Virus record (IMG/VR): IMGVR_UViG_3300048121_001678
Location: 1-64,000 of that record
DNA length: 64,000 nucleotides
Direction: 5' to 3' (one strand)
Shown here in pieces: positions 1 through 64,000 of this stretch. The notes under the pieces were generated by a model. The model was not told where the DNA came from. It did not search any database and worked only from the letters and a program-made list of their open reading frames with translations. Position numbers and translations under genes: made by a program. Numbering within the stretch: the stretch's first letter is position 1; each line of letters opens with the position of its first letter.

Positions 1-1
1 C

Positions 2-190
2 GTATGGTTCACTGGCGGATATACAGTTAATGGTATGATAGCTCAGATTGAACCCGAATTGAGCGTTAAGATTATTGTCAGTAAAAAAGGAAAAGATATG
101 ATTCATACTTACTCTCCATCCTTTGATGACTATTTATCTAATAACATGAACGTCGATGAACAAATCGAACTATATTTTGATATAAAGTAA
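2..190 (+). CDS. Partial hypothetical protein (5' end outside window)
   Basis: Open frame from base 2 (VWFTGGYTVNG...LYFDIK) ends in TAA, which overlaps the ATG of the next gene (TAATG). Confidence 0.6.
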   Translation, partial: VWFTGGYTVNGMIAQIEPELSVKIIVSKKGKDMIHTYSPSFDDYLSNNMNVDEQIELYFDIK

Positions 191-579
191 TGAAAAAGTA
201 TTTAATAACACGTGAACAATTGGACAATTTGGTTGCCAATTTCCTTGATGAAAAGATGAGAGGTGGTCGGGTGAAGACCGTTAGGAACCAATTCTCTAAA
301 AGTAGTCTCTTAAATGCATTTATTACTCCTAGTAACGAGGCACTGTTTATCCTTTTTGAATATGGTGAAAGTTGGGATTCGGATGATAATGATGGTCCAA
401 GAAATATACTATCTATTGATGAGGGACTTGTTGATATGTTGAGTAAACACGTCGGAATCAGAAAACATAAAGCAATGGACATTATCTCTGATTGGTTTGA
501 GGAAACTTATGATTTTGATTTCAGTAAGGTTGAAACAAGTAAATCACTCGAAAATATTATAAATGGATGGGAGAAATAA
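190..579 (+). CDS. Hypothetical phage protein with MKKYLITREQL-type leader
   Basis: 129-aa ORF, translationally coupled to the upstream ORF. Confidence 0.75.
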   Translation: MKKYLITREQLDNLVANFLDEKMRGGRVKTVRNQFSKSSLLNAFITPSNEALFILFEYGESWDSDDNDGPRNILSIDEGLVDMLSKHVGIRKHKAMDIISDWFEETYDFDFSKVETSKSLENIINGWEK

Positions 580-626
580 TATCTCTCTGATGGTGGCTGG
601 CACTTAAACCCCTACCCCTTTTTTTA

Positions 627-995
627 CTAATCTATATCAGAATCTAACGTTCTACTGTCTATAGTATTATTTACCTCGATTGCAATGTTTGGGATATACT
701 TATCTAAGTTCACTTCAATTTCAGCAATTACATTATCATAATCACTTCTGTCACTGTTAACGTATAAATCAACATATAATACAGGTACCTCATCATTAAC
801 ATAATTGGTAACCACTATTTTATCTATTGACGTAATTTCGTTTAATTCATCCATTTCTCCTAAACCCATTTCAAAAGCCATGTCCTGAATCCTTTCTAAT
901 GATAAATTAACTAAAAGTTGTATACTATCTAACATGGTAGATTCATTAATCTTCATCATTGATGTTATTCGTGATATTTCTGTGATTAAACTCAT
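627..995 (-). CDS. Hypothetical acidic protein (LITE/KINE leader)
   Basis: 122-aa ORF; TATTTAT motif just upstream at 1001-1007 on the minus strand. Confidence 0.75.
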   Translation of the reverse strand: MSLITEISRITSMMKINESTMLDSIQLLVNLSLERIQDMAFEMGLGEMDELNEITSIDKIVVTNYVNDEVPVLYVDLYVNSDRSDYDNVIAEIEVNLDKYIPNIAIEVNNTIDSRTLDSDID

Positions 996-1042
996 ATGTA
1001 ATAAATATACCTTTTAAAGTATTTATTATAAAACAATACGAC

Positions 1043-1576
1043 ATGAAAGATAATCTATTAAATGAAGAGTTAAGTATTATGAAATCACTATTCACCCATC
1101 AGAGAGGTGTGGTTATTTCAGAACAAGAAAATGTTACTCAACCCGACGACGAATTAAATAAAGTTTTATCACCTGTAGGGATAAAACTAACACCTGAGGA
1201 ATCAGAAGAAGCACATCAAGATTGTCCTATCGATATGCCTTCTGATGAAAAGGAAGCTGGCTTTGTTAAGCAGATATTAAATAACTTAAAAGGAATGAGT
1301 ATACCTGAATTAGTTAAAGAATTAAAAGGTGTACTAAGAATTAAGGATAAACCCATCGAAGAACAAGCAGGAGCATTGGCAACAATTATGATTGCAGGTG
1401 TTGCCGTTCCAACTGTTATTGCTGTTGGTATTGCAGCCATCATAATAATTGCTATTATCAGTGCAATTGCCAGTAAGATAAAAAGTAAAGGTAAGAGACC
1501 TAAAAAGTCATCGTGTGGTAAAAGAAGAAAATTAGTGCGTAAGTTTGGTGTGAGTGGTAACTTTATGAAACTATAA
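1043..1576 (+). CDS. Hypothetical protein with C-terminal transmembrane segment and basic tail
   Basis: 177 aa; long hydrophobic run ALATIMIAGVAVPTVIAVGIAAIIIIAIISAIA followed by a K/R-rich tail; TATTTAT at 1020-1026. Confidence 0.75.
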   Translation: MKDNLLNEELSIMKSLFTHQRGVVISEQENVTQPDDELNKVLSPVGIKLTPEESEEAHQDCPIDMPSDEKEAGFVKQILNNLKGMSIPELVKELKGVLRIKDKPIEEQAGALATIMIAGVAVPTVIAVGIAAIIIIAIISAIASKIKSKGKRPKKSSCGKRRKLVRKFGVSGNFMKL

Positions 1577-1600
1577 ATTAAAATATATTTATTGAAACAC

Positions 1601-1628
1601 AAAACCCCTCGATTGAGGGGTTTTTTTA
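1601..1628. terminator. Bidirectional intrinsic terminator
   Basis: aaaacccctc-gatt-gaggggttttttt hairpin between convergent genes. Confidence 0.8.
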
Positions 1629-1708
1629 TTTAGAGTCCTGTGTGGATAACGTTTCCATATTATTAACCACACAACGTTTCTTTTAAATCAGTATTTTTTA
1701 TTAATTAT

Positions 1709-1918
1709 CTAATTATTGTAGAATACCATAGTATCACTCAAATCAATTTTAGGGTTGATATCAAATGTTTCATCTCTCGGGATATCCATAATATGTGGTA
1801 CATCTTGCAACACATCTACAGTTTCTAAAATTGCAGTATGGATTGAGTCTATTACTATAAACAATATGACTACAATGAGTAACCAATTAAAGACTTTTGT
1901 TGTTTGTTTTTTATTCAT
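1709..1918 (-). CDS. Small membrane protein
   Basis: 69 aa with an N-terminal hydrophobic helix. Confidence 0.6.
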   Translation of the reverse strand: MNKKQTTKVFNWLLIVVILFIVIDSIHTAILETVDVLQDVPHIMDIPRDETFDINPKIDLSDTMVFYNN

Positions 1919-1927
1919 TTCTTTTAT

Positions 1928-2389
1928 CTAAAAATTCCCCTCACCCACTTGTAAACAGGTCAATCCATTGTCTCTCCACATCCTAACCACCTTATCTCGG
2001 TCATCAAAAACACAAAGTATTTCTTCTTTTTTGGGAAATAGTTGGTCCAACCAACGTTTTTTTAATTGGTCATCGGGCATGTACATAAACTCTTTACTCG
2101 TTGGTCTCATTTTTAAAACATCAAATGGTACCCCGAACTCTTTCAACCATTCCATAGTAACCTCCTTAGTTCCTTTACTTCTACCACTTAAGATTATAAT
2201 CATATGACCCTCAGATTTCATCATCTTAGTCATTTCAATAATCGGTGTGTTAGGTAAATCTAACTGAATATTCTTTGGGTCAAAGAAGATTTCCCAATTA
2301 ATTTTACCATCTTCTTTTGTTGATAACTCTCTTCGTTTATCAATTAATGCTAGTGTACCGTCTAAATCAAATATTACTTTTTTCTTCAT
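1928..2389 (-). CDS. HAD-family phosphatase (T4 PseT/PNK 3'-phosphatase-like domain)
   Basis: Motifs IFDLDGTLA, IILSGR, LKMRP and VFDDRDKVVRMWRDNGLTCLQV. Confidence 0.85.
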   Translation of the reverse strand: MKKKVIFDLDGTLALIDKRRELSTKEDGKINWEIFFDPKNIQLDLPNTPIIEMTKMMKSEGHMIIILSGRSKGTKEVTMEWLKEFGVPFDVLKMRPTSKEFMYMPDDQLKKRWLDQLFPKKEEILCVFDDRDKVVRMWRDNGLTCLQVGEGNF

Positions 2390-2688
2390 TACATCATTTG
2401 TGTTAACAGGAACGCTAATTTATACCCTCCAAAAGCACCTAATGCTGTTGGTACTGGAAATACTATAAACTTTCCTAAACTTGTTACATACTTAGGTCTA
2501 TTAACTACCCTCCCTAAAAAGAAGTAGTAAACCATATATCCTAATAATACTAATATATCAACTCTCTCTGCAATAAACACTACTAAAATGGCACCAAGTA
2601 GTCCAAATATAAAGTTATCTACAACCGCCGATGATAATTCTGCCCTATCCGTTTGTCTAAACTCTTCTTGTATTTTTTTAATGCTCAT
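2389..2688 (-). CDS. Small multi-pass membrane protein
   Basis: 99 aa with three hydrophobic segments; start overlaps the next gene's stop/start. Confidence 0.7.
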   Translation of the reverse strand: MSIKKIQEEFRQTDRAELSSAVVDNFIFGLLGAILVVFIAERVDILVLLGYMVYYFFLGRVVNRPKYVTSLGKFIVFPVPTALGAFGGYKLAFLLTQMM

Positions 2689-2711
2689 CTTTTTTGGTAT
2701 ATAATTTTACC

Positions 2712-2933
2712 TTACAGGTCAAAGTTTTCTTTAAGTTCCTTGATTAAAGTTTTAATCTCTTCTTTATTAAGGGCGATGTGAGTGAAGAGGTCTTCTTGAC
2801 TTCTCATTGTTAATTGAAGTTTCATACCCTCTTTACCTCCACTGAATCTTGTTAGTGACATTTCAGTGTTCTCCATTTCATTTGTCTTTTGACTATGAAA
2901 TTGACCTTTAAGCGATTTTAATTCGGTTGACAT
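2712..2933 (-). CDS. Hypothetical protein
   Basis: 73-aa ORF; TATATTTG promoter-like element at 2959-2966 on the minus strand. Confidence 0.65.
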   Translation of the reverse strand: MSTELKSLKGQFHSQKTNEMENTEMSLTRFSGGKEGMKLQLTMRSQEDLFTHIALNKEEIKTLIKELKENFDL

Positions 2934-2981
2934 AAACTTTATTTTATTAATTAGAATACAAATATAAAGTTTTTTTACTTA

Positions 2982-3350
2982 TTAACCAAATGTATAATTG
3001 AATATTTTACATTCAGGGTTTAGATTTGTTAAATCAGGAAACGTAACATCACCAATATCATCGTTATCTATATGTGATATATGTAATTCTGTAAAATATT
3101 TTGAGTATTTTTCATAAGTTTTCTTACCTCCTATACACCAATCACACGAAATGTTAAAACTATCTCTCTCATCCACAATTAAAACTCTGTTCTTAAGTGG
3201 TGGGAGACCATTTGCCGTCCTATATCCTACAAGACACCTACTATTAAGGGTTAATACCTTAAAGTGTTTTAAATCCTCTTTATTATGCCATAGTAGTTGG
3301 TCACCTTTACCTATAAACCCTAAATTATTTACTGCAATTATTGCTTTCAT
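2982..3350 (-). CDS. folA: Dihydrofolate reductase (compact, 122 aa)
   Basis: Motifs IIAVNNLGFIG, LLWHNKEDLKHFK, VGYRT, PPLKNR, IGGKKTY, LHISHI and GDVTFP. Confidence 0.9.
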   Translation of the reverse strand: MKAIIAVNNLGFIGKGDQLLWHNKEDLKHFKVLTLNSRCLVGYRTANGLPPLKNRVLIVDERDSFNISCDWCIGGKKTYEKYSKYFTELHISHIDNDDIGDVTFPDLTNLNPECKIFNYTFG

Positions 3351-3352
3351 CT

Positions 3353-3607
3353 TTAAGACCTTGAAGGGTACATCCCCTTAGCACATATAATATATTTAAC
3401 ACCTTTAGTTCCTGATTGTAATGATGGTAAACAATAAAAATCATCATCTTCGGTTCCCCCATAGGTATTACCTAATACTGAGTATAACGCAACATTATCA
3501 TCCTTCATTAGTCTTCGACCATCACATACCATCCATCCATGTGGTTCGTAACTTCCAGCGAACATCACAACCTCACCAATAAAGTGTTCTTCATTCCAAT
3601 TTTCCAT
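3353..3607 (-). CDS. Stand-alone phage tail-collar domain protein
   Basis: FIGEVVMFAGSYEPHGWMVCDGR...ALYSVLGNTYGG...LPSL matches the collar-domain pattern. Confidence 0.8.
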   Translation of the reverse strand: MENWNEEHFIGEVVMFAGSYEPHGWMVCDGRRLMKDDNVALYSVLGNTYGGTEDDDFYCLPSLQSGTKGVKYIICAKGMYPSRS

Positions 3608-3615
3608 AGTTTTAT

Positions 3616-4002
3616 TTAATTACAAAGGTCAGCATTTTCTAAAGTTACATTCCCCCATGTTTCATCGAATAAATAAATCTTAATGTTCTTATCATCTCGG
3701 TAATACGCTTTCTTATACTCACCGTTCTTATCCAAACCTGACCACTCCAAATACTTTACATAACATTCTTTGAAGGATGCCATATCTTGGATAGGTTCGT
3801 CCAAAATAAAATGGTGACCACCATATACCTTTCTGCCGAGATTGTCCTCGTGAGTGGTTCCCTGAAAGGTATATCTATAGTTTTTATTTACTTTATAGGT
3901 ATTCTCACAGGATGATAGTATAAAAATAACCACTATATACAATGCAGTTAGTACTATCCAATTCTTTTCTAAAAACAGTTTAATCTTGTTAATCATTATC
4001 AA
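3616..4002 (-). CDS. Putative lipoprotein
   Basis: Hydrophobic leader ending in a lipobox-like ILSSC. Confidence 0.6.
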   Translation of the reverse strand: MIMINKIKLFLEKNWIVLTALYIVVIFILSSCENTYKVNKNYRYTFQGTTHEDNLGRKVYGGHHFILDEPIQDMASFKECYVKYLEWSGLDKNGEYKKAYYRDDKNIKIYLFDETWGNVTLENADLCN

Positions 4003-4024
4003 TTATTGTTAAAGTTCTCATAAG

Positions 4025-4843
4025 TTATAGTTTAATACCAAGTCCCACACCGATACCAAATCTACCATCGTAACGAACCTGACCAATTAATTCTAAGTAA
4101 TTCCAATGATAAAGGAATCCACCTCGTATACTCATGTTAGTTAATATTTGTTGATTAATCAAGTAAATACCATTCTGACTTTCAGAGGACAAAACATAAA
4201 ACTCATCATAGTACGAGTTATATATCTTCCTGGTAGTAATACCAACAGTCATGTACGGGGAAAAACGTTCCATCGTTCTACCAGCACCAATTGAAAAATC
4301 ACCTTTGGTTTCCACATTACCCGCAGACTCATCACCCCAATCTTCCACTTCCCACGTTGATATATTATCGTAATATGGGTAAATAATTGGTAAGGTTGTG
4401 TGATATTGAATAACCATAAATGTTTCACCACCAGTAATAATATAAGGTGACATCTGACTTTGAAAGGCGTCCTGTTCAACAATAACCCCAAAAGATAACC
4501 TCATAGGTTTACTATTATTTTTCTGAATCAAATCAGAATCCGTAGTCATCACATATTCGTGTCGGTCCCACGTTCTATTTGTATTCCAATAAGGGTAATA
4601 ACCAACATCATATGGGTTATAATAATATGGTGTTCTATTCCATCCATTGTTCCATCTACCTTCATTGATACCATTGTTATATCCGTTCTGATATCCCTGG
4701 TTGTAGTTGTTATTATTCACATTCGTTCTCTGAGATTTTTTCTCTTGAACTTTCTGTATCTTTTGGTCCCTCTCGGACTGAGCAAAAGTGGTGTGTGTAA
4801 AAAACACACATACCACTATTAGTAATAATTTTTTCATATACAT
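4025..4843 (-). CDS. Putative outer-membrane beta-barrel protein
   Basis: Sec signal peptide (MKKLLLIVVCVFF...TFAQ), an N/G/Y-rich segment, alternating strands and a C-terminal beta-signal-like GIGVGLGIKL. Confidence 0.65.
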   Translation of the reverse strand: MYMKKLLLIVVCVFFTHTTFAQSERDQKIQKVQEKKSQRTNVNNNNYNQGYQNGYNNGINEGRWNNGWNRTPYYYNPYDVGYYPYWNTNRTWDRHEYVMTTDSDLIQKNNSKPMRLSFGVIVEQDAFQSQMSPYIITGGETFMVIQYHTTLPIIYPYYDNISTWEVEDWGDESAGNVETKGDFSIGAGRTMERFSPYMTVGITTRKIYNSYYDEFYVLSSESQNGIYLINQQILTNMSIRGGFLYHWNYLELIGQVRYDGRFGIGVGLGIKL

Positions 4844-4849
4844 TTGTTT

Positions 4850-4927
4850 TTAATCTTCAGAGAACTTAGGCTCAGAATATACATCACTATCGTAAAAGTC
4901 TACGAAGTCTTCAAATTGGTCATCCAT
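4850..4927 (-). CDS. 25-aa acidic micro-protein MDDQFEDFVDFYDSDVYSEPKFSED
   Basis: Translated by hand; fills the gap between a terminator and the next gene and has an A/T-rich leader. Confidence 0.45.
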   Translation of the reverse strand: MDDQFEDFVDFYDSDVYSEPKFSED

Positions 4928-5022
4928 AATAATAAGTAGTTTATATTGAATGGTAAAGATAACAAAAAACCCCCACATTTCTGTGAGGGTTAGTTTATAT
5001 TTTATTTTTTATTTTAGATTTG

Positions 5023-5565
5023 TTATTCAGGGCAAATACATGGGTCGGTAAATGGACAAGGACAACCCTCTAAACTTACAGGTGAAATTGAACCTGTTGT
5101 TGCATCTACACTTACAAACCCTTTACTTGTCGTAAAAATATATTGTGCTACGTTGAAACCTGGTTCTAATGGTCTTCTTAATACAACCTCAGACCAATCA
5201 GCAACTCCTTCGACACCTGTACCATATCCAGCATCTAATAATATTTGTTCAGCGTCTTCTAATGTTAGTTTGACAGGTAAATGTATCACCTCATCCTCCA
5301 TAAATGGAGAATTAATAACTTTTGATTTAGTCTCACCCTTAGAATCACACAACACCTCAATGGTAGTATTGTTAATACCAGCGAATACTGATTTAACACC
5401 TGTTAATTCTTTAGTCGCAGTTGACTCATAAAATAAAGCTGTGGTATCAATACCTTTTGCAACTTCCTGTGTTTGATTTACCATCTCATTAAATGTTAAA
5501 TCATTTTGTTGAGAACAACTCATTAAGAGTAATCCCGTAATTAATGTTAATAATGTTTTTTTCAT
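5023..5565 (-). CDS. Putative lipoprotein with Cys-rich C-terminus
   Basis: MKKTLLTLITGLLLMSC lipobox; ends GCPCPFTDPCICPE. Confidence 0.7.
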   Translation of the reverse strand: MKKTLLTLITGLLLMSCSQQNDLTFNEMVNQTQEVAKGIDTTALFYESTATKELTGVKSVFAGINNTTIEVLCDSKGETKSKVINSPFMEDEVIHLPVKLTLEDAEQILLDAGYGTGVEGVADWSEVVLRRPLEPGFNVAQYIFTTSKGFVSVDATTGSISPVSLEGCPCPFTDPCICPE

Positions 5566-5586
5566 TTTCGTTTTTATTTTAATTTA

Positions 5587-7188
5587 TTATATTTCTTCTT
5601 TATCTTTATTTGAACTATCTTTATTTACACCCCTAACGACTTTATTCATGATTTCCTCACTCGAGTTAAACGCATAGTTATCGAAGTTAGCATTAGTTTC
5701 AACCCAATCGAATGAAACAAAAGTATGTTCATTTATCTTAAGTTTAGTTTTCTCTAACCCTTTTAATCTCTTATGTAGGTCTTTACGTATTTCCTTAAAT
5801 TTAGGATTATAAGCTAAATTATTCACCTCATCTTTATCTTCTAAAAGATTATACAATTCGAATTCTTTATAGTAACTACCTAACGCATCAAAATAATAAG
5901 TGTATTTCCATTCTTTAGTTCTGATACTCCTTAATCTATTTGCTGCCAATACCGAAGATGGTAATGACGCAGAACCTGATTTAGTATCATCAAAAGTAAA
6001 TAAGATTTCTTCTTGAACACCTTCTCCTGTTTCAATGATAGGTAATAAACTTACACCTCTAACATCTGTAGGTACATCAACCTTAACCATGTCAGCTAGC
6101 GTTGGGAGGATATCCACTAATGTTGCCAATTCTTGTGATGACTCACCATCAGGGAATAATATAGGATTTGATATCACCATAGGAATTCTCATGTTTTCCT
6201 CATAAGCAACAAAAGCCTTTTGTCTCATACCACCGTGTGACATTCCCATTTCTCCATGGTCAGCCAATCTGAATACGATTGCGTCGTTCGCCAAGTTAAT
6301 GTCTTGGTCGTCATATAACACATCAATAAACTCACCAATCTGAGCATCAATCTTTGTTAACAAATACGCATAGAAGTTAAGGTAGTTCAACTTCATATCG
6401 TCATTCTTAAGAACACCCAACAATCCGTCAGCGGCAATGTTCGTTTGTAATTGAGCCATCGGTTTTTTGTTTCTCAATAATTGTTCGTTAACGGTTGATG
6501 GTAACTCAGGGATAGTTCTTTGTGTATACTCGTCTTCAGTATACCCATAATTAACAAACTTTGGGTAACCCAAAACATCGTGGGGATTTACCAAACTTAA
6601 TACCATACAATATGGTGTCATATCACCATTCTTTCTTCTTTCCCTTACTTGCTCCAAATACTCAATAGCCTCAGCAACATAACGTGCATCGTGGTTAGGA
6701 TAACCACCACCAAAGTTTTCAGGTTTAGCGTCCTCACCAGCATCAGGTCCAATCCAACCTTTAAATCCGTATAATGATATGTCTTTGGCTAATGGGTCAC
6801 CACCATCAGCACCTTTACTTAGGTGCCACTTACCACGGTATTGTACGTCATAACCAATGTCGTCTAATATTCTACCAATATTTGGTGTTTGATTATTTAA
6901 TTGAATCTCACCATCGGAATACACACCACCCTCAGTTAATGTTTGAGTAACCTGATGTTGTGCCGGATATGTCCCTGTAAATAATGTTGACCTACTCGGT
7001 GAACACATACAAGTATTACAAAACGCTCTGTCAAATGAGAATCCGTTTTGTTTTAGTTTTGTTAATGTTGGTAAATTTTCTTTTTCCCAATTATCAGGAA
7101 AATGTTGTGTCGCCCTTTCTTGGTCCGTGATGATAAAAATAATATCAGGTTTGGAGGGTAGTTCTTGTATTTTTTCTTTTAAACCCAT
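5587..7188 (-). CDS. Formylglycine-dependent sulfatase (Cys-type)
   Basis: IIFIITDQ, CSPSRSTLFTG (CxPxR), GKWHL, NPHD, ADHGEM and RIPMVI motifs; no signal peptide. Confidence 0.9.
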   Translation of the reverse strand: MGLKEKIQELPSKPDIIFIITDQERATQHFPDNWEKENLPTLTKLKQNGFSFDRAFCNTCMCSPSRSTLFTGTYPAQHQVTQTLTEGGVYSDGEIQLNNQTPNIGRILDDIGYDVQYRGKWHLSKGADGGDPLAKDISLYGFKGWIGPDAGEDAKPENFGGGYPNHDARYVAEAIEYLEQVRERRKNGDMTPYCMVLSLVNPHDVLGYPKFVNYGYTEDEYTQRTIPELPSTVNEQLLRNKKPMAQLQTNIAADGLLGVLKNDDMKLNYLNFYAYLLTKIDAQIGEFIDVLYDDQDINLANDAIVFRLADHGEMGMSHGGMRQKAFVAYEENMRIPMVISNPILFPDGESSQELATLVDILPTLADMVKVDVPTDVRGVSLLPIIETGEGVQEEILFTFDDTKSGSASLPSSVLAANRLRSIRTKEWKYTYYFDALGSYYKEFELYNLLEDKDEVNNLAYNPKFKEIRKDLHKRLKGLEKTKLKINEHTFVSFDWVETNANFDNYAFNSSEEIMNKVVRGVNKDSSNKDKEEI

Positions 7189-7261
7189 TTTATTTATTTA
7201 AAAATTGTTTTATTATATAACACAATAAGAATACATATATAAAAACAAAAAGAAATATAAA

Positions 7262-7615
7262 ATGGCACACCCTTTACAACACGCAAAATCATCTGTTAAC
7301 AAATACGGAGGTAAACCCGAGGATTATCTCCACATTCATCAGTGGTTTGACGAAACAAAAGGATGGTATTCACACATATACCACAGAATGTTTAGACATC
7401 ACTCTGAGGGTATATTTGAGTGTGAGAGAGTACTCGGTACACATTTCTTAAATAGTGACGGTAAAACCATCTATACACGTTATATTGGTGAACAACACGT
7501 CAGAGAAGATTGTAATAATCACGTCCCAACCGCAAAAGAATGGATTGAAGGCATTCTATCTGATAAAAAACCTATATGGATGATGAAAACTATGAAATTA
7601 AACATAGAAGACTAA
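7262..7615 (+). CDS. DUF6915-like His-rich protein
   Basis: MAHPLQHAKSSV...HIHQWFDETK...HRMFRHHSEGIFECE...GEQHVRED pattern, recognised from memory. Confidence 0.65.
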   Translation: MAHPLQHAKSSVNKYGGKPEDYLHIHQWFDETKGWYSHIYHRMFRHHSEGIFECERVLGTHFLNSDGKTIYTRYIGEQHVREDCNNHVPTAKEWIEGILSDKKPIWMMKTMKLNIED

Positions 7616-7627
7616 TATTTATAATCT

Positions 7628-8923
7628 ATGGACGCAGTATTAAAAAAGAAATTACTATTAGTTTTTGATTACCTTAAAGTGAATGGTTGCCAGTATGCAG
7701 AAAAGGAAGGTGACTTCTATGGAATGAGCTTCCACGACCAAAACAATCAGTGGAGTTGTGTTTCTCAAAAAAGTAGAAATGTACTGCGTATCCCATTAGA
7801 CATCATAGATGATATAGAAGAACTTATCGACAAAAACCAAAAGGATTTTGATGGTTTCGGAGAAGACCCTTACGGTTTTGAAGCAAGACTTTTTCCCGAT
7901 TCAAAAACTATATCAATCTTTGAAGTTTATAGTGAATACCTTACTGAAGATACTCATACAATGACAGTAGATACTGAAGAAGAACCTGAAGTAAAAGAAA
8001 TCATTGACCACTATTGTAAAGAAAAAGAAATCTGTAGAGGTAATATCACATTCCAATTTCATGGTGGTGGTGACTCAGGATATATCGAAGATGGTGGTAA
8101 TTCAGATTTTTATGGAGAAACCTCACTTTATGAACCAGCCGAAGATATGTTCTACAGAATGTTGAGAAACTTTCCTGGTTGGGAAATCAATGAAGGTTCT
8201 CAAGGTCAATGTATCATTGACATGGACTTAGAACAAATGCAGTTGGACTACAACGAAAACTACGAAGAACAAAGAGTAGATGAAATTTGGTCTATGTCTT
8301 TGGAAGATGAAATCAATGAAGATAGGGAGAAAGTACAAGTAACACCAAGTAGTGTAGATGTTGAAAATGAAGATACAATGTTATCCTCAGTAGAGAAACT
8401 ACTCCAAGTATTATACTTTGATGGATTAGATATCACATATGATTTACGTAGAATTCCACACCATCATGATAAAGATTACATCAGTTTAGATATCGATATC
8501 GATGTAAGTAGAATTATGTCCAGACACAAAAATTTTGATGAAAACTACACTCATGTAGTTTATGATATAGAAAGTGTTCTTGATACCGTTGAAAAGTATT
8601 TAGGTTTAAGTAACCAAATTTACGTTGGTATTAATTATATCAACCAAGACTTCCTTGATAATGAAGCTCTCGATGCAACAAAAGAACTAAAACAAGAATT
8701 AAAAAAGAGTGGTTTTACCACAGAACAAGTCAATCATGCGTTGATTAACGTTTATTATCGTGAAGATGACTCTCCAGTTTTAACAGTAGAAGCACTTGGA
8801 CAAGATATTCCTGATGAAAAAATAGAACTATTTGAAGATACGGTTTGGGGTATTGTTAAGAAATACGAACACCTGATGGAACTTATAAGTGAAAGAGAAT
8901 TGGAATGGTGGATTAATTATTAA
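7628..8923 (+). CDS. Multi-domain acidic protein containing a DUF6878-like domain
   Basis: Internal FHGGGDSGYIE...GWEINEGSQG motif, followed by an unrelated C-terminal half. Confidence 0.6.
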   Translation: MDAVLKKKLLLVFDYLKVNGCQYAEKEGDFYGMSFHDQNNQWSCVSQKSRNVLRIPLDIIDDIEELIDKNQKDFDGFGEDPYGFEARLFPDSKTISIFEVYSEYLTEDTHTMTVDTEEEPEVKEIIDHYCKEKEICRGNITFQFHGGGDSGYIEDGGNSDFYGETSLYEPAEDMFYRMLRNFPGWEINEGSQGQCIIDMDLEQMQLDYNENYEEQRVDEIWSMSLEDEINEDREKVQVTPSSVDVENEDTMLSSVEKLLQVLYFDGLDITYDLRRIPHHHDKDYISLDIDIDVSRIMSRHKNFDENYTHVVYDIESVLDTVEKYLGLSNQIYVGINYINQDFLDNEALDATKELKQELKKSGFTTEQVNHALINVYYREDDSPVLTVEALGQDIPDEKIELFEDTVWGIVKKYEHLMELISERELEWWINY

Positions 8924-9705
8924 TTCTTTTCTTCCTCTTTTCTTTTAATTTGTTCCCCATTATCCATGATGAACTCATAAAAATAGTCAACATACTTTTC
9001 TCTTTTTGGGAATTTCATTCTCAAACTCAAATATGTTCTCAATAAGTTATTGTCTGTAAATCCATTCCACATCTTTTCAAAGATGTCAGAATGTAAGGCG
9101 AATGGCTCAACTTCATAACCATAATATTTTTCGTTCAACCCATAACTTTCAACCAATTGGTCCACTTTCTCATTACCAGGATAGACATCTTCAAAATTAA
9201 CACCTGTAAGTGGATATACTTCTTCATACAACCAATCTCTAATCAAGTCCTGAACTTCATAACCAATCTCATTGATATCGTCTTCAGTAATCGGATTGTC
9301 TTCTGTATTGTAATCGGCATTTAACTCATCAATATCTGAATAGTTAAACAAATCACCTAATTCATATTCGTGACCATTACCACCAATAACTTCAACAGTA
9401 GATTTTGGGTCAACAGCAACATAAATATTATCAACATACCAAAGATTATTATCATAAATGTCACCATCACCTTTATTTATATCCCAATTCTTTATCAAGA
9501 CATTCATATCATAACCACCTGAAGAAATGTTGATTACATTCTTGGTCTTTTCTTTTATAATCTCATCAATACCCTCAATACCCAACTTATCTGCAAGTCT
9601 GAGTTCAGCCTTAGTCTCCATTTCTCGGTTAAAGCCAAAATACTTCATTATCTGATTATCTAACTTATCACCAGCGACCTCAAAATATTTATCGATTATA
9701 TCCAT
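8920..9705 (-). CDS. Hypothetical acidic protein
   Basis: 261-aa ORF; TATTTAT at 9710-9716 on the minus strand. Confidence 0.75.
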   Translation of the reverse strand: MDIIDKYFEVAGDKLDNQIMKYFGFNREMETKAELRLADKLGIEGIDEIIKEKTKNVINISSGGYDMNVLIKNWDINKGDGDIYDNNLWYVDNIYVAVDPKSTVEVIGGNGHEYELGDLFNYSDIDELNADYNTEDNPITEDDINEIGYEVQDLIRDWLYEEVYPLTGVNFEDVYPGNEKVDQLVESYGLNEKYYGYEVEPFALHSDIFEKMWNGFTDNNLLRTYLSLRMKFPKREKYVDYFYEFIMDNGEQIKRKEEEKN

Positions 9706-9729
9706 ACTAATAAATACTTCATAATATTA

Positions 9730-10032
9730 TTATATACACTCGGTCTTACTAATATCTTTACTCAGACTAACATGAATATGATTCACACCAAGATAATGAC
9801 ATTTATCGTTCATCTCTTTCCATAAATGTTCGTTGAGGACCCTATTAGCCACTGTTACCTTCGTCTTTGGTGTTTGTCTGTTGAACTTCACGACCGTATT
9901 CAATCTCGGTGAACCCTCAAAGTCCCAAGCCATCACACTTTCAAAAGTTATGTCATAGATTATCTTCTCCTCACCAAACTCATAAGTGAGGGTGGAAAAG
10001 ACCTCAGGGATAATCTTATTTATTGAGTTCAT
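9730..10032 (-). CDS. Hypothetical protein
   Basis: 100-aa ORF. Confidence 0.6.
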   Translation of the reverse strand: MNSINKIIPEVFSTLTYEFGEEKIIYDITFESVMAWDFEGSPRLNTVVKFNRQTPKTKVTVANRVLNEHLWKEMNDKCHYLGVNHIHVSLSKDISKTECI

Positions 10033-10059
10033 AGTATTTATAATTAATACTTCAATTAT

Positions 10060-10950
10060 ATGAACACAGAAGAATTAAATAAAGGGAAAGGAATTATAGT
10101 AAACCTATTAAATTCCATTTTTTCATCAGGTGATGGTTATCACATATCTTATGATTATGATGGGACCACATTCATCATCGATTTTGTTAGTGAAGGTGAT
10201 AAATTACCCGTTATAACCAAAAGACTTATAATGGAAACCGTGTACTCAAACTTTAGAAAAGCCAGTCGATACTTCCCTGATGTCATGTATTTTTGGAAAA
10301 ACTTTGATTTTGTAGTAAAATATAACGGAAAAGAGTTGAAAGGTGATTCAATCAATGACGCATTTATAAGTCAACCAATCACCGATTGTTTTGATAGTAG
10401 TTTAGAAAAAATACAATCTAATTCTGTAACATTTCCAACTGTATTTATTAATGTTAATTCTAAAATGGGTGAGTTTTTTATTACCACAGTTAATAGTAAG
10501 GTAATGAAATCAACTATAGAACCATCTGATAACTACATTTATTTCTTTACATATTTAGTACCTGACTACCTACTTTTATCTAATGGTAAAGGAGAATCAG
10601 TAAAGATAACTGCCGAGTCTTTAAGAGATTTCCACATGAATGGTGGTGAAGATGGTGAACCGTACTATGAAACACCTGAAAAAATATTAGAAGCATTACT
10701 ACGTGCAATAGCATTTGCACAAACAGAACAATACGAATCTAAAGTTTCCTCTGAATTCTATAACTGTTTACGTAGTGCAGGATTTGAAGGTTGGGGTGAA
10801 GGTATGTATGAAGATTACTATCCTTTATATGAAGTCATATTTTACGGAATTAGTGATATGATTATTACTACCTATGGTATATATGGTGAAGCTTACTCAG
10901 GTGACTTTGAAACAATTGAGGACTTATTCAACTTCCTCAATAGGAAATAA
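10060..10950 (+). CDS. Hypothetical protein
   Basis: 296-aa ORF; TATTTAT at 10035-10041. Confidence 0.75.
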   Translation: MNTEELNKGKGIIVNLLNSIFSSGDGYHISYDYDGTTFIIDFVSEGDKLPVITKRLIMETVYSNFRKASRYFPDVMYFWKNFDFVVKYNGKELKGDSINDAFISQPITDCFDSSLEKIQSNSVTFPTVFINVNSKMGEFFITTVNSKVMKSTIEPSDNYIYFFTYLVPDYLLLSNGKGESVKITAESLRDFHMNGGEDGEPYYETPEKILEALLRAIAFAQTEQYESKVSSEFYNCLRSAGFEGWGEGMYEDYYPLYEVIFYGISDMIITTYGIYGEAYSGDFETIEDLFNFLNRK

Positions 10951-11304
10951 TAAAGGAAACTCATCGGTAACCATATTCAAAGGGATTGTAACAGGTTCAT
11001 CACTCTCAGTTAAGAAACCATAGAAATCCAAACTTCTTTTGTGACGAAACAACTTCATCACATTACCTGGCATATCATTAAAATCTTTACGGTATAAATC
11101 TATAGCGGTAACTTTCTTTGACTTACCCCAAATGAAATCCACGTTCACGTTTCTTCCTACAGTAATTGGTACTATGGTGATGTCCTTGTTTTTGAAGTCC
11201 TCGTGAATGTGTTTGATAACCAAACGAGGTTTGGGACTGGAAGAGTATTGAATCACATACATTTCTCTTATAAATTCTATTAGACCTCCTTTTATGTCCC
11301 TCAT
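10924..11304 (-). CDS. Hypothetical protein
   Basis: 126-aa ORF whose 3' end overlaps the convergent gene. Confidence 0.65.
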   Translation of the reverse strand: MRDIKGGLIEFIREMYVIQYSSSPKPRLVIKHIHEDFKNKDITIVPITVGRNVNVDFIWGKSKKVTAIDLYRKDFNDMPGNVMKLFRHKRSLDFYGFLTESDEPVTIPLNMVTDEFPLLFPIEEVE

Positions 11305-11313
11305 AAAAATACA

Positions 11314-11481
11314 TTAACCCGTTACAGTCTTTCTTAACTCTTTATATTTTTCTTTCCAATCGTAAACCTCATCTCGAGTATCCAATAACTCATTCAACAG
11401 TTTTTCATTTTCTTTTTTTAATTCCTCAATTTTTACATTAACAGTCTGTAACTGCATCTTGTATAACTCAATATGGTCCAT
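11314..11481 (-). CDS. Small coiled-coil protein (55 aa, not in ORF track)
   Basis: Translated by hand: MDHIELYKMQLQTVNVKIEELKKENEKLLNELLDTRDEVYDWKEKYKELRKTVTG; fills the gap after thyA. Confidence 0.65.
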   Translation of the reverse strand: MDHIELYKMQLQTVNVKIEELKKENEKLLNELLDTRDEVYDWKEKYKELRKTVTG

Positions 11482-11493
11482 ATATTTTATTTT

Positions 11494-12435
11494 TTAATTT
11501 GATAGAGGTGCTTTAATTGTTGGGTGTGATTGATAACCTCTAATCTCATAATCAAACTCACCGTTTAATACATCAACATTGGATAACTCAATCGTTGGTA
11601 AATCATATGACATTCTTCCACATTGTTCGTTCGCTTGGTCAATGTGATTCTTATATAAGTGAGTATCACCTAAGTTCCCCACCAACTCACCTGGTTGATA
11701 ACCTGTCTCCTCACATAACAACAATAGTAATGTTCCATATGATGCAATGTTGAATGGTAAACCTAAGAAGGTGTCAACTGAACGTTGATTCCACATTAGG
11801 GATAGTTTACCTTCAGACACATAACATTGAAATCCATAATGACATGGAGGTAGTACAACCTCGTCCAACTCACCAACATTCCAAGCTGATACCATATGTC
11901 TACGAGAATTAGGATTTTCTTTTAGACCTTTTATTAAGTTTTGAATTTGGTCAATGTACTTAGTACCTTCAACATATGTATCTTCACCCGATAATGGGTC
12001 TTTGAGAGTAGTCTTAATAAGTGATTCAGTTTTCCATTCTCTCCATTGTTTACCATAGATTGGACCCAACTCACCCCACATCTCAGCAAATCTATCCTGA
12101 GTCTTAATCTTCTGAATGAATGACTTAGGACCCATAGCTAATGTTCCCTTGTCTTCTTTGTATCTTTTATAAGCATCACCATTCCAAATGTTACAATCAT
12201 TATCCACCAAATACTTAATGTTGGTATCACCTTTGAGGAACCACTTCAGTTCGGTCATCATGGTCTTAACCGCCATCTTCTTTGTGGTTAACAAAGGAAA
12301 CCCCTCACTCATATCATGACGTATCTGACGACCAAAGACCGATACTGTACCAGTACCTGTACGGTCATCTTTCTCAACACCATTGGTCATGATGTCTTTT
12401 AATAATTCTAAGTAATCTTTATCTAATTTATTCAT
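11494..12435 (-). CDS. thyA: Thymidylate synthase
   Basis: Motifs DDRTGTGT, GFPLLTTKK, ELKWFLKG, LGPIYGKQWR, LPPCH, QRSVDTFLGLPFNIASY and GDTHLY. Confidence 0.97.
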   Translation of the reverse strand: MNKLDKDYLELLKDIMTNGVEKDDRTGTGTVSVFGRQIRHDMSEGFPLLTTKKMAVKTMMTELKWFLKGDTNIKYLVDNDCNIWNGDAYKRYKEDKGTLAMGPKSFIQKIKTQDRFAEMWGELGPIYGKQWREWKTESLIKTTLKDPLSGEDTYVEGTKYIDQIQNLIKGLKENPNSRRHMVSAWNVGELDEVVLPPCHYGFQCYVSEGKLSLMWNQRSVDTFLGLPFNIASYGTLLLLLCEETGYQPGELVGNLGDTHLYKNHIDQANEQCGRMSYDLPTIELSNVDVLNGEFDYEIRGYQSHPTIKAPLSN

Positions 12436-12637
12436 GTGTATATACTATCATAGTATTATTGATAGGAAATCTATAGATAGGTGCGTTTTTTTCATTTGAT
12501 TGTCTTTGGAGGACTTCGTAATACCCATTATAGTCTTTAATAGTCATCACATTTTCTTTAGTTTCTGATGGTCCACTACCATCGCTGAACACAACCGACA
12601 TTGTGTGTTCTTTTGTGTTAAATCTCAGTACATTCAT
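12428..12637 (-). CDS. Hypothetical protein
   Basis: 69-aa ORF overlapping the thyA start. Confidence 0.65.
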   Translation of the reverse strand: MNVLRFNTKEHTMSVVFSDGSGPSETKENVMTIKDYNGYYEVLQRQSNEKNAPIYRFPINNTMIVYTHE

Positions 12638-12725
12638 TTGTTATTGTAATTATAAGGTTATAGGGCAATAAAAAACCCCTTCGTCTATTATAACAAAGGG
12701 GCAGTTAAAAATCAATTATTAAAGA

Positions 12726-13025
12726 CTATTTTCCAATAACTAAATCAGAGTAGTCTAATTTTTCCATACCTGTTAATTCTTCCTCAACCTCATCATACAT
12801 ATAAGCTTTAACTACGGCAACTACGCCCTGTTCAGCTTGAGCCAATTTACTTTCCATCCAATCTTCGATTTGCTCTCCGTCTTCCATCATTTCCCACATC
12901 TTATATGCTAATGTGGCGATGGTGAATAGTTGTTGTTTAGCCATATACGACCCGTCATGTTTTCCTTCTGTCAAGGAAGCTGTCAACCTTTCCAATTGTG
13001 CTTCTGTAAGAATAATTTGTCCCAT
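12726..13025 (-). CDS. Hypothetical protein, probably virion-associated (start re-set to MGQIILTE)
   Basis: TATTTAT at 13045-13051 lies inside the longer ORF call, which favours the downstream ATG; IILTEAQL leader. Confidence 0.7.
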   Translation of the reverse strand: MGQIILTEAQLERLTASLTEGKHDGSYMAKQQLFTIATLAYKMWEMMEDGEQIEDWMESKLAQAEQGVVAVVKAYMYDEVEEELTGMEKLDYSDLVIGK

Positions 13026-13154
13026 ATTTTGTTTACCTTTGTTTATAAATATCACGTAATTAAAAAAGGTGAGGATTACTCCCCACCTTTTTGAGGCCGA
13101 CCTGGCTAATAGTCGTCGGCAACTCCACCACCCTATTTCATCTAATAGGGAAAT

Positions 13155-13664
13155 CTATTCCTTAACTGATGAGTTTAACCAATCAATCACTTCTTCATCT
13201 AGTAGACTTTCTTCAGAGTTAGATAACCCCCAAATACTACCATCGATATTAATTAAATATTTAAAGAAATTCCATTTAGTTTCAAAATCATAACCATATT
13301 TTGATGAACCTTCATTAGTATATTGCAACCAATGCCAAATATCTGAATCTTTAAGAATTACTTTATCCATTAAATAAACATTCGAATGTTCTAAGACCCC
13401 ATACCCATCACAAAAGGTCTTTATTTCATCAATGGTTCCAGGTTCTTGTCCTCCAAAATCATTAGATGGATACAACCATACCGTAACTTTATCCTTATCA
13501 ACAGTTTCTAAGAACTGTTTGAGGTCTTTGTAGTTATTATCCGTATATCCACACTCTGAGGCCACATTGATGACTATGTGTCTCGTGTTTAAAATTTTGG
13601 GGTGAATCATTTCACCACTTTCGGTGATGAGAATCCTATCGTAAAAGTTAGTTATACCTTCCAT
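13155..13664 (-). CDS. Glutathione peroxidase family protein (Cys-type)
   Basis: Motifs VINVASECGYT, YPSNDFGGQEPG and KWNFFKYLIN. Confidence 0.9.
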   Translation of the reverse strand: MEGITNFYDRILITESGEMIHPKILNTRHIVINVASECGYTDNNYKDLKQFLETVDKDKVTVWLYPSNDFGGQEPGTIDEIKTFCDGYGVLEHSNVYLMDKVILKDSDIWHWLQYTNEGSSKYGYDFETKWNFFKYLINIDGSIWGLSNSEESLLDEEVIDWLNSSVKE

Positions 13665-13846
13665 TTATTCAATAAGTTATTTATTTCATGAGAGTACGCT
13701 TGATGTACCGTTTTACATTCTCGTATACCATACGCATTTCCATCAGTAGTGTAAATAACAACGTCATCTTTAAACCTCTCAATTTCCTGAATTTCTTTTA
13801 ATTCTTTTGTTTCAGGTATCACAACCATATCTCCAACTTTATACAT
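13652..13846 (-). CDS. Hypothetical protein
   Basis: 64-aa ORF coupled to its neighbours. Confidence 0.65.
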   Translation of the reverse strand: MYKVGDMVVIPETKELKEIQEIERFKDDVVIYTTDGNAYGIRECKTVHQAYSHEINNLLNKWKV

Positions 13847-14121
13847 TATCCCTCCATCTTAGATTTATGAATTGCATATCCACCCAAAGTCAATTCCTCT
13901 TGAGGTTTCACATTACCCAAAATAATAGATTGACTAAGTAAATCATAAGGAATATGTACTAAGAAGTCTCGACCATTGAAGAATGATAGGTCCTGCTTTA
14001 ATTCAATACAAGAATGTACCATCTGTAAAAACAACTTAAACTGAACCTCATCAGAGTAGTAGTCATTAAGCAGGTTTCCGAATTGTGGGTGAATGATTTT
14101 TATGTTTTTCTCTAATACCAT
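13846..14121 (-). CDS. Hypothetical protein
   Basis: 91-aa ORF; TATATTTG at 14142-14149 on the minus strand. Confidence 0.7.
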   Translation of the reverse strand: MVLEKNIKIIHPQFGNLLNDYYSDEVQFKLFLQMVHSCIELKQDLSFFNGRDFLVHIPYDLLSQSIILGNVKPQEELTLGGYAIHKSKMEG

Positions 14122-14182
14122 ATTTATTTCTTTTGTATATACAAATATAATAAATATATTTCACTATAACAACTATAGGCAT

Positions 14183-14212
14183 AAAAAAACCTCGGTGGGT
14201 TAACACCGAGGT
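14183..14212 (-). terminator. Intrinsic terminator closing the large ncRNA
   Basis: Minus-strand ACCUCGGUG-UUAACC-CACCGAGGU stem followed by a U-tract. Confidence 0.85.
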
Positions 14213-14236
14213 CAAGGAAGGTATATGTGGTATAGA

Positions 14237-15050
14237 ACGCTGAGATTACACGTTTATGTGACTTGTCTTTAATGAGATTACCCTATATCGGTTGCCCACT
14301 TATCCACTATCGTTTCCGAAAGTATCAAGTCAGTGTCGGTTACTTACGTTAACCACTCGTATTCGTCAATAACTACTCAACCACTACTATATTCTGTTAA
14401 ACCTTGCGAGTTCACTAAGGGATGGCCGTCCCAACAGGTATTTCGTAATCGACATTGAATGACTTGCCGTCAATACAATGACTCCGTTAGTTTCTACTCG
14501 GAGTGTTAGACACCTTTCGTTATTAACGCCTGAAGACTTTTGCTTTGTATCTATTTTTAAAATAGTAGCAAAATGTGGATTTAGGAAAGATGTGCTTCAG
14601 GAGAAGGTTCGTTCCTTTTGAGAACAAAATGCTTCACACCTCTCTGTAAGTCTGTCAACTTACGGTACTTCAGGACTTCGTTGATTTAATCACCTCGGAA
14701 ACCCGTCGTACTGGTACCCAGCCCTACAACACCTGACAGGATGTGTCGAACCGTCACCTGTAACTTTTCCTATTGATGTCACCATCTCAACTCTGATATT
14801 CCACGGACTCAGAGTAACCTCTTCCCCCTAGCAGTTGCCCTCGGGGAATCGGCCGTAGCCACTTTGTTTAGTTGTCAGAATACACTTGTACTCTGCGAAC
14901 TTCCAATAGATACTACTCTACTTTCCGTCCCTTTAGTCCCCTCACGGGGTTTATCTAACGACGCTAAACCGCCGAGTGTTGATTAAACTTTCTTTTATTT
15001 TGGAAAGGACGTCCTCCTAAAAGGACATCAAAAGTCCGTAATAATCAACC
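14237..15050 (-). ncRNA. Large structured ncRNA, GOLLD-like (~815 nt)
   Basis: No ORF of 60 aa or more and higher GC than the flanks. Many stems (14978-14985/15042-15049, 14646-14663, 14481-14504, 14529-14535/14595-14601) and GCAA tetraloops. The 3' motifs GAGUAGUU (14371-14378), UUAACGUAAG (14343-14352) and GUAAUCUCAG (14240-14249) match GOLLD as I recall it. Has its own promoter and terminator. Confidence 0.7.
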
Positions 15051-15092
15051 TCTAATATTTCAAAGAACTTTTCTTTTAACTTTTTACTCCTA

Positions 15093-15173
15093 CAAATCTA
15101 ATACTTTAATTTTAGACTGTCAAATAAACTTTTAAGAATTTCTGATTTTTTTCAGTAGGGTAAGATATAAATA
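15093..15173 (-). promoter_or_regulatory. Candidate promoters of the large ncRNA
   Basis: TAGATTTG (Bacteroidota TAnnTTTG type) at 15093-15100 and TATTTAT at 15167-15173. Confidence 0.5.
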
Positions 15174-15258
15174 TTACCGTTTCACTCAAAAGTTATACGA
15201 AGATACTAAAAATTTCATCTCCGTCAAGTATTTTTTTGTTTTTTTTAGTAATTTGACA

Positions 15259-15474
15259 TTAAATGGAAACCCCATTCACATCAAATTCGGATTTTAAAGC
15301 TTCCAACTTATCTTTTGCAGTTGCCATTTTGTCAACCATTTCGTCCATCTCCTCTAAATGTTGTGGGTGTTCACCAATCCCAACTGAGTTATGGAAATAC
15401 ACATTTAGTGTTGCCTTTGCAGCTATTAAATCTGCTTCATACTTTTTTACTAACGCTTGATACATTAAATTCAT
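15259..15474 (-). CDS. Hypothetical conserved phage protein
   Basis: 71 aa; YFHNSVGIGEHPQHLEEMD motif typical of T4-like phage small proteins. Confidence 0.7.
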   Translation of the reverse strand: MNLMYQALVKKYEADLIAAKATLNVYFHNSVGIGEHPQHLEEMDEMVDKMATAKDKLEALKSEFDVNGVSI

Positions 15475-15878
15475 TTTAAAATAATTTTTAATAGTTTATT
15501 AAATTGTTCTGTCATTGGTGAAGGTAATTCATTTTTACCAAAATATCCACACTCAGTATGTTCATCTCCATCTTTCGCAGTTGTTAAGTTAGGGTGAATC
15601 TCTTCATCACAATCATAAAGAAAACAGTACATTTCACCTTTAATTTTTGAACCATCTCTGTTTGTTCTCTTAATAAGACCACAGAACTCAGGTTCATCAA
15701 TTAATTTAAAATCAGTTTCTTCATAAAATTCTCTCATCGCACCTAACAAAGGACTTTCACCCTCTTCAATACTTCCTGCTGGACATGACCAGTGACCAGG
15801 TAATGGCCCTTCATTATTCCGTTTACATAATAATACTTTATTATCACATCTAACTATAATACCTCCGTATTTTTTCAT
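15471..15878 (-). CDS. Nudix hydrolase
   Basis: Nudix box GSIEEGESPLLGAMREFYEETD. Confidence 0.9.
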   Translation of the reverse strand: MKKYGGIIVRCDNKVLLCKRNNEGPLPGHWSCPAGSIEEGESPLLGAMREFYEETDFKLIDEPEFCGLIKRTNRDGSKIKGEMYCFLYDCDEEIHPNLTTAKDGDEHTECGYFGKNELPSPMTEQFNKLLKIILK

Positions 15879-15906
15879 ATTATATAATCTTCATATATTT
15901 ATTACT

Positions 15907-16263
15907 ATGAAGATAACTATAGGAGATAATATTATTAAAGTCAAACTTTGCGTGACAAAAGATTCAATAATTAAAGGAATGCAAGGTCAAAAGTTTAATG
16001 ATGAGTTCCAAGGTATGTATTTCTTAATGCCAAGTAAAGGTGAACAATCTTTTTGGATGTACGATTGTATAATACCTTTAGATATTATATTCATCAATGG
16101 TGATGATATTGACACCATTCACGAAAATTGTCCAATATGTACTAATGAGTTGGAATGTGAATCCTATACGGGTTATGGTGACAAGGTATTAGAATTACCA
16201 GCAGGTATGTCAAAACAACTTGGTATAAAAAAAGGAGACAATGTCTCCTTCTCTTTATTTTAA
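15907..16263 (+). CDS. DUF192 family protein
   Basis: GMYF, SFWMYDCIIPLDIIFI and VLELPAG motifs. Confidence 0.85.
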   Translation: MKITIGDNIIKVKLCVTKDSIIKGMQGQKFNDEFQGMYFLMPSKGEQSFWMYDCIIPLDIIFINGDDIDTIHENCPICTNELECESYTGYGDKVLELPAGMSKQLGIKKGDNVSFSLF

Positions 16264-18453
16264 TTGACTAAGTACTGTTGAGGTTTCAATTCCAACAATG
16301 CCGTCATCCTCAATCTTATTATCTTTTTGAACCTTTTTAATCGACTCTCTTGTTTTTGACCCAAAACGACCGTCAACACCGTCTTTATTCGGACCAAAGT
16401 CTCCAAGGTCATAACCATTATCCACTAATATCTGCTGAATCTCTTCAACACCTTTACCTCTTGAACCTAAAGATATTAACTCACTATTGTCACCATTACT
16501 AATAATATCTGCAATTGTTAAATCTTGTTTTACGACATTTTTTTCTTTCTTATATTCATCGTCTTTAAGTTCTATGTTGGAGACGTGTAAATGATGCTTA
16601 TGACTACCATCTGGCATAAACCATAGAACCGCTCTTTTGTGTTTACCTTCACTATTTCTATTATAACCTAATGACTCTAATGCCGAACATAATCTATCAC
16701 CCGCACTAATAAAACCTTCTCTGTTATTTCTATACGATGAAAGTTTTTTCTCATTAGGGTTATTTAAGTCTTGAAGTTTCGAAATATCTATAGCCCTTTC
16801 AATATGGTGTCTACTTACTTTACCTCCTTTAGTATTCTTACCATGACCCGTTTTAGCCCAGCTTAGTTCTGCATTTACATTTGCAATTTCAGCGGCCACA
16901 CCAATATCATTAATTAGTTCTTCAGGTAAATAATCATTCTTCGCCCTTCTACTAACAAATAAGTTAGGTGAAATTTCATCACCTACCCTCATCATATTTT
17001 CTGTTACTATTTTTTTAGTTTTTTTTTTAAAAGACTCTTTCAAATTTTTTGAACCCTCAATCTTTTCTTTAAGCTTTCTATAGAATTCTTCTCCAATCAT
17101 CTTAGAGAATTTAACGTATGGTGCATCACCTGAATCTTTATTGTATTTGTACTTACCTTGTGGTGGTCTCTTACTCCTACCGAAATAATTAAGTGCAGCA
17201 ATGTTAGTAATACATTTGTGACCACCTGAGTTAGCCTGTATCATTTCCCAAGCCGGAACACCTAAACCATCTAATAAACTCATCTCATCGTCAGTTAACT
17301 TACTGAATGGTTTATCCATTATCGCCTTTAAGTTTTCCATATACTTTTCTCCACCTTCCATAGACTTAATCTTATCACCGTAGAATGCTTCTAAATCTGC
17401 GTTTGTAAAACCTACAGACTCCTCACCAAAACTCTTTGATGACTCAGAAATCCATTTGATTGTTGATAATGGTATAATCTTTTCTCTTAGTTTAGATTCC
17501 CACTTACCCAATACTTCCTGTGCGATATCACCTAAGTTAACACCTTTAAGTTCTCTCTCACCCTTAAAAGGATTACAAGACGCTTGTACCAATCCCATCG
17601 GCCAAACCGTAATAAGGAAATCAGCATCGGGATGTAATTTAAATGGTGTATACCTATCGTATGAACCTGGTTTAAACATTCTACCACCACCGTATTGATA
17701 AAGAATACCATCTTTATAACTTAACTTAGGGTCCTTACTTCTTTGGTCAACATAGTCCTCTTGATTCGCAGACATCATCAACGCATTTGCATAGTTTTCT
17801 CTATCAGCTATTCTCCTAATATTTTGGAATATGTTTAATAAGGATGGTTTTGAAGTCATAACTAACTCCTCCATAAAACCTGGTTTGTTTTTATAAGCCA
17901 ACATAAGTTTGTTTGCCGCCAAACCTAACGCCATCTTATTTTTCTGTAGTGATTTGTCTTTATCTAACTTAAAGATAAAGTTCATAATGTCCTGTGGCTT
18001 TAAACCATACTTAGCAAAGTCGGCAGAATCAACCGTTGATATTAATCTAATGTCATCAGCAGTAAAAATATCTTTAGGTGACATTATCTGTGATAGTGTT
18101 TCAACATTTGAACGTGAAGACCTAAATGAGGTTGATGTATCACCCTCAACTCCACTCTGTGAATCGTGGTGGTCAGTGTGAACAACAAACATTGGCTTTC
18201 CATGTGCAAAATCAACTAACACTGGCATTGTATCTCCTTGAGCATCTTGTTTCTTCACTGCAAATTCCTTATCACCATATTGGATAATCTCACTATCAAC
18301 AACTTTAATACCGTTATTTTCTAAATAGTTCTTCATTGCTAATGCAGTTGTAACCCCATCTAAATCCTGATGAAAGTATATTTTAGCCTTTTTATATCTC
18401 TTGGATAGGTCATTTATATTACGTAGACCAGACTCGTTAATTAACTTTTTCAT
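16255..18453 (-). CDS. Fusion: DHH-family phosphoesterase + M15-like peptidase + peptidoglycan-binding domain
   Basis: HQDLDG, VDFAH, TDHHD and SGGH (DHH/DHHA1); SRH...AIDI...HHLHVS (M15-like); LGSRGKGVEEIQQIL...DGRFGSKT...DDGIVGIET (PG-binding). Confidence 0.7.
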   Translation of the reverse strand: MKKLINESGLRNINDLSKRYKKAKIYFHQDLDGVTTALAMKNYLENNGIKVVDSEIIQYGDKEFAVKKQDAQGDTMPVLVDFAHGKPMFVVHTDHHDSQSGVEGDTSTSFRSSRSNVETLSQIMSPKDIFTADDIRLISTVDSADFAKYGLKPQDIMNFIFKLDKDKSLQKNKMALGLAANKLMLAYKNKPGFMEELVMTSKPSLLNIFQNIRRIADRENYANALMMSANQEDYVDQRSKDPKLSYKDGILYQYGGGRMFKPGSYDRYTPFKLHPDADFLITVWPMGLVQASCNPFKGERELKGVNLGDIAQEVLGKWESKLREKIIPLSTIKWISESSKSFGEESVGFTNADLEAFYGDKIKSMEGGEKYMENLKAIMDKPFSKLTDDEMSLLDGLGVPAWEMIQANSGGHKCITNIAALNYFGRSKRPPQGKYKYNKDSGDAPYVKFSKMIGEEFYRKLKEKIEGSKNLKESFKKKTKKIVTENMMRVGDEISPNLFVSRRAKNDYLPEELINDIGVAAEIANVNAELSWAKTGHGKNTKGGKVSRHHIERAIDISKLQDLNNPNEKKLSSYRNNREGFISAGDRLCSALESLGYNRNSEGKHKRAVLWFMPDGSHKHHLHVSNIELKDDEYKKEKNVVKQDLTIADIISNGDNSELISLGSRGKGVEEIQQILVDNGYDLGDFGPNKDGVDGRFGSKTRESIKKVQKDNKIEDDGIVGIETSTVLSQLK

Positions 18454-18454
18454 A

Positions 18455-19258
18455 TTATATCTCTTTATAAAAATCGTGGTTACCTATTGTTTTAACCAAT
18501 TTAAATTTTTCTTTATTGTTCCACCAATCATTATCATCAGTAGCTCGCTTTTTATTAACATAATGGGTTGCACCACCAATATCTATAGTTGAATCATTAT
18601 TCACTATAGATAAAAAATCACCCAACTCACTTTTCTTCACACCTAATTTACCTTGATTACATCTTGGGTTACTACCAAACCCTTTATCATTCCAATAAGA
18701 AAATTGTTTAGGTCTAAGTGCTTCACCAGCCATTCTTGCTTTCAATGAAAGACTTGAATCACCATTCCTAAGACCCCTATTTTTTAATATGGTATAAACC
18801 GCTTTCATACCTTCGTTACTCTCACCTCTAGCTTCACCCCATAGTGTGGCAGCTAAAATATCCTCGTTAGAATAATATGCGTTATATCTATCAGGGTCCT
18901 CAATTAATGAAATTGTCTTTTTACCCAACGCAGAACCATCAACATCACGTGAACATGATTGTGATTTATAAAAGTTACTAATAGCCTCGGCAGTTTTACC
19001 ACCATAGTAACCTAATAACCCATCCCACTTAAGGTACCCTAAGTCCTTTAATTTTTTTTGAATTTTAATAATACCTGAGTTAGGGTTTGAATTACAATAC
19101 CCTTTCTTTATTACCTGACCATTTTTTAAATCTTCATAAGTAACTAACTCATCTTCTTCTTTACCCTCAGGGCAAGGACTTTTTTTAGTTTGTTCAGACA
19201 AACCATAAAGTTTAAAAATGTCGTTCTTTTCTGACTCAGTAATAATAAAACGTGGCAT
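18455..19258 (-). CDS. PG-binding domain + SleB-type cell wall hydrolase
   Basis: IIKIQKKLKDLGY...GYYGGKT; AATLWGEARGE, PKQFSYWN, GATHY and IGNHDFY. Confidence 0.85.
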   Translation of the reverse strand: MPRFIITESEKNDIFKLYGLSEQTKKSPCPEGKEEDELVTYEDLKNGQVIKKGYCNSNPNSGIIKIQKKLKDLGYLKWDGLLGYYGGKTAEAISNFYKSQSCSRDVDGSALGKKTISLIEDPDRYNAYYSNEDILAATLWGEARGESNEGMKAVYTILKNRGLRNGDSSLSLKARMAGEALRPKQFSYWNDKGFGSNPRCNQGKLGVKKSELGDFLSIVNNDSTIDIGGATHYVNKKRATDDNDWWNNKEKFKLVKTIGNHDFYKEI

Positions 19259-19300
19259 AAAATACTTTTAATATAAATATAACAAACAACAAAAAACCCC

Positions 19301-19462
19301 TTATTTTTTAAAGGGGTCTTTCGTTAATGATACTGAACAGGCGATTATATTGTCAATCCATACTTTTTCAGGTTCCGATACATTTTCTCTATTGAACTTC
19401 CTAACTCGATTATTTGAAGAGGTAATAACAATATTATTGTTATCTATAACCTTAATCAACAT
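19301..19462 (-). CDS. Hypothetical 53-aa protein (not in ORF track)
   Basis: Translated by hand, MLIKVIDNNNIVITSSNNRVRKF...; ATG overlaps the end of the MTase gene. Confidence 0.55.
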   Translation of the reverse strand: MLIKVIDNNNIVITSSNNRVRKFNRENVSEPEKVWIDNIIACSVSLTKDPFKK

Positions 19463-20327
19463 TTAATTCTAATTCAACTTGTTTTTGTTTATCCTTATAA
19501 TCATTAATTCTTTGTATCGCAACTTCACAATAGTTTGGTGAGATATCACACCCTAACCATGGTCTACCTAACATCTCAGATGCCAAACATGTTGTACCCG
19601 AACCATTAAATGGGTCAAAAACTAAATCCTCTTTATACGAAAGAATTTTAATTGCTCTATAAGGAATATCTAAAGAAAATGTTGCCTTGGTTTTTGTCTG
19701 AGTATCTGCAAAATAATTCCATTGTCCGAAAACCAACGACATGAAGTCTTTCTTATCTTTATCATCGTATACCAATTTCTTTCTAAACTCACCCTCAATC
19801 TTCTCGTTTGGTACCATCTGATGCTCACCTTCCCATTGAGGAGTTCCTTTAACCTGTTTCTTAGAAACGTTCTTATACGCTAAGATGACACACTCCTTTG
19901 GGTTATAGATATATGGTGCTGATGGACTCATCCAACTTCCCCACGCAGTAGTCTTACTTCTATGTGGTGAACTTTCCTCTAAATCTACAATACCAAAAAA
20001 TCCAAATCCCAATTGTTTCATTACCTGCCAAACCTCAGATGAGAAGTATATACGACCACCTTTCTTTTGACGGTTAATTTCATAGGGAATGTTCAATGCA
20101 ATACGACCATCGTCCCTTAGTACTCTGTGTGCGGCTTGTAACCATTCACGAGTAAACCTCATATACTCATCAAAGTATTTATCATCATCCCAACTATCAT
20201 AATCAATCCCAACACCATAAGGTGGTGAGGTAACAATTAAGTCAACTGATTTCTCAGGCATCTCTTTCATGAACTTCACTGTGTCTGAACAGTGAATATC
20301 ACCAATTAATTCTTTCATTTCTTTCAT
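19452..20327 (-). CDS. DNA methyltransferase, N4C/N6A beta class
   Basis: Catalytic VTSPPY motif precedes the SAM-binding DPFNGSGTT motif. Confidence 0.92.
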   Translation of the reverse strand: MKEMKELIGDIHCSDTVKFMKEMPEKSVDLIVTSPPYGVGIDYDSWDDDKYFDEYMRFTREWLQAAHRVLRDDGRIALNIPYEINRQKKGGRIYFSSEVWQVMKQLGFGFFGIVDLEESSPHRSKTTAWGSWMSPSAPYIYNPKECVILAYKNVSKKQVKGTPQWEGEHQMVPNEKIEGEFRKKLVYDDKDKKDFMSLVFGQWNYFADTQTKTKATFSLDIPYRAIKILSYKEDLVFDPFNGSGTTCLASEMLGRPWLGCDISPNYCEVAIQRINDYKDKQKQVELELNVD

Positions 20328-20332
20328 TTATT

Positions 20333-20500
20333 CTATTTTCTAAACATTCCTATTATAAAAACCGTTAAACTTAATGGCCAAAATGATATTACAAATAGTC
20401 TCTCACCAAATGTGAAACCTTCTTTAGTTATTTTATTAACAGAAAGCTCCATAAGGAAACCAACTAAAACTCCTACCATAAAGTAATTAACAATTATCAT
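20333..20500 (-). CDS. Small two-helix membrane protein (55 aa, not in ORF track)
   Basis: MIIVNYFMVGVLVGFLMEL...LFVILFWPLSLTVFIIGMFRK; ATGA overlap with the upstream gene. Confidence 0.65.
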   Translation of the reverse strand: MIIVNYFMVGVLVGFLMELSVNKITKEGFTFGERLFVISFWPLSLTVFIIGMFRK

Positions 20501-20721
20501 TCACCCATAGTTTTTATACGTCTCTCTAAATACCATAGTGCTTTTTTAAGGTCTTGTAAAGGAGGGTTATCATCTTTTTTACCGCTTCTAACCATATATT
20601 TCAATACGTTGAAAAGGTAAGCATCTTTATCTAACCCTGTCGCTTCAGCTATCTTTACAACCTCATACGGGTTTTCTTCTCCACCATAATGATTAGGGTG
20701 GTTTACCATCTCTTTACCCAT
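20497..20721 (-). CDS. DUF3310 family protein
   Basis: VNHPNHY...NVLKYMVRSGKK...DLKKALWYLER. Confidence 0.85.
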   Translation of the reverse strand: MGKEMVNHPNHYGGEENPYEVVKIAEATGLDKDAYLFNVLKYMVRSGKKDDNPPLQDLKKALWYLERRIKTMGE

Positions 20722-20918
20722 TACTTTTTTTTATTTTTTAAACTATAATACCCTTTTTGTTTAGACTCTACAATGATACCACTTTCAATACCTCTATTCA
20801 AAACTTCAACAGTCTCTTCTACGGTTTTTAATAGAATATATTTGGCAATATAATTAACATGAATTGGTAATCTTAATTTACCTTCTAACTTTTCAAAATC
20901 TGTTTGTGTTCTACTCAT
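20721..20918 (-). CDS. Hypothetical protein
   Basis: 65-aa coupled ORF. Confidence 0.65.
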   Translation of the reverse strand: MSRTQTDFEKLEGKLRLPIHVNYIAKYILLKTVEETVEVLNRGIESGIIVESKQKGYYSLKNKKK

Positions 20919-21093
20919 CTTCTAATAATTTAATAATTTCGTCTTTTGTATTCCCACTCATGTAAAGGTCTAAAAATTTAGACGACCACTTATCTGTGGT
21001 TATCAGTGCATCTGCATTAAGTACGGTCTTTAGAGTATTGTCCTCTAACCCAATAATAAATTCTTTATTTAAATATCTTTTATTGAAACCCAT
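20911..21093 (-). CDS. Hypothetical protein
   Basis: 60-aa ORF (MGFNKRYL...). Confidence 0.6.
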   Translation of the reverse strand: MGFNKRYLNKEFIIGLEDNTLKTVLNADALITTDKWSSKFLDLYMSGNTKDEIIKLLEDE

Positions 21094-21476
21094 TTGTGTT
21101 CTGAATTAAGTCTTACCGATGCTATGTGTTCTAAATTCCATTCCTTTGGTGATATCAAAGATAAGAAATATTTTTCATTTCTTCCAATATATAAGTGATA
21201 TATTTCACCTATTACTGGTTCAAACGAGTATTTTGAGTTATATATCATGTCGTTTAGTTCGACCTCATCTATCAAGTGATTATACTCGTCAACTAATTCT
21301 TTATACTTGGCATTGAAGGTTTTTTGTACTCTATGGACACCTCTCTCTTTAAAAGCACCAACATCGTCTAACTTTATTACAGGACCACTAACATTAGTGG
21401 CGTATGGTAATATACTGGCATTATATTTACCTGATTTCTCATCATAGGCTATGTTATCTGGTTTCTTTACACCCAT
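21069..21476 (-). CDS. DUF2452-like protein
   Basis: SKYSFEPVIGEIYHLY...FLSLISPKEW pattern. Confidence 0.65.
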   Translation of the reverse strand: MGVKKPDNIAYDEKSGKYNASILPYATNVSGPVIKLDDVGAFKERGVHRVQKTFNAKYKELVDEYNHLIDEVELNDMIYNSKYSFEPVIGEIYHLYIGRNEKYFLSLISPKEWNLEHIASVRLNSEHKWVSIKDI

Positions 21477-21483
21477 AAGTATT

Positions 21484-22266
21484 TTAATCGTTTTTAAGTT
21501 CTTCTAACTTAATAGTCTGAAATAAATATCCCATCACTTTTCTTCTTATTAGTGGTAATAGGCACCCTTCTAATGGGAAGTTTTGACTAATTAAAACTTC
21601 AAATATTGGACTACTTAATTTAGCTTCTTCTCTTTTCTCTTCAGACCAATTCTCACAATCATCAAATAATTCACTATTCTTATAAAATAAACTAAACTCA
21701 TTAATAATACTTTGAGTTTCTTTGTGTTCTCCTTGATATATTTTTTTATAGTAACATTTATTTTCAAGTGATTTTTCAGTTAATCTTTTAACTATGAATT
21801 GATACATATATAACTCACCCATATAATCAAATTTAATATATCCATCAGCCCTCTTATCCCCCTTAATACTTTCCTCATTGATGACCTGTTTAATACTAAT
21901 ACTATCATTGATGAGTGACCATAAAGTCTTGGAAACCATAAATAAGTTTTTAAACTTATCGGAAGCAAATTCAGCAATTTTTAAGATTTCATTACTTTCT
22001 TCATCACTTTTAGTTCTAATGGTATTATAAACTAAATCTGTTAAAAGTATTTCGTCATCAATGTCTTCAGGTATTCTTTTGAGTGTAATAAATTGACCGT
22101 CACTTAGGACTCTTGACATACTAGAATAGTGTATCGTAAGTTCCTGAAAAGAAGGGTATAGCTCAAACCTATCTAACTTTTCCTCTACTTTTTTAACGTA
22201 GTCTAAAACTAAATATTGCTTGTACTCTAAGTCTATTGGTTGCTCAATTATCCAATCATATTCCAT
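21484..22266 (-). CDS. Conserved hypothetical protein (Bacteroidota-like)
   Basis: 260 aa; DLEYKQYLVLDY...LYPSFQEL N-terminus. Confidence 0.7.
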   Translation of the reverse strand: MEYDWIIEQPIDLEYKQYLVLDYVKKVEEKLDRFELYPSFQELTIHYSSMSRVLSDGQFITLKRIPEDIDDEILLTDLVYNTIRTKSDEESNEILKIAEFASDKFKNLFMVSKTLWSLINDSISIKQVINEESIKGDKRADGYIKFDYMGELYMYQFIVKRLTEKSLENKCYYKKIYQGEHKETQSIINEFSLFYKNSELFDDCENWSEEKREEAKLSSPIFEVLISQNFPLEGCLLPLIRRKVMGYLFQTIKLEELKND

Positions 22267-22302
22267 ACTAAAATTTTAATATAATATAATAGAATTGTTG
22301 TA

Positions 22303-23907
22303 TTATTCAACTCTATACACAAAATACGTCGTATTGTTAACATCAGCCTCGTTTTCTAACCCATCATAAGGACCTAAAGATGGTCCTGTACCATCCATAT
22401 CAATAGCGTCTTCGACTAAACTATCAATATCAACATAATCTTCTAATGATAACCCCCAATCTCTCATATGTGATATAATATCTCTCTCCACATCATAAAG
22501 TCTATCCTCTAAAACTTCTTCAACCATCCCAACAGTTGGTTCACCTTCAGGGTCATTCTTTATATCTTCAATTTCATCATTTATTTCGTTCCATCTATCT
22601 TCAGCTAACTCTACCTCATCTTCATTATATACACCATCTACGTTTCTAGTTATTTCATCTAACTCCTCAGCCTCTTCTTCTAGTTTGGACACTTGATGTT
22701 CCTGTTTATCTGAAAGTGGTAAGTCACTTTCATCAAAGTAACTCTCAGGTGATTCATAAATATCAGACTCGAACAATTCACTGAAGTACTCAAGAACACT
22801 AGTTGTATCAATATGACTTTCGACAAAAGATTGGTTCCAACCCTCTAATCCTATATCATCTATTAAGTTTCTTTGGTCTTCTATTGCCGCTTCACGCACC
22901 TCATCCCAATCTCCAACTGCCCATGTACTATTTTGAAAGTCAAGACCTAACCACTCAAATGTGTCCAATCCGGAATGTGGATAGTCTGCAGGTACTAAAT
23001 CATATATTGTTTCATCATCATCTAAGGATAAACCGTAATTATCTACAATCACCTCAAAAACTGCATTAGCTTTATTCGACTCTTCAGTGTCTTCATCTAT
23101 TGACCATTCATTACCATTTTTCCTATCTTGAGCATCACGTAGTTTTCTAGCGTTTCTCTCTCTTTGTTGTTGGTTACGAATCCTAACCATCTCTAATCTA
23201 GCAGCCTCTTTATCTTTGAATATTTCAAGTTCTCGTTCAAAATTGTCTTTGAGGTATTTTTGTATATTACTATTAATTTTTTCCCATTCAGGGGTACCTA
23301 ATATCCATTCATTAGTAAACGCCCTGTCGGGTGCATCGAAAAACACTTGGTCTCCATGATATTTTTGAAGTAGAGCTACTTTGTAAAATCTATCCTGACT
23401 CTTTGCTTTCTTATCAATAATATAAAACAACTTCCCATCACGATTATAAGTGTCAAAATGTGACGAACCTTGTTTGGATGCAGTACACCACTTAGTCCCT
23501 GCACCGTAGTAACAAGAGGCGTCATGAGTTTCAGGTGTTACAACTACAAACCTTTCGTCTTCATATACTTGTTTGGCACCATCAAGTTCTTTAACGTCTC
23601 TCCTAACTTTATTCTCATGAGCATCAATTGCTGTTTGTATATCTGATATCTTGTCATATAAATAAATGTCTTTAACAGGTAATACTTTTTGATATTTAAT
23701 AAAGTTACCGATAACCTCTTTAACTTTATTAATATCTATATTACCACTTTCTAACGCGTTACCTAAGAACATTAAATATTTGTGGTTGGACGCTAGGTCT
23801 CTAGAAAGTAAGAATATACTTTTCAGTTCATCGTTGGTAAACTTCTCTCTAAACTTTTTTAGGAAGTCATCCTTTCTTCCTTCTACTAATAACTGACTTA
23901 ATTGCAT
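22303..23907 (-). CDS. PcfJ-like/WCT-motif protein with acidic C-terminal region (start re-set to MQLSQLLVEG)
   Basis: ASCYYGAGTKWCTAS...FDTY...GKLFYII; TATTTAT at 23923-23929 favours the downstream ATG. Confidence 0.65.
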   Translation of the reverse strand: MQLSQLLVEGRKDDFLKKFREKFTNDELKSIFLLSRDLASNHKYLMFLGNALESGNIDINKVKEVIGNFIKYQKVLPVKDIYLYDKISDIQTAIDAHENKVRRDVKELDGAKQVYEDERFVVVTPETHDASCYYGAGTKWCTASKQGSSHFDTYNRDGKLFYIIDKKAKSQDRFYKVALLQKYHGDQVFFDAPDRAFTNEWILGTPEWEKINSNIQKYLKDNFERELEIFKDKEAARLEMVRIRNQQQRERNARKLRDAQDRKNGNEWSIDEDTEESNKANAVFEVIVDNYGLSLDDDETIYDLVPADYPHSGLDTFEWLGLDFQNSTWAVGDWDEVREAAIEDQRNLIDDIGLEGWNQSFVESHIDTTSVLEYFSELFESDIYESPESYFDESDLPLSDKQEHQVSKLEEEAEELDEITRNVDGVYNEDEVELAEDRWNEINDEIEDIKNDPEGEPTVGMVEEVLEDRLYDVERDIISHMRDWGLSLEDYVDIDSLVEDAIDMDGTGPSLGPYDGLENEADVNNTTYFVYRVE

Positions 23908-23932
23908 GTCTAATATTTTACTATAAATACTT

Positions 23933-24571
23933 TTATATCCAAGAATCTTTCTCATAACCGAATTTAGTGAAGTACGGTCTCATTCTTTCATAAACATAGT
24001 CCGCAATCTCTTGAGTATAAAATCTCTTATATTTTTGAAATTGACCTTCATAAACATCATAAGGTGAACCATTTTTATATAAATTATTATTAATAGTATC
24101 ATTAATAATATCATCCATGTGCTCATCATGTTCAAAAAACGGTAATTTACGTAAGTCATCTTCCATTGTTTCCATATGAATAATAAAGTCAGGTTCTTTG
24201 TGAAAATGAACCCACTGTCTTAAGAAAAACGTTCCATAAGATTCCATATTACCTTTACTAAAATGTTGAGTTTTAAGGTAGTCAAAAAAATCCAATTCTT
24301 CCCCATTTTCTTTATACTCAGTTAATATATCAAGATATGATGACACCACTAACGAATACGGGTTTCTAACGTTACATATTAATTTATAGTTTTTAGTACC
24401 TTTAGGAAATCCCTGTTCATGAGTAAATGAAACTTTTTCACCGCAATAATCTTTATGAATATGATTATATAAGTCTTCAACACCCATAGACATAAAATAA
24501 CCATACGTTGTTCTTGAAGCACATCCAGCGGTTCCCCACCAAACAAATTTAAATTTTTCACTTACATTCAT
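23933..24571 (-). CDS. Sulfotransferase-family (Sulfotransfer_2-like) protein (start re-set to MNVSEKF)
   Basis: VRNPYSLVVSSY, DFIIHMETMEDD and YTQEIADYVYE...FGY; the canonical 5'-PSB Lys is not evident (GTAGCASRT). Confidence 0.7.
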   Translation of the reverse strand: MNVSEKFKFVWWGTAGCASRTTYGYFMSMGVEDLYNHIHKDYCGEKVSFTHEQGFPKGTKNYKLICNVRNPYSLVVSSYLDILTEYKENGEELDFFDYLKTQHFSKGNMESYGTFFLRQWVHFHKEPDFIIHMETMEDDLRKLPFFEHDEHMDDIINDTINNNLYKNGSPYDVYEGQFQKYKRFYTQEIADYVYERMRPYFTKFGYEKDSWI

Positions 24572-24646
24572 ATTTACTGATTTTACTTTAAACGTATATT
24601 TATTGGTATATATAATAAAGTTAAACTTAAATAAAGAAATATCATT

Positions 24647-24778
24647 ATGGGATGCGGTTGTAAAAACAAACAAAATAATCAAGCTAAGACTCAGACACAA
24701 ACTCAGTCACAAAACACACAAACTCAGGTACAAAACGCCATTAAAAAAACGGTTGAGAAGTATTACGAAAAGAAGTAA
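24647..24778 (+). CDS. 43-aa MGCGCK micro-protein (not in ORF track)
   Basis: MGCGCKNKQNNQAKTQTQTQSQNTQTQVQNAIKKTVEKYYEKK, followed by a terminator at about 24805-24830. Confidence 0.65.
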   Translation: MGCGCKNKQNNQAKTQTQTQSQNTQTQVQNAIKKTVEKYYEKK

Positions 24779-24856
24779 TATTTCAAAAACTTAAAGATTA
24801 AAACAAAAGGAGATTAATTCTCCTTTTTTTTGTATTTATAGTAAATTAACATTACA

Positions 24857-25831
24857 ATGGACTTAATTGAATTTTTAGAAGATAACGACCTCGGAGATTT
24901 CATCAAGAAATATTTCAACGGTAATACTGAGTCTTTTATGAAATTCCTTCAATCTAAAGGTATTATTGAGGAGATGATGGACCACCTAATAGAAGAAGGT
25001 TATCTAACTGATGTTATGAATATATACTACGAGGATAACCCTAAGTTTGTCATTGAGTTCTTATTGGGTTACCTTGACGATGTTTTTATGGATGGTGGTA
25101 AATATTGGATGCAAATTAGCCGTGAAGATATGTTTAGGTTTTTTGAAGATGATAGAGATAATTCTCAAGGATTAGCCAAATTAGTATTACAGGAAGATGT
25201 ACCTTTTTTAGATATAAACTCTGAAATTTATGACCTCACTGATTTTATTAGCGACCTTACACCTGAGAATGTAAGTTATCTAAAGTCTTTGGTTTATAAT
25301 GAAGTTGAAGGTAAGGAAGTTGAAATCGATGGGGTAAAAGATATTGTTACTGTAGATGTCATCAACAATATGGATGACGATGAATTATCAAAATTAATCA
25401 AAGAAAGTTCACCTAACGTATTATCAGAATTGGAAGGTATTAATAGGAGCGCTGAAGAATCTGCCATCTACGACGAATTGTACGATGACGTAATGAATGG
25501 ATTACGAGACTTATTTGATGAACATTTCTTCTCACGTGAGATTCCATATAAAAGGAAGACTTACAAATCCGGAACCAATGAACCAATCGAAGTTCAAGAT
25601 TTTCACTACCAGGTAGACGTAACAAAACTTTTACCAAAAGTCGTTAAGGAAGTATTAAGTTGGGGAGGTTACAGTAGTGATAACGACTTTGAATATTACG
25701 GTAGCTTAGAATCACTTTTAGAATATTACTTAGATGAAGAAGGTGAACAAATTCGAGTATCTTGGCCTGAATGGGCTGACGATGAAAAAGTCAGAGAATT
25801 TATCAATGACAACTTCCAAGATTATCTATAA
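24857..25831 (+). CDS. Hypothetical acidic protein
   Basis: 324-aa ORF; TATTTAT at 24833-24839. Confidence 0.75.
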   Translation: MDLIEFLEDNDLGDFIKKYFNGNTESFMKFLQSKGIIEEMMDHLIEEGYLTDVMNIYYEDNPKFVIEFLLGYLDDVFMDGGKYWMQISREDMFRFFEDDRDNSQGLAKLVLQEDVPFLDINSEIYDLTDFISDLTPENVSYLKSLVYNEVEGKEVEIDGVKDIVTVDVINNMDDDELSKLIKESSPNVLSELEGINRSAEESAIYDELYDDVMNGLRDLFDEHFFSREIPYKRKTYKSGTNEPIEVQDFHYQVDVTKLLPKVVKEVLSWGGYSSDNDFEYYGSLESLLEYYLDEEGEQIRVSWPEWADDEKVREFINDNFQDYL

Positions 25832-25884
25832 TATCTTATTTTCTTTAGTCTCTTTATACTTATATTTTAAATAAAAATTAAAAC

Positions 25885-26463
25885 ATGAGAGTAAATTCAT
25901 TAATTATAGATGATTTCTACAATAATCCTTATGAGGTTAGAGAATTTGCATTAGAACAGGATTTCAACGTCACAGGTACCTTTCCAGGTTTTAGAACCAA
26001 ACCATTCGTAAATGAATCCATTAAAGACACTATCGGAGATATTCTTAGACCTTTTGCTGGTGAAATTACATGGTGGGGTGGTGAGTACACAGGCTCATTT
26101 CAATTCACAACCTCAGATGACCGCTCATGGATACATTCAGATTCATATACTGATTGGGCAGGTGTATTATATTTAACACCTGACGCACCAATTACTGCAG
26201 GTACAGGAATCTATAGACATAAACATACAGGACTAATTAATTGGGATTATGAATTACATAAAGATGATGATTTTGACCCGAAATCACCCATAGAAACCGC
26301 GAGAGATATAACTAAGTGGGAGCAAGTTGATAGATATGGTAATTTATTTAACCGACTAGTTATGTATAGAGCGGATAACTTCCACATTTCATTAGATTAC
26401 TTCGGTAAAGATTTAAATGATGGGAGACTTTTCCAAGTATTCTTTTTTAACACCGAAAAATAA
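25885..26463 (+). CDS. 2OG-Fe(II) oxygenase-like protein (DUF6445-like)
   Basis: IIDDFYNNP, FPGFRT, WIHSD (HxD), AGVLYL, NRLVMY...FH and RLFQVFFF. Confidence 0.75.
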   Translation: MRVNSLIIDDFYNNPYEVREFALEQDFNVTGTFPGFRTKPFVNESIKDTIGDILRPFAGEITWWGGEYTGSFQFTTSDDRSWIHSDSYTDWAGVLYLTPDAPITAGTGIYRHKHTGLINWDYELHKDDDFDPKSPIETARDITKWEQVDRYGNLFNRLVMYRADNFHISLDYFGKDLNDGRLFQVFFFNTEK

Positions 26464-26465
26464 CC

Positions 26466-27197
26466 ATGAAACATTTTTTTAATCAACCACTTATTAACCC
26501 TAACTTAGATGTTGAGAGTTTAAAAAATGAATTTAACAATAATAGAGTTGTTGTAATTAAAAACTTTTTAAACCCGATAATAGCCGAAAAACTACATAAG
26601 TGGTTTACAGAAGAAATGCCTAAGGACTGGTGGAGAATATCTTCATACCCAAAAATGGACGGTGAAGATGGTTTTGATTTATTACCTTTTGATGATAAAT
26701 TCTTACCTCAAATACAAGAAATGTATACACATTCAATAAATTCATTTAAGGATGATAAGTTTTCTTACAATTTTCATAGAACCGTTAATGACCATCAAGA
26801 CACTTGTAACTGTTATGAGTGTGGATTTAGAGACGCACTGATAAGTGATGAAATTTTAAATTTCTTAAATGGTATAACCAACCAAGGCCTAACAAGTACT
26901 GACGAAGTGTTTGGTGCGGTATATTTACCAGGTGACTTCTTAGCACCACATCAAGATTCACCGAACGGAACATTAGGTTTTACTTTACAATTATCCAAAA
27001 ATTGGAAACCTCAATTTGGTGGTAATCTACATTTTATGGACGGTCCTAATGGTGATATTGAAAGAGTTGTAGTACCTACTTTCAATACATTAACTATTTT
27101 TGATTTACCTAAAGGGATTGGTAAATGGCATTATGTATCTACAGTTTCACCAGGTGTTGAAGAATTAAGACTCACTTACGCTGGGTGGTTCAAATAA
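26466..27197 (+). CDS. 2OG-Fe(II) dioxygenase, prolyl-hydroxylase-like
   Basis: YLPGDFLAPHQD (HxD), W..QFGGNLHF, PTFNTLTIF, HYVSTV and RLTYAGWF. Confidence 0.85.
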   Translation: MKHFFNQPLINPNLDVESLKNEFNNNRVVVIKNFLNPIIAEKLHKWFTEEMPKDWWRISSYPKMDGEDGFDLLPFDDKFLPQIQEMYTHSINSFKDDKFSYNFHRTVNDHQDTCNCYECGFRDALISDEILNFLNGITNQGLTSTDEVFGAVYLPGDFLAPHQDSPNGTLGFTLQLSKNWKPQFGGNLHFMDGPNGDIERVVVPTFNTLTIFDLPKGIGKWHYVSTVSPGVEELRLTYAGWFK

Positions 27198-27632
27198 TTC
27201 AGGGTTGGTATATATTGATAGGTTTGTTAATGTTTCAATACAGTAGCATTCAGAATATGAAGTCTTATGTTCATCATATTTTTTAAACCCTAACATAAGT
27301 GGTCTAAACATATGATTACGACTATCCCAAAGTAAATCATAATCATACCCTAAGTCGGTTAATATATCATATACTTCATAATGATATGATTCGACAATTT
27401 TAATATCAGGTATTTCTTGATTAAATTCAATCAACTCATTTCTTAATTCGATTAAATTTTTTTTTGTTGTATCTATTTTTTTTACAAATGTTGGATATAT
27501 TGATAGCATATCATAAAATTGTGTTGTTCCTTCAATCTTTTTACCCTGATTCATGTTATAAACCATTAAGATAAAAGGAGTTTCGGAATCTATTAAACTC
27601 TGAAACTCCTCTTTACTATATCTTATTAACAT
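27165..27632 (-). CDS. Hypothetical protein
   Basis: 155-aa ORF within the hydroxylase cluster. Confidence 0.65.
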   Translation of the reverse strand: MLIRYSKEEFQSLIDSETPFILMVYNMNQGKKIEGTTQFYDMLSIYPTFVKKIDTTKKNLIELRNELIEFNQEIPDIKIVESYHYEVYDILTDLGYDYDLLWDSRNHMFRPLMLGFKKYDEHKTSYSECYCIETLTNLSIYTNPELFEPPSVSES

Positions 27633-27633
27633 A

Positions 27634-28251
27634 TTATTTGTAGTTTGGTCCTGATATCCATGCGACTAAAGATTTACGGTTACCTTCAATCACTGGTAAT
27701 ACTCTGTGTAAAATAAATGATGGGAATACTATCACACCACCTCTTTTCTTTGGAAGGTCTAAATCTCTTGAACCAATCTTTAAATTGATGTCTCCTCCTT
27801 CATAATCTTCTTCATCACTTAACTGTACAATGATTGAAAGTTTTCTGTGTGACACACCTGGTCCAATATCAGCATGCCATGAATAATGTCCTTCATCCTC
27901 ACCGAAGTATTGTGTATACTGTAATGTATCACCAAAACCAATAAGGTCGAAATTCCAATTCATTTCAACATTAGCTTCAATTGATGCCGCCGCTAACCTA
28001 TCAAAAATCCATTTAGTTTCATTAGATATGTCAATCCAACCAACTTTACTTCTTCTTATTTCAGGAACAATATGTAACCCATCTTCTCCACCACCTACTT
28101 CAGCATCTGATAAATTTGTTAATTCACCCCACTGAATGATGTAGTCTAATTCTTCATCAGTGAAGATATCCTCGAAATAATAATAGTGTAAATGTTCAAC
28201 CATTTTATCACGGTAGAACTCAACAAACGGGTCTGAATAAATGTATTCCAT
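27634..28251 (-). CDS. 2OG-Fe(II) dioxygenase, PKHD/P4H-type
   Basis: QYTQY, HYSWHAD, RKLSIIVQLS, YEGGD, VFPSFILHRV and RKSLVAWISGP. Confidence 0.9.
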   Translation of the reverse strand: MEYIYSDPFVEFYRDKMVEHLHYYYFEDIFTDEELDYIIQWGELTNLSDAEVGGGEDGLHIVPEIRRSKVGWIDISNETKWIFDRLAAASIEANVEMNWNFDLIGFGDTLQYTQYFGEDEGHYSWHADIGPGVSHRKLSIIVQLSDEEDYEGGDINLKIGSRDLDLPKKRGGVIVFPSFILHRVLPVIEGNRKSLVAWISGPNYK

Positions 28252-28306
28252 ATCTTTAATTTTTAAAAATATAAACTAACATTGTAATTAAATAAATAAG
28301 AAACAT

Positions 28307-29776
28307 ATGAAAATTATAGATACATTTATGTTTAGAGATGAACTCGACCTTTTGGAGTTCAGATTAGAATATCTTTATGACCATGTAGACTACTTTGTAT
28401 TAGTTGAATCTAACGTAACACATAGAGGTAATCCTAAAACTATATTCTATTCTTTATATAAAGACCGTTTTGAAAAATATCAAGATAAAATAATACATGT
28501 ATTATCAACTGAAATACCTAAAGTAGTGAGTGGTACTATGACAAAAGAAGATAAATATGTGTACCGTGAAAAATTACAAAGGAGTAAAATATTAGATGGT
28601 TTGTCTGAAATAAATGTTTCATATGAAGATATCATATTAGTTTCTGATATTGATGAGGTACCTGACCCTAAGACATTTAATACTCTACCTAAATTATTAT
28701 CTATGTCACCAGTTATATTTAAACAAGATTGGTTAGTATGGAACGGTACATTAAAAAGAAAAGATAAATGGTTAGGTACTACTGCGTTCTATAAGACACA
28801 TTTAATACAAGACCCAATTGAAATAAATAATACTCGACAATACGATATAATGAATAACCCAAGTGATTATTTATCTATTGATTCAGGTTGGCATCTTAAT
28901 TGGTTTGGTGATATAGATGATTCACTTAATAAAGTTTTTAACTCTTCTAATCGAGAAAGAGATTTTAATTATTACCACTTAAAAAAAACTTTTAGAGATT
29001 TAATAATCGACAAAAGGTACCCACATACTAACCCAACCAAAATAGAATATTTAGAATCAACTAATGATTATGATATCCCCGATAATTTACCATTTTTTGA
29101 TGTGAGTAAATACCCATCAGTATATGATGTGGTCATTTATGATGGTGAAGAGGAGGCTCTATTAATAAGACTTAATGAGTTATATCTTTCTGTCGATTAT
29201 TTTGTAATCTTTGAAGGTAAACATAATAAAGATAAGTTTTTATATCCTGAGATTTTTGATAAAATTAGAGATTTTGAAGATAAAATTATTTACGTACAAT
29301 TAGACGATTACAGTTCAATGAATAATACGGTATTCGAATTTGAGACTTCGATGATTAAAGAAACTCTATCTCATCTTAATCTGAAAGATAACGATTATAT
29401 TTATTTTTCCGATATAGAATGCATCCCATCTTTTGATAATTTTGAAAATAATATGTATGACTTTGAAAGATACGAATTAGAGTTCGTATCACTTAGAATG
29501 AGATGGTTCTATAAAGATTTTAAACATGAGTTAACTGATAGGTATTACGGTACAATCCTAACTAATTGGTCTAAATTAAAGCATAGTAGTCTAAGTGAGT
29601 TTTATTACTTAAGAAACGAACCTGTTTATTCAGTAATTTATGATAGAGGTTTTTACTTATGTAACTTTTATAAAGATAATTACACTCTATATGATATAGA
29701 TGTGGTTATACCTACAATAGACGATAACTACTTACCGAAATATATTAATAATGACTATTTAATTGATTTTGTATAA
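28307..29776 (+). CDS. Tandem GT17 (MGAT3-like) glycosyltransferase
   Basis: IIDTFMFRDELDLLEFRL...VDYFVLVES...SDIDEVP...GWHLNWF; a second, degenerate copy begins VYDVVIYDGEEEALLIRL. Confidence 0.8.
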   Translation: MKIIDTFMFRDELDLLEFRLEYLYDHVDYFVLVESNVTHRGNPKTIFYSLYKDRFEKYQDKIIHVLSTEIPKVVSGTMTKEDKYVYREKLQRSKILDGLSEINVSYEDIILVSDIDEVPDPKTFNTLPKLLSMSPVIFKQDWLVWNGTLKRKDKWLGTTAFYKTHLIQDPIEINNTRQYDIMNNPSDYLSIDSGWHLNWFGDIDDSLNKVFNSSNRERDFNYYHLKKTFRDLIIDKRYPHTNPTKIEYLESTNDYDIPDNLPFFDVSKYPSVYDVVIYDGEEEALLIRLNELYLSVDYFVIFEGKHNKDKFLYPEIFDKIRDFEDKIIYVQLDDYSSMNNTVFEFETSMIKETLSHLNLKDNDYIYFSDIECIPSFDNFENNMYDFERYELEFVSLRMRWFYKDFKHELTDRYYGTILTNWSKLKHSSLSEFYYLRNEPVYSVIYDRGFYLCNFYKDNYTLYDIDVVIPTIDDNYLPKYINNDYLIDFV

Positions 29777-30583
29777 TAAATTGTCACCATCGTATTTCAT
29801 GGTTTCATAATTAGAATGCAAGTCTTTAATAAAATTTTCTATGTGTTTATTACATATTAATTTATTATCTAACTTAATAATTATGAATATTTGAAATATC
29901 ATTGATATTACTTGGGTTTCATCAATAATTGAATTATCATCTAACTTATTATCGTTAATAGTTAAAGACTTAAACTGATATTTTGGATAGTTTCTCTTAA
30001 GTTCCCTAACTAACTTTTTACTCCCACCACTTAAAAATACTTTTTCACCATCTTTAATTTTTTTAATAATTAAGTTTTTAGATTGTTCATATGTTAAGTC
30101 ATCCACATTCATTATTAAATGACTTTCCATTATAAGTCTTTCAAGAATATTAATGAAATTATCGTAATACTTATTTTCAATTTTAAATAAACTTAATAGA
30201 GTATTTTTAAAATCCTCACCCTTATTGAAATCTAAGTAATTTAATAAATCTCGATTATTATATAAATGTAGTACATCACAGTCATTATATACCGAATTAA
30301 AACTATCCGTTTCAAATGAATTTAAACCATCATTAGGAATGTCTAATAAATTTAATCTACCATAAGTGTATTCTTTACTATCCCAATCTCTTTCCCACCA
30401 ATTAATTTTAGACGTAAAATATTCGACTAAAGGAATACCTTCAGTATCGTTAATTCTAAAATTCCATCCATGAGTTTTTGCAAATATAAATGCAGCAACT
30501 GATGAGTGTAACTTCTCAATTAATGTTTGATTTGTAGAATTAAAAACTATAAATTTATTTGATAATGTTGGTACGTAATCCAT
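29759..30583 (-). CDS. Putative fucosyltransferase/NodZ-like glycosyltransferase (divergent)
   Basis: Weak resemblance only: SSVAAFIFAKTHGW..RI at the N-terminus and KVFLSGGS...ELK in the C-terminal half. Confidence 0.35.
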   Translation of the reverse strand: MDYVPTLSNKFIVFNSTNQTLIEKLHSSVAAFIFAKTHGWNFRINDTEGIPLVEYFTSKINWWERDWDSKEYTYGRLNLLDIPNDGLNSFETDSFNSVYNDCDVLHLYNNRDLLNYLDFNKGEDFKNTLLSLFKIENKYYDNFINILERLIMESHLIMNVDDLTYEQSKNLIIKKIKDGEKVFLSGGSKKLVRELKRNYPKYQFKSLTINDNKLDDNSIIDETQVISMIFQIFIIIKLDNKLICNKHIENFIKDLHSNYETMKYDGDNLLYKIN

Positions 30584-30628
30584 ATTTTTTTATTAAAAAA
30601 TAATTAATACTCAACAAAAAGAAATATC

Positions 30629-33600
30629 TTATAATAAACCTTTTTCTTTAGCAGTTTTTTCTAACTGTGTGATTTCAATTTCTTTACTTAACAAAATAGT
30701 ATTCTGTTGTTGTAATGCTTCTGTTACAACGGCAATTAAAATAGGGTAATTAACAAGCTTAGTACCATCAACTGACTCACTTATCGCTTGAGGAAAATAC
30801 TCCTCAACTTCCTGTGCAATAAAACCAACATTAGGAATGTTTGTAGTTTCTTGAGGAATACCATTAACTACTTCTCTCCATAAAAATGAAACACCTCTCA
30901 TATTGAGAATGCGGTCTAAAGCATCTGACATCACTCTATAGTTTTTCTTTAACCTTCTATCAGATGGTGGTCCTGGTGCACCAACATATCCTTTTGGTCC
31001 TTTATTACCTTGTGGTCCCGCATATCCTTTTGGTCCTTTAGCCCCTGGTTCTGCAGCTGGACCCTGTGGTCCGTAGTTCCCTTGTGGACCCTTAGGTCCG
31101 TCATTACCTGTTGCACCTCTATTACCTTTAAGACCCGTTGGTCCTTTTATTCCTTTATCTCCTGTTGGTCCTGTTGAACCTCCTGGACCTTGTGGTGATG
31201 CCCCTGTTGAACCTTGTGGTCCTCTGACTCCCTGTGTACCTCTAAAACCTTTTGGTCCACCAACACCTTTTGTACCTTTTGGTCCTGGATTCGCATATCC
31301 TTTTGGTCCTTTGTCGTTAGATGTCGGCCCTGTTGAACCTTGGTCACCAATGTCAATCGGTCCTTTATACCCTTTAACTCCTTTAACACCTACTGGTCCT
31401 GTTGAACCACCTGGTCCTGGATTGTTAGCACCTGTTGGCCCTGTTGAACCACCTGGACCTCTAACTCCCTGAGCACCTCTCGGTCCTTGTACCTTTGGTC
31501 CTTTATCACCACCTGGTCCTTGTGGTGACGCTCCTTGAGCACCTCTACCACCTTTCGGTGAATTACCTGTACCACCGACATTACCTCTGAAACCTTTTTC
31601 ACCAACATAACCTTTTGGCCCTTTAGTACCTTTATCTCCGACACCACCAGTATTACCTCTGTTACCTGTTGCACCTTTATAACCTTTTGGCCCTTTTGTA
31701 CCATCAGGTGCGGTTGGACCCTTGTTACCTTTTGGCCCTTTATCATTAGATGTTGGCCCTGTTGAACCTCCACCACCTATATCAATGTTACCTTTAAAAC
31801 CTTTAACCCCTTTTGTACCTACTGGTCCTGTTGAACCACCTGGTCCCGGATTATTAGCACCTGTTGGCCCTGTCGAACCTTGTCCTCCTCTAGCACCTTG
31901 TGACCCTCTTGGTCCTTGTACCTTTGGTCCTTTATCACCCGTAGAACCATTTTGATTAGAACCTTGATTACCTCTATTACCTTTCGGTGAGTTACCTTGT
32001 GGTCCTTTGGCACCTCTGAAACCTTTTGACCCTACAAGTCCTTTTGGTCCATCAGGTCCGGTTGCACCTCTATTACCTTGTGGGCCTGTAGTTCCACCTG
32101 TCCCTCGATTACCTTTTGGTCCATCAGGTGCAGTGTATCCTTTAGCACCTTTCTGTCCTTTATCACCACCTGGTCCTTGTGGTCCAGGATTTGCAGAACC
32201 CGTAGAACCTCCCGGTCCTTGTGTTGAATCACCTACAGGTCCTTGTAGACCTTGGCTACTTGCACCTTGAGGTCCTTGACCACCTTGACCACCAGTGTTA
32301 CCTTGTGCACCTTGTGGTGATGACCCTGTTGAACCTATTGGTCCTGTTGGTGATGACCCTGTTGAACCACCTGGTCCTTGTGGTGAATTACCCTGTGGTC
32401 CCTTGGGTCCTTGGTTCCCTTGGTAACCTTTTACACCTTTAGGTCCTTGTGAACCTTTGTAACCCTTTGGTCCTTTTGACCCTGCAGGTGCGATTGGCCC
32501 TTTTATACCTTTAGCACCTTGTCCACCCTTTTGTCCTTTTTGTCCCGTAGGTCCTGTTGAACCGCCGGGTCCTTGTGGACCTGGATTAGCGAATCCTTTT
32601 GGTCCTTTTGGCCCTGTATTAGATTGCCCTTTTTGTCCTTTAGGTCCTTGATTATTATCACCAGTAGCACCTGTTGAACCTCCACCTCCTGTATTACCTC
32701 TGTTACCTTGTGGTGAACTACCTGTAGCTCCTCTATTACCTTGTGGTGATGAACCTTGTGGTCCTTTAGCCCCCTGAGGTGAGTTACCTTGTGGTCCTTT
32801 AGTACCTTTATTACCTTTATTACCTTTATTACCTTTTGGTCCGTCAACACCCGTAGCACCTTTCGTACCTTTAGCTCCGTCAGCACCAGTAGTTCCTTTT
32901 TGACCTTTCTGACCTTTAGGTGCAGTTGGACCTTTTATACCTTTCTGACCTTTTTGTCCAGTAGGTCCTTGTGGCCCTTGATTACTATCTCCTGTTGAAC
33001 CTCCCGGTCCTTGTGTTGAATCACCTACAGGACCTTGACTACCTTGATTACTATCACCTGTCCCACCTTGGTTTCCTTGACTACCCTGTGAACCTTGTGG
33101 ACCCTGTGGTGATGCTCCTGTTGAACCTCCTGGACCTTGTGGTGATGCTCCTGTTGAACCTGTTGCCCCTTTTGGTGAGTTACCTTGGACTCCTTTGGAA
33201 CCAGTTCCACCTTTCTGTCCTTTATTACCCTTCGCACCTTGTGAACCTTTAAAACCTTTTAGACCTTTTGGTCCTGCAGGTGCTGTTGGCCCCTTGATTC
33301 CTTTTTGACCCGCAGGTGCTGTTGGTCCTTTATCGCCACCAGGTCCTTGTAAACCAACAGGTCCTTGTGCACCTTGATTTGAATCACCAATATCACCTTG
33401 TGGTCCTTGATTTGAATCACCTGTAGGACCTTTTGGTCCCACATTAACGTCACCCTGACCACCTTGTGGTCCTTGAGTTGACGACCCTACGTTACCTTGT
33501 GAGCCCTGAGTCCCTCTATTACCTTGTGGGCCCTGTGGTGATGCACCTGTTGAACCTTGTGGTCCTTGTGGTGAATTACCTTGAGAACCTTGTGGTCCTT

Positions 33601-34687
33601 GTGGTGAATTACCTTGTGGACCTTTTTGCCCTTTTGGTGAATTACCTTGGCTACCTTTAATACCTTTAATACCCTTAATACCTTTAAGACCTTTGTTTCC
33701 TAAACCACCTTTGAATCCTTTAGTACCCTTTGCACCTTGGTTACCCACAGGTCCCTTAATACCTTTTTGACCTTCGTTACCTTTTTGTCCTTTTTGTCCT
33801 GACTCACCTATTGGTCCTTTCTCACCATCTAAACCTATATTCTGTTCTCCTTTGACACCTTTTTGTCCTTGGAAATTATCACCATCAGAACCTTGTGAAC
33901 CTTGAGTAGAATCACCTACGGGTCCTTGTTGACCTGTTGGTCCTGTAGAACCTTCAGTACCTTGACCCCCTTGAGGTGAGTTACCTTGGAATCCTTTTAC
34001 ACCTTTTGGTGATTCACCAACTTGACCATCACCACCTTTTGGTGAATTACCTTGTGGTCCTTTTGCACCTTGTGGTGAATTACCCTGAGTACCTTTAGTA
34101 CCCTTAGTACCTTTTTGACCCTCAGGACCTTGGCTACCTTTTATCCCTTTTGTTCCTTTAAAACCTTTTTGACCTTTTTGACCTAACTCACCTTTTTGAC
34201 CATCAGAACCTTTAGTACCCTTAGTACCTTTTTCACCTACATCACCTTGTGTTCCTGTAATACCCTTAGCACCTTCGGTACCTTTAATACCTTTCTGTCC
34301 CTTTTCAGCATTGATAGATTGACCTTTTACACCTTGGTACCCTGTTGGTCCCTGAGGCCCTTTTTCTCCTTGTTCTGCAGTTGGAGCATTACTACCAACA
34401 TCACCAACACCACCTTTTTGTCCTTTCGCCGATGTGGCTGCCGGTCCTTGCCATACACCTAAATTATTAATCCTATCTTGATTATTAACTTTTACTTTAC
34501 CTGATGTAACATTAAATCGGGATGATGTTTCATATAATGGATTATTATTTAGAATAATTGCGTCTTCAACACCACCAAATATAAGTGTTTGATTAGTTTC
34601 ATCATATGATAGAGTAATCGTTGAATTACTACTACCTGAAAACTCAAATATACCACTCCCCGGTGTTATTTTTATATTTTTACCCAT
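30629..34687 (-). CDS. Collagen-like tail fibre 1 with C-terminal S74 intramolecular chaperone
   Basis: About 1150 aa of interrupted Gly-X-Y; PPSDRRLKKN...GFIAQEVEEYFP...VNY S74 motifs. Confidence 0.9.
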   Translation of the reverse strand: MGKNIKITPGSGIFEFSGSSNSTITLSYDETNQTLIFGGVEDAIILNNNPLYETSSRFNVTSGKVKVNNQDRINNLGVWQGPAATSAKGQKGGVGDVGSNAPTAEQGEKGPQGPTGYQGVKGQSINAEKGQKGIKGTEGAKGITGTQGDVGEKGTKGTKGSDGQKGELGQKGQKGFKGTKGIKGSQGPEGQKGTKGTKGTQGNSPQGAKGPQGNSPKGGDGQVGESPKGVKGFQGNSPQGGQGTEGSTGPTGQQGPVGDSTQGSQGSDGDNFQGQKGVKGEQNIGLDGEKGPIGESGQKGQKGNEGQKGIKGPVGNQGAKGTKGFKGGLGNKGLKGIKGIKGIKGSQGNSPKGQKGPQGNSPQGPQGSQGNSPQGPQGSTGASPQGPQGNRGTQGSQGNVGSSTQGPQGGQGDVNVGPKGPTGDSNQGPQGDIGDSNQGAQGPVGLQGPGGDKGPTAPAGQKGIKGPTAPAGPKGLKGFKGSQGAKGNKGQKGGTGSKGVQGNSPKGATGSTGASPQGPGGSTGASPQGPQGSQGSQGNQGGTGDSNQGSQGPVGDSTQGPGGSTGDSNQGPQGPTGQKGQKGIKGPTAPKGQKGQKGTTGADGAKGTKGATGVDGPKGNKGNKGNKGTKGPQGNSPQGAKGPQGSSPQGNRGATGSSPQGNRGNTGGGGSTGATGDNNQGPKGQKGQSNTGPKGPKGFANPGPQGPGGSTGPTGQKGQKGGQGAKGIKGPIAPAGSKGPKGYKGSQGPKGVKGYQGNQGPKGPQGNSPQGPGGSTGSSPTGPIGSTGSSPQGAQGNTGGQGGQGPQGASSQGLQGPVGDSTQGPGGSTGSANPGPQGPGGDKGQKGAKGYTAPDGPKGNRGTGGTTGPQGNRGATGPDGPKGLVGSKGFRGAKGPQGNSPKGNRGNQGSNQNGSTGDKGPKVQGPRGSQGARGGQGSTGPTGANNPGPGGSTGPVGTKGVKGFKGNIDIGGGGSTGPTSNDKGPKGNKGPTAPDGTKGPKGYKGATGNRGNTGGVGDKGTKGPKGYVGEKGFRGNVGGTGNSPKGGRGAQGASPQGPGGDKGPKVQGPRGAQGVRGPGGSTGPTGANNPGPGGSTGPVGVKGVKGYKGPIDIGDQGSTGPTSNDKGPKGYANPGPKGTKGVGGPKGFRGTQGVRGPQGSTGASPQGPGGSTGPTGDKGIKGPTGLKGNRGATGNDGPKGPQGNYGPQGPAAEPGAKGPKGYAGPQGNKGPKGYVGAPGPPSDRRLKKNYRVMSDALDRILNMRGVSFLWREVVNGIPQETTNIPNVGFIAQEVEEYFPQAISESVDGTKLVNYPILIAVVTEALQQQNTILLSKEIEITQLEKTAKEKGLL

Positions 34688-37600
34688 TATTCAACTATTG
34701 TTTTAAGTGTATTTAATCTATTTTGTAATTTCTCAATAATTACCATATGTTCTTGAACTGTACCAATACCTAAGTTGGTTATCAAATCATATTTTAAAAC
34801 ATGAACACCATCTTTATCTTTAAATATAACCTCGGGTAGTACTTCTTCAACTTCCTGAGCAATAAAACCTAATGACTCACCTTTTAATGTGGGTCTATGA
34901 GTTTTAGTAAAATTGTCATCATTCCATTCAAAATAAAGACCTTTTAACATTAAAAGTTTTTCTAAATTACCTTTTAACCCTTTTAAATTATCTTTATATC
35001 TAATATCCGATGCTGGACCTTGTGCTCCTGTTGGACCTTTATCACCTGTATTTCCTCTACCACCTTGTGGTCCCGTTGAACCTTGTGGCCCTACATCATC
35101 ATAACCTCTAGGTCCTTGTGGACCTTTTTGACCTTTCGGTCCTGGATTGGCATAACCTTTTGGTCCTTTAGTAGTGACCGCATCACCTTGAGCACCTTGA
35201 GCACCTCGTGCACCTTTACTTCCATCCACACCATCAGGACCATCATTGCCCGTGGCACCTCTGAAACCTTTAGCACCTTTATTACCCTTAGGTCCTTTGT
35301 CGTTAGATGCTGGACCTGTTGAACCTTGTGGACCCTGTGGTGATGCACCTGTTGAACCTTGTGGTCCTCTAACTCCTTGTGGTCCTCTATTACCTGTTTG
35401 TTTAGGCCCTTTATCTCCCGTAGGTCCTTGTGGTGACGCACCTGGCGCACCTCTATTACCTTTAGGTGAAACACCCTGTGGTCCTTTGGTTCCTCTGAAA
35501 CCTTTTTCACCAACATAACCTTTTGGCCCTTTAGCACCCTTATCTCCGACACCACCAGTGTTACCTCTATTACCTGTCGCACCTTTATAACCTTTTGGTC
35601 CTTTAGGTCCATCAGCTGCGTTATTACCAACATAACCTTTTGGACCTTTATCATTAGATGTTGGTCCTGTTGAACCACCATCACCAATGTCGATACCACC
35701 TTTATAACCTTTAACACCTTTAGCACCTACCGGTCCTGTTGAACCACCTGGTCCTGGATTGTTAGCACCTGTTGGTCCTGTTGAACCTCCACCCGCTCTA
35801 GCACCTTGTGGTCCTCTCGGTCCTTGAATAATTGGTCCTTTGTCCCCACCTGGTCCTTGTGGTGATGCACCTTGACTACCTCTATTACCTTTAGGTGAAG
35901 CACCCTGTGGTCCTTTGGCTCCCCTGAATCCTTTATTTCCAACAAAACCTTTTGGTCCCTTAGCACCTTTATCTCCAATACCACCAGTTCCACCTCTATT
36001 ACCTGTTGCACCTTTATTACCTTTTGGCCCTTTTGGACCATCAGGTGCGGTAAAACCTTTATAACCTTTCGGTCCTTTGTCGTTAGATGTCGGTCCTTTA
36101 GGTCCCGGATTTGCATAACCTTTAACACCTTTAGGTCCTGGATTTGCATAACCTTTTGGTCCTTTTGGTCCAGGATTGTTACTACCAACATCACCTGTTG
36201 AACCTCCATCACCTGTATTACCTCTTGGTCCTTGTGGTGAAGAACCAGTACCACCTCTATTACCTTTCGGCGATGTACCCGTTATACCTTTAGCACCTTG
36301 TGGTGAGTTACCTGTAGCTCCTTTAGTACCTTTAAGTCCTTTTTGCCCTTTTTGTCCTTTGGCTCCCGCTCCACCAGTAGCACCTCTATTACCTTTTGGT
36401 CCGTCAGCACCAGTGGCACCTCTATTACCTTTTGGTCCGTCAGGTGCAGTATATCCTTTGGTACCTTTATTACCTTTTGAACCCGTAGGTCCTTGTGGTC
36501 CTTGGTTACTATCACCTGTTGAACCACCTGGTCCTTGTGTTGAGTCACCTACGGGCCCTTGTGGTCCTTGATTACTATCTCCTGTTCCACCTTGGTTACC
36601 TTGGCTACCCTGTGAACCTTGTGGCCCTTGGGGAGATGCCCCTGTTGAACCTCCTGGACCTTGTGGTGATGCTCCTGTTGAGCCTGTCGCCCCTTTTGGT
36701 GAATTACCTTGAACCCCTTTGGCACCTTGTCCACCTTTATATCCTTTAACACCTTTAGGTCCTTGTGAACCTTTAAAACCTTTTAGACCTTTTGGTCCTG
36801 CAGGTGCTGTTGGTCCTTTAATACCTTTGGCACCTTGTCCACCCTTTTGTCCTTTTTGTCCCGTAGGACCTGTTGAACCACCGGGTCCTTGTGGTCCTGG
36901 ATTGGCTTGACCTTTTTGTCCTTTCGGTCCTGGATTGGCTTGACCTTTTTGTCCCTTATCACCAGGACTACTAATACCTGTAGGTCCTGTTGAACCTCCA
37001 CCTCCTGCACCACCTCTATTACCTTGTGGTGATGAACCCTGAGAACCTTGTGGTCCTTGCGGTGAGTTACCTTGTGGACCTTTAGCACCTTGTGGTGATG
37101 AGCCCTGTCCACCTTTTATTCCTTTTATACCTTTTATACCTTTGTTACCTTTTGGACCATCAGAACCTGTAGTACCTTTTGTACCTTTAGCACCATCAGC
37201 ACCTGTAGTACCTTTTTGACCTTTTTGACCATCAGGAGCAGTCGGACCTTTAACACCCTTTTGACCTTTTTGTCCCGTAGGACCTTGCTCTCCCTGATTA
37301 CTATCACCTGTTGAACCTTGTGGTCCTTGTGTTGAACTACCTGTTGAACCTTGTGGTCCTTGAGTTGAGGACCCAACCCCACCTTGATTACCTTGTGAAC
37401 CTTGATTACCTTGTGAACCCTGAGGTGAATTACCTTGTGGACCTTGTGCACCTTGTGGTGAAGAACCTGTAATTCCCTGTGGTCCTTGTGGTGAAACACC
37501 TTGAGGACCTTTCTGTCCTTTTGGTGAATTACCCTGAACACCTTTCTGTCCTTTAAAACCTTTTTCACCAATGTTACCTTTCGGCCCATTAGAACCCTTA

Positions 37601-38634
37601 AATCCTTTACTACCTTGGGAACCTTTTACACCTTTCTGTCCTTTATTACCTTGTGGTCCATCATTACCTTTCTGACCTTTTTGTCCTGACTCACCTATGG
37701 GTGCAATTGGTCCTTTGTCTCCACCTGGACCTGTAGAACCAGTTGGTCCTTGACCACCTTGATTCGTTTCACCCTTAGGACCTTTTTGTCCTGGTGTAGG
37801 GTCACCCTGTGGCCCTTGTGGTCCTTGATTACTATCACCTGTAGAACCACCTACTCCCTGTGGACCAGCACCACCTGTTCCTCCTCTTGGGGATGAACCT
37901 GTCGAACCTTGTGGACCCTGTGGTGAGTTACCCTGAGGACCTTTTAACCCTTTTGGTGAATTACCTTGGCTACCTTTAAAACCGTCAGAACCCTGACCGC
38001 CTTTTACACCTTTAAAACCTTTTGGTCCGTCAGGTGCAATATTTCCTTTATCACCTTTATTACCTGATGCACCTGTAATACCTTTTTGACCTTTTTGACC
38101 TTTCGGCGCCGTAGGACCTTTGATACCTTTGATACCCTTATTACCCTTTTGACCCTTTTCACCTACTTCACCAACTAATCCATTATCACCTTGTGAACCA
38201 TTATCACCTTGGAAGGTGTCACCTGTTGAACCTGTTTCTCCTGGATTATTTTGACCTGTCTGACCTTTTTGTCCTTTGAATAAAAGACCTTTATTACCCT
38301 TACTACCCGTACTACCTTTATCTCCTTTAACACCTTTCTCACCAGTATCACCTTTAGCACCAGGTGTTACACCATCACCTTTAGCACCTTTTAAACCCTT
38401 TTCACCAACAACACCGTCTATTCCTATATTACCCTTACTACCCTTATTTGGTTGGTTACCTTTCTCACCAATAGGACCTTTTAACCCCTTAATATTAGTT
38501 GTAGTAGCTGTCCAAATACCATCCTCATTTACTACGTCGATACCACCAACACGTAGACCTTTGTTCATCTTTGTTGGAACGTAAATTTTCATCCTTGTAG
38601 ATGCATCTGCTATGTGAAAAAGATTTTGTTTCAT
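34687..38634 (-). CDS. Collagen-like tail fibre 2 with S74 chaperone; lacks the shared N-terminal anchor
   Basis: Interrupted Gly-X-Y; PASDIRYKDN...GFIAQEVEEVLPE; TAATG coupling to fibre 1. Confidence 0.9.
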   Translation of the reverse strand: MKQNLFHIADASTRMKIYVPTKMNKGLRVGGIDVVNEDGIWTATTTNIKGLKGPIGEKGNQPNKGSKGNIGIDGVVGEKGLKGAKGDGVTPGAKGDTGEKGVKGDKGSTGSKGNKGLLFKGQKGQTGQNNPGETGSTGDTFQGDNGSQGDNGLVGEVGEKGQKGNKGIKGIKGPTAPKGQKGQKGITGASGNKGDKGNIAPDGPKGFKGVKGGQGSDGFKGSQGNSPKGLKGPQGNSPQGPQGSTGSSPRGGTGGAGPQGVGGSTGDSNQGPQGPQGDPTPGQKGPKGETNQGGQGPTGSTGPGGDKGPIAPIGESGQKGQKGNDGPQGNKGQKGVKGSQGSKGFKGSNGPKGNIGEKGFKGQKGVQGNSPKGQKGPQGVSPQGPQGITGSSPQGAQGPQGNSPQGSQGNQGSQGNQGGVGSSTQGPQGSTGSSTQGPQGSTGDSNQGEQGPTGQKGQKGVKGPTAPDGQKGQKGTTGADGAKGTKGTTGSDGPKGNKGIKGIKGIKGGQGSSPQGAKGPQGNSPQGPQGSQGSSPQGNRGGAGGGGSTGPTGISSPGDKGQKGQANPGPKGQKGQANPGPQGPGGSTGPTGQKGQKGGQGAKGIKGPTAPAGPKGLKGFKGSQGPKGVKGYKGGQGAKGVQGNSPKGATGSTGASPQGPGGSTGASPQGPQGSQGSQGNQGGTGDSNQGPQGPVGDSTQGPGGSTGDSNQGPQGPTGSKGNKGTKGYTAPDGPKGNRGATGADGPKGNRGATGGAGAKGQKGQKGLKGTKGATGNSPQGAKGITGTSPKGNRGGTGSSPQGPRGNTGDGGSTGDVGSNNPGPKGPKGYANPGPKGVKGYANPGPKGPTSNDKGPKGYKGFTAPDGPKGPKGNKGATGNRGGTGGIGDKGAKGPKGFVGNKGFRGAKGPQGASPKGNRGSQGASPQGPGGDKGPIIQGPRGPQGARAGGGSTGPTGANNPGPGGSTGPVGAKGVKGYKGGIDIGDGGSTGPTSNDKGPKGYVGNNAADGPKGPKGYKGATGNRGNTGGVGDKGAKGPKGYVGEKGFRGTKGPQGVSPKGNRGAPGASPQGPTGDKGPKQTGNRGPQGVRGPQGSTGASPQGPQGSTGPASNDKGPKGNKGAKGFRGATGNDGPDGVDGSKGARGAQGAQGDAVTTKGPKGYANPGPKGQKGPQGPRGYDDVGPQGSTGPQGGRGNTGDKGPTGAQGPASDIRYKDNLKGLKGNLEKLLMLKGLYFEWNDDNFTKTHRPTLKGESLGFIAQEVEEVLPEVIFKDKDGVHVLKYDLITNLGIGTVQEHMVIIEKLQNRLNTLKTIVE

Positions 38635-38677
38635 CGTTATATATAAATAGTTTAAGTAATTTAAATTTAAATTTTAA

Positions 38678-38818
38678 TTATGTCTCTTGTGAAAATAATA
38701 ACTCACCTGTTGTAGTCATCTCAATCATATAAGTCACCCCCGTACTTCCCGAGAATAAAACATGTGGGTTTGTATTTGCTGTAGTACCCGATGGGTAAAC
38801 AATTATAGTTTTAGCCAT
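38678..38818 (-). CDS. 46-aa stand-alone fibre-anchor-like peptide (not in ORF track)
   Basis: MAKTIIVYPSGTTANTNPHVLFSGSTGVTYMIEMTTTGELLFSQET resembles the N-termini of fibres 1 and 3; TAATG-coupled to fibre 3. Confidence 0.7.
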   Translation of the reverse strand: MAKTIIVYPSGTTANTNPHVLFSGSTGVTYMIEMTTTGELLFSQET

Positions 38819-41800
38819 TATATTTTATTTTTTAAATAAGTAATATCTTTATCAATATCATCAATCAATATCTGTTGTTCTTTAACCGCTTCAACTAAGT
38901 AAGCATTTAATAAAGAATAGTGTATACCTAAATAACCTTCTTTATTTCTAAAGACCACCTCAGGTATAATCTTATCAATCTCTTGTGCAATAATACCTAT
39001 TGAGTGTAATTTATCACGTTCTTTAAGGTACTCGTACATTGGTAAAGTCATGTTCCAATCATACTCCTTTAGTTCAATTTTTAATAACTTATCTAAAGAA
39101 CCAACAAGAGTATTAATTTCTTTTTTCAACCTTATATCTGATGGTGGAGGTGTCGGTCCATTAAAACAGTCTGGTTCTTGTGCAGCCACAAAACAAATAC
39201 TTAAATCAACAAGGTAAATTTCAATAGTACCAGGGTTGTTAATAAATACTATACCACCACGACAACCAGTGTTGTCACAGTTTTCACATCCTGAATCAGT
39301 CAAAAATGTACAATTCATGTTCCAACTCGAACAGTCGGGAGAATAGAAAGTTTGTAAGTTAGGTTCATCACAAATTGCGTCAGGGATATCACAATTGAAA
39401 TAGGTTTGAATTGCATTACAACCACCACCTGGTCCTGGAGGGCCAATGTCACCATTAGACCCTCTATATCCTTTAGGTCCTACACCACCTTGGTTACCTC
39501 TATTTCCTTTGTAAGTAATACCAATATTACCTTTTTGTCCCTTTTCCCCTATTGGTCCTTTTGGTGATGAACCTGTTGAACCTTGTGGTCCTTGATTTCC
39601 TCTAAAACCTTTATATCCTTGAGGACCTTTTATCCCTTTATTACCTTTTGGTCCTGGATTCGCATTACCTTTTGGTCCTTTGTCGTTAGATGTCGGGCCA
39701 GTTGAACCTATACCTCCTCTAGCTCCTTGTCCTCCCGGAGGACCATCAGGTCCATCAGCACCCGTGTCACCTCTGAAACCTTTATCACCAATATAACCTT
39801 TTGGCCCTTTAGCTCCCTTATCTCCGACACCGCCAGTGTTACCTCTGTTACCTGTTGCACCTTTATAACCTTTTGGTCCTTTATCTCCATCAGGTGCGGT
39901 TGGACCCTTGTTACCTTTTGGCCCTTTGTCGTTAGATGTTGGTCCTGTTGAACCACCATCACCAGTATCTATACCGCCTTTATATCCTTTAACACCTTTA
40001 ACACCTACCGGTCCTGTTGAACCACCTGGTCCTGGGTTAGGTGCACTTACGGGACCTAAAGAACCTTGTGGTCCTCTAACCCCTTGTGACCCTCTTGGTC
40101 CTTGTACCTTTGGTCCTTTATCTCCTGTAGGTCCTTGTGGTGACGCGCCTGGTGCACCTCTATTACCTTTAGGTGAAGCACCCTGTGGTCCTTTGGCACC
40201 TCTGAAACCTTTTTCACCAACAAAACCTTTTGGTCCTTTCGAACCTTGGTCACCAACACCACCTTGTGGTCCTCTGTTACCTGTAGCACCTTTATAACCT
40301 TTTGGTCCTTTAGGTCCATCAGGTGCGGTAAAACCTTTATAACCTTTCGGTCCTTTGTCGTTAGATGTCGGACCAGTTGAACCACCATCACCAATGTCGA
40401 CACCACCTTTATAACCTTTAACACCCTTAGTTCCCGTTGGCCCTGTTGAACCACCTGGTCCTGGATTGTTAGCACCTGTTGGCCCTGTTGAACCCGTACC
40501 AGCCCTATCACCCTGTGGACCAACTGGTGAATCACCTGTTGAACCTTGCGGACCAGTTGGTGACGTACCCGTAGAACCTCCCGGTCCTTGAGGTGAGTTA
40601 CCTTGTGGTCCTTTATTACCCGCAGTCCCTTTAAAACCTTTTAACCCTTTTGGTCCGTCAGCACCTTGGAATCCTTTTGGTCCTTTTGGTCCTGTAGGTG
40701 CAATATATCCTTTATTACCTTTTGGACCTGTAGGTGCAGTGTATCCTTTATCACCTGTTGGTCCTGTTTCCCCTGGGTCACCTTGTGGTCCAGGATTGGC
40801 ATATCCTTTTGGTCCTTTTGGTCCTGGATTACCGAAACCTTTTGGTCCTTTTGGTCCAGGATTATTACCACCTGTTGGTCCTGTTGAACCTCCACCACCT
40901 GTATTACCTCTTGGTCCTTGTGGTGAAGAACCAGTTGCTCCTCTATTACCTTTTGGTGATGAGCCTTGTGTTCCTTTGTTACCTTGTGGCGAGTTACCCT
41001 GTGGTCCTTTAGTACCTTTAGTACCTTTATTACCTTTATTACCTTTTGGTCCGTCAGCACCCGTAGCACCTCTATTACCTTTTGGCCCATCAGGTCCTGT
41101 AGTACCTTTTTGTCCTTTTTGTCCATCAGGTGCGATTGGACCCTTAATACCTTTTGGTCCTTTATCTCCTCCAGGTCCTTGTGGTCCTTGGTTACTATCA
41201 CCTGTTGAACCCCCTGGTCCTTGTGTTGACGCACCTGTTGGCCCTTGTGGACCTTGATTACTATCACCTGTCCCACCTTGGTTTCCTTGACTACCCTGTG
41301 AACCTTGTGGTCCTTGTGGTGACGCACCTGTTGAACCACCTGGTCCTTGCGGTGACGCTCCTGTTGAACCATTTCCACCTTTTTGAGAATTACCTTGAAC
41401 CCCTTTGGAGCCAGTTCCACCTTTAAATCCTTTAACCCCTTTAGCACCTTGGGAACCTTTGTTACCTTTATTACCTTTTGAACCAGCAGGTGCTGTTGGC
41501 CCTTTTAAACCTTTATCACCTAACCCACCCTTTTGTCCTTTTTGTCCCGTAGGACCTGTTGAACCACCGGGTCCTTGTGGGCCAGGATTGGCTTGACCTT
41601 TTTGACCTTTAGGTCCTGGATTGGCTTGACCTTTTTGACCTTTCGGTCCAGGATTATTTGAACCTGTTGGTCCTGTTGAACCACCAACACCCGTATTCCC
41701 TTGTGAACCTTGTGGTGAAGAACCTGTTGTACCTCTATTACCTTGAGGCGAGTTACCTTGTGGTCCTTTGGCACCTTGTGGTGAGTTACCTTGTGGTCCT

Positions 41801-43677
41801 TTATTACCTTTTGTACCCTTTTCACCAATAATACCTTTAGGTCCCGTATTACCTTTTTGACCTTTATTACCTTTTGACCCTACTGAACCTTTTACACCTT
41901 TATTACCTTTTGGTCCATCGTTACCTTTCTGACCTTTCTGACCTGGCTCACCAAAAGGTGCCGTCGGTCCTTTATCACCACCTGGACCAATTAAACCAAC
42001 GGGTCCTTGTGGACCTTGATTGGTATCACCTTTAATACCTTTTTGTCCAACATTAGAATCACCTAATTGTCCTTTTGGACCTGGATTTGCATCACCTTGA
42101 CCACCTTGTACTCCCTGTGTTGAATCGCCAACACCACCTTGAGTTCCTTGACCACCTTGTACTCCCTGAGGACCTTGTGGTGATGCCCCTGTTGAACCCT
42201 GAGGACCTTGTGGTGAATTACCTATAACCCCTTTATTACCTTGAGGGGAGTTACCCTGAGTCCCTTTAATTCCTTTTATACCTTTGGCACCTTTAAACCC
42301 TTTGGGTCCAACTGCACCTTTTACACCTTTTACACCAATTAAACCCTTGACACCTTTTTGTCCTTTTTCTCCAGCCTCACCATCAGGTGCAATAGGACCT
42401 TTAATACCTTTAGTACCTTTTTGTCCTTTCTCCCCCGTAGGTCCTTTAGGTCCAGGATTGTTATCACCAACAGGTCCTCGACCACCTTGAGTCTGCTCAC
42501 CTTTTTGGCCTTTGTCACCAGGTATATCTTCACTAGTAGGACCTGTAGAACCTTGGAAATTATCCCCAACAATCCCAACGTTACCCTGAGAACCTTTTAC
42601 ACCTTTACTACCTGTAATACCTTTTGGTGAACTACCTTGACTACCTTGACTACCTTTAGGGTTATTACCTTTCTGACCCTTTTCACCCAATTCGGTTTCA
42701 CCTTTCTGTCCTTTAAGACCTTTCTCACCTGTATCTCCGATATTTCCTGACTGAAACTGTTCAAAACTACCATTAACCATCACATCTGTAGATGTAATGG
42801 AATTAGTTAACGTAACACCATCTAAGAAGTTACCACCATTACTACTAGTTGTTGAACTAAATGTTAATACTAAACTACTATCTGTAGGTGTGAATGTGTG
42901 TGTATTTACTGTCCATTGGCTATTTGATGCAGTATAGTTACCTAAGTTAATATTTGTTGAACCACCAATAATAGTGACATTCATTATATTATCAAAAGAT
43001 GACCTACCTCTATGTGCAAAAGAAAGCACATACTCTTGACCCGAAACTACTGTAACTGTTTGTTGTAAGGCGTGTTTTTGTGATACTCTTGAATTGATTT
43101 CGGCAAAATAACTACCTGAATATGAAGGGACGTTTGAAAATCCACTAGCCCAAATTTCCACTACATTATCTGATGCAGTTGGGTCCCAACCTGGAATACA
43201 GTCTTCATAGAACCATGTAAACGTTGTTGGTGGTGGTGGACACGAACCTCCGAAACCATCTTCACCTTTATCACCTTTTTGACCTTTTACATTTTCACCT
43301 ACAGGACCTAAAATACCTTTTACACCCTTAGCACCTTTATAACCTTTATCACCTTTTACCTGATTGGTACCTTTTTCACCTTTAGGTCCTAAATCCCCTT
43401 TAATATTAGTGTCATTACCTATCCAATCACCAGCACTGTCTATTGTACTTGCTAATTTAAAATCAATGTCATCGACAAAATCAATATCACCCTTAACATT
43501 AAAGTTAAGTGTATCCGCGTCTATTTTTACTATCTCGTCACCCTGTGTTTTTCCTGAAAATACTAAAGAACCATCACTTTCTACGTTCATACGTATTTCA
43601 TCACCACTACTATTTGTGAAAAGAATATACGGGTTACCCCCTGAAGGGTTAGGTACAATTTTTATGTTCTTAGCCAT
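38818..43677 (-). CDS. Collagen-like tail fibre 3 with DUF642/CBM-like insert, Cys-rich tip and S74 chaperone
   Basis: Gly-X-Y stalk; beta-sandwich insert (IPGW...VEIW...FAEIN...LQQTV...LSFAHRGR...FLDGV); Cys-rich segment; PPSDIRLKKE S74 motif. Confidence 0.9.
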   Translation of the reverse strand: MAKNIKIVPNPSGGNPYILFTNSSGDEIRMNVESDGSLVFSGKTQGDEIVKIDADTLNFNVKGDIDFVDDIDFKLASTIDSAGDWIGNDTNIKGDLGPKGEKGTNQVKGDKGYKGAKGVKGILGPVGENVKGQKGDKGEDGFGGSCPPPPTTFTWFYEDCIPGWDPTASDNVVEIWASGFSNVPSYSGSYFAEINSRVSQKHALQQTVTVVSGQEYVLSFAHRGRSSFDNIMNVTIIGGSTNINLGNYTASNSQWTVNTHTFTPTDSSLVLTFSSTTSSNGGNFLDGVTLTNSITSTDVMVNGSFEQFQSGNIGDTGEKGLKGQKGETELGEKGQKGNNPKGSQGSQGSSPKGITGSKGVKGSQGNVGIVGDNFQGSTGPTSEDIPGDKGQKGEQTQGGRGPVGDNNPGPKGPTGEKGQKGTKGIKGPIAPDGEAGEKGQKGVKGLIGVKGVKGAVGPKGFKGAKGIKGIKGTQGNSPQGNKGVIGNSPQGPQGSTGASPQGPQGVQGGQGTQGGVGDSTQGVQGGQGDANPGPKGQLGDSNVGQKGIKGDTNQGPQGPVGLIGPGGDKGPTAPFGEPGQKGQKGNDGPKGNKGVKGSVGSKGNKGQKGNTGPKGIIGEKGTKGNKGPQGNSPQGAKGPQGNSPQGNRGTTGSSPQGSQGNTGVGGSTGPTGSNNPGPKGQKGQANPGPKGQKGQANPGPQGPGGSTGPTGQKGQKGGLGDKGLKGPTAPAGSKGNKGNKGSQGAKGVKGFKGGTGSKGVQGNSQKGGNGSTGASPQGPGGSTGASPQGPQGSQGSQGNQGGTGDSNQGPQGPTGASTQGPGGSTGDSNQGPQGPGGDKGPKGIKGPIAPDGQKGQKGTTGPDGPKGNRGATGADGPKGNKGNKGTKGTKGPQGNSPQGNKGTQGSSPKGNRGATGSSPQGPRGNTGGGGSTGPTGGNNPGPKGPKGFGNPGPKGPKGYANPGPQGDPGETGPTGDKGYTAPTGPKGNKGYIAPTGPKGPKGFQGADGPKGLKGFKGTAGNKGPQGNSPQGPGGSTGTSPTGPQGSTGDSPVGPQGDRAGTGSTGPTGANNPGPGGSTGPTGTKGVKGYKGGVDIGDGGSTGPTSNDKGPKGYKGFTAPDGPKGPKGYKGATGNRGPQGGVGDQGSKGPKGFVGEKGFRGAKGPQGASPKGNRGAPGASPQGPTGDKGPKVQGPRGSQGVRGPQGSLGPVSAPNPGPGGSTGPVGVKGVKGYKGGIDTGDGGSTGPTSNDKGPKGNKGPTAPDGDKGPKGYKGATGNRGNTGGVGDKGAKGPKGYIGDKGFRGDTGADGPDGPPGGQGARGGIGSTGPTSNDKGPKGNANPGPKGNKGIKGPQGYKGFRGNQGPQGSTGSSPKGPIGEKGQKGNIGITYKGNRGNQGGVGPKGYRGSNGDIGPPGPGGGCNAIQTYFNCDIPDAICDEPNLQTFYSPDCSSWNMNCTFLTDSGCENCDNTGCRGGIVFINNPGTIEIYLVDLSICFVAAQEPDCFNGPTPPPSDIRLKKEINTLVGSLDKLLKIELKEYDWNMTLPMYEYLKERDKLHSIGIIAQEIDKIIPEVVFRNKEGYLGIHYSLLNAYLVEAVKEQQILIDDIDKDITYLKNKI

Positions 43678-43806
43678 TAAATGTTAAAATATATAGGTTT
43701 ATAGTAATAAATATTACAGAATCAATTTCTTAACAATAAATACATGTCAAGTCTTTAAGATGTGATTTAATTTTAATATAATTTCATAAAATAAGTTTAA
43801 GAAAAT

Positions 43807-44523
43807 ATGCAAGAAAAAAAACTAACTTTTGATTACGATATTTGTAATCAAATGGCTAACATAATAATAAACGAACATCAAAGGTTAGACTCGAAAGTAA
43901 AAACCACCATTTGGGTAACATGGGTGGATAGATTTTTTGTACTTAATGGGTTCACCACATTAACAAATGTATTCGATGTTTCATTATTAATTAATAATAA
44001 AATGAGTAAATCATACGATAATTGGACACCACTAAATTTTGTGGACCTTATTAGATATGGTGAATTTGACGAAGAAAAGGAAGAAGGTATACCCAAACAC
44101 ATATATAACATTTCAATAGTTCAACATTTCTTTAATGACCCATTCTCACCTGTAAGAGCAGAAGAATTAAAACCATTTCAAAGACCCTGGATATCTGATG
44201 ACTATTACGGACAATCCTTTGAAGTTAAAAAGTATAAGTTTCTTGCTATGAAAATTGCAAATCATATCTTCTCAGCAAATTATACCAATAAAATAAGATT
44301 GATATCTTTTAATAATGATAACATATACGTAAATATAGAAGATGGTACTGTCAGTGAAGAATTCGTCAACAATGTTGTAGACGCTTGCTTCGGTGGAAGG
44401 ATTGATGAAGAAATCCAAAAGATGGATTTATTAAACTTTGACTTTCAAAATGTATTAGTCGATAATGTCGGAACTTATCCATGGAAGGTCAAAGACCACA
44501 TGAAAGACTTTATGATGATATAA
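43807..44523 (+). CDS. Highly divergent S-adenosylmethionine synthetase (MetK)-like protein
   Basis: DICNQMANIIINEH..LD..VKT..WV....FVLNG.TT...DV resembles the MetK N-domain and YPWKVKD resembles its C-terminal PWE..D; catalytic motifs are absent. Confidence 0.45.
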   Translation: MQEKKLTFDYDICNQMANIIINEHQRLDSKVKTTIWVTWVDRFFVLNGFTTLTNVFDVSLLINNKMSKSYDNWTPLNFVDLIRYGEFDEEKEEGIPKHIYNISIVQHFFNDPFSPVRAEELKPFQRPWISDDYYGQSFEVKKYKFLAMKIANHIFSANYTNKIRLISFNNDNIYVNIEDGTVSEEFVNNVVDACFGGRIDEEIQKMDLLNFDFQNVLVDNVGTYPWKVKDHMKDFMMI

Positions 44524-44552
44524 AAAGAAAGGGGACCGAAGTCCCCTTTTTT
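44523..44552. terminator. Bidirectional intrinsic terminator
   Basis: aaaggggac-cgaa-gtccccttttttt between convergent genes. Confidence 0.85.
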
Positions 44553-44830
44553 TATAAGAATTGTTTTACTTTTTCCAACGCTTCGTGGATGTCATCAAAA
44601 TCCCTGTCGGGCGCCATCAACTTCACATCGTTAACCTGTTCACCCTCATGTTCAATCAACATAAAAGCAGGAATAAATTCATTACCTGTTGCCTCTACAA
44701 ATATGTCATACTCTTTTTCATACTCATCAATATCTCTTTCAGTGTAATCCACATTAGATTCTTTAAGTAAATCCTTTATCTCATCGCAAAAAGGACAACC
44801 GTTCATTGAGTATAATATAACCGTTTTCAT
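44552..44830 (-). CDS. Glutaredoxin
   Basis: LYSMNGCPFC active site. Confidence 0.85.
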   Translation of the reverse strand: MKTVILYSMNGCPFCDEIKDLLKESNVDYTERDIDEYEKEYDIFVEATGNEFIPAFMLIEHEGEQVNDVKLMAPDRDFDDIHEALEKVKQFL

Positions 44831-45147
44831 TATAGAATAGAATTTTTTAATTCATTAAGTTGTGCTTCTTGTAACACACCCATTTTAGTTGATACTACCT
44901 TACCATCTGAAATCGCCTTAATTGTTGGGATAGAACGTACCCCCATCTCAACAGCTAAATCTTTATCAGACTCAATATCAAATTTATAAACATTAATTTC
45001 AGAACCCTCATCTTTTAGTTTCTGAGCGTATCTCTCAACGATAGGCCCCAATACACGACAAGGTCCACACCATTCAGCATACATGTCAACGATGAACTTC
45101 TCACCACTTTCCATTTTTTCTCTTAATTCTCTCGAAGTAATTACCAT
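44830..45147 (-). CDS. trxA: Thioredoxin
   Basis: DMYAEWCGPC and VRSIPT motifs. Confidence 0.93.
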   Translation of the reverse strand: MVITSRELREKMESGEKFIVDMYAEWCGPCRVLGPIVERYAQKLKDEGSEINVYKFDIESDKDLAVEMGVRSIPTIKAISDGKVVSTKMGVLQEAQLNELKNSIL

Positions 45148-45479
45148 TTTATTTTAATCTTTTGTTTTTTTATTCCGTTAATAAAGAATAGAATACCATC
45201 TCTACCTTTCTCATTAGTCATACATACCAACCAATACGTAGTTTCGTCTTCATTTCTCTTATAGTAAATATAAGAAGAACCAGGACTAAACTCAATAAGT
45301 CCTTCATATCTCTCTATATTCTCATCAATAAAACTGTTTCCCCAAATTTCCTTATTACCCTTATTCAATAAAGACATAACAACATCCTGTGGATACCATC
45401 CCGATTGAATGAGAGAGGGGTAAACACCAACTCTCTCCTCAACTAACTCTATAATCTTATCTGATAACTTTGTTTCCAT
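45141..45479 (-). CDS. Hypothetical protein
   Basis: 112-aa ORF coupled between the glutamine synthetase and thioredoxin genes. Confidence 0.65.
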   Translation of the reverse strand: METKLSDKIIELVEERVGVYPSLIQSGWYPQDVVMSLLNKGNKEIWGNSFIDENIERYEGLIEFSPGSSYIYYKRNEDETTYWLVCMTNEKGRDGILFFINGIKKQKIKIKW

Positions 45480-45481
45480 TA

Positions 45482-46612
45482 TTAAACTTCTCTTTCTATA
45501 GGTTCAGTCATAATCATGTCTTTGACTTCATCGCTAACCTCTACCTCACTATACATATTATGTAAAGTTCTACCCAAATTTTCAGAAATTTCAATTGACT
45601 CAGCAATAATATAAGTAATACGATAAGGGTCAGCATTGGATGCCGGTCTCCTATCCTCAACATACCCATTCCACCCTTTAGATGTTTCTAAAGGAATACG
45701 AATCGATGCCCCTCTGTCAGAAACACCCCATGTGAATTTTTCAATTGATTGTGTCTCATGGTCACCAGTTAGTCTCATATTATTAGATGAACCATAACAT
45801 TTAATATGTTCAATATGACGTGACTCAAATGTCTTAAATAGTGTATTGAAATATTCCTTACCACCATTATCCCTCATCTCAACATTAGAGAAGTTACAAT
45901 GCAATCCAGAACCATTCCAATCACCCTGTACAGGTTTAGGGTGGAGTTCAATGTTAAATCCGTAATCCTCAGACATCTGCATCAATATATATCGAGACAC
46001 CCATAGGTCATCAGCCGACTTTAACTTACCTTTACCGAAAACTTGGTATTCCCATTGACCTAACATCACCTCAGCATTAGTACCAGTAATATCAATACCT
46101 GCCATGATACAATTTTCCATGTGTTGTTCCACAAATTCACGACCGTGAACCTGTCCATTACCAACCCCACAATAATACTTACCCTGAGGTTCAGGGTACC
46201 CATTCGTTGGGAAACCTAATGGTTTACCATCCTTCATAATTGTATACTCTTGCTCAAAACCAAACCATAAACCTTCTTCTTCCTCACCAATTAATTGGCG
46301 TGTGTTTGTATCGTGAGGCATACCATCAGCAGTCATTACCTCACACATAACCAAGTAAGAATCCAACATACCTTTATTAATTGGGTTTGGATATAACCTT
46401 ACTGGTTTCAAAATACAATCCGAAAAGTGTCCCTCAGCCTGCATCGTTGATGAACCATCAAAACCCCACTCGGGGCAATCTTCTAATCCTACACCGTGAA
46501 CTCTCTTTCCATTAACCTCATGTACGGGTGCACTTACTACCTTTACTTTACTACGTAGATTTGGTTCAGGGTTGTAACCGTCTAACCAAATATATTCTAA
46601 TTTAATTTTCAT
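45482..46612 (-). CDS. glnII: Glutamine synthetase type II
   Basis: LEYIWLDG, WGFDGSST, WFGFEQEY, YYCGVG, NAEVMLGQWEYQ, DWNGSGLHCNFS, RLTGDHET, RGASIRIP and EDRRPASNADPY. Confidence 0.95.
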   Translation of the reverse strand: MKIKLEYIWLDGYNPEPNLRSKVKVVSAPVHEVNGKRVHGVGLEDCPEWGFDGSSTMQAEGHFSDCILKPVRLYPNPINKGMLDSYLVMCEVMTADGMPHDTNTRQLIGEEEEGLWFGFEQEYTIMKDGKPLGFPTNGYPEPQGKYYCGVGNGQVHGREFVEQHMENCIMAGIDITGTNAEVMLGQWEYQVFGKGKLKSADDLWVSRYILMQMSEDYGFNIELHPKPVQGDWNGSGLHCNFSNVEMRDNGGKEYFNTLFKTFESRHIEHIKCYGSSNNMRLTGDHETQSIEKFTWGVSDRGASIRIPLETSKGWNGYVEDRRPASNADPYRITYIIAESIEISENLGRTLHNMYSEVEVSDEVKDMIMTEPIEREV

Positions 46613-46700
46613 GTATTATAATCTATTCTCTTTTAATTATAGGGGGTGTTTCTATATTTTAAATAAAAAAAGGGGTATTACCCCCTTATTTTTTTAACAA

Positions 46701-47282
46701 TTACCCTTGATAATCCTCAATAGGTTCACCATCGGTATCAATCAAGTCATGACATTCACGTAACATCTCTTGTTGACGTTCGTATAACGACTCCATGAAT
46801 TCCATTTGAACATTATCATAATCCTCATCTTCCCAGTCCTTATCAACTGTCGGGTCTTCCATCTCATCATCTTCTTCAACCCAAATACATGGTGTTCCAT
46901 CCACGTCTTTTTTGATTACAATCGCACCAATCGGGTCATACCCCTCATCTTCATATTGTACTTCAATAAATACATTAGGGTCCATCTCCACCAACATATT
47001 GTAAAGGTGAATGAAGAATTGTGTAGGTGGATACCATGCAGATGTTAGTGTGAAACTACCATCACCTGTGATATCCTCCATGTATGTCCATTTAGGACCC
47101 ATCTTATCTGATGCCCATGAATACATAACACCACCACTTTCACCTAATTCTACATCATCGTAGAATGTTTGCGCAAATGTGGTAATCTCACCATCATTTG
47201 CTTTGTCTAATAACCCATCAAGATGTTTGATGGTCTCTTCGTTTGCATGGACTTCAACCATGCTTTTCATATAATTTGCCAT
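46701..47282 (-). CDS. DUF1281/YubB-like ferredoxin-fold protein
   Basis: MGPKW...FTLTSAWYPPT...QYEDEG pattern. Confidence 0.55.
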   Translation of the reverse strand: MANYMKSMVEVHANEETIKHLDGLLDKANDGEITTFAQTFYDDVELGESGGVMYSWASDKMGPKWTYMEDITGDGSFTLTSAWYPPTQFFIHLYNMLVEMDPNVFIEVQYEDEGYDPIGAIVIKKDVDGTPCIWVEEDDEMEDPTVDKDWEDEDYDNVQMEFMESLYERQQEMLRECHDLIDTDGEPIEDYQG

Positions 47283-47286
47283 GTCT

Positions 47287-47484
47287 TTATTCTTCTATTA
47301 ATTCAGGCCACTCGGTGTCCTCTAATACTTTATCGTTAGTTAATTCGAATTCAAGTTCATCCATGAGTTCTTCTTGAATATCCTCATCATCCGATTCCCA
47401 AAGTTTTACTTGGTCCTCTGTTAATTCTTCTGTGTCTTCCCAACGAACTGTTGTGATAATCACTTTTCTTCTTAGTTTTGCCAT
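47287..47484 (-). CDS. Small acidic hypothetical protein
   Basis: 65-aa ORF. Confidence 0.65.
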   Translation of the reverse strand: MAKLRRKVIITTVRWEDTEELTEDQVKLWESDDEDIQEELMDELEFELTNDKVLEDTEWPELIEE

Positions 47485-47494
47485 ATCTTATTTA

Positions 47495-47869
47495 TTAATA
47501 TTCGTATTCTCCGTATGCTAATGGTTGGAAACCACCTGTCTTTGTCCACTCCTCATTTGGTACACCCACTTGAAGTGATTCATCACATCCCTTAGTACGA
47601 GAATCGAAGAACTCATTCTCAACATAAGCCTCTTCCATACATAATTCATATACTGCATCCTCACCATAAACTTCTTTATTAGTTTCGTTCTCATAGAATT
47701 CGTACTCATTCCACACTTCGTTTTGTAGATAGTTTACCAATTCTTGTTCTGATTCACCTTCGTATGGTGGTTCGCATTTACGAAGTGCTTCTACATTTAC
47801 CTCAATAGGTTCACTTGCAGATGAGATTGTCCAAGTCTCAATTTTACGGACATAAATTTTTTCACTCAT
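47495..47869 (-). CDS. Acidic hypothetical protein
   Basis: 124-aa ORF. Confidence 0.7.
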   Translation of the reverse strand: MSEKIYVRKIETWTISSASEPIEVNVEALRKCEPPYEGESEQELVNYLQNEVWNEYEFYENETNKEVYGEDAVYELCMEEAYVENEFFDSRTKGCDESLQVGVPNEEWTKTGGFQPLAYGEYEY

Positions 47870-47881
47870 TGTTTTTATCCA

Positions 47882-48061
47882 TTAATTGTTTAAAATTCCT
47901 TTACCTAAAATCAACGGTGAACCATCTTTATGATTGAATACACGAAAATGATTCTCACGCTCAATTACTATCGGTGTTACTTTTTCAAATGTTTTTTTGT
48001 AATGCTTCATTACATAGTCAACAACTTTCTGTTCGGTTTCTTTTTGCAATTCTTTTTCCAT
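47882..48061 (-). CDS. Hypothetical 59-aa protein (not in ORF track)
   Basis: Translated by hand, MEKELQKETEQKVVDYVMKHYKK...DGSPLILGKGILNN. Confidence 0.6.
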   Translation of the reverse strand: MEKELQKETEQKVVDYVMKHYKKTFEKVTPIVIERENHFRVFNHKDGSPLILGKGILNN

Positions 48062-48149
48062 TTCTTTTTTGTTTAATGTTTACAACAAAATTAAGCAAAA
48101 AAAAGGAGGGAGTCAAACTCCCTCCATAAAATTATCAAAGTTTTTTTTC

Positions 48150-50708
48150 TTAGAAATTATATCTCAAACTTGCGTTCCATGTACGACCGAAACCGAACCA
48201 TACAGAGTTAGCAGTATTAATACCTTTCCAAGTATCGTCACCATCTTCAGCGTGAATACTTGTATTAGACTCAGCGATGTATACTGTGTTCAATAAGTTG
48301 TTTACATTCAAACGTAATGTCCAATCACCCAATCTTGAAGTAACACCTAAATCAACCAATCCGTAAGAAGGTAACTTAACAGCACCTCTATTGTCAGGTG
48401 TGTAGAATTCTTCATCAACTATTGAATAGTCAGCATATAAACCATCTACTAAACGTAAACCTAAATCTACACTTGTTGATTTGACCAATTTATAATCTGC
48501 AGTGAAGTATGCTGTAGTCTGAGCCGCGTCACCCACCTTAGCACCTTTCAAGTACAACGTACCTTGACCTACTTCTTGTTGATTATCATCAAACAATGTA
48601 GCTGAGAAATCTTTTGTATATCTCCAATCACCGAATGAACCCATTGCTTTCAATCTCAACTTATCAGTTGCGTTGTAATCTGCTTCAATCTCAATACCGT
48701 TGTGACGTACATCAATGTCTCTAAACTGTGCCGTACCATCAACACCGTTAGCATTACTTAACGATACAGTTTGGAATCTATTACCCCATGTTGTTGAGTA
48801 AGCATTTACGTTAATACGTAAATCTCTTGTGTTATAACCATAGCCTGCTTCGAAAGAAATAATCTCTTCGTTTTCTAAGTCTTCGTTGATGTTATTCGCA
48901 TATGATGGGAACACAGCACCAAACTGAGCCTGACGAGATATGTACCCAGCATTCATGAAGAAGTTAGATACGTCAGTAGCATTGTAGTTAGCACCACCTT
49001 TTAGGTAACCACCTAACAAGTTAGCCGTCTCAGAGATAGCGTTACCCGGTTGGTCAAAGTAGTCCTCACGTTGGAACGATTGATTAGAAAGACCACCTTG
49101 AAGTACTACGTTGTACGTGTTGTCAGAGTTATACTCCACAAGACCGTTAAGACCTTGCCACCCAACATTACCTACGTTGTAGTAATCAATCTTAGGTCCA
49201 TTCAATCCAGTCGATGTAAATGGTGTTGCAGCAATTGTGGTTTCAATAATCTGACCACCTGAATTTCTATTACCCGTTGAATAATATCCGTCAAGACCCA
49301 TCAAGTTGTTTACTGTACGGTAGTGGAAACCTTTATAGGTTCTCAAGTCAACACCAATAGATGTTCTGAAGTTACCGAACTGTCCTTCTAAATTAGAGAT
49401 ACCACCAACCCAGTTGTGTGAGTTCATAGACGCTCTACGAATTAATACCTCACGGTTTACATTACTATCACGGAATCCATTAGAACCAATCAACGCCCCA
49501 TCAAATCCTGAGATATCACCTGTATACCCGTCAGTAGTTGATTGGTTGTTAGCAACAACCGCATCATAATCAATAGTACCATCCTCATTACGTGAACCTC
49601 TACCATTTTCCATATAGTGTTCGTATAAGTCCTTACGGAAAGGAAGAATATCAGCCTCAGCGGAACGATAGTTGTTACCACGAGGACCAGTACCACCACC
49701 ACGTCCAGCAGAACCGTACAATGATGTAACCAATTTCAAGTTAGAATTGATTTTCCAATCCCAGTTGAAAGTAGCCAATGGTTTGTTGTAGAAGTTTCTT
49801 CTCATTGAGAATTCTTCACCACCCAACGTACCACCGTTTGTGTTCCAACGACGGTTGATTTCACCACCGTCACCTTTGAATCCATTGTCATCAGTAAAGT
49901 ATTGGTAGTCACGAATACTTACCCACACATCACGTTGGTGGTGCCATTGTCCAGCACCTAAGAACGTAAAGTTCAAACTATGGTCAGAACCCTCAGGGGC
50001 ATAACCGATAGCAGCAAAATAGTTATAACCCTCACCTGATGTGTTGTTAATATAACCATTACCCATCCATCTACTTAAAAGGAATGACGTTGCCCATCCT
50101 TTATCGTTTTTACCTGAGTTGTAAACTGCAGATGTCTTGAAGTAACCATCGTTACCTACCATCTGCGATAAAGAACCACCTTCTTTTTTGTCAGCAGCCT
50201 TTGTAAAAATAGATACCGTACCACCTACAGATGGGACAGCCAATTTAGACGCACCCAAACCTCTTTGGATTTGAATACCTGAAGCCACATCAGTCAAACC
50301 TTGCCAGTTCGACCAATATAGTCTACCATTTTCCATATCATTAACAGGTTGACCGTTGATAAGGAAAGATGTGTTAGTTTGGTCGAAACCACGTAATGAT
50401 ATACGTGAATCACCATAACCACCACCTTGCTTAGTAGCGTAAACACCAGGAGTGGTGTTCATAATCTCAGGGAACTCTAAGTTACCTGTCTTCAAAGAAA
50501 TCTCTGATGGAGAAATCGTTGATACTGCAATTGGTGTCTCGCGAACCTTTGCAATGTCAATCACCCCTGACGTAACAACAACTTCATCCAAAGTTTCGAA
50601 GTTGAATAGGGAATCTACAGACTCAAGTTTTTCGGCTTCTTGAGCAAAAGCACTATTCACTGTTAATAATGCTCCAGTGATGAAAGCCAATAAATTCAAT
50701 TTTTTCAT
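48150..50708 (-). CDS. TonB-dependent outer-membrane receptor (Bacteroidota type)
   Basis: Signal peptide, TonB-box-like LDEVVVTS, plug TPGVY...ISLRGF...INGQPVND and C-terminal NVNNLLN...GRTWNASLRYNF. Confidence 0.93.
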   Translation of the reverse strand: MKKLNLLAFITGALLTVNSAFAQEAEKLESVDSLFNFETLDEVVVTSGVIDIAKVRETPIAVSTISPSEISLKTGNLEFPEIMNTTPGVYATKQGGGYGDSRISLRGFDQTNTSFLINGQPVNDMENGRLYWSNWQGLTDVASGIQIQRGLGASKLAVPSVGGTVSIFTKAADKKEGGSLSQMVGNDGYFKTSAVYNSGKNDKGWATSFLLSRWMGNGYINNTSGEGYNYFAAIGYAPEGSDHSLNFTFLGAGQWHHQRDVWVSIRDYQYFTDDNGFKGDGGEINRRWNTNGGTLGGEEFSMRRNFYNKPLATFNWDWKINSNLKLVTSLYGSAGRGGGTGPRGNNYRSAEADILPFRKDLYEHYMENGRGSRNEDGTIDYDAVVANNQSTTDGYTGDISGFDGALIGSNGFRDSNVNREVLIRRASMNSHNWVGGISNLEGQFGNFRTSIGVDLRTYKGFHYRTVNNLMGLDGYYSTGNRNSGGQIIETTIAATPFTSTGLNGPKIDYYNVGNVGWQGLNGLVEYNSDNTYNVVLQGGLSNQSFQREDYFDQPGNAISETANLLGGYLKGGANYNATDVSNFFMNAGYISRQAQFGAVFPSYANNINEDLENEEIISFEAGYGYNTRDLRINVNAYSTTWGNRFQTVSLSNANGVDGTAQFRDIDVRHNGIEIEADYNATDKLRLKAMGSFGDWRYTKDFSATLFDDNQQEVGQGTLYLKGAKVGDAAQTTAYFTADYKLVKSTSVDLGLRLVDGLYADYSIVDEEFYTPDNRGAVKLPSYGLVDLGVTSRLGDWTLRLNVNNLLNTVYIAESNTSIHAEDGDDTWKGINTANSVWFGFGRTWNASLRYNF

Positions 50709-50735
50709 TTTAAATTATTTTGAATTATTTATTAT

Positions 50736-50763
50736 AAAAAAAACCGAAGTGTGTACTCCGGTT
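50736..50763 (-). terminator. Intrinsic terminator immediately upstream of the TonB receptor ATG
   Basis: Minus-strand AACCGGAG-UACACA-CUUCGGUU stem plus U-tract, under 30 nt before the start codon. Confidence 0.65.
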
Positions 50764-50827
50764 CTTATTATACAAGTTAATTACCTCATACATTGATGAG
50801 GTTCCATTGGTTAGGGTATTAATCGTT

Positions 50828-50944
50828 TTACCTTCCTTGACCACGATATTTGTTTTTGTTAATAGACATGTCATTCTTAGAATTAATTCCATGACGAGAG
50901 TTTTGTGTGTTATGTATTGTTTCAACGGAATTAAATTTTACCAT
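50828..50944 (-). CDS. 38-aa basic micro-protein ending YRGQGR
   Basis: TATATTTG promoter at 50970-50977 precedes this ATG; the KYRGQGR C-terminus is typical of small phage proteins. Confidence 0.6.
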   Translation of the reverse strand: MVKFNSVETIHNTQNSRHGINSKNDMSINKNKYRGQGR

Positions 50945-51005
50945 TTTTATTTGTCTTATCTTAACACTACAAATATATACAAATAAGTTAGACAAATACA
51001 ACCCT

Positions 51006-52667
51006 TTAGAAAAAAAAGTCAAAAATATCATCTTTTACGTCCTCAGTGTTATCCCAGACCAATCTTTTTTTGTTCCAATAAGATTGTCTTTGTATTATTT
51101 TACCATTTGGAAACTCTTTTTTCATCTTAGGTAGTTCAATTACCCTCAACTCACTTAACCTCTTTATACGGTTATTCATCTCTTCTAAAACGTAGTTCCA
51201 ATTAGAACTTAAGGTATTATTGAAACGACCTAATGATTGTACATTTAATGGTTCACTCCCTTTGAAATATTTATACTCTACTGTCGCTCTTTCTTTACCA
51301 TGTACACTACCTTCACGAATTGACACAATAAAACAATTAGATTGTTCAATATACGTTCTTACACAGTTTTTTTGATGACTACTTTCTTCGTTGTACTGTT
51401 CAGTAGTTGTTAACAACACGGGATAGTAATCTAAATGTGGTCCAATGATTGGTAACTGAATCTCATTAACCATCATTTTAGAGTATTTTCTTTTAATCTT
51501 ACCTTTCCTATAACTCTCTAATAAAATAACCCACTCATTGTGTTCATTATCAAATTGTGACTTTGTTCTCGCTCTAAACTTTACATTCACATCATACTTT
51601 AACAAATCTCTTTTGAACCTAAGATGGTCATTAATTATTGAAACCAATGCATCTTCTACTTTTATGATATCACTACTTTCAGTTTTACTACCATAGTCAT
51701 TGATGAAGTCGACTAAACACCTTTTCTCTATATTTGATAGCTCAACTTCATGTATATGTGGGTTTTGTCTTGAAACATCATTTTCTTTATCATGTATTAA
51801 CTCAAGACTCAACATATTAAAAAAATCGACACCGAGTAACTCATAAAAGAAACTAAGTCCATAAAAGTTCACATTATTAGATGAATTCAACATCTTACGA
51901 ATTTTTTTACCTTTATATCCCTTATCTTTCATAAACGCGTCAACCACTGAGTCTGCCTTCTTTAATAATGACTTTTTAATCGATATCGGTAAGAACTTAC
52001 CAGGATTATTAGGTAACTTAAAGTTATTAGATATATAATAATATCTAAAATATTCATCAACCACTGTACTCACATCCCCAACCACTTTACCAATTCCTAA
52101 AGTATCATTAAAAACATCAATAGCATCCCAAAATATTTTCCAGCCGTGTTTGGTATCCATAATCATTGCGTTGTTCCCTGATAACGACACTTCGTTGACA
52201 TTATTAACTATAGAGGATAATATACCCTGAATATGACTCCAGTTATTTGTCCTAACATGTTTACCACGAATCTTTTTCTTTGATGTATTCACAGCACCAC
52301 TATAAAAGTTTCTATACTTCTTGCTGTAAGTGATATACTGTACCTGTTTAGTAGTACCAAAATACGTTGTACCCACCTTTCTACCTTTTGAAAAATTATA
52401 AATCTTGAGTGATATCGACTTTTCATTTTCCTCAACAACAACTGTAACTCTATCAATATAAATCCCTTTGGTTTTATCAGGATAATATTGTTTAAGTTCC
52501 TCTTCATTCTTAAGGACTATCTTTTGTTTCTTTCTCCAATAACTACCTTTTTTGTTTAAATTAAATGAGTAATAATCGTCTACCTCCCCATAGTCAAATT
52601 CACAGGTATCATAATAAGTCCACATCCATATGGTCTCATCTTGATATTTGTATAAAGGTGTTTTCAT
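51006..52667 (-). CDS. PcfJ-domain protein
   Basis: LTTTEQYNEESSHQKNCVRTY...IVSIR...RATVEY...QSLGRFN. Confidence 0.75.
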   Translation of the reverse strand: MKTPLYKYQDETIWMWTYYDTCEFDYGEVDDYYSFNLNKKGSYWRKKQKIVLKNEEELKQYYPDKTKGIYIDRVTVVVEENEKSISLKIYNFSKGRKVGTTYFGTTKQVQYITYSKKYRNFYSGAVNTSKKKIRGKHVRTNNWSHIQGILSSIVNNVNEVSLSGNNAMIMDTKHGWKIFWDAIDVFNDTLGIGKVVGDVSTVVDEYFRYYYISNNFKLPNNPGKFLPISIKKSLLKKADSVVDAFMKDKGYKGKKIRKMLNSSNNVNFYGLSFFYELLGVDFFNMLSLELIHDKENDVSRQNPHIHEVELSNIEKRCLVDFINDYGSKTESSDIIKVEDALVSIINDHLRFKRDLLKYDVNVKFRARTKSQFDNEHNEWVILLESYRKGKIKRKYSKMMVNEIQLPIIGPHLDYYPVLLTTTEQYNEESSHQKNCVRTYIEQSNCFIVSIREGSVHGKERATVEYKYFKGSEPLNVQSLGRFNNTLSSNWNYVLEEMNNRIKRLSELRVIELPKMKKEFPNGKIIQRQSYWNKKRLVWDNTEDVKDDIFDFFF

Positions 52668-52730
52668 ATATTTTTATTTACCTAAATAATAAGTAAAAAA
52701 AAAGAGGGAGACAACTCCCTCTTATTAACA

Positions 52731-54611
52731 TTATATTACACCACCATAGTAGTTTTTATTAGTTACCCATAGTTGGTAACCCCTTCGTAATAATTCTCGA
52801 CTAAAAGATATGTCAAAATCATCATCAGTATAAATACCATTACCTTTTTGATACACACCAATTAAGTCTGTAATTACATCACTTTTGAACATTATAATAC
52901 CTGTTATATACCCAACACTAAAAGTATCTTTAACGTCATAATTTCTAATTTTATTTTGTTGTTCTGATTCAACATTATAACCGTCTTTATCTGTCCTAAA
53001 CCAAAAATTAACCCAGTCAGTACCCTCACTGACAATCATTGGTGATATTATATTCTTACCCTCAGATATTAAATACTTTATCGAATCCCTATTTCTAAAG
53101 ACGTAGTTACAGTCTAAATTAATAACGTAGTCCACATCATATTTTAAACTTTCGAATAAAGACATATTCCTTTTTTCCGCATTGTTTAGTTTAACATAAT
53201 GTTTTTTAACACTCCTATAAAGGTCTTTGAATTTTTCAATAAACCTATCAACTTTATAGTGATGCTTATCATCATCAAAGAATATTTGTATTTCTATTTT
53301 TTCTTTTGGGTGGTTAAGGTATCTAATTTGGTCAAATACTTGGTCAATATCCGAAACATTAAAATCTAAAAATAAATTTAACAATAATGTATAATCACCA
53401 CCATCAACTTTATCCTTTACAAATATTTCATTATAAATTTCACCTAACTTATCTTTAGTAATTGAAGGTCCGTTACCATGTATTATTGACGGGAATGTTT
53501 TAGTCACTTCATTGTATACACGTCCGTCTTTTATAACAACGTCATCGGTTGCTAAGTTTAATGTTTGAAATATATTTTGGTCATGGTCTAATATCATTTC
53601 ACTATTAGTATCACCATTACCATTTCTCTTAACTAACCACCCATTATTATTATACTTAGACCAATTCTTCAACTTATAGGACGGTAAGACATCTTCAATT
53701 GTGTCACCTTTAAAATCTCCCTCATTAAAATCGACAATCAGTATCACCTCTTTAAAAGTATTAGTTAACGCCTCATATAAACTAATATTTTCATATTTTA
53801 TATCATATATAAATAACACATCAGGTTTACGAACCAAATTATCAACACTATCAACAACCTCATCGTAAATATACTTAATATTATATTCACTATTTAATGC
53901 AGTGATATACTTAAAATGCGAACCAAACAAAATACCATATCTACCGTTTAATGGATTTAAATCGCATAAAACATCTTTTACATCATATTTTTCTCTTAAA
54001 TGTTTTAATATGTCATTTTCAAATTCACCGTAATCAACATTATCAATAGTTGTTTTATCGTGATTAAGATAGTAATCAGTGTAGTAACCTTGGTCATCAT
54101 CAGACTTATTTATGTCAACATCAATCATTTTTTTTATGTGATTACCATAACCCATAAATCCACCTGAATTTAAAAACTTATACTCACCATCAACAATAGG
54201 ATATCTATCAGATAACTCCTGATTTGGCCAACAGGTCTTTTCCGCACTGAAAACCAATGGACGGTTAAACTCCCTGAACTTACGTATTATATTGTTTGGT
54301 GTATCGTTGAATATTACATCATACGAATCAGAAAATAAGATTATAGTATTCTCTAAATCATCCCATTTATTAATCTCATCCCTTAAATAGATTATCTTTT
54401 GAGCCCCACCTGGTTCTAACAACACACCATTCTCTGCACGACCACTCTCCCACTTATCACCTAAACCTAAAATAATATAAGGTATGTTGTTTTTAGTACA
54501 ACTATCCTCGAACCTATCTAAGTTTTCATTTCTGTCTGTTGCGACAGTAATAACGATGAAACGGTCAATACCGTCAGAGTATATGTTTTTAATTTTGTTG
54601 TAGATTCCCAT
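52731..54611 (-). CDS. PLOD (procollagen lysyl hydroxylase/glycosyltransferase)-like GT + accessory domains, without hydroxylase domain
   Basis: TVATD, LGLGDKW, GGAQKI, FSDSYDV, VFSAEKTCWP, FLNSGGFMG, DDDQ..YT, LDHDQNIFQ, IHGNGP, IISPMI and NFW follow the PLOD order; the protein ends before any 2OG domain. Confidence 0.85.
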   Translation of the reverse strand: MGIYNKIKNIYSDGIDRFIVITVATDRNENLDRFEDSCTKNNIPYIILGLGDKWESGRAENGVLLEPGGAQKIIYLRDEINKWDDLENTIILFSDSYDVIFNDTPNNIIRKFREFNRPLVFSAEKTCWPNQELSDRYPIVDGEYKFLNSGGFMGYGNHIKKMIDVDINKSDDDQGYYTDYYLNHDKTTIDNVDYGEFENDILKHLREKYDVKDVLCDLNPLNGRYGILFGSHFKYITALNSEYNIKYIYDEVVDSVDNLVRKPDVLFIYDIKYENISLYEALTNTFKEVILIVDFNEGDFKGDTIEDVLPSYKLKNWSKYNNNGWLVKRNGNGDTNSEMILDHDQNIFQTLNLATDDVVIKDGRVYNEVTKTFPSIIHGNGPSITKDKLGEIYNEIFVKDKVDGGDYTLLLNLFLDFNVSDIDQVFDQIRYLNHPKEKIEIQIFFDDDKHHYKVDRFIEKFKDLYRSVKKHYVKLNNAEKRNMSLFESLKYDVDYVINLDCNYVFRNRDSIKYLISEGKNIISPMIVSEGTDWVNFWFRTDKDGYNVESEQQNKIRNYDVKDTFSVGYITGIIMFKSDVITDLIGVYQKGNGIYTDDDFDISFSRELLRRGYQLWVTNKNYYGGVI

Positions 54612-54644
54612 AACGATGTTTTATGGAAAAAATAAGAATAATTT

Positions 54645-54935
54645 TTAATTAAGAAATATTTTACCGTAGGAAGTTTCAAAGTAGGGTTCAATAATTGATT
54701 TAATCTCTTCCTTTGGTTTAGGTGTAATATTATTTAAATTAATTACCACACTAATAATTTGTTTTTTAGTCAATTCAATTTCTTCACCGTTTTTGTGATT
54801 TTGAAACACCACCTTTTCTATCTCATCAAAAAACTCATCTGGGTCAGCCTTACCAATTAAATTGCTTAACTCATTTGGGTTTTCATTAAAAAACTTTTTA
54901 AAGTTACTTATATAAATTTTAACATCAACATCCAT
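54645..54935 (-). CDS. Hypothetical protein
   Basis: 96-aa ORF. Confidence 0.7.
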   Translation of the reverse strand: MDVDVKIYISNFKKFFNENPNELSNLIGKADPDEFFDEIEKVVFQNHKNGEEIELTKKQIISVVINLNNITPKPKEEIKSIIEPYFETSYGKIFLN

Positions 54936-54985
54936 AGGTGCAATATAATAAAAAACAGGACAAAAGTCCTGTTTTAATGTATTTT

Positions 54986-56299
54986 TTATTTTGAAATAAA
55001 AACACCCTGTTCTGCTAACTTCTCAACCGCTTCAGGAATTTGTAGTTGATTATTACCTTGAATGTTAATTACTTTCAAGTTCGGAAGTAACGCGACCTCT
55101 TCAGGAATTGTCTTTAAGTTTGGGTTATTAGGAATTGAAAGGAACTGTAAGTTCTCCAATTGACCAATAGACTTTGGAAGTGATTTTAATATACCTTCAA
55201 AGTGTAGAGCCATCAAGTTTTTATAATCACCCAATTCTTCAGGAATGTCTAAAGCTAAATCAGTAACAGCTTCACTTCTGTAACCTCCACTCGATTTTGT
55301 AAAATCAAAAGAACTAATATCTTTTGGTAAGCTTTGGAACAACTCATCAAACCCATATAGTGCAACATACTTAGATGCCGCATCTCTTGGGTAATCAATG
55401 TTCACCTTCTTACCGTCCATTGAAGTCATTCCTTTTGAAAACTCAGGTTTAAATGTTTCTTTTAACTCAGGGTTATCATTTAAGAACTTAACCAAATCAA
55501 TCTGACGGTCATTGATGTCCATAAACTGATTTGATGGGAAGTGGAATTGGTATCTTTCTTTTGGGAGACCCGTCTTCTCAGCACTTTCATCACTATTTTT
55601 CAAAACAACATATAATGGACCTTGTTTGATGTAGGTATTAAAATAACTTAAACCAGGTGCCGATGTACACCATCTTGTCTCTTTATTATAACCACCAAAG
55701 AAACACGCCGCATCCTTACCTAACTGTCCTTGGTCATCAATTCTAACTACTGACCATTCAGAACCTTTATATACTGGGTCAGAGCCAGGATAATCAAAAG
55801 TCTTAGCCGCCTCCTTCTTGTCTTCTTTAGTACCTTTTGTTTTCTCCAATGAGAAATCTTTTACCAACTCAAACAATGAGTCAATACCAAGTTTATTGAT
55901 GTCTCTTTTTTCTCTATCTATCTGTCTTTTGAAACGGTCAAACTTCTCTAAGTCTTCAGTAGTCTTATACAAATCCTCGAAGAACGTATTTTGCATCGAC
56001 GTAAGTTCACCCTTATAAGCTGGTGTACCATACTCGGCATTACTCTCAGCCTTCTGGTTTAACTTATTGTATTGTTTCAATAACCATTGAACGTATGTAC
56101 CCGCTTTCTTGATTTTATCCCCATCTCTACGAGTTGTAGGGTCAGCCAAAACCAACTCATCAAATTTCTCTAAAGACATTCTTGGTGGGATAACTTTATC
56201 ATCCTTTTTCTTTGGCTTAGTGAAACGGTCTTTCAAGAGCTCATATCTCCCTTGCTCTAAAATTACGTTTCTTACTATGTTACTAAACTTAATTGCCAT
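54986..56299 (-). CDS. WCT-motif (PcfJ-like) protein with C-terminal leucine-rich repeats
   Basis: AACFFGGYNKETRWCTSAP...FNTY..QGPLYVV; LRR LKSLPKSIGQLENLQFLSIPNNPNLKTIPEEVALLPNLKVINIQGN. Confidence 0.75.
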   Translation of the reverse strand: MAIKFSNIVRNVILEQGRYELLKDRFTKPKKKDDKVIPPRMSLEKFDELVLADPTTRRDGDKIKKAGTYVQWLLKQYNKLNQKAESNAEYGTPAYKGELTSMQNTFFEDLYKTTEDLEKFDRFKRQIDREKRDINKLGIDSLFELVKDFSLEKTKGTKEDKKEAAKTFDYPGSDPVYKGSEWSVVRIDDQGQLGKDAACFFGGYNKETRWCTSAPGLSYFNTYIKQGPLYVVLKNSDESAEKTGLPKERYQFHFPSNQFMDINDRQIDLVKFLNDNPELKETFKPEFSKGMTSMDGKKVNIDYPRDAASKYVALYGFDELFQSLPKDISSFDFTKSSGGYRSEAVTDLALDIPEELGDYKNLMALHFEGILKSLPKSIGQLENLQFLSIPNNPNLKTIPEEVALLPNLKVINIQGNNQLQIPEAVEKLAEQGVFISK

Positions 56300-56379
56300 A
56301 ATATTGTTTTTTACTATAAATATAGTCAGTTATTAAAAGATACTGCCTTAACACCCCACAAATATACAATAAAATTCAA

Positions 56380-57255
56380 TTAACCCACCAAAGAGTCATC
56401 AATAATATCAGTTAAAGTATAATTCATAATTAATAGTTCAGTCCCTTTTGATTGTGCCTTACCACTACTAGCACCCGCAGCCTTTGCAAAATCTTTAGTT
56501 TCCCACACATATTCGTCTTTTGGAAACCATTCACTTAATAAGTCAAAGTCATAGTAAGATAACGAGTACCTACTCTTAACCTCAGACAATACTTTGGCTA
56601 GTCTTTCATGGTCTTCTCTATCAAAATCATGATTTGAATAATAATTTTCAGTCTTCCAATAAGGTGGGTCTAAGTAAATATATGTCGTTGGTGAGTCATA
56701 CTTTTTAATTACGTCTTCAAAGTCCATATTCTCTACGTGTGTTACCGCCAAAAACTTATTAACCCACTTCTCATTTTTCAACTTATCACGGAAAGTTAGA
56801 AACTTAGATTTATACTTACCCTTTAGGTCGATAAATTTAGAGGTCTCAGGTTTACTACCACTGAATACTGAAGTAAGAATGTATGCATATTTAGCGGCAA
56901 CATCATAGTCAGGACCATTTACCTCAAATCCATCAGCAAAGATTTCACTCTGAAACTGTTCAAACTGTGTACGATAGATATCGGGTGTTGGAAACTCTCC
57001 TCTCTGTTGACAAGAAATAGACTCAACAGCCTTCAATAAATCCTTTGGTTTCTGTATACATTGAAATAAATTATAATTTAATGGATTGAAATCATTATAC
57101 ACAACCCTTTTAAGGTTTGGGAACTTCTCCATATCCATATTATAGAAACACCAAAACATACCACCGAATGTCTCAACATATGTTTCCATATCTTGTGGGT
57201 AATAATCTATAATCCATTTACCAATTCTACTTTTTCCTCCTATATAACTTAACAT
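56380..57255 (-). CDS. D12-class (Dam-like) N6-adenine DNA methyltransferase
   Basis: LSYIGGKS, YVETFGG, VYNDFN, YLDPPY and ELLIMNY. Confidence 0.9.
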   Translation of the reverse strand: MLSYIGGKSRIGKWIIDYYPQDMETYVETFGGMFWCFYNMDMEKFPNLKRVVYNDFNPLNYNLFQCIQKPKDLLKAVESISCQQRGEFPTPDIYRTQFEQFQSEIFADGFEVNGPDYDVAAKYAYILTSVFSGSKPETSKFIDLKGKYKSKFLTFRDKLKNEKWVNKFLAVTHVENMDFEDVIKKYDSPTTYIYLDPPYWKTENYYSNHDFDREDHERLAKVLSEVKSRYSLSYYDFDLLSEWFPKDEYVWETKDFAKAAGASSGKAQSKGTELLIMNYTLTDIIDDSLVG

Positions 57256-57345
57256 ATTTCTTCGTTTTAAACAAATATAGTAAATAAAATTGTAAAAGGC
57301 AAATGTTATTAATAAAAAACCCCTCCGAAGAGGGGTCTTTTTTGG

Positions 57346-57558
57346 TTACTTTTGGATTTTACTCATAACCCAGGCCTTTAATATGTCCCAGTTACGTGTA
57401 GCAAATACACCGAATGAGAAACCTGCCCAAATTTTGTATCCCATAGCCCATAAGACTAAACCGATAAGAAGACCTAAAATACCTTCAACACCGTTTGATA
57501 CAATCCAGTTTTTACATACAGCAAAAACCATTTTAATAAAGTCTAATACTTTTTTCAT
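57346..57558 (-). CDS. Small membrane protein
   Basis: 70 aa with two hydrophobic helices; TATTTAT at 57575-57581. Confidence 0.7.
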   Translation of the reverse strand: MKKVLDFIKMVFAVCKNWIVSNGVEGILGLLIGLVLWAMGYKIWAGFSFGVFATRNWDILKAWVMSKIQK

Positions 57559-57603
57559 AGTTTTTTGTTTTATTATAAATATATTAATTATGCTAAATCA
57601 CCT

Positions 57604-58518
57604 TTATCGGTAACAGTCCTTATATGGTTTACAAGATGCCTTTTGTGAAAAACCCATATCTTTGCACGATGTCTTCTCACAATAAGATTTACTCATCTTA
57701 CCTTCAGTAATCTCAGTAATACCCTCTTTATATTTATCTTCAATATAATCCTTTATTTCATTAATAGTGGAATACAACATACTTAAGAAACTATTCCACT
57801 GTTTTGGATTATATCTCTTTAGTAACCCTAGTAAGTGAAGTACGTGAGGTAACTCTTTGTCATTAACCTCCTCAGATGATATACTATACATTGCCTTTTT
57901 AAAAATTTCATCACCCTGTCCACTCTTAGCAAAAAAGGATAATGCACTGTCTAAACTATCCATCAACTCTTGTTTTGTATATCTTCCAACCATCTCTTTA
58001 TATTCATTAACCAATCCCTCCAGTACCTCATTTGCATACGCTCTGAATTCAAATGGGTGCCCATAATACTTCTCTGTGTCTGATGGATTATAATCCCCAA
58101 TCTTTTTTTGTGAAATCTTTGATGTGGTATTCAAATCCATTAAATGTTGCACCTCATGGTATAATAAATTATAAATTGACTTTCTTGATGGAACCATAGA
58201 TTCTTCCGGATTAATCACAATAAATACATTATATAGATTTCTCTCTTTATTGTTATTGATTGGAAATACCGCTGCCTGATTTTCAAGCTCACTCAAATAG
58301 TATACAGGTACCATTGAGTAATCACCTGTCGAATCTTCAACATAAATTTGACCCTTTTTAGGGTTCTCATCATCTTTATTCTTCCAGGCATTAAAAAGTA
58401 TATCAGACATATACTCTAAATCAGATTTAGTTCTAGGGTGTAGTTTAACCCTTTTAGAGGTCTCAACTATTAAATTTTCTCTATACTCTCTTAAAACTTT
58501 TCTTATTATATTTTCCAT
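57604..58518 (-). CDS. Putative zinc-metallopeptidase-like virion protein
   Basis: YHEVQHLMD (HExxH) followed by EFRAYANE; Cys-rich tail YCEKTSCKDMGFSQKASCKPYKDCYR. Confidence 0.6.
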   Translation of the reverse strand: MENIIRKVLREYRENLIVETSKRVKLHPRTKSDLEYMSDILFNAWKNKDDENPKKGQIYVEDSTGDYSMVPVYYLSELENQAAVFPINNNKERNLYNVFIVINPEESMVPSRKSIYNLLYHEVQHLMDLNTTSKISQKKIGDYNPSDTEKYYGHPFEFRAYANEVLEGLVNEYKEMVGRYTKQELMDSLDSALSFFAKSGQGDEIFKKAMYSISSEEVNDKELPHVLHLLGLLKRYNPKQWNSFLSMLYSTINEIKDYIEDKYKEGITEITEGKMSKSYCEKTSCKDMGFSQKASCKPYKDCYR

Positions 58519-58549
58519 AACACTATAATTATACTATTATAAATATACT

Positions 58550-58699
58550 ATGAAACAAAAAGAAAAAACAGGGTGTAAACAATGTAAAAACAAACTAAAT
58601 GGTACACAAACCGTAATGGTGGTATTATCTATTTATATATTTTTATCATCCATTTATGGTACAGTAAAACTATTTGGTTTAGTTAAAGATTTATTCTGA
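58550..58699 (+). CDS. 49-aa CxxC membrane micro-protein (not in ORF track)
   Basis: MKQKEKTGCKQCKNKLNGTQTVMVVLSIYIFLSSIYGTVKLFGLVKDLF. Confidence 0.6.
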   Translation: MKQKEKTGCKQCKNKLNGTQTVMVVLSIYIFLSSIYGTVKLFGLVKDLF

Positions 58700-59629
58700 T
58701 AAATCTCTAAATACCCCTAATTTAATATATAGGTCTCCTGTATTATTTTGTATTTTATAACCCTTACCCCTTACTCTTAATGGTTTGTCCGTATCTAATT
58801 TACCAGGTAATGGAATACTAATCTTAGTATCAGGGTGCGGTATTTCTATATTTTTAATAGTTGAAAACTCATTTACGTTTAATTTAGTTGTGTAAACCAT
58901 GTCGTTGTTAACTTTTTCAAACCCATCGTGTTTAATCATATTAATTTTAAGGATTAAATCTCCAACACCCCTATTCGGATAAAAATCACCTTTATTTGGA
59001 ACACGTAAGAAATCTCCACTATCCATATTTTTTGGTATGTTAGCCCTTAATGTCATAATACTAGGTTTAGTCTTTTGACCACCACACCCATAACAAGGTC
59101 TAATAATGTTATAACCCTCTCCTTGGCACTGAGGACAATCGACATCTACAACCTGTGTAAACATACCACTACCAAATTTCTGTCTTACTCTACCATGTCC
59201 TTTACATTGACCACAAACCTCTTTATCACCACCAGTACCACTACAGGTCTCACAACCAACTCTAACCTGATAACTCAATTCTTTTTCAACACCAAGATAA
59301 GATTCAATAGGTGTTATATCGACATTGATTATTTTGTCGGGTGACTTAGGTTTCCTTCTTTGGGTTTGTCCCTGTCTTTGTTGATTAAACATATTAAAGA
59401 AATCATCCATAGAACCACCACCACCATTAAATGGGTTAGGGTTATCATACTGACCTTTCTTATTCACATCACCTAACGTGTCGTAAGCCTCAGCAATTTC
59501 TTTAAACTTATCAGCACCATCTGGGTTTACATCAGGGTGATATTGTTTAGATTTTTTTCTATAGGCTTTTTTTATTTCGTCAGGAGACGCATCTCGAGAA
59601 ACACCTAATATGTTATAATAATCTTTCAT
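58691..59629 (-). CDS. dnaJ: DnaJ chaperone
   Basis: J-domain with YHPD, four CxxCxGxG repeats and a C-terminal domain. Confidence 0.95.
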   Translation of the reverse strand: MKDYYNILGVSRDASPDEIKKAYRKKSKQYHPDVNPDGADKFKEIAEAYDTLGDVNKKGQYDNPNPFNGGGGSMDDFFNMFNQQRQGQTQRRKPKSPDKIINVDITPIESYLGVEKELSYQVRVGCETCSGTGGDKEVCGQCKGHGRVRQKFGSGMFTQVVDVDCPQCQGEGYNIIRPCYGCGGQKTKPSIMTLRANIPKNMDSGDFLRVPNKGDFYPNRGVGDLILKINMIKHDGFEKVNNDMVYTTKLNVNEFSTIKNIEIPHPDTKISIPLPGKLDTDKPLRVRGKGYKIQNNTGDLYIKLGVFRDLSE

Positions 59630-60272
59630 GGATAACTATATAATTGTATTATTTAAGAATAAGAAAAAGAGACGAATAATCAAAGGTTACTCGACAGAAA
59701 GTAATGCTCGTCAAAAATTTGAGACATTACTAAAGAGTAATGATGTTTTATTTCCTGTTGAATATGAAAATGCCGAGTACTGTATTCATGAATTAGGTCT
59801 ATTAACCACTCAACGTGATTTCCAACTACCTTTATTCTACACTGATGACTTTGGGAGAAATGAAAAGGTGTTTGTTGATGGTGAAAGTAGTTATACATTC
59901 TTAGAAGTCAAAGACTATCAGTTGGAAGAGAAAATATATGATTGGCAAACAGATAGTAAAATCGAAATGCAAAAACTCATCTATGATTACTGTCCGATAA
60001 AAGAAATGAAAAGTATATCAACATTAAATAATAAGATAATTATACAAATTAATGATGATTTTAAACTTTTTTCTTTAAAGAATATAGATGATGCTCAACG
60101 AGCACTTAAAGTGATGGAAAAGTATTTTATAAGAAAAGGTCGTAAAGACGCTATATTTGTTAGAGACATATCTACGACTCAGCGTAAGTGGTTGTATGAT
60201 GTGTTAGAAAGAAATGGGTTTGACCGTAAAAAACTTTACCGTCAACATACTACTTACTCAAAACGAGTGTAA
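59628..60272 (+). CDS. Hypothetical protein
   Basis: 214-aa ORF divergent from dnaJ. Confidence 0.7.
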   Translation: MDNYIIVLFKNKKKRRIIKGYSTESNARQKFETLLKSNDVLFPVEYENAEYCIHELGLLTTQRDFQLPLFYTDDFGRNEKVFVDGESSYTFLEVKDYQLEEKIYDWQTDSKIEMQKLIYDYCPIKEMKSISTLNNKIIIQINDDFKLFSLKNIDDAQRALKVMEKYFIRKGRKDAIFVRDISTTQRKWLYDVLERNGFDRKKLYRQHTTYSKRV

Positions 60273-60477
60273 ATTCAATACCTGAAATATTAATAATTAA
60301 TTGTTCACCACTCACATCTCTTGGACTGAAAGTGCTAATAATATTTCGGTAATCTTCAGGCTTTAATTCGACAACCACTGAAACATTACCTTTGTTAAAA
60401 ATTGAATTATCAAATATTTCAGATATCTCTGCCAGTTTTGTTAATTCATCCCTAAAGTTTGTTTCAGTCTTTGCCAC
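60250..60477 (-). CDS. Hypothetical protein
   Basis: 75-aa ORF. Confidence 0.6.
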   Translation of the reverse strand: MAKTETNFRDELTKLAEISEIFDNSIFNKGNVSVVVELKPEDYRNIISTFSPRDVSGEQLIINISGIEFTLVLSK

Positions 60478-60638
60478 AACGTATATTTTTTTTCCACAAC
60501 AGGCGTGTTCTTAATTTGAACTGGGTCAATTTTCTTAATCTCATTAATGAAATTAACCTTCGACTTCTTCTCCTCTTTCTTGTCTTTGATTTTCTCCTTC
60601 TGAAGCCAATTCACCATTTCCTGTAGATTCTTGTCCAT
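60441..60638 (-). CDS. Hypothetical protein
   Basis: 65-aa ORF. Confidence 0.6.
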   Translation of the reverse strand: MDKNLQEMVNWLQKEKIKDKKEEKKSKVNFINEIKKIDPVQIKNTPVVEKKYTLWQRLKQTLGMN

Positions 60639-61047
60639 CTTCTTCCTCTAATTTTGTTTCTAATTCTAATGTGGTGTTTTCGTTAATTTCAAAAATTAAT
60701 CGTTTTAACTCATTCACATCCTTTGACTCAAACATACTTTTCAATTCTTGAATTTTATGTTTAAATAATTTTTCCTTTTCCTCTTTTTCTTGATTGTACT
60801 TAATAACACCATTAATACAGTTCTCAACCTCATTTACTAAGTTAACCTCATTTTTAACAACAAAAGAATAAAGTCTAAAATTAGGTCTATCACTATTGTC
60901 CTGAGTTAAAACTTCAATGTTCTTGGTATACTTCTTAGGTATACCCCATGAATCTTTGAAATATATGTCGAAAGATATGAAATCTTTTAAATATCTTAAC
61001 GATTTGAGGTATTGTTTAGTTTCTTCTGTAAAATTTGAAAAAATCAT
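60553..61047 (-). CDS. Hypothetical coiled-coil protein
   Basis: 164-aa ORF. Confidence 0.65.
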   Translation of the reverse strand: MIFSNFTEETKQYLKSLRYLKDFISFDIYFKDSWGIPKKYTKNIEVLTQDNSDRPNFRLYSFVVKNEVNLVNEVENCINGVIKYNQEKEEKEKLFKHKIQELKSMFESKDVNELKRLIFEINENTTLELETKLEEEDGQESTGNGELASEGENQRQERGEEVEG

Positions 61048-61241
61048 ATTAACGATATAATATATGTTATCACGTAACTGAAAAATAACCCATTAATGAG
61101 TAATTCTCTGTTGGTTAAATTTAATGGTTTAGGTGGGTCGGATAATAAGGAACTAATGAAGTTAACAATAGTCCTTATTATACCCAACAATGAAAAAATG
61201 AATATGAATGTACTAAAGTATGTTAGTAATTCTATAATCAT
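61044..61241 (-). CDS. Small membrane protein
   Basis: 65 aa with two hydrophobic helices. Confidence 0.65.
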   Translation of the reverse strand: MIIELLTYFSTFIFIFSLLGIIRTIVNFISSLLSDPPKPLNLTNRELLINGLFFSYVITYIISLI

Positions 61242-61414
61242 TATAGTGTTTTTTTGTGTTCAAGAATTTCACCTCTTAAATCTTGTAATAATGATTTTAA
61301 TTCTTGTGCTGTTTTTCTAGCTCTAGTACCCGCAGATTTATTACCTGCAAAAAATTTGTTAGCATCTAATGATAATGTTTCAACGTGTGCTTTGATTGTT
61401 TCTAATGTCTCCAT
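61241..61414 (-). CDS. Histone H1-like (Hc1 family) protein (start re-set to METLE)
   Basis: DANKFFAGNKSAGTRARKTAQELK motif of the Bacteroidota Hc1-like family. Confidence 0.75.
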   Translation of the reverse strand: METLETIKAHVETLSLDANKFFAGNKSAGTRARKTAQELKSLLQDLRGEILEHKKTL

Positions 61415-61490
61415 TTTAATTTTAATTTTAATTTTTTTATTACTCAAAATGTAATTTTTATGTGCTGATAGTAAAGCCAAACCATAAAAA

Positions 61491-61973
61491 TTAATTTTGT
61501 AATGACCTCTCTAAAACCTTATACATGTCAGTATACATTTCAATATCTGACTTAGTAAAGATTCTATTCATGTCAAAAAGTTGTGTTAAGAAGGGTTCTA
61601 TTGATTCTCTAACTTCCACATCTCTTTGGTCATAATATACTTCAAAAAAGAAACTTTCAAAATAATCGTAGTCATTATTCTTAAACTTAAATCTTATATT
61701 TTCTTTTTCAAAATTAGTGATTGTCTTAATCCAACACCATTCAAAATGACCTTTTTTATCTTCATAAGACATACTTATATTAGTTTCTCTACCATTGGTA
61801 TTAATCTCCCCAAGATATGTCTCCTCTATAAGGTATAGTAGCGAAAAACAAAAGTCCTCAAACAATTCTGAATACTCTTTTTGTATATTGTGTGCGCGGA
61901 ACCATAAATCCACATCTGATTTATCCATAGGCTTTGTTACCCAATTAAAAAAAAAGTCCATCCCTTCTTTCAT
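61491..61973 (-). CDS. Hypothetical protein
   Basis: 160-aa ORF. Confidence 0.7.
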   Translation of the reverse strand: MKEGMDFFFNWVTKPMDKSDVDLWFRAHNIQKEYSELFEDFCFSLLYLIEETYLGEINTNGRETNISMSYEDKKGHFEWCWIKTITNFEKENIRFKFKNNDYDYFESFFFEVYYDQRDVEVRESIEPFLTQLFDMNRIFTKSDIEMYTDMYKVLERSLQN

Positions 61974-62020
61974 ATAAGAAAGATAAGATGGACTTCTTTA
62001 AAAGAAATATTAAAGTTTTT

Positions 62021-63040
62021 TTACTGTGTTTTAAAGTTATGACCTAATAATGATTTCATTCTATCGATATCCTCATTAATTTTCTTTTGTGACTTATCCT
62101 CAGTTCCTTCAGACAATGCTGACATCACTTCGTCAGGTGACATTGCCGCCTTATCACTTTTAGATTTACCAGCCACATCCTCTACAGGTTGTACTGCTTT
62201 GTTGTAAGATTGTTTCTTCAACTTAGCTAGCCAATTCTTCTTACGTCTGTCGTTAACCTTTTCGTTAGCATCAGTAGCAACCGCATTTGCATATTCCTGT
62301 GAGTTACCTGTCTTTGAATCACCTAAGATGTTCATTTCAATCCAATCTTCGTTAGGTTTTATAGCATCATAATCCAAGTTTTCCATACCACCCGAACGAG
62401 CAATTTGGTCAATATACTCTTCAACTGCGTCAGATGCGTGGTACTTCATACTCAAGTCCTCACCCATTTCACCATTTCCTTTAGGGAAATCTTTAGGGTC
62501 TTCTTCATAACCTTCGTTAGAACCCGCTTTAACGTAGTCTTTCATTTTTTTGTTAACGTCCTTCATTGCTTCGTCGTTAACCTTCTTAGAATCTTTCAAT
62601 ACTTTTTCAGTATCTTTCATTCCTTTAGCTTCTTTTTCTTCCATAACCAGTCTTTGGATAAGTTCAACCATTTCTGATTCAGTAAGTGTTATGGTCTTTT
62701 TAGTTGACTCATTAACTTCATCTTCCTCTCCTTTAACTGGAAATTTTTTACCATCAACCTCAAAAGAATCTTCACCCTTCTTAATTGCTTCGTCTCTCGC
62801 GCCACTGAAAGCGTTTCCTTCTTCCATTTCCTCTTCGTCCATTTCTTCTTCCATACGTTGTTTTTTGATGTCTGAATCGACACCTACAACTTCAGAATCA
62901 CGTCCGTCAAACTCGTCTCTTTCTTCAGGCATTTTACCCATGTCTTCTGAAACCGCATCAACAGCTTCTTCTACTTTTTTTGACAATTCTTCATTTAAGA
63001 CCTTGTCAACAATTTTATTTATAGTTTTTTCAATATTCAT
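62021..63040 (-). CDS. Acidic probable head/core (scaffold-like) protein
   Basis: E/D/K/M-rich with several [ILV]xE sites (VLNEE, TLTESE, KINE); TATTTAT at 63057-63063. Confidence 0.6.
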   Translation of the reverse strand: MNIEKTINKIVDKVLNEELSKKVEEAVDAVSEDMGKMPEERDEFDGRDSEVVGVDSDIKKQRMEEEMDEEEMEEGNAFSGARDEAIKKGEDSFEVDGKKFPVKGEEDEVNESTKKTITLTESEMVELIQRLVMEEKEAKGMKDTEKVLKDSKKVNDEAMKDVNKKMKDYVKAGSNEGYEEDPKDFPKGNGEMGEDLSMKYHASDAVEEYIDQIARSGGMENLDYDAIKPNEDWIEMNILGDSKTGNSQEYANAVATDANEKVNDRRKKNWLAKLKKQSYNKAVQPVEDVAGKSKSDKAAMSPDEVMSALSEGTEDKSQKKINEDIDRMKSLLGHNFKTQ

Positions 63041-63070
63041 AATATTTCTTTTTATAATAAATATACGTGA

Positions 63071-64000
63071 TTATCTAAATCTCGCATATGGATTTATTCT
63101 AATACTTGAAAGGTACATACCCAAGCTTGTCATAACTCTATCAACATATTCCATATTATGCATAATAGCACTTTCAACTGGGTCACCTCTGTAAGATTCT
63201 TCTTCTTCCTCTGGCGGTAAGTAACGAGAAATCATTTCATAAAATTCAACAGGTACACTTTGACCTTTGTATTTCAAATCAGATAATTCTACCCATAATT
63301 CAGCATAATTACTATTACCAAAATCATAATCACTAGCCTTACCAAAGAATCCACCAATCTTACCTTTAGGACCAACATCAAGAATTTTTACCTTACCCGA
63401 TAAACCATTATTAGCATTAAACTCAAACTCCTTATCTTTCAACTCTTTGAGTAGAAATTGAGCCTTCTTATCAGGAACTGTTTCTAACCATTCTTTTTGG
63501 TGTTCCTCACTACTCTTTGGTTTATAATCATCGGGTAATTCAATAGTTATTATTTCACCGTCCTCTTGTTCTTGGATATATCCTAATTCCTTCGCTATGA
63601 TATTTCTAACAACATACTCTTCAACATTTGTCTTTTCAGCAGTATTCGAAACGATTTCCTTTACCATCTCTCTTTCAAAGAACTCTAACGCATTTATATC
63701 CCCCTGATTACAGTACGGAAACTTAGAACATTTCTTCTTTACCTTAACATACTTACCACCTTTACCTCCAAACTTTGGGAAGTTCTTGTCTCTAACAGAC
63801 CTTAACTCCTTCTCCACTGTGTCAGGGTTAGATAGTTTTAATGGGTCTTTCTTAGGACCTCCGAATGGTGCGTCATATACACCGGCTGATGCCGATGTTG
63901 TAGCTTCAGTAGCTTCACCACCAGTCTCCATACTCTCTAACTTAGTATAGTATTGTGGGTCTTCATATAAGTGGTCCAACGCAATCTCAATAGCAACCAT
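63071..64000 (-). CDS. Partial virion-associated protein with DUF5661-like motif (5' end outside window)
   Basis: AIEIALDHLYEDPQYYTKL motif; the frame runs to the window edge. Confidence 0.65.
   Translation of the reverse strand: MVAIEIALDHLYEDPQYYTKLESMETGGEATEATTSASAGVYDAPFGGPKKDPLKLSNPDTVEKELRSVRDKNFPKFGGKGGKYVKVKKKCSKFPYCNQGDINALEFFEREMVKEIVSNTAEKTNVEEYVVRNIIAKELGYIQEQEDGEIITIELPDDYKPKSSEEHQKEWLETVPDKKAQFLLKELKDKEFEFNANNGLSGKVKILDVGPKGKIGGFFGKASDYDFGNSNYAELWVELSDLKYKGQSVPVEFYEMISRYLPPEEEEESYRGDPVESAIMHNMEYVDRVMTSLGMYLSSIRINPYARFR

What the first reader, a model, noticed from the sequence alone, without database searches (positions are those of the whole stretch)
627..63063. Two promoter classes; TATTTAT marks genes whose products carry [ILV]-x-E leaders (putative head-packaged cargo)
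Seen: sense-strand TATTTAT lies shortly upstream of many starts (1001, 1020, 7616, 9710, 10035, 13045, 15896, 19273, 23923, 24833, 38643, 43707, 56316, 57575, 58539, 63057). TAnnTTTG precedes a different set (2959, 14142, 15093, 50970, 57272). Many TATTTAT-class proteins begin with an unrelated-looking leader ending in I/L/V-x-E: LITE, LLNEE, IILTE, IITESE, LLVE, VILEQ, VLRE, VLNEE. Established: TAnnTTTG is the Bacteroidota housekeeping -7 element, and T4-like prohead proteases cleave after [IL]-x-E. TATTTATA is the reverse complement of the T4 late promoter TATAAATA. Inference: a late regulon plus a portable capsid-targeting propeptide that loads diverse enzymes into the head for ejection.
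Basis: partly seen in the sequence, partly recalled or inferred. Interest (0 to 1): 0.65.

Follow-up and report, generated by a model that had tools for sequence, protein, structure and literature searches.

The report
T4-like late promoter and capsid-targeting leaders
A 297-kb marine phage of Bacteroidota, distantly related to T4, drives its virion genes from a TATTTAT(A) promoter, and about twenty unrelated proteins made from it carry a short N-terminal tag that probably sends them into the phage head, as in T4; the idea is known, but this clade and these signals are new.

Summary
The window is the first 64 kb of a 297-kb distant T4-type jumbo phage from seawater.

**TATTTAT promoter.** Sense-strand TATTTAT is the most enriched 7-mer upstream of starts: 82 copies against 15.7±4 in composition-matched shuffles. 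It is strand-specific and sits at fixed spacings from the ATG (-11/-12 and -20 to -27). It has no -33 element. It is conserved in 80 related viral contigs and in the cultured Flavobacterium phage immuto. It heads the sheath, portal, prohead protease, scaffold/capsid and fibre genes. PolB and the ribonucleotide reductase genes lack it.

**TAnnTTTG promoter.** A smaller class, often with TTTG about 20 bases upstream, fits the host sigma-A promoter. It heads the ClpP, Clp-ATPase-like, Dam and HNH genes and a GOLLD RNA.

**Leaders.** About 17 otherwise unrelated proteins share an N-terminal leader of about 22 residues (MKK-h-h-x-LTESDL...h-h-x-E). All 17 lie in TATTTAT transcription units.

**Head-module context.** The genome encodes a T4 gp21-family prohead protease. 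The capsid protein's Glu60 (LINE|A) aligns with T4's known cleavage glutamates.

**Verdict.** The late-regulon reading is well supported. The capsid-targeting propeptide is the best explanation but unproven, because no cleavage or packaging data exist. I rate it a new variant of a known kind (T4 late promoter plus T4 capsid-targeting sequence).

The parts
131..137 (+). TATTTAT box, 59 nt upstream of leader gene 190-579
1001..1007 (-). TATTTAT box, -12 from ATG of 627-995 (leaderless-type spacing)
1020..1026 (+). TATTTAT box, -23 from ATG of 1043-1576; divergent partner of the box at 1001
7616..7622 (+). TATTTAT box, -12 from 7628-8923 (DUF6878 protein)
9710..9716 (-). TATTTAT box, -11 from 8920-9705
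10035..10041 (+). TATTTAT box, -25 from 10060-10950
13045..13051 (-). TATTTAT box, -26 from leader gene 12726-13025
14142..14156 (-). Overlapping TATTTAT (14150-14156) and TATATTTG (14142-14149) upstream of 13846-14121
15896..15902 (+). TATTTAT box, -11 from 15907-16263 (DUF192)
19273..19279 (-). TATTTAT box, -21 from the two-gene unit 18455-19258 and 16255-18453 (both leader proteins)
23923..23929 (-). TATTTAT box, -22 from the internal ATG at 23907, the likely true start of 22303-23907
24833..24839 (+). TATTTAT box, -24 from 24857-25831
38643..38649 (-). TATTTAT box, -15 from collagen-repeat fibre gene 34687-38634 (30629-34687 follows with no gap)
43707..43713 (-). TATTTAT box, -36 from collagen-repeat fibre gene 38818-43677
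56316..56322 (-). TATTTAT box, -23 from 54986-56299 (LRR protein)
57575..57581 (-). TATTTAT box, -23 from the 70-aa ORF 57346-57558
58539..58545 (-). TATTTAT box, -27 from 57604-58518
63057..63063 (-). TATTTAT box, -23 from 62021-63040
2959..2966 (-). TATATTTG (-7 box of host sigma-A type, with an upstream TTTG), -33 from 2712-2933
15093..15124 (-). TTTG (15121-15124), a 20-nt spacer, then TAGATTTG (15093-15100): sigma-A-type promoter of the GOLLD RNA
50970..50977 (-). TATATTTG, -33 from a 38-codon ORF starting at 50944
57272..57279 (-). TATATTTG, -24 from Dam methylase gene 56380-57255
190..261 (+). Leader MKKYLITREQLDNLVANFLDE of the 129-aa protein 190-579
   Evidence: profile hit 9e-8 at Met1
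924..995 (-). Leader MSLITEISRITSMMKINE of the 122-aa protein
1043..1114 (+). Leader MKDNLLNEELSIMKSLF of the 177-aa protein (second motif flavour, matched by eye only)
12954..13025 (-). Leader MGQIILTEAQLERLTASLTE of the 99-aa protein
   Evidence: profile hit 2e-6 at Met1
18382..18453 (-). Leader MKKLINESGLRNINDL of the 732-aa protein with a C-terminal PG_binding_1 domain
19187..19258 (-). Leader MPRFIITESEKNDIFKLYGLSE of the 267-aa SleB-type cell-wall hydrolase
23881..23907 (-). Short N-terminus MQLSQLLVE (h-h-x-E only; not a profile hit)
56252..56299 (-). N-terminus ending NVILE (E15); weak candidate, pattern only
58486..58518 (-). N-terminus MENIIRKVLRE; weak candidate, pattern only
62636..62701 (-). 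Internal leader-like copy (TITLTESEMVELIQRLVMEE, aa 114-135) in protein 62021-63040; its N-terminus also ends KVLNE (E17)

Best explanation
The window belongs to a 297-kb T4-superfamily jumbo phage of a marine Bacteroidota host, probably Flavobacteriia.

**Transcription (partly inferred).** The phage uses two promoter types.
1. Host sigma-A promoters, TTTG-N19/20-TAnnTTTG, drive auxiliary and host-takeover genes and a GOLLD RNA.
2. A -10-only box, TATTTAT(A/T)(A)..AAA, drives virion genes. By analogy with T4 late promoters, host RNA polymerase probably reads it with a phage sigma-region-2-like factor. The candidate is ORF 200184-200939. The box sits about 5 nt before the transcript start. Genes with the box at -11/-12 would therefore give leaderless mRNAs, and the rest would give 5' UTRs of about 10-15 nt.

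**Leader proteins (inferred).** About 17-22 late proteins with unrelated bodies carry an N-terminal module. It has h-h-[TNS]-E at residues 6-10, then an amphipathic helix, and usually a second h-x-E at residues 18-23. The most likely role is that of the T4 capsid-targeting sequence. It docks the protein onto the scaffold core of the prohead, and the gp21-type protease then removes it after Glu. The mature cargo stays inside the head and leaves with the DNA.

**Shown:** the motifs, their statistics and conservation, the T4-type protease and capsid protein, and the aligned capsid cleavage site.
**Inferred:** timing, the sigma assignment, cleavage, packaging and ejection.
For: **Promoter.**
- Enrichment and strand bias are strong.
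- Spacing to the ATG is sharply bimodal.
- There is no -33 TTTG in 95 of 101 sites, whereas 10-12 of 29 TAnnTTTG sites have one at -23/-24.
- The box is present at heads of units and absent before 160 closely packed internal genes.
- It is conserved in 80 IMG/VR relatives, with 308 of 447 copies at -30 to -11.
- It is conserved in cultured Flavobacterium phage immuto upstream of terminase, portal and fibre genes, and in a more distant T4-like contig.

**Gene sets.**
- TATTTAT heads tail sheath, adaptor, portal, protease and scaffold (with the capsid gene behind it), and the collagen fibres.
- PolB, both ribonucleotide reductase subunits, an SNF2 helicase and glycosyltransferases have neither box.
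- ClpP, a ClpB-like ATPase, Dam and an HNH nuclease are headed by TAnnTTTG.

**Sigma candidate.**
- Its only PHROG match is the T4 gp55 family.
- All top VIA-align rows are sigma region 2 (Z 8.9, rmsd 2.8 over 91 aa) or T4 gp55 chain 7d7c_F (Z 7.7, 125 aa).
- It is a core gene with at least 7999 close homologues.
- No phage RNA polymerase was found with Pfam models.

**Leader.**
- The profile finds 17 hits, 14 of them exactly at Met1 in a six-frame search. All 17 lie in TATTTAT units, against about 38% of genes overall.
- The protein bodies are unrelated.
- 12 of 12 hydrolase orthologues keep h-[ILV]-[TSN]-E at residues 6-9 while the linker varies.
- In an AlphaFold model the leader is a low-confidence helix apart from the globular domain.
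- The capsid protein's Glu60 aligns with T4 gp23 E65 and gp24 E10, and LINE|A is invariant in 13 relatives.
- T4 head proteins begin in the same way: MEGLIE, MNEPQLLIE, MLKEQLIAE, MAKINELLRE.
- A leader protein occupies the gp67/gp68 position and keeps its leader in relatives.
- An 83-aa cargo is a lysine-rich basic protein, like the T4 internal proteins.
- The T4 capsid-targeting sequence is documented in PMC9026906.
Against: - There are no transcription start sites and no time course. The metatranscriptome data are contigs and cannot show 5' ends.
- A UvsX-like recombinase gene also has TATTTAT.
- About 70 intergenic regions carry neither motif, so further promoter variants or classes are likely.
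- The sigma assignment rests on weak sequence scores (E 3e-4 to 0.01; hhalign probability 3.5%) and on structural Z values in a range that helical folds can reach by chance.
- No gp45-type sliding clamp was found with phrog_223.
- There is no evidence of cleavage or packaging. The protease-leader complex prediction gave no answer.
- The leader is about 22 residues long and differs in sequence from T4's 10-residue sequence.
Confidence: 0.55

Rival explanations
1. The promoter reading is right, but the shared N-terminus is an uncleaved docking or oligomerisation helix. It would attach varied late proteins to a common virion or assembly partner, as conserved N-terminal anchors of tail fibres do, without head internalisation or ejection.
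For: - The motif is a 15-20 residue amphipathic helix, longer than a bare cleavage site.
- One internal copy exists at residue 114 of protein 62021-63040, and a leader-like match forms the last 22 residues of a reading frame at 160721-160939.
- No cleavage data exist.
Against: - The invariant feature across paralogues and orthologues is h-x-E at a fixed distance from Met1. That is the specificity of the gp21 family present in the genome.
- T4 head proteins processed by gp21 start the same way.
- The cargo includes a lysine-rich small basic protein typical of internal head proteins.
Confidence: 0.2
2. TATTTAT is not a promoter. It is instead a 5'-UTR or translation-initiation element, or an RNA-processing site, of AT-rich Bacteroidota-type mRNAs that lack Shine-Dalgarno sequences.
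For: - It lies very close to start codons.
- Bacteroidota use A-rich signals around the start instead of Shine-Dalgarno sequences (PMC6847099, listed).
Against: - 160 genes that follow their neighbour within 25 nt lack it, and it marks heads of gene runs, often just after terminators.
- Spacing ranges from -8 to -50 with two sharp modes.
- It is absent from the replication and metabolic genes, which must also be translated.
- It has the size, composition and position of T4 late boxes, which in T4 begin 33-36 nt before the ATG.
Confidence: 0.07
3. The leader is an export or lysis-related signal. It would bring cell-wall-acting late proteins to the periplasm at the end of infection, not into the capsid.
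For: Two leader proteins carry peptidoglycan-binding or SleB-type hydrolase domains and match endolysin families.
Against: - The leader is charged and amphipathic, with no hydrophobic span such as a Sec, Tat or signal-anchor sequence would have.
- Most leader proteins have no cell-wall domain.
- One sits in the prohead-core gene position.
Confidence: 0.05
4. The patterns are chance products of an AT-rich genome (TATTTAT) and of a proteome rich in I, L, K and E ([ILV]-x-E).
For: - The raw window count is only modestly above shuffles, 53 against 38.
- [ILV]-x-E occurs in about a quarter of any 20-residue stretch.
Against: - Upstream-specific enrichment is 82 against 15.7±4, with a maximum of 30 in 1000 shuffles.
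- Strand bias is 86 to 17.
- The pattern is conserved in relatives.
- Six-frame profile hits fall at Met1 in 14 of 17 cases.
Confidence: 0.03

Closest known systems
T4 late promoters (TATAAATA, read by gp55 with gp33 and the gp45 clamp)
   Same: - An AT-rich 7-8 bp box of -10 type with no -35 element and an A/T-rich stretch downstream.
- Placed a few tens of nucleotides before virion genes on either strand.
- The phage belongs to the T4 superfamily by portal, protease, capsid protein, sheath and terminase.
- A sigma-region-2-like candidate factor is present.
   Different: - The consensus is TATTTAT(A), the central triplet TTT in place of AAA. It shares TA..T.T with the host -7 box TAnnTTTG.
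- Many boxes lie so close to the ATG that the mRNAs would be leaderless.
- No gp45-type clamp was detected; gp33 was not searched for.
- The sigma candidate is 251 aa against 185 aa, and only marginally similar in sequence.
- In two full-text searches I found no paper reporting this consensus as a late promoter.
T4 capsid-targeting sequence of internal proteins IPI-III and Alt, and propeptides of gp24, gp67, gp68, gp22 and gp21
   Same: - N-terminal, portable, and found on unrelated bodies.
- Ends in hydrophobic-x-Glu.
- A gp21-family protease is encoded nearby.
- One bearer sits between portal and protease.
- One bearer is a small, very basic protein.
   Different: - About 22 residues, with a conserved LTESDL-type helix and usually two candidate sites, against 10 residues in T4.
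- About 17-22 bearers per genome, against a handful in T4.
- The cargo includes peptidoglycan hydrolase and binding proteins.
- Nothing has been tested experimentally.
Processed head and inner-body proteins of phiKZ-like giant phages (phiKZ gp175, SPN3US gp245)
   Same: Many head proteins per virion are cut after Glu by a distant gp21 relative, and propeptides carry redundant sites (PMC9026906).
   Different: - According to my own knowledge of the phiKZ literature, those phages use a small residue at P3 (S/A/G-x-E). They also carry virion RNA polymerases and their own promoters.
- Here P3 is I, L or V as in T4, and no phage RNA polymerase was found.
Bacteroidota sigma-A promoters (-33 TTTG, -7 TAnnTTTG)
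   Same: The consensus, the spacing and the distance to starts all match for about 20-29 sites. The -7 box lies at -12 to -5 in Flavobacterium (PMC9723704).
   Different: None found; these look like ordinary host-type promoters used by the phage.

Membership tests
T4-type late promoter regulon | Short AT-rich -10-type box without a -35 element, strand-specific, upstream of virion genes | tested here: met
   for the motif, and 18, 19, 37, 85 for the gene set; the sequence differs (TATTTAT(A), not TATAAATA)
T4-type late promoter regulon | gp55-family sigma factor encoded by the phage | tested here: inconclusive
   ORF 200184-200939: phrog_234 E 3e-4 and 0.008; hhalign probability 3.5%; structure matches sigma region 2 at Z 8.9 and gp55 chain 7d7c_F at Z 7.7
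T4-type late promoter regulon | gp45-type sliding clamp and gp33 co-activator | tested here: not met
   phrog_223 found nothing at E<=1; gp33 was not searched; a divergent clamp is not excluded
T4-type late promoter regulon | Transcripts start just downstream of the box and appear late, dependent on replication | not testable with these tools
   only assembled metatranscriptome contigs were available
T4 capsid-targeting sequence / gp21-processed head proteins | gp21-family (Peptidase_S77) prohead protease in a T4-type head gene module | tested here: met
   86.5 bits, E 2e-25, over the cut-off; gene order is terminase, portal, three small genes, protease, scaffold, capsid
T4 capsid-targeting sequence / gp21-processed head proteins | Capsid protein carries the conserved hydrophobic-x-Glu maturation site | tested here: met
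   E60 in HLINE|AA aligns with T4 gp23 E65 and gp24 E10; invariant in 13 relatives
T4 capsid-targeting sequence / gp21-processed head proteins | Short N-terminal sequence ending in hydrophobic-x-Glu, shared by otherwise unrelated proteins | tested here: met
T4 capsid-targeting sequence / gp21-processed head proteins | Leader is cut off by the protease | not testable with these tools
   the complex prediction gave no answer; needs N-terminomics or an in vitro assay
T4 capsid-targeting sequence / gp21-processed head proteins | Leader is sufficient to bring a protein into the head, and the cargo is ejected | not testable with these tools
   needs reporter fusions in a cultured relative
Bacteroidota sigma-A promoter | -7 box TAnnTTTG with -33 TTTG about 19-20 nt upstream, in sense before genes | tested here: met
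   composite motif 8 sense against 1, with 0.7 expected; TTTG at -23/-24 in 10-12 of 29 sites

The most novel reading that the evidence does not exclude
The leader is a two-part capsid-targeting propeptide of about 22 residues: two protease sites flanking a docking helix. If so, the whole head-packaged, ejected protein set of a globally abundant clade of marine Bacteroidota jumbo phages could be read from sequence alone. That set would include peptidoglycan hydrolases delivered from the head rather than the baseplate. The clade would also have re-tuned the T4 late system to a TATTTATA box, partly resembling the host -7 element, that gives many leaderless mRNAs.
Probability: 0.35. Interest if true: 0.7.

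Novelty: new variant of a known kind. Interest (0 to 1): 0.55.

Why it matters
- **Abundance of the clade.** This phage group is common in seawater. At least 598 related portal genes occur in IMG/VR. The stretch tested was held in 20 sequencing runs from 19 studies. The sigma candidate has at least 7999 close homologues.
- **Use of the promoter box.** A verified late-promoter consensus would let the virion gene set of these mostly unannotated genomes be predicted. Most proteins here match no family.
- **Use of the leader.** A verified targeting leader would define the proteins injected into Flavobacteriia at infection. These are candidates for anti-defence and cell-wall-breaching functions.
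- **Practical tag.** It would also give a portable tag for loading proteins into phages of Bacteroidota, as the T4 sequence does for E. coli phage vectors.
- **Evolutionary reach.** It would extend the T4 capsid-targeting principle to a very distant branch of the T4 superfamily.

Tried and rejected
- **Megablast against cultured phages.** 14 kb of the window gave no match.
- **Bare regular expressions for the leader.** Enrichment was only modest, so I replaced them with an iterated profile.
- **Complex prediction.** Protease with leader residues 1-40 scored 0.00 and gave no answer. It is evidence neither for nor against.
- **Sigma candidate against T4 gp55.** Profile-profile comparison was inconclusive at probability 3.5%. 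Plain Foldseek gave no hit better than E 0.14.
- **gp45 clamp family.** No match.
- **Pfam RNA polymerase families.** Rpb2_6, Rpb1_2 and the T7-type family gave no match. This argues against a phage RNA polymerase. The T7-type model rang in no control genome, and divergent phiKZ-type subunits could escape all three.
- **Metatranscriptome contigs laid on 13400-19399.** They show the GOLLD RNA but cannot give 5' ends or timing for TATTTAT units.
- **Pfam and PHROG scans of 20 leader proteins.** Most are of unknown function.
- **Loose TAnnTTTG pattern.** Within 100 nt upstream of all genes it shows no strand bias, 42 against 37. Only intergenic copies, the TATATTTG form and the composite with TTTG are significant.
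- **Not used.** The big representative-protein search was not used, because a 22-residue motif cannot reach significance there.

Full report
**What the window is.** The 64-kb window is the first part of a single 297,164-bp viral contig (IMG/VR record, CheckV completeness 99%).
- Its first and last 206 bp overlap at 96% identity.
- G+C is 34%, and a simple ORF call gives 331 genes covering 94%.
- No cultured phage is close at the DNA level.
- The head module is T4-type. It holds a Peptidase_S77 (gp21) prohead protease at 213433-214152 (E 2e-25) and a Gp23-family capsid protein at 209931-211661 (E 2e-62).
- The portal is gp20-like. Its best cultured relatives are Microcystis phage Mel-JY01, Flavobacterium phage immuto and Rhodothermus phage RM378.
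- A tail sheath gene is also present.
- The gene order is terminase, portal, three small genes, protease, scaffold, capsid. T4 has genes 20-67-68-21-22-23 in the same order.
- At least 598 related portal genes occur in IMG/VR.
- The stretch 12001-20000 is held in 20 runs from 19 studies, mostly seawater, marine, marsh and estuary metagenomes.
- The Bacteroidota-type promoters described below and the cultured Flavobacterium relative point to a Flavobacteriia-like host. That is an inference.

**TATTTAT: the observation.** All 16 listed sites exist on the stated strand and lie 11-36 nt upstream of an ATG.
- Two sites correct my automatic gene calls. The site at 23923 precedes Met17 of ORF 22303-23955. 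The site at 57575 precedes the 70-aa ORF 57346-57558.
- Genome-wide, the 50 nt upstream of starts hold 82 sense copies against 31 antisense. Shuffles of the same upstream regions give 15.7±4.0, with a maximum of 30 in 1000.
- TATTTAT is the commonest and most enriched upstream 7-mer, at 15-fold.
- In intergenic DNA, 86 copies point towards a gene start and 17 do not.
- The extended consensus is TATTTAT-[A/T]-[A/g]-t-[a/t]-A-A-A.
The motif is real.

**TATTTAT: what it is.** Five features fit a promoter and do not fit a translation signal.
1. It marks heads of gene runs. 160 genes that follow their neighbour within 25 nt lack it.
2. It often follows a terminator-like hairpin and T-run.
3. Its distance to the ATG has two sharp modes, -11/-12 and -20 to -27, in this genome and in relatives.
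   - In Flavobacterium the sigma-A -7 box lies at -12 to -5 from the transcript start (PMC9723704).
   - In T4 the late boxes begin 33-36 nt before the ATGs of genes 20, 22 and 24.
   - If the phage box keeps the host register, the -11/-12 class would start transcription at the A of the ATG, giving leaderless mRNA. The other class would have 5' UTRs of about 10-15 nt. Both are inferences.
4. It has no -33 element. TTTG at the right distance occurs in 6 of 101 sites, against 10-12 of 29 for TAnnTTTG sites. T4 late promoters likewise lack a -35 element (PMC2988020).
5. It is conserved.
   - In 80 related contigs, 308 of 447 copies near starts fall at -30 to -11.
   - In the cultured Flavobacterium phage immuto, (C)TATTTATA precedes terminase, portal, the next gene, a fibre gene and others.
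   - In a more distant T4-like contig, it precedes both a gp13-like neck gene and a cell-wall hydrolase gene.

**Which genes each class heads.**
- **TATTTAT units.** These include tail sheath and a head-tail adaptor; portal, protease and a gp68-position gene; scaffold with the capsid gene 29 nt behind it; the three collagen-repeat fibre genes of the window; and most of the large structural block at 82-185 kb.
- **Neither box.** PolB, both ribonucleotide reductase subunits, an SNF2 helicase, glycosyltransferases and carbamoyltransferases have neither box.
- **An exception.** A UvsX-like recombinase gene has TATTTAT.
- **Caveat.** About 70 intergenic regions have neither motif, so 'two classes' is a minimum.
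- 'Late' is therefore an inference from gene content and from the T4 analogy, not a measurement.

**Who reads it.** No RNA polymerase subunit was found with Pfam models (see the caveats under tried and rejected). ORF 200184-200939 (251 aa) is the best candidate factor.
- Its only PHROG match is the T4 gp55 late sigma family (E 3e-4 in the genome search, 0.008 in the protein scan).
- BLAST gives a weak colinear alignment with T4 gp55.
- Its AlphaFold model (pLDDT 70.5) matches sigma region 2 in essentially all top VIA-align rows. SigmaE gives Z 8.9 and 8.8, with rmsd 2.8 over 91 residues. T4 gp55 from the late open complex, chain 7d7c_F, gives Z 7.7 over 125 residues.
- It is highly conserved, with at least 7999 close homologues.
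- The sequence scores are weak and the Z values are in a range that helical folds can reach by chance, so I rate the assignment as probable only.
- No gp45-type clamp was detected.

**TAnnTTTG.** All five listed sites exist.
- The loose pattern is barely enriched. TATATTTG (17 sense against 3, with 3.5 expected) and the composite TTTG-N17-21-TAnnTTTG (8 against 1, with 0.7 expected) are enriched.
- The genes headed are a ClpB-like AAA+ ATPase, ClpP, an M42-like peptidase, an HNH nuclease, a HAD protein and Dam methylase.
- The site at 15093 is a textbook promoter: TTTG, 20 nt, TAGATTTG. It heads a GOLLD RNA, not a protein gene.
  - Rfam matches 14237-14644 at 295 bits.
  - A hairpin and T-run end it near 14183.
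  - Metatranscriptome contigs cover 14228-15052 at word depths of about 200-9500, against about 2-18 in the flanks, in four runs.

**The leader: what is really there.** The bare [ILV]-x-E pattern is common. Within 10 residues it occurs in 27% of TATTTAT genes and 14% of the others (p=0.01). The stronger signal is a longer motif.
- An iterated profile from N-termini converges on M-K-K-h-h-(x)-L-T-E-S-[DE]-L-x-x-I-h-x-R-V-h-x-E. A second flavour is h-h-x-E-I-x-R-I-K-E-h-M-G-L.
- In a six-frame search of the whole genome it finds 17 hits. Fourteen start exactly at an ATG. One more starts at a GTG, and two align just after an ATG.
- Apart from one pair (286254 and 290279), the bodies of these proteins share no detectable similarity.
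- All 17 lie in TATTTAT transcription units, directly or as the next gene. About 38% of all genes lie in such units.
- Typically there are two hydrophobic-x-Glu sites, with P1 Glu at residues 6-10 and again at 18-23.
LLNEE matches the second flavour by eye only. LLVE, VILEQ, VLRE and VLNEE fit only the short pattern and are weaker.

**Why a capsid-targeting propeptide is the best reading.**
1. The protease that cuts after hydrophobic-x-Glu in T4 has a clear homologue here.
2. The capsid protein's Glu60 in HLINE|AA aligns with T4 gp23 E65 (FLTE|AE) and gp24 E10 (LLRE|S).
   - That gp21 cleaves gp23 and gp24 is stated in the T4 record and in PMC9026906. The exact residues are from my own knowledge of T4.
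   - LINE|A is invariant in 13 relatives, while the residues after it vary.
3. T4 head proteins processed by gp21 begin much as these leaders do: MEGLIE, MNEPQLLIE, MLKEQLIAE, MAKINELLRE.
4. A leader protein (214191-214589, GTG start, TATTTAT at -21) sits between portal and protease, where T4 has the cleaved core proteins gp67 and gp68. Relatives keep its leader.
5. In 12 of 12 orthologues of the hydrolase 18455-19258, h-[ILV]-[TSN]-E is kept at residues 6-9 while the rest of the leader drifts between the two flavours. More distant homologues in another T4-like phage carry a different short h-h-x-E N-terminus.
6. In an AlphaFold model of that hydrolase, residues 1-30 are a low-confidence helix plus linker. 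The confident globular part starts near residue 31.
7. One cargo (206549-206800, 83 aa) is a lysine-run basic protein whose basic part begins right after the second Glu, like the T4 internal proteins. Relatives show the same junction...ISE|KKKK.
8. The T4 precedent is that 10 N-terminal residues suffice to package foreign proteins. The literature itself suggests that this is a general way for T4-like phages to load varied proteins (PMC9026906).

**Cargo.**
- Recognisable domains are few: a SleB-type cell-wall hydrolase with a peptidoglycan-binding domain (18455-19258); a 732-aa protein with a C-terminal peptidoglycan-binding domain and a sub-threshold DHH match (16255-18453); an EF-hand/dockerin-like protein (69165-69809); and an Ant-like segment (62021-63040).
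- The rest match nothing.
- 'Diverse enzymes' is thus only partly borne out.
- Head-packaged wall hydrolases would make sense as ejection proteins. From my own knowledge, T7 gp16 is a precedent. This was not tested here.

**What is missing.** No tool here can show cleavage, packaging, ejection or timing. The one structural test of protease-leader binding gave no answer. The main rival is that the N-terminus is an uncleaved docking helix.

**Comparison and novelty.**
- The system works like T4's late regulon plus capsid-targeting sequences. The head-module features that define T4-type processing are met.
- It differs in box sequence (TATTTAT(A), not TATAAATA), in the many leaderless-type spacings, in leader length and sequence, and in the number of bearers.
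- Immuto has its own repeated N-terminal families: MKKSQLxxIIKEE, and xFDLKKFLVENKLT on four proteins. The principle therefore seems general in this branch while the sequences vary.
- Full-text searches for TATTTATA as a late promoter, and for T4-like phages of Flavobacterium or Bacteroidetes with late promoters or gp55, turned up no description of either signal in Bacteroidota phages.
- I rate it a new variant of a known kind.

Noticed in passing
window 14183-15088 (-): A full-length GOLLD RNA (Rfam RF02032, 295 bits over 14237-14644) lies in a 1.1-kb ORF-free gap. It has a textbook Bacteroidota sigma-A promoter (TTTG-N20-TAGATTTG at 15093-15124) and an intrinsic terminator near 14183. In four marine and estuary metatranscriptomes, contigs over 14228-15052 have word depths of about 200-9500, against about 2-18 in the flanks. 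A GOLLD RNA in a T4-like marine Bacteroidota phage, apparently very abundant in nature, deserves its own look.
   Followed up: partly
window 30629-43677 (-): Three tandem paralogous giant genes (1352, 1315 and 1619 aa) encode collagen triple-helix repeats followed by a Peptidase_S74 chaperone domain, and are probably fibres. Their Gly-rich repeats explain the local rise in G+C to 0.42-0.44. A PLOD-type collagen glycosyltransferase gene lies nearby at 52731-54611.
   Followed up: partly
window 48150-50708 (-), 5587-7188 (-), 45482-46612 (-): The phage encodes a TonB-dependent receptor (Plug plus beta-barrel, with a signal-peptide-like N-terminus), a sulfatase and a glutamine-synthetase-like protein. 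None is in a TATTTAT unit. These are unusual auxiliary genes for a phage.
   Followed up: no
genome 226131-228146 (+) and 275727-276386 (+) (L009:6131-8146, L011:15727-16386): A ClpB/ClpA-like double AAA+ ATPase and a ClpP protease are both driven by host-type TAnnTTTG promoters. The phage seems to bring its own Clp machinery.
   Followed up: no
genome-wide; window examples 1001, 7616, 9710, 15896: A sharp class of TATTTAT boxes begins exactly 11-12 nt before the ATG (18 genes here, 41 in relatives). This implies leaderless mRNAs that start at the AUG.
   Followed up: partly
contig ends: 1-206 and 296959-297164: The first and last 206 bp match at 96% identity, not 100%. This suggests a circular or terminally redundant genome assembled from a mixed population. 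The first window ORF (35-190) is the tail of the last genome ORF.
   Followed up: partly
genome about 160721-160939 (-), between the tail sheath gene and the next gene: A leader-like sequence (PQNVIISEEQLERLIEKLNNKK) forms the last 22 residues of a reading frame whose stop overlaps the next gene's ATG. It is the only strong profile hit that is not at an N-terminus.
   Followed up: no
L102 (Flavobacterium phage immuto, record 100801-141952): Immuto has its own repeated N-terminal families on different proteins. xFDLKKFLVENKLT occurs on four proteins, and MKKSQLxxIIKEE on about four. One of these proteins lies between portal and protease. Its protease begins MNNPLLINVTPFKGLLTE.
   Followed up: partly
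window 57346-57613: Two overlapping ORFs lie on opposite strands: 57346-57558 (-), with TATTTAT at -23, and 57383-57613 (+), with TACTTTTG at -36. Probably only one is a real gene.
   Followed up: no

What the first reader, a model, noticed from the sequence alone, without database searches (positions are those of the whole stretch)
14237..15050. GOLLD-like giant structured RNA as an independent transcription unit with no neighbouring tRNA
Seen: about 815 nt without coding potential and GC-richer than the flanks, with dense short helices and GCAA tetraloops. It has upstream promoter motifs of both classes (15093-15100 and 15167-15173) and a strong terminator (14183-14212). An AU-rich hairpin domain at 14529-14601 is closed by CCUGAAG/CUUCAGG, and a second copy at 14668-14674 offers an alternative pairing. 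Established: GOLLD RNAs are large phage-associated ncRNAs of unknown function, usually near tRNA genes, reported to form RNA-only oligomeric cages. Inference: this is a Bacteroidota jumbo-phage GOLLD variant, or a new ornate RNA class, possibly with a switchable domain.
Basis: partly seen in the sequence, partly recalled or inferred. Interest (0 to 1): 0.75.

Follow-up and report, generated by a model that had tools for sequence, protein, structure and literature searches.

The report
GOLLD cage RNA of jumbo phage
This non-coding stretch is a genuine GOLLD RNA, a known giant phage RNA that builds hollow RNA-only cages, carried here by a 297-kb marine phage with its own promoters and terminator and made in very large amounts in nature; what it does is still unknown.

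Summary
Window 14644-14237 (minus strand) matches Rfam GOLLD (RF02032) over the whole model at 295 bits (cut-off 150, E 2e-83). The 330 nt upstream (14975-14645) is a second structured domain, conserved with many compensatory changes in 20 related phage contigs. Its first two thirds are homologous to the 5' domain of canonical GOLLDs; its last third is specific to this clade. The genome is a 297-kb virus record, and several indirect lines point to a Bacteroidota host. The nearest tRNA is about 43 kb away. The RNA has a conserved Bacteroidota-type promoter, a second one further upstream, a phage-type motif (TATTTATA) between them, a conserved leader box and a covarying terminator. In four metatranscriptomes, contigs cover only about 14216-15034. 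Where flanking genes are detected, the RNA is about 100-fold deeper. The proposed alternative pairing with the second CCUGAAG is not conserved, so the switch idea fails. A hairpin loop that forms a self-kissing contact in the solved cage keeps a covarying palindrome here (GGCC), which argues for self-assembly. Verdict: a new member of a known family, with a tRNA-free setting. Its function is unknown.

The parts
15198..15227 (-). Distal host-type promoter-like site: TTGACG (15227-15222), then TATCTTCG (15205-15198). The second element is one mismatch from TAnnTTTG here and exact in several relatives.
   Evidence: Consensus scan. The same element sits at the same place in most of 20 relatives. 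Function is inferred.
15166..15173 (-). Phage-type promoter-like motif TATTTATA.
   Evidence: It is the most strand-biased 8-mer upstream of ORFs in this genome: 46 sense against 20 antisense among 276 ORFs. 39 of 51 occurrences lie 10-29 nt before the ATG. It is present 52-74 nt upstream of the -7 box in 19 of 20 relatives. Function is inferred.
15093..15124 (-). Proximal Bacteroidota-type promoter: -33 TTTG (15124-15121), a 20-nt spacer, then -7 TAGATTTG (15100-15093). The predicted start is near 15086.
   Evidence: TAnnTTTG is invariant in 21 of 21 aligned homologues and the -33 TTTG is nearly so. A sigma-70-like scan also scores the site 10 of 12. The start site is not mapped.
15054..15069 (-). 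Conserved leader box AGUUCUUUGAAAUAUU, a possible 5'-processing signal.
   Evidence: Its core GUUCUUUGAA is invariant in 20 of 21 homologues even though its distance from the promoter varies. The same box lies between tRNA-Met and the GOLLD 5' domain in the 635-kb phage LR745206.1 (L161 990-1005). RNA-seq contigs begin downstream of it, at about 15023-15034. The processing role is inferred.
15008..15029 (-). Variable 5' hairpin (GAUGUCC / GGACGUC) ahead of the conserved core.
   Evidence: The sequence itself. The hairpin is kept with different letters in the closer relatives. It lies inside the RNA-seq contigs.
14645..14975 (-). GOLLD 5' domain. Blocks A (14975-14863) and B (14865-14757) are homologous to canonical GOLLD 5' domains. 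Block C (14759-14645) is specific to this clade.
   Evidence: 98-99% of cells are paired, 11-13 pairs per block change on both sides, and 0 of 500 shuffles reach the covariation score. The single-sequence fold was tested on the alignment. Covariance models of A and B hit the huge-phage GOLLDs colinearly (E 1e-5 to 1e-8). The model of C does not.
14237..14644 (-). GOLLD conserved 3' domain.
   Evidence: Rfam RF02032: 295.4 bits (cut-off 150), model positions 1-416 of 416, E 1.8e-83. It is the only copy in the genome.
14595..14601 (-). 5' strand (CCUGAAG) of the helix that closes the variable linker. It sits in the internal loop of the first 3'-domain hairpin.
   Evidence: It pairs with 14535-14529 in 21 of 21 homologues at all 7 pairs, and two positions covary. 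The same helix is spelt with other letters in L161, L162, env-38 and the Rfam consensus.
14529..14535 (-). 3' strand (CUUCAGG) of the linker-closing helix.
14536..14584 (-). Variable AU-rich linker, which folds as a two-tier hairpin. It holds no tRNA.
   Evidence: It varies in sequence and length (45-71 nt), yet a hairpin forms in nearly all 21 homologues, each time with different inner-stem letters. ARAGORN finds no tRNA.
14419..14432 (-). Hairpin whose 6-nt loop CGGCCA (14428-14423) carries the palindrome GGCC. It appears equivalent to loop L21a of the solved GOLLD cage.
   Evidence: Seven loop variants occur in 59 loci. Loop positions 2 and 5 covary (G-C, U-A, A-U, G.U) around a fixed central GC. 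One variant, in 5 loci, breaks the rule. The huge-phage copies have UCGA. This matches the GC/CG palindrome reported for the self-kissing bridge B8 (PMC12286853).
14668..14674 (-). It is not a conserved switch element.
   Evidence: A full copy exists in 3 of 21 homologues. The last two proposed pairs are broken in 13-16 of 21. It does not follow its supposed partner's covariation. It is part of a covarying 5'-domain helix.
14183..14213 (-). Intrinsic terminator: a 10-bp stem, a 6-nt loop and T7.
   Evidence: Scan. The stem is kept by compensatory changes at three or more pairs, and the T-run is invariant in 21 homologues.

Best explanation
The stretch is the gene of a GOLLD RNA on the minus strand of a 297-kb jumbo phage that probably infects marine Bacteroidota. 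Shown: it has the canonical 3' domain (14644-14237), the linker-closing pseudoknot helix and a variable AU-rich linker. It also has a 330-nt 5' domain whose first two thirds are homologous to canonical GOLLD 5' domains and whose last third is remodelled and about 100 nt shorter. Shown: it sits apart from any tRNA. It lies behind conserved promoter elements and in front of a covarying intrinsic terminator. In natural RNA samples it is present as a discrete stretch of about 0.8 kb, roughly 100 times deeper than the neighbouring genes. Inferred: host RNA polymerase starts at the TTTG/TAnnTTTG promoters early in infection, and the phage's own transcription system uses the TATTTATA motif later. Inferred: the leader is trimmed near the conserved box AGUUCUUUGAAAUAUU. 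Inferred: the mature RNA, like the two solved GOLLDs, assembles with copies of itself into a closed RNA-only cage, with 3' domains forming the ring, 5' domains forming the caps and the linker hairpin pointing inward. One contact between the half-shells would be the self-complementary GGCC loop at 14427-14424. The role of the cage during infection is not known. The most likely kind of role is holding or shielding some component of the host's or the phage's translation machinery.
For: Identity: RF02032 scores 295.4 bits over the full model, is the only Rfam family above threshold in the window, and has a single copy in the genome. Conservation: 54 related loci carry a full-length homologue, which reduce to 21 sequences at under 97% identity. 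RNAalifold gives 203 pairs, 83 of them with compensatory changes. The 5' blocks are 98-99% paired and 0 of 500 shuffles reach the covariation score. 5'-domain homology: models R2 and R1 hit the tRNA-flanked GOLLDs of LR745206.1 and LR756502.1 colinearly, just upstream of their Rfam matches. Those copies share long strings with env-38, the GOLLD whose cage was solved. Linker helix: 7 of 7 pairs are kept in 21 of 21 homologues with two covarying positions, and the helix is spelt differently in L161, L162 and env-38. Transcription unit: the -7 box is invariant, the terminator covaries and the phage motif is conserved. Expression: 14 declared RNA runs hold 63-83% of the sampled words of the RNA. 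Only 2 hold more than 20% of an equally long upstream coding stretch. Contigs in four metatranscriptomes from four studies span only 14216/14255/14267 to 15023/15034. In run X3 the depth is 860-1325 against 5-10 in the flanks. Self-assembly: the palindrome covaries in the loop mapped to L21a. Cages of 14 and 12 copies were solved for env-38 and Streptococcus agalactiae GOLLD (PMC12286853; PMC12990946).
Against: No structure or oligomer measurement exists for this RNA. Its 5' domain lacks about 100 nt of the canonical one, including the module with the conserved GAAA loop, so the cap may be built differently. One palindrome variant (UAGCAA, 5 loci) breaks the rule. The RNA evidence comes from assembled contigs, which carry no strand, no true ends and only coarse depth. 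One X3 contig (14786-15742) joins the 5' part to the upstream genes, so some read-through is possible. TAnnTTTG is not enriched upstream of genes genome-wide (37 against 29 +/- 5), so host-type promoters are at best a minority class in this phage. My assignment of helix and loop names rests on the papers' text and the Rfam consensus, not on their figures. In a Lactobacillus brevis prophage, GOLLD was reported to be dispensable for phage production (cited in PMC7567579), so any role may be conditional.
Confidence: 0.8

Rival explanations
1. A GOLLD that works as a monomer or as a protein- or ribosome-bound scaffold in the cell. On this view the cage is not the functional form for this shortened variant.
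For: The 5' domain is about 100 nt shorter and its last third has no detectable homology to canonical GOLLD. Pull-downs of GOLLD with ribosomes are mentioned in PMC12286853. Nothing has been measured for this RNA.
Against: The palindromic loop covaries at two loop positions only two bases apart. This is hard to explain by pairing within one chain. Both solved full-length GOLLDs form cages despite different 5' domains.
Confidence: 0.15
2. A switchable domain. The second CCUGAAG (14674-14668) would compete with the first for CUUCAGG, toggling the linker hairpin between two states.
For: In this one genome the two 7-mers are identical.
Against: A full copy exists in only 3 of 21 homologues. The two outer pairs are broken in 13-16 of 21. 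Where the partner changes to CUUCGAG, the second copy does not follow, giving C-A mismatches. The segment belongs to a 5'-domain helix that covaries itself.
Confidence: 0.03
3. A new ornate RNA class that merely resembles GOLLD.
For: The Rfam model does not cover 14645-15050, and no other Rfam family hits that part.
Against: The Rfam model covers only the 3' domain by design. That domain matches in full. 5' blocks A and B match canonical-type GOLLD 5' domains.
Confidence: 0.01
4. A long untranslated leader or trailer of the neighbouring genes, or a stretch holding small proteins, rather than a free RNA.
For: One metatranscriptome contig runs from the 5' part into the upstream 71-aa and NUDIX genes. 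Five ORFs of 31-47 aa lie inside the region.
Against: Depth falls about 100-fold on both sides. Three of four runs have no flank signal at all. It has its own conserved promoter and terminator. Substitutions follow base-pairing, not codons.
Confidence: 0.02

Closest known systems
GOLLD env-38 (marine metagenome; 14-copy cage, PDB 9MEE; Kretsch et al. 2025, PMC12286853)
   Same: It has the same 3' domain architecture (Rfam model). It has the same linker-closing helix, spelt GAUAGAC/GUCUAUC there and CCUGAAG/CUUCAGG here. It has the same opening of the 5' domain: hairpin, AAUAA-type junction, GNRA-type hairpin, UAAAG. The loop I map to L21a is palindromic in both. Both are marine.
   Different: env-38 lies downstream of a tRNA-Met, whereas this one is about 43 kb from any tRNA and has its own promoters and terminator. 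From first 5'-domain hairpin to last 3'-domain hairpin this RNA is about 740 nt (14975-14237), against 833 nt for env-38. The last third of its 5' domain is remodelled and lacks the module with the conserved GAAA loop. Its palindrome is 4 nt (GGCC) rather than a GC dinucleotide. The comparison with env-38 is by eye from the published sequence, not a computed alignment.
GOLLD copies found here in the 635-kb and 642-kb 'Mahaphage' genomes LR745206.1 and LR756502.1 (Al-Shayeb et al. 2020)
   Same: Both give full-length Rfam hits (287 and 275 bits). 5' blocks A and B are homologous. LR745206.1 has the same leader box. The phages are distant relatives (39-47% identity over the N-terminal ~470 of the 732-aa protein) and their predicted host phylum is Bacteroidetes.
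   Different: Those copies sit inside tRNA arrays, with a tRNA about 100 nt upstream or 10 nt downstream. They have the longer env-38-like 5' domain, and their palindrome is UCGA.
Streptococcus agalactiae GOLLD (12-copy cage, PDB 9L0R; reviewed in PMC12990946)
   Same: It is another natural GOLLD whose 5' domain lacks several helices of the consensus and which still forms a cage.
   Different: It lacks P21b, whereas this RNA has both hairpins of that region. It is encoded in a bacterial chromosome or prophage of Bacillota. Which helices are missing here was not mapped one by one.
ROOL RNA (RF03087-type ornate phage RNA that forms 6- or 8-copy cages)
   Same: It is a large, phage-associated RNA, often near tRNAs, that forms cages.
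   Different: Its sequence and fold are unrelated. No Rfam hit to ROOL appears here even at E up to 1.

Membership tests
GOLLD RNA (Rfam RF02032) | Conserved 3' domain scoring above the curated gathering score | tested here: met
   295.4 bits against 150, model positions 1-416 of 416, E 1.8e-83; repeated.
GOLLD RNA (Rfam RF02032) | Variable linker inside the 3' domain, closed by a helix between the internal loop of the first hairpin and the strand just after the linker | tested here: met
   7 bp are kept in 21 of 21 homologues with two covarying positions. Other spellings occur in L161, L162, env-38 and the Rfam consensus. The linker is 45-71 nt and variable.
GOLLD RNA (Rfam RF02032) | A large structured 5' domain upstream of the 3' domain (known to be the variable half) | tested here: met
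   It spans 330 nt. 85 pairs in three blocks are 98-99% paired, with 37 pairs changed on both sides. Blocks A and B hit canonical-type GOLLD 5' domains.
GOLLD RNA (Rfam RF02032) | Distal part of the 5' domain of the consensus type (the env-38-like helices before the 3' domain) | tested here: not met
   Model R3 of 14759-14645 scores only 6.6 bits (E 0.73) at the expected place in L162 and finds nothing in L161. Those copies have about 220 nt there against 115 nt here. This half is known to vary, so the failure does not exclude membership.
GOLLD RNA (Rfam RF02032) | Phage or prophage location | tested here: met
   A 297-kb virus record, 99% complete by CheckV. All homologues lie on viral contigs.
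GOLLD RNA (Rfam RF02032) | Neighbouring or embedded tRNA genes (frequent, not obligatory) | tested here: not met
   No tRNA occurs in the 64-kb window or in 25 relatives' loci. The nearest is about 43 kb away round the circle.
GOLLD RNA (Rfam RF02032) | Homo-oligomeric RNA-only cage | not testable with these tools
   The only evidence is indirect: a covarying palindrome in the loop mapped to L21a. The L20-to-linker kissing contact could not be judged, because its GCAA/UUGC core barely varies.
GOLLD RNA (Rfam RF02032) | Abundant discrete transcript | tested here: met
   Metatranscriptome contigs are confined to about 14216-15034 at hundreds-fold word depth against 0-10 in the flanks. The difference in run holdings agrees. 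Strand and exact ends are not shown.
ROOL, OLE and other Rfam families | Covariance-model match | tested here: not met
   No other family matches at the gathering score in the window. At E up to 1 on 13900-15400, the only other hit is a sub-threshold RsaF match on the terminator.

The most novel reading that the evidence does not exclude
Its 5' UUUUGCU pairs in cis with the family-wide conserved AGCAAAA just before the closing helix, forming the hairpin seen in nearly all homologues. The same UUGC is also the complement of the GCAA loop that I map to L20, which in the solved cages kisses the linker of a neighbouring chain. Cis hairpin against trans kissing could then gate cage closure. Together with the shortened cap domain and the 4-nt GGCC palindrome, this could give a cage of a different copy number from the known 12- and 14-copy cages.
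Probability: 0.12. Interest if true: 0.6.

Novelty: new member of a known kind. Interest (0 to 1): 0.4.

Why it matters
The function of GOLLD has been an open question since 2009, and the cage structures of 2025 sharpened it without answering it. This locus adds no new kind of RNA, but it does add three useful facts. First, a whole clade of marine jumbo phages, and two of the largest phage genomes known, carry GOLLD. The family therefore reaches phages predicted to infect Bacteroidota, and env-38, the copy whose structure was solved, resembles this lineage. Second, GOLLD can be uncoupled from tRNA genes and given its own promoters and terminator. This argues against models in which its role depends on co-transcription with tRNAs or on an embedded tRNA. 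Third, it is among the most abundant phage transcripts in several natural RNA samples, so it is made in bulk during real infections. The natural series of palindromes (GGCC, UGCA, UAGCUA, UCGA) and the shortened cap domain are ready-made variants for testing how cage contacts and copy number are set.

Tried and rejected
(1) blastn of 14100-15300 against 50,697 GenBank phage records found no match. GOLLDs of cultured phages are too diverged for DNA search. (2) The exact pattern AAAGCAAAAGTCT...GAAAGG in IMG/VR found only 2 contigs. Homologues were instead reached through the neighbouring proteins. (4) env-38 could not be fetched. A 34-nt string from it has no exact match in IMG/VR. The published GOLLD alignment covers only 3' ends, and its gapped rows do not match plain motif strings. 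The env-38 comparison was therefore done by eye. (5) Model R3, for the last third of the 5' domain, gave no significant hit in the huge-phage copies. (6) TAnnTTTG is not enriched upstream of ORFs genome-wide, so it cannot serve as a genome-wide host signal. Only the GOLLD promoter and the lack of Shine-Dalgarno motifs speak for the host. (7) I first read the motif at 15167-15173 as a T4-late-like TATAAATA on the wrong strand. The strand-bias count showed that the sense-strand form TATTTATA is the enriched one. (8) The L20-to-linker kissing pair (GCAA/UUGC) barely varies and is absent in three homologues, so it remains undecided. (9) The sub-threshold RsaF hit on the terminator (26 bits against 60) is a chance match. 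(10) No complex prediction was sent, because the tool gives no verdict for RNA chains.
Full report
OBSERVATION. The stretch is as described. Between 14215 and 15258 no ORF reaches 50 aa on either strand. GC rises to 0.39-0.48 against 0.27-0.33 in the flanks. A 10-bp stem plus T7 at 14213-14183 is the only terminator-like site in 13500-16000. ARAGORN finds no tRNA in the whole window.

IDENTITY. A scan of the window against all 4227 Rfam families at their gathering scores gives one hit. It is GOLLD (RF02032) at 14644-14237 on the minus strand, with 295.4 bits against a cut-off of 150, E 1.8e-83, covering model positions 1-416 of 416. A permissive search of 13900-15400 adds only a sub-threshold chance match on the terminator. 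The Rfam model represents only the conserved 3' half of GOLLD. The literature describes a universally conserved 3' region, a less conserved 5' region and a variable, disordered linker that points into the cage (PMC12286853; PMC12990946).

GENOME AND HOST. The window is the first 64 kb of a single-contig virus record of 297,164 bp. It has 34.4% GC, is 99% complete by CheckV, and its first 20 bases recur about 200 bp before the end. It holds one GOLLD copy. It also holds five tRNAs at 267.8-268.5 kb, a tmRNA and a group I intron. The nearest tRNA is about 43 kb from the GOLLD if the genome is circular. Four indirect lines point to a Bacteroidota host.
- The promoter in front of the RNA has the TTTG-N20-TAnnTTTG form. 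From my own knowledge of the literature, this is typical of the main sigma factor of Bacteroidota.
- Only 9 of 276 crude ORFs have a Shine-Dalgarno-like motif at -20..-4, against 26 in a control position.
- The best database matches of the neighbouring 732-aa protein are the 642-kb and 635-kb uncultured phages LR756502.1 and LR745206.1, at 39-47% identity over its N-terminal ~470 residues. Al-Shayeb et al. predicted the genomes of over 634 kb to replicate in Bacteroidetes (PMC7162821).
- The thymidylate synthase (ThyA) is closest to those same phages and to Flavobacterium phages.
TAnnTTTG is not enriched upstream of genes genome-wide.

HOMOLOGUES AND THE 5' DOMAIN. Searching IMG/VR with the two upstream proteins returned 158 loci. 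nhmmer with 15130-14180 found full-length homologues in 54 of them, always just downstream of the 71-aa gene. These reduce to 36 unique sequences, or 21 at under 97% identity, which are 67-93% identical to the window. On the 21-sequence alignment RNAalifold predicts 203 pairs, 83 of which have compensatory double changes. The 330 nt upstream of the Rfam match (14975-14645) are as well supported as the 3' domain. In three blocks, 98-99% of cells pair and 11-13 pairs per block change on both sides. In each block 0 of 500 shuffles reach the covariation score, and slid controls pair at only 25-43%. I also folded the window sequence alone (z = -3.0) and tested that structure on the alignment. It keeps 84% of cells paired and has 42 compensatory pairs, against 7-17 in slid controls.

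I then asked whether this 5' domain is the GOLLD 5' domain. The two huge-phage genomes also carry full-length GOLLDs (287 and 275 bits). There the RNA lies in tRNA arrays. Their 5' domains share long strings with env-38, the RNA whose 14-copy cage was solved. That comparison is by eye, against the sequence in the paper's supplement. Covariance models of my blocks A (14975-14863) and B (14865-14757) hit both huge-phage loci. The hits are colinear and abutting, directly upstream of the Rfam matches, at 35.2/28.0 and 30.2/25.6 bits with E between 1e-5 and 1e-8. Block C (14759-14645) does not hit; its best score at the expected place is 6.6 bits, E 0.73. The canonical copies have about 220 nt in that place, including a GAAA-loop hairpin, against 115 nt here. 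The RNA is therefore a canonical-type GOLLD whose cap domain is shortened and remodelled in its last third.

THE LINKER AND THE PROPOSED SWITCH. CCYGAAG, which lies in the internal loop of the first 3'-domain hairpin, pairs with CUUCRGG just after the linker. This holds in 21 of 21 homologues at all seven pairs. Two positions covary: U-A with C-G (5 against 16) and C-G with U-A (18 against 3). The same helix is spelt AGGUAAC/GUUACCU in L161, AGGAGAC/GUUUCCU in L162, GAUAGAC/GUCUAUC in env-38 and GGCGGAG/CUUCGUC in the Rfam consensus. From the papers' text I take the linker to be J13/15 and this helix to be P15. That mapping is mine, because the figures are not held. The linker itself is 45-71 nt, 20-37% GC and holds no tRNA. 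It folds as a two-tier hairpin in nearly all homologues, each time with different inner-stem letters. The second CCUGAAG fails as an alternative partner on four counts.
- It is a full copy in only 3 of 21 homologues.
- Its two outer pairs are broken in 13-16 of 21.
- It gives C-A mismatches in the three sequences where the partner reads CUUCGAG.
- It lies within a 5'-domain helix whose neighbouring pair covaries (A-U in 10 sequences, C-G in 10).

A SIGNATURE OF SELF-ASSEMBLY. [quoted passage not shown] They report that its central dinucleotide switches between GC and CG. The hairpin I map to it (14432-14419) has the loop CGGCCA. Across 59 loci there are seven loop variants. Loop positions 2 and 5 covary (G-C, U-A, A-U, G.U) around a fixed GC, giving GGCC, UGCA, UAGCUA and UGGCUA. 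One variant in 5 loci (UAGCAA) breaks the rule, and the huge-phage copies have UCGA. Two loop positions only two bases apart are hard to pair within one chain. The pattern therefore argues for pairing between copies. The other reported base-paired bridge, L20 with the linker, could not be judged.

TRANSCRIPTION UNIT AND EXPRESSION. The upstream architecture is conserved across the clade. It has five elements.
- A distal TTGAC...TAnnTT(T/C)G element lies at 15227-15198.
- The motif TATTTATA lies at 15173-15166.
- The proximal TTTG...TAGATTTG promoter lies at 15124-15093.
- The box AGUUCUUUGAAAUAUU lies at 15069-15054.
- A variable hairpin follows at 15029-15008.
TATTTATA is the most strand-biased 8-mer upstream of ORFs in this genome, at 46 sense against 20 antisense. 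Most copies lie 10-29 nt before the ATG, so it is probably the phage's own promoter type (inference). The leader box keeps its sequence while its distance to the promoter varies. It recurs between tRNA-Met and the GOLLD in LR745206.1. The terminator stem covaries and the T-run is invariant.

Public RNA data agree. Fourteen declared metatranscriptome runs hold 63-83% of the sampled 31-mers of the RNA. Only two hold more than 20% of an equally long upstream coding stretch. I laid four runs from four studies (sediment, two marine, one DNase-treated marsh) on 13200-16400. Contigs span only 14216/14255/14267 to 15023/15034. In X3, where the flanking genes are also detected, word depth is 860-1325 on the RNA against 5-10 downstream and about 4.5 beyond 15768. 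In the other three runs the flanks read zero. DNA contamination would give flat depth, so this signal comes from RNA. Several caveats apply. Contigs carry no strand and only coarse ends. Coding flanks diverge faster between strains, which lowers their chance of being laid. One X3 contig (14786-15742) links the 5' part to the upstream genes, so some read-through is possible. The contig 5' ends lie downstream of the leader box. This is why I suggest trimming there, though it is not shown.

MECHANISM AND RIVALS. The best-supported account is a GOLLD made from its own promoters, trimmed and terminated to about 0.8 kb. It accumulates to high levels and assembles with itself into a cage as the solved GOLLDs do. 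I hold identity at about 0.98, the separate highly expressed unit at about 0.85 and cage formation at about 0.65. The cellular role stays unknown. The tRNA-free arrangement argues against roles that need an embedded or co-transcribed tRNA. They are weighed in their own sections; only the first remains open.

NOVELTY. This is a new member of a known family. I found no paper in the held library that reports GOLLD in jumbo or huge phages or in phages of Bacteroidota. The 2025 alignment lists only short partial hits in Bacteroides and Flavobacterium genomes. Four things go beyond the known picture: the tRNA-independent unit with three promoter elements, the remodelled cap domain, the palindrome series and the abundance in natural RNA samples.

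Noticed in passing
L161 1060-1906 (LR745206.1 about 420434-421280) and L162 1079-1907 (LR756502.1): Two of the largest published phage genomes (635 and 642 kb, Al-Shayeb 2020) each carry a full-length GOLLD (287 and 275 bits) inside a tRNA array. Their 5' domain closely resembles env-38. The paper's main text has no hit for 'structured RNA'; GOLLD itself was not among the terms searched there, and the paper was not returned by my library-wide GOLLD searches.
   Followed up: partly
window 15054-15069; L161 990-1005: The box AGUUCUUUGAAAUAUU is kept in the GOLLD leader across the clade and in a very distant huge phage, where it lies between tRNA-Met and the GOLLD. It may be a processing signal. 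No known motif was matched.
   Followed up: partly
whole genome G000; example at window 15166-15173: TATTTATA on the coding strand, 10-29 nt before start codons, is the most strand-biased upstream 8-mer (46 against 20 among 276 ORFs). It is probably this phage's own promoter type.
   Followed up: partly
genome G000:C1 234463-234852 (L166 664-1053), outside the window: The phage encodes a tmRNA (RF00023, 82.5 bits; ARAGORN tag peptide GETFAKLQAVGLLRTEEVAVA).
   Followed up: partly
genome G000:C1 about 267442-267629 (L167 643-830), outside the window: A group I intron (RF00028, 67.8 bits) lies about 150 nt upstream of the cluster of five tRNA genes (Arg, Met, Thr, Ser, Tyr). What it interrupts was not examined.
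   Followed up: no
whole genome G000: Shine-Dalgarno-like motifs are depleted before start codons: 9 of 276 ORFs, against 26 at a control position. This fits a Bacteroidota host.
   Followed up: partly
genome ends: G000:C1 1-206 and 296958-297164: The first 20 bases recur about 200 bp before the end, but a 30-mer does not. This is an imperfect terminal direct repeat. IMG/VR calls the record linear. It may be a wrap-around of a circular or terminally redundant genome with strain variation.
   Followed up: no
window 11494-18453: The neighbours of the RNA are small metabolic or auxiliary genes. They are thymidylate synthase (12435-11494), a glutathione-peroxidase-like protein (13664-13155), NUDIX (15878-15471), DUF192 (15907-16263, plus strand) and a 732-aa protein with a C-terminal peptidoglycan-binding domain (18453-16255). 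The 71-aa gene directly upstream (15474-15259, phrog_1811, unknown function) always precedes the GOLLD in this clade.
   Followed up: partly
L021, L096, L020 (A1 columns 658-677): Three relatives carry an extra GC-rich mini-hairpin (CCCG...CAGGG) inserted at the tip of the linker hairpin. The linker therefore tolerates insertions, as in GOLLDs that hold a tRNA there.
   Followed up: no
window 14786-15742 (run X3, record 8): One metatranscriptome contig joins the 5' part of the RNA to the upstream 71-aa gene and the end of the NUDIX gene, at mean depth 210. This suggests read-through from upstream, or a start at the distal promoters, in at least one sample.
   Followed up: no

What the first reader, a model, noticed from the sequence alone, without database searches (positions are those of the whole stretch)
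16255..18453. DHH phosphoesterase fused to an M15-like peptidase and a PG-binding domain, with a possible protease site in the linker
Seen: a DHH/DHHA1 module of about 470 aa, a linker NLKESFKKKTKKIVTE (about 17000-17050), then an SRH..AID..HxH module and a PG-binding module. The gene is directly downstream of the SleB hydrolase gene and has its own KLINE leader. Established: DHH enzymes hydrolyse oligonucleotides, pAp or cyclic dinucleotides, and M15 enzymes cut peptidoglycan stems. Inference: a polyprotein cleaved in the capsid into a wall-degrading entry enzyme and a nuclease that may destroy nucleotide immune signals.
Basis: partly seen in the sequence, partly recalled or inferred. Interest (0 to 1): 0.6.

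Follow-up and report, generated by a model that had tools for sequence, protein, structure and literature searches.

The report
Capsid-targeted DHH enzyme fused to wall hydrolase
A 297-kb T4-like jumbo phage encodes one protein that joins a nucleotide-cutting DHH enzyme to a zinc cell-wall peptidase, and its start and domain junction look like sites for the phage's own head protease, so it is probably loaded into the capsid, cut into pieces and delivered to the host with the DNA; none of this has been tested at the bench.

Summary
ORF 16255-18453 (minus strand, 732 aa) has five parts:
- a 7-residue leader, MKKLINE;
- a linker with two h-x-E sites;
- a LAS (Hedgehog/M15-like) zinc peptidase with invariant H549, D556, H621, H623;
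- a PG_binding_1 domain.

The capsid-cleavage idea gains real but indirect support:
- The genome encodes a T4-type prohead protease (T4 gp21 cuts after L/I-x-E), and the capsid protein's predicted maturation site reads LINE|A.
- Across the family, leaders of 0 to more than 30 aa end in h-x-E just before a fixed core start (SGLRNI). Some copy the T4 IPIII capsid-targeting sequence.
- 61 of 70 fusion junctions carry h-x-E, against 14 expected.
- Stand-alone forms stop exactly at the junction.
- Non-homologous neighbouring hydrolases share one leader.
- A leaderless PGB+amidase elsewhere in the genome is the likelier endolysin.

Distant relatives carry SAM lyase or SET domains instead of wall hydrolases. 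The best fit is therefore an undescribed DHH-based form of injected "polyvalent" or internal head proteins. Substrate and packaging remain untested.

The parts
16255..18453 (-). Whole gene, 732 aa plus stop: leader, DHH/DHHA1, linker, LAS peptidase, PG_binding_1
18433..18453 (-). N-terminal leader M1-E7 (MKKLINE). Candidate capsid-targeting propeptide with a predicted protease site L4-I5-N6-E7|S8
   Evidence: Residues 1-8 are disordered in the AF2 model (pLDDT<50). The family core always starts at SG[IL][RQ][ND]I; leaders are 0 to >30 aa long and 69 of 88 contain h-x-E. The capsid protein's own site is LINE|A. No alternative start exists.
17047..18432 (-). DHH/DHHA1 phosphoesterase module, residues 8-469. 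Motif I H28-x-D30-x-D32, II D81, III D94-H95-H96, IV D142, DHHA1 G410-G411-H412. Helical insert about 150-240. Long C-terminal helix 445-474
16996..17046 (-). Inter-domain linker, residues 470-486 (NLKESFKKKTKKIVTEN), with two candidate sites: L471-K-E473|S and V483-T-E485|N
   Evidence: The start of the C-terminal model is disordered. Every fusion architecture carries 1-2 h-x-E motifs at this position, and stand-alone forms end here. 61 of 70 junctions have the motif, against a background mean of 14.1.
16552..16965 (-). LAS-fold (Hedgehog/DD-peptidase, M15-like) zinc peptidase domain, residues about 497-634. Predicted zinc ligands H549, D556, H623, with H621
16258..16488 (-). PG_binding_1 domain, residues about 656-732
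18455..19258 (-). Tightly coupled upstream gene: SleB-type Hydrolase_2 plus PG_binding_1, with a ~24-aa leader MPRFIITESEKNDIFKLYGLSEQ
   Evidence: Pfam. The same leader sits on non-homologous T4-lysozyme-type proteins at the same position in relatives. It is a top hit of the leader HMM. One base separates its stop from the next ATG.

Best explanation
Proposal: the gene encodes a multi-enzyme 'polyvalent' protein of a T4-like jumbo phage. Its short N-terminal leader directs it into the assembling prohead.

Processing: the phage's gp21-type prohead protease then cuts after Glu7, removing the leader. It also cuts in the linker after Glu473 and/or Glu485. This would free two products:
(a) a metal-dependent DHH/DHHA1 phosphoesterase;
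(b) a zinc LAS-type peptidoglycan peptidase carrying a PG-binding domain.
Both would stay in the head and leave with the DNA at infection.

Roles: the peptidase would attack the wall locally during entry, together with the leader-bearing SleB-type glycan hydrolase from the coupled upstream gene. The DHH enzyme would act in the cytoplasm from the first moment of infection on short phosphodiester substrates. The candidates are pGpG, pApA, pAp or nanoRNA, possibly cyclic di- or oligonucleotide signals.

Shown here:
- the domain identities and intact catalytic residues;
- the presence of the protease type;
- conservation of the leader and junction motifs;
- the modular swapping of cargo.

Inferred only:
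- packaging;
- cleavage;
- ejection;
- the substrates.
For: Domains.

Protease and head type:
- Peptidase_S77 at 213.4-214.2 kb, E 2e-25.
- Gp23-type capsid protein.
- T4 gp21 cuts after L/I-X-E. The CTS is the first 10 aa of IPIII. The same review suggests the CTS may be a general way for T4-like phages to load varied proteins into the head (PMC9026906; PMC9958956).
- The capsid protein carries ...SHLINE|AANAS about 60 residues from its N-terminus.

Leader:
- Residues 1-8 are disordered.
- In 88 representatives the core starts at SG[IL]RNI. Leaders run from 0 to more than 30 aa, and some proteins start M-SGIRNI.
- 69 of 88 leaders contain h-x-E, often in tandem.
- P0182 (MAKTYKEYLAE) and the huge-phage homologs (MISKYNQFINE) mirror the T4 sequence MKTYQEFIAE.

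Junction:
- Every fusion type carries 1-2 h-x-E motifs directly after the module, and stand-alone forms end there.
- 61 of 70 junctions have the motif against a background of 14.1 (maximum 23 in 500 draws).
- Among representatives at or below 50% identity the figures are 20 of 28 against 6.4.

Portable leader:
- Nearly the same ~24-aa leader sits on SleB-type and T4-lysozyme-type enzymes at the same locus.
- A leader HMM finds 4 further ORFs, all N-terminal.

Endolysin elsewhere: a leaderless PGB1+Amidase_2 protein at 237.3-238.2 kb.

Cargo in distant relatives: SAM lyase/DUF3293 and SET domains, which fit injected effectors.

Precedent: polyvalent proteins combine nucleotide-signalling and peptidoglycan-attacking domains, including PF07486 and DD-peptidases (PMC5512222).

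Co-occurrence: huge phages that carry the module also have S77-like hits.
Against: - There is no proteomic, expression or biochemical evidence. The lineage is known only from metagenomes.
- L/I-x-E is a low-information motif in an I/L/E/K-rich proteome. A loose [LIVFMY]-x-E pattern is barely enriched at N-termini genome-wide, 111 against about 90 per 12-residue bin.
- The tighter N-terminal patterns and the HMM seeds were chosen after seeing the data.
- This protein's leader has 7 residues. It lacks the aromatic residues at positions 4 and 7 that drive T4 IPIII targeting.
- The second linker site has Val, not Leu or Ile, at P3.
- Family members are related, so the junction counts are not independent events.
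- In T4 the entry lysozyme sits on the tail tip, and internal head proteins go to the cytoplasm. A head-packaged wall peptidase therefore has no T4 precedent.
- The gene lies about 190 kb from the head genes, among nucleotide-metabolism genes (NUDIX, ThyA, DHFR).
- The best structural relatives act on linear dinucleotides or pAp, not on cyclic immune signals.
Confidence: 0.5

Rival explanations
1. Unprocessed cytoplasmic two-function protein. The DHH part recycles nanoRNA or pAp for phage nucleotide supply during infection. The LAS+PGB part acts as an accessory endolysin once a holin opens the membrane. The h-x-E motifs are only composition or linker features.
For: - The architecture resembles endolysins, and the C-terminus hits PHROG 'endolysin' families.
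- The neighbours are nucleotide-metabolism genes: NUDIX, ThyA, DHFR.
- The gene lies far from the head module.
- The loose motif is barely enriched at N-termini genome-wide.
Against: - A conventional leaderless PGB1+Amidase_2 endolysin candidate exists elsewhere.
- The junction motif persists across unrelated downstream domains, and stand-alone forms stop exactly there.
- Leader length varies around a fixed core start, and some leaders resemble the T4 CTS.
- SAM-lyase and SET cargo in relatives does not fit a lysis role.
Confidence: 0.2
2. Tail- or baseplate-associated virion lysin. The DHH-like module serves mainly as a structural adaptor that anchors exchangeable wall hydrolases to the tail tip.
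For: - A conserved N-terminal module with swapped C-terminal hydrolases is typical of virion-associated lysins.
- No lysozyme domain (PF00959) was found anywhere in the genome.
- The only hub-like ORF, with a sub-threshold Phage_base_V hit at E 0.03, has no detected muralytic domain.
- Tail-fibre genes lie about 12 kb away.
Against: - All DHH/DHHA1 catalytic residues are invariant over the whole family, which points to an enzyme rather than a scaffold.
- Many members are stand-alone or carry non-wall cargo.
- The leader and junction motifs match the head protease, not tail assembly.
Confidence: 0.12
3. The N-terminal leaders are recognition tags for some other machine, for example the ClpA-type unfoldase that is core to this phage lineage. 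Alternatively they are 5' coding-region features that favour translation. On either view they are not capsid-targeting or cleavage signals.
For: - ClpA is listed among the core genes of the moraphage lineage (PMC12619734).
- The codons used in the leaders are AT-rich.
- The GSHPx-like ORF 13155-13664 has an ILITE|SG-like string that is not conserved in its relative, where it reads ILITQND. This shows that chance matches occur.
Against: - The same motif recurs internally at domain junctions, where neither translation initiation nor an N-terminal tag explains it.
- It matches the capsid protein's maturation site and the experimentally defined T4 CTS.
Confidence: 0.08

Closest known systems
T4 internal head proteins and Alt (CTS-targeted, gp21-processed, ejected with the DNA)
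   Same: - The genome has the same protease family (S77) and capsid type.
- The N-terminal leader is short and ends in L/I-x-E.
- The cargo is diverse and poorly conserved, as is typical of host take-over or anti-defence proteins.
- Alt is cut at both termini (PMC9026906).
   Different: - The cargo is a 462-aa DHH/DHHA1 enzyme plus a wall peptidase, and the predicted cut lies between domains.
- This protein's leader has 7 aa and lacks the Tyr4/Phe7 targeting residues.
- No T4 internal protein is a peptidoglycan hydrolase.
- Nothing here has been shown experimentally.
Polyvalent proteins of phages and conjugative elements (Iyer et al. 2017, PMC5512222)
   Same: - Domains of disparate activity sit in one polypeptide: nucleotide-directed and peptidoglycan-directed.
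- Architectures vary around shared domains.
- Injection with the DNA and proteolytic processing are predicted.
- PF07486 and DD-peptidase domains are listed among their wall-attacking modules.
   Different: - DHH is not mentioned anywhere in that paper's text (0 occurrences).
- Processing is predicted here to be in trans by the prohead protease, not by an in-cis zincin-like peptidase.
- The protein is much smaller (732 aa) than the very large (>2,000 aa) examples described there.
Stand-alone DHH/DHHA1 phosphodiesterases: PggH, NrnA/Pde2, TM1595, Rv2837c, archaeal pAp phosphatase
   Same: - Two-domain fold with all catalytic motifs.
   Different: - Sequence identity is only 12-16%.
- The module has about 150 extra residues of helical inserts and a long C-terminal helix.
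- It is phage-encoded, leader-tagged and fused to cargo.
- The substrate is unknown.
Streptomyces albus Zn D-Ala-D-Ala carboxypeptidase (M15A, 1lbu) and bacterial Hedgehog-like peptidases
   Same: - The zinc signature is H-x6-D ... H-x-H.
   Different: - The domain order is reversed, with PG_binding_1 C-terminal here.
- No Pfam M15 model reaches threshold.
- Bond specificity is unknown.
Jumbo-phage DHH phosphodiesterases predicted to counter cyclic-nucleotide immunity (Iyer et al. 2021, PMC7824862)
   Same: A DHH-superfamily enzyme in a jumbo phage. The same counter-signal hypothesis was raised there on comparative grounds.
   Different: That paper notes them in a small number of phages and does not describe leaders, wall-hydrolase fusions or capsid targeting. 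Whether those proteins belong to this family was not tested.

Membership tests
DHH/DHHA1 phosphoesterase superfamily | Motifs I (DxD), II (D), III (DHH) and IV (D) in the DHH domain | tested here: met
   D30-x-D32, D81, D94-H95-H96 and D142 are invariant in 35 sequences down to 28% identity.
DHH/DHHA1 phosphoesterase superfamily | GGGH-type motif in the DHHA1 domain | tested here: met
   S409-G410-G411-H412. G, G and H are invariant.
DHH/DHHA1 phosphoesterase superfamily | Pfam DHH (PF01368) at or above its gathering score | tested here: not met
   This sequence scores 18.9-19.6 bits against a cut-off of 28.1. 34 of 35 relatives hit at E<0.01, best 8e-7. No DHHA1 model hit was listed. Superfamily placement therefore rests on motifs and fold.
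DHH/DHHA1 phosphoesterase superfamily | Two-domain DHH + DHHA1 fold | tested here: met
DHH/DHHA1 phosphoesterase superfamily | Metal-dependent phosphoesterase activity and substrate class (nanoRNA/pAp, cyclic nucleotides or ssDNA) | not testable with these tools
   Needs enzymology. Structural ranking favours the PggH/pAp-phosphatase type over RecJ by about 4 Z units, which does not decide the substrate.
LAS metallopeptidases (MEROPS clan MD; M15 / Hedgehog N-domain) | Zinc ligands H-x(3-6)-D and a distal H (H-x-H or E-x-x-H) | tested here: met
   H549-x6-D556 and H621-x-H623 are invariant across two subfamilies that are otherwise 17-23% identical.
LAS metallopeptidases (MEROPS clan MD; M15 / Hedgehog N-domain) | LAS fold | tested here: met
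LAS metallopeptidases (MEROPS clan MD; M15 / Hedgehog N-domain) | A Pfam M15 model (PF02557, PF08291, PF13539) above threshold | tested here: not met
   There is no hit for this sequence. Relatives give only weak M15_3 (0.039), M15_4 (0.019) and VanY (0.16) hits. HH_signal reaches 8.7e-7 in the sister subfamily. 'M15-like' therefore holds at superfamily level only.
PG_binding_1 | Pfam PF01471 above its gathering score, and the three-helix fold | tested here: met
T4-type CTS-bearing internal head protein | The genome encodes a gp21-type (S77) prohead protease and a Gp23-type capsid protein | tested here: met
   PF03420 at 86.5 bits and PF07068 at 207.5 bits.
T4-type CTS-bearing internal head protein | Short N-terminal propeptide ending in L/I-x-E | tested here: met
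   M-K-K-L-I-N-E|S. The leader is disordered in the model. The boundary is conserved family-wide. The capsid protein's site is LINE|A.
T4-type CTS-bearing internal head protein | IPIII-like targeting residues (aromatic at positions 4 and 7 of the CTS) | tested here: not met
   They are absent from this protein's 7-aa leader. They are present in relatives: P0182 MAKTYKEYLAE, L002 MISKYNQFINE, P0192 MVRKYSGFVNE.
T4-type CTS-bearing internal head protein | Physical presence in the head, cleavage by the prohead protease, and ejection | not testable with these tools
   The lineage is uncultured. tblastn against the held phage records matched the DHH module only in uncultured huge phages.
Polyvalent proteins (PMC5512222) | Two or more domains of disparate biochemical activity in one polypeptide, with variable architectures around shared domains | tested here: met
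   Here DHH is joined to LAS and PGB. Relatives join DHH to M23, GH19, M23+GH19, SET or SAM lyase.
Endolysin (holin-dependent lysis enzyme) | It is the phage's dedicated muralytic lysis enzyme | tested here: inconclusive
   A separate leaderless PGB1+Amidase_2 protein exists. No holin or spanin was searched for, so a lysis role for this gene is not excluded.

The most novel reading that the evidence does not exclude
The DHH module is a general capsid-loading carrier in marine T4-like jumbo and huge phages. Its CTS-type leader draws it into the prohead, and whatever effector is fused behind it (wall hydrolases, SAM lyase, SET methyltransferase) goes in with it. The prohead protease then separates the parts. 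The DHH enzyme, delivered ready-made with the DNA, destroys host cyclic di- or oligonucleotide signals (CBASS, type III CRISPR, c-di-AMP) before the host can respond.
Probability: 0.2. Interest if true: 0.82.

Novelty: new variant of a known kind. Interest (0 to 1): 0.62.

Why it matters
If the reading is right, it extends the T4 system of capsid-targeted, protease-processed, injected proteins. That system would now cover a large and abundant group of uncultured marine jumbo phages that probably infect Bacteroidota.

It would also identify a widespread enzyme family as injected cargo. The family comprises 380 clusters at 50% identity, and the word search returned more than 3,700 proteins. It is a modular platform on which phages swap wall-degrading and anti-defence domains.

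It gives concrete, cheap tests:
- predicted mature N-termini for metaproteomics;
- three predicted cleavage sites for a co-expression assay;
- a purifiable enzyme to test on immune signalling nucleotides.

It would also supply a natural leader and linker set for loading foreign proteins into large capsids.

Tried and rejected
- PDB sequence searches with the N-terminal module found nothing related. The single-sequence search matched only the PG-binding domain, and the family profile gave only chance-level hits. Structure was needed.
- NCBIfam gave only sub-threshold RecJ N-terminal hits.
- PHROGs recognised only the PG-binding end, as 'endolysin'. It gave nothing useful for neighbouring large ORFs, the hub-region ORFs or the other leader-bearing ORFs.
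- A loose [LIVFMY]-x-E pattern showed almost no N-terminal enrichment. The tighter patterns were chosen after seeing the data, so their P values are descriptive only.
- My first junction statistic was inflated because the window included the module's own LKEKI. It was discarded and recomputed.
- One search was a mistaken, too-short query.
- I took the 519-aa ORF at 203.5 kb for a gp5-like hub by eye. Only a sub-threshold Phage_base_V hit supports this (E 0.03) and Gp5_OB gave no hit. The argument 'the hub lacks a lysozyme, so an ejected lysin is needed' is therefore kept weak.
- A Sec or Tat export route was rejected by inspection: the N-terminus has no hydrophobic stretch.
- RecJ-type ssDNA exonuclease was considered as the DHH subtype. 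RecJ cores score about 4 Z units below PggH and the pAp phosphatase, but this does not exclude it.
- I did not run complex prediction, because I make no binding claim. I did not use the read-mapping tools, because they cannot show packaging.
Full report
WHAT IS THERE

The window is the first 64 kb of a 297,164-bp virus record judged 99% complete. GC content is 34%. ORF 16255..18453 on the minus strand encodes 732 aa. The upstream SleB-type gene (18455..19258) ends in TAA; one base later comes the ATG of this gene. Codons 2-27 contain no ATG, GTG or TTG. Met1 is therefore the only start that keeps catalytic motif I, and the leader MKKLINE is really encoded.

N-TERMINAL MODULE (residues 8-469)

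- On its own this sequence only grazes Pfam DHH (E 0.0019, 18.9 bits, cut-off 28.1) and NCBIfam RecJ. A family profile finds nothing related in PDB sequences.
- The exhaustive search finds 380 cluster representatives at E<=0.001. The word search returned more than 3,700 proteins.
- In a 35-sequence alignment reaching 28% identity, the following are invariant: H28, D30, D32, D81, D94-H95-H96 and D142, which are motifs I-IV; G410-G411-H412, the DHHA1 motif; and also R267, Y268, N294, P295, K333 and E337.
- 34 of the 35 sequences hit Pfam DHH, best E 8e-7.
- The AF2 model is confident (pLDDT 88.4, pTM 0.88), and only residues 1-8 fall below pLDDT 50.
- Foldseek's listed matches are all DHH/DHHA1 proteins: DhhP, TM1595, NrnA/Pde2, GdpP, PggH, bacterial and archaeal RecJ.
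- The module is therefore an intact DHH/DHHA1 phosphoesterase, enlarged by helical inserts and a long C-terminal helix (445-474). The substrate cannot be read from this evidence.

C-TERMINAL HALF

- The middle domain has no Pfam hit of its own.
- H549, D556, H621 and H623 are invariant across two subfamilies that are otherwise about 20% identical.
- Five members of the sister subfamily hit HH_signal (8.7e-7), and four hit Peptidase_M15_3 weakly.
- The family profile aligns its S-x-H-x6-D block with Sonic and Indian hedgehog N-domains at E about 0.004.
- 'M15-like' is therefore correct at the LAS superfamily level. Membership of a particular M15 family was tested and not met.

WHAT KIND OF PHAGE

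- The genome has a T4-type prohead protease (Peptidase_S77, 86.5 bits) and a Gp23-type capsid protein (207.5 bits).
- The window itself carries three collagen-repeat + S74-chaperone tail-fibre genes, glutamine synthetase, DnaJ, ThyA, DHFR, NUDIX, DUF192 and an N6/N4 DNA methylase.
- Size, gene content and Bacteroidota-style signal peptides fit the recently named 'moraphages': up to 307 kb, T4-type core genes including the prohead core protease, glutamine synthetase, DnaJ/DnaK, and predicted Bacteroidota hosts (PMC12619734).
- That paper does not mention this gene. The lineage assignment is my inference.

THE FAMILY IS MODULAR

- Close relatives (57-98% identity in the module) fall into three groups: the module alone (467-471 aa); the module followed by M23+PGB, GH19+PGB, M23+GH19+PGB or an unassigned domain; or the present LAS+PGB arrangement.
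- Synteny is conserved: DNA methylase, then a wall glycosidase gene, then the DHH gene, then DUF192 on the opposite strand, then NUDIX ... ThyA.
- The upstream glycosidase is T4-lysozyme-type (PF00959) in the relatives and SleB-type here. Yet the leaders are nearly the same: L011 has MPRFIITESEKRDIFNLYGLSEQ and the window has MPRFIITESEKNDIFKLYGLSEQ.
- In the relative with a stand-alone DHH gene, a separate M23 peptidase gene with its own leader (MDFINILKDVIQEQ) lies a few kb away. The window has no gene at that position and instead carries a peptidase fused to DHH.
- More distant members carry a SET domain (P0158), SAM lyase/DUF3293 (P0211, P0224) or PG_binding_1 (P0159).
- The homologs in 634-735-kb uncultured phages have unrelated tails.

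IS IT A CAPSID-TARGETED, PROTEASE-CUT PROTEIN?

Established knowledge:
- T4 gp21 cuts after L/I-X-E.
- The first 10 residues of IPIII (MKTYQEFIAE) suffice to load proteins into the prohead. Residues 4 and 7 matter for targeting, and residues 8 and 10 for processing.
- The CTS has been proposed as a general device by which T4-like phages load varied proteins into the head.
- Alt is trimmed at both ends.
- Sources: PMC9026906, PMC9958956, PMC5694885 and PMC8442874.

Found here:
1. The capsid protein reads ...SHLINE|AANASDSG about 60 residues in, followed by ...FPIVRRVF. From my memory of T4, this corresponds to the gp23 site at Glu65|Ala66. It is the same L-I-N-E as in MKKLINE|SG.
2. In 88 representatives with complete N-termini, the conserved core always begins at SG[IL][RQ][ND]I. 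What precedes it varies from nothing (M-SGIRNI) to more than 30 residues. 69 of the 88 leaders contain h-x-E, often in tandem (for example MRDLIIQVITEESKKLLKE|SG). Several mirror the T4 CTS: P0182 MAKTYKEYLAE, P0192 MVRKYSGFVNE, L002 MISKYNQFINE.
3. At the junction, every fusion type has one or two h-x-E motifs directly after ...KEKIxxSK, such as GLNES-VLNEA, NINES-LIKES, and here NLKES...IVTEN. Stand-alone forms end there, at ...SKSE.
4. With the module's own LKEKI excluded, 61 of 70 non-identical junctions have the motif in the next 20 residues. Random windows of the same proteins give a mean of 14.1, with a maximum of 23 in 500 draws. For representatives at or below 50% identity the figures are 20 of 28 against 6.4, maximum 13.
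5. An HMM built from six longer leaders in this genome finds four more ORFs. All four hits are at the N-terminus; one is at an internal Met that is probably the true start. The next hits are much weaker.
6. The three huge phages that carry the module have S77-like hits at E 1e-4 to 7.5e-6. These are below the curated cut-off, but there were none in the 14 control genomes.

Cautions:
- The motif is short, and the proteome is rich in I, L, K and E.
- The loose pattern is barely enriched at N-termini.
- My tighter patterns and the HMM seeds were chosen after looking at the data.
- Related sequences are not independent events.
- One look-alike, ILITE|SG in the GSHPx-like ORF, is not conserved in its relative.
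- This protein's own leader lacks the aromatic targeting residues.

WHICH ENZYME LYSES THE CELL?

- Only three proteins in the genome have PG_binding_1: this one, the SleB-type neighbour, and a leaderless PGB1+Amidase_2 protein at 237,298-238,179. The last looks like an ordinary endolysin.
- The two leader-bearing enzymes are thus free for a virion role.
- No PF00959 lysozyme or Gp5_OB domain was found.
- The only hub-like ORF has a sub-threshold Phage_base_V hit and no detected muralytic domain. This evidence is weak.

MOST LIKELY MECHANISM (confidence about 0.5 for the whole chain)

1. The leader takes the protein into the prohead core.
2. The S77 protease removes the leader and cuts the linker.
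3. The DHH enzyme and the LAS-PGB peptidase stay in the head and leave with the DNA.
4. The peptidase, with the SleB-type glycan hydrolase, opens the wall locally.
5. The DHH enzyme acts at once in the cytoplasm on short phosphodiesters.

The domain identities are shown here. The processing logic is supported by comparison only. Packaging, ejection and substrates are inferred. The main rivals are an unprocessed cytoplasmic or lysis protein (0.2), a tail-borne lysin with a DHH adaptor (0.12), and a different meaning for the leaders (0.08).

COMPARISON WITH WHAT IS KNOWN

- In mechanism it is closest to T4 internal proteins and Alt.
- In architecture it is closest to the 'polyvalent proteins' of Iyer et al. 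(PMC5512222). Those are predicted to be injected with the DNA. They combine nucleotide-signalling or metabolism domains with peptidoglycan-attacking domains, including PF07486 and DD-peptidases, and they are often processed.
- DHH does not occur in that paper's text.
- The jumbo-phage survey from the same group notes DHH phosphodiesterases in a few jumbo phages and predicts a counter-signal role. It describes no leaders, fusions or capsid targeting (PMC7824862).
- I therefore rate this a new variant of a known kind: a DHH-centred, CTS-tagged, modular cargo family, abundant in marine metagenomes and not described in the library I could search.

VERDICT

- Observation: confirmed.
The cleavage and capsid idea is strengthened. 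The immune-signal idea is open.
- Interest: 0.62.

Noticed in passing
window 30629-43677 (-): Three giant ORFs of 1352, 1315 and 1619 aa with collagen triple-helix repeats and a C-terminal Peptidase_S74 intramolecular chaperone. They are likely tail fibres. They account for the GC jump to about 47% and the strong AT skew, against a ~33% background.
   Followed up: partly
window 190-579 (+), 12726-13025 (-), 18455-19258 (-); genome 69018-69809 (+), 206549-206800 (+), 231438-232598 (-), 233306-234373 (-), 248368-249042 (+), 286254-286643 (-), 290279-290563 (-): A ~22-aa N-terminal leader family, roughly M-K-K-x-I-x-L-T-E-S-x-L-x-x-I-I-x-R-V-I-x-E, on at least 10 otherwise unrelated ORFs of unknown function. 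HMM hits are essentially confined to N-termini. PHROGs is blank for them. These are candidate capsid-loaded proteins.
   Followed up: partly
genome 206549-206800 (+) and 207543-209183 (-), next to the head genes: Two ORFs with leader-like starts (MRKIRITEEQLEQIVKRV..., MSKYILSED...) followed by long lysine runs. They resemble small basic internal head proteins.
   Followed up: no
L004 (LR756501.1) 1438-5591; L003 3507-3989: In the 642-735-kb uncultured phages, ORFs next to the DHH homolog also start with IPIII-like strings: MLKNYWTYIKES, MLRYFDYIKEST, MIKEFHNFALNEE, MRYLKYFEDLEE. This suggests many CTS-tagged proteins in those genomes.
   Followed up: no
P0158, P0211, P0224 (distant family members, not in the window): The DHH module is fused to a SET domain or to SAM lyase/DUF3293 instead of wall hydrolases. 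SAM lyase is the family of the T3 anti-restriction enzyme; that last point is from my own knowledge.
   Followed up: partly
window 13155-13664 (-): A glutathione-peroxidase-like ORF (PF00255). Its N-terminal ...RILITESG string looks like a site but is ILITQNDG in the relative L008. This is a caution that short h-x-E matches arise by chance.
   Followed up: yes
window 45482-46612 (-), 58691-59629 (-), 11494-12435 (-), 2982-3350 (-), 15471-15878 (-), 19452-20327 (-): Glutamine synthetase, a full DnaJ, thymidylate synthase, DHFR, NUDIX and an N6/N4 DNA methylase. This gene content matches the 'moraphage' lineage (PMC12619734).
   Followed up: partly
window 4025-4843 (-), 5023-5565 (-), 48150-50708 (-): ORFs with N-terminal signal or lipoprotein-like peptides ending ...FAQ or ...SCS, a style typical of Bacteroidota. 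This fits the predicted host phylum.
   Followed up: no
window 19287-19356 (-): A 16-bp-stem terminator-like hairpin with a T-run, and an 11-of-12 sigma-70-like promoter match, lie just upstream of the SleB-type gene. The SleB-type and DHH genes may therefore form their own two-gene unit. Promoter-like matches overall were not above the shuffled expectation.
   Followed up: no
window 15907-16263 (+): A DUF192 gene (E 9.4e-20) converges on the DHH gene and overlaps its 3' end by 9 bases. The arrangement is conserved in relatives. Its function is unknown.
   Followed up: no
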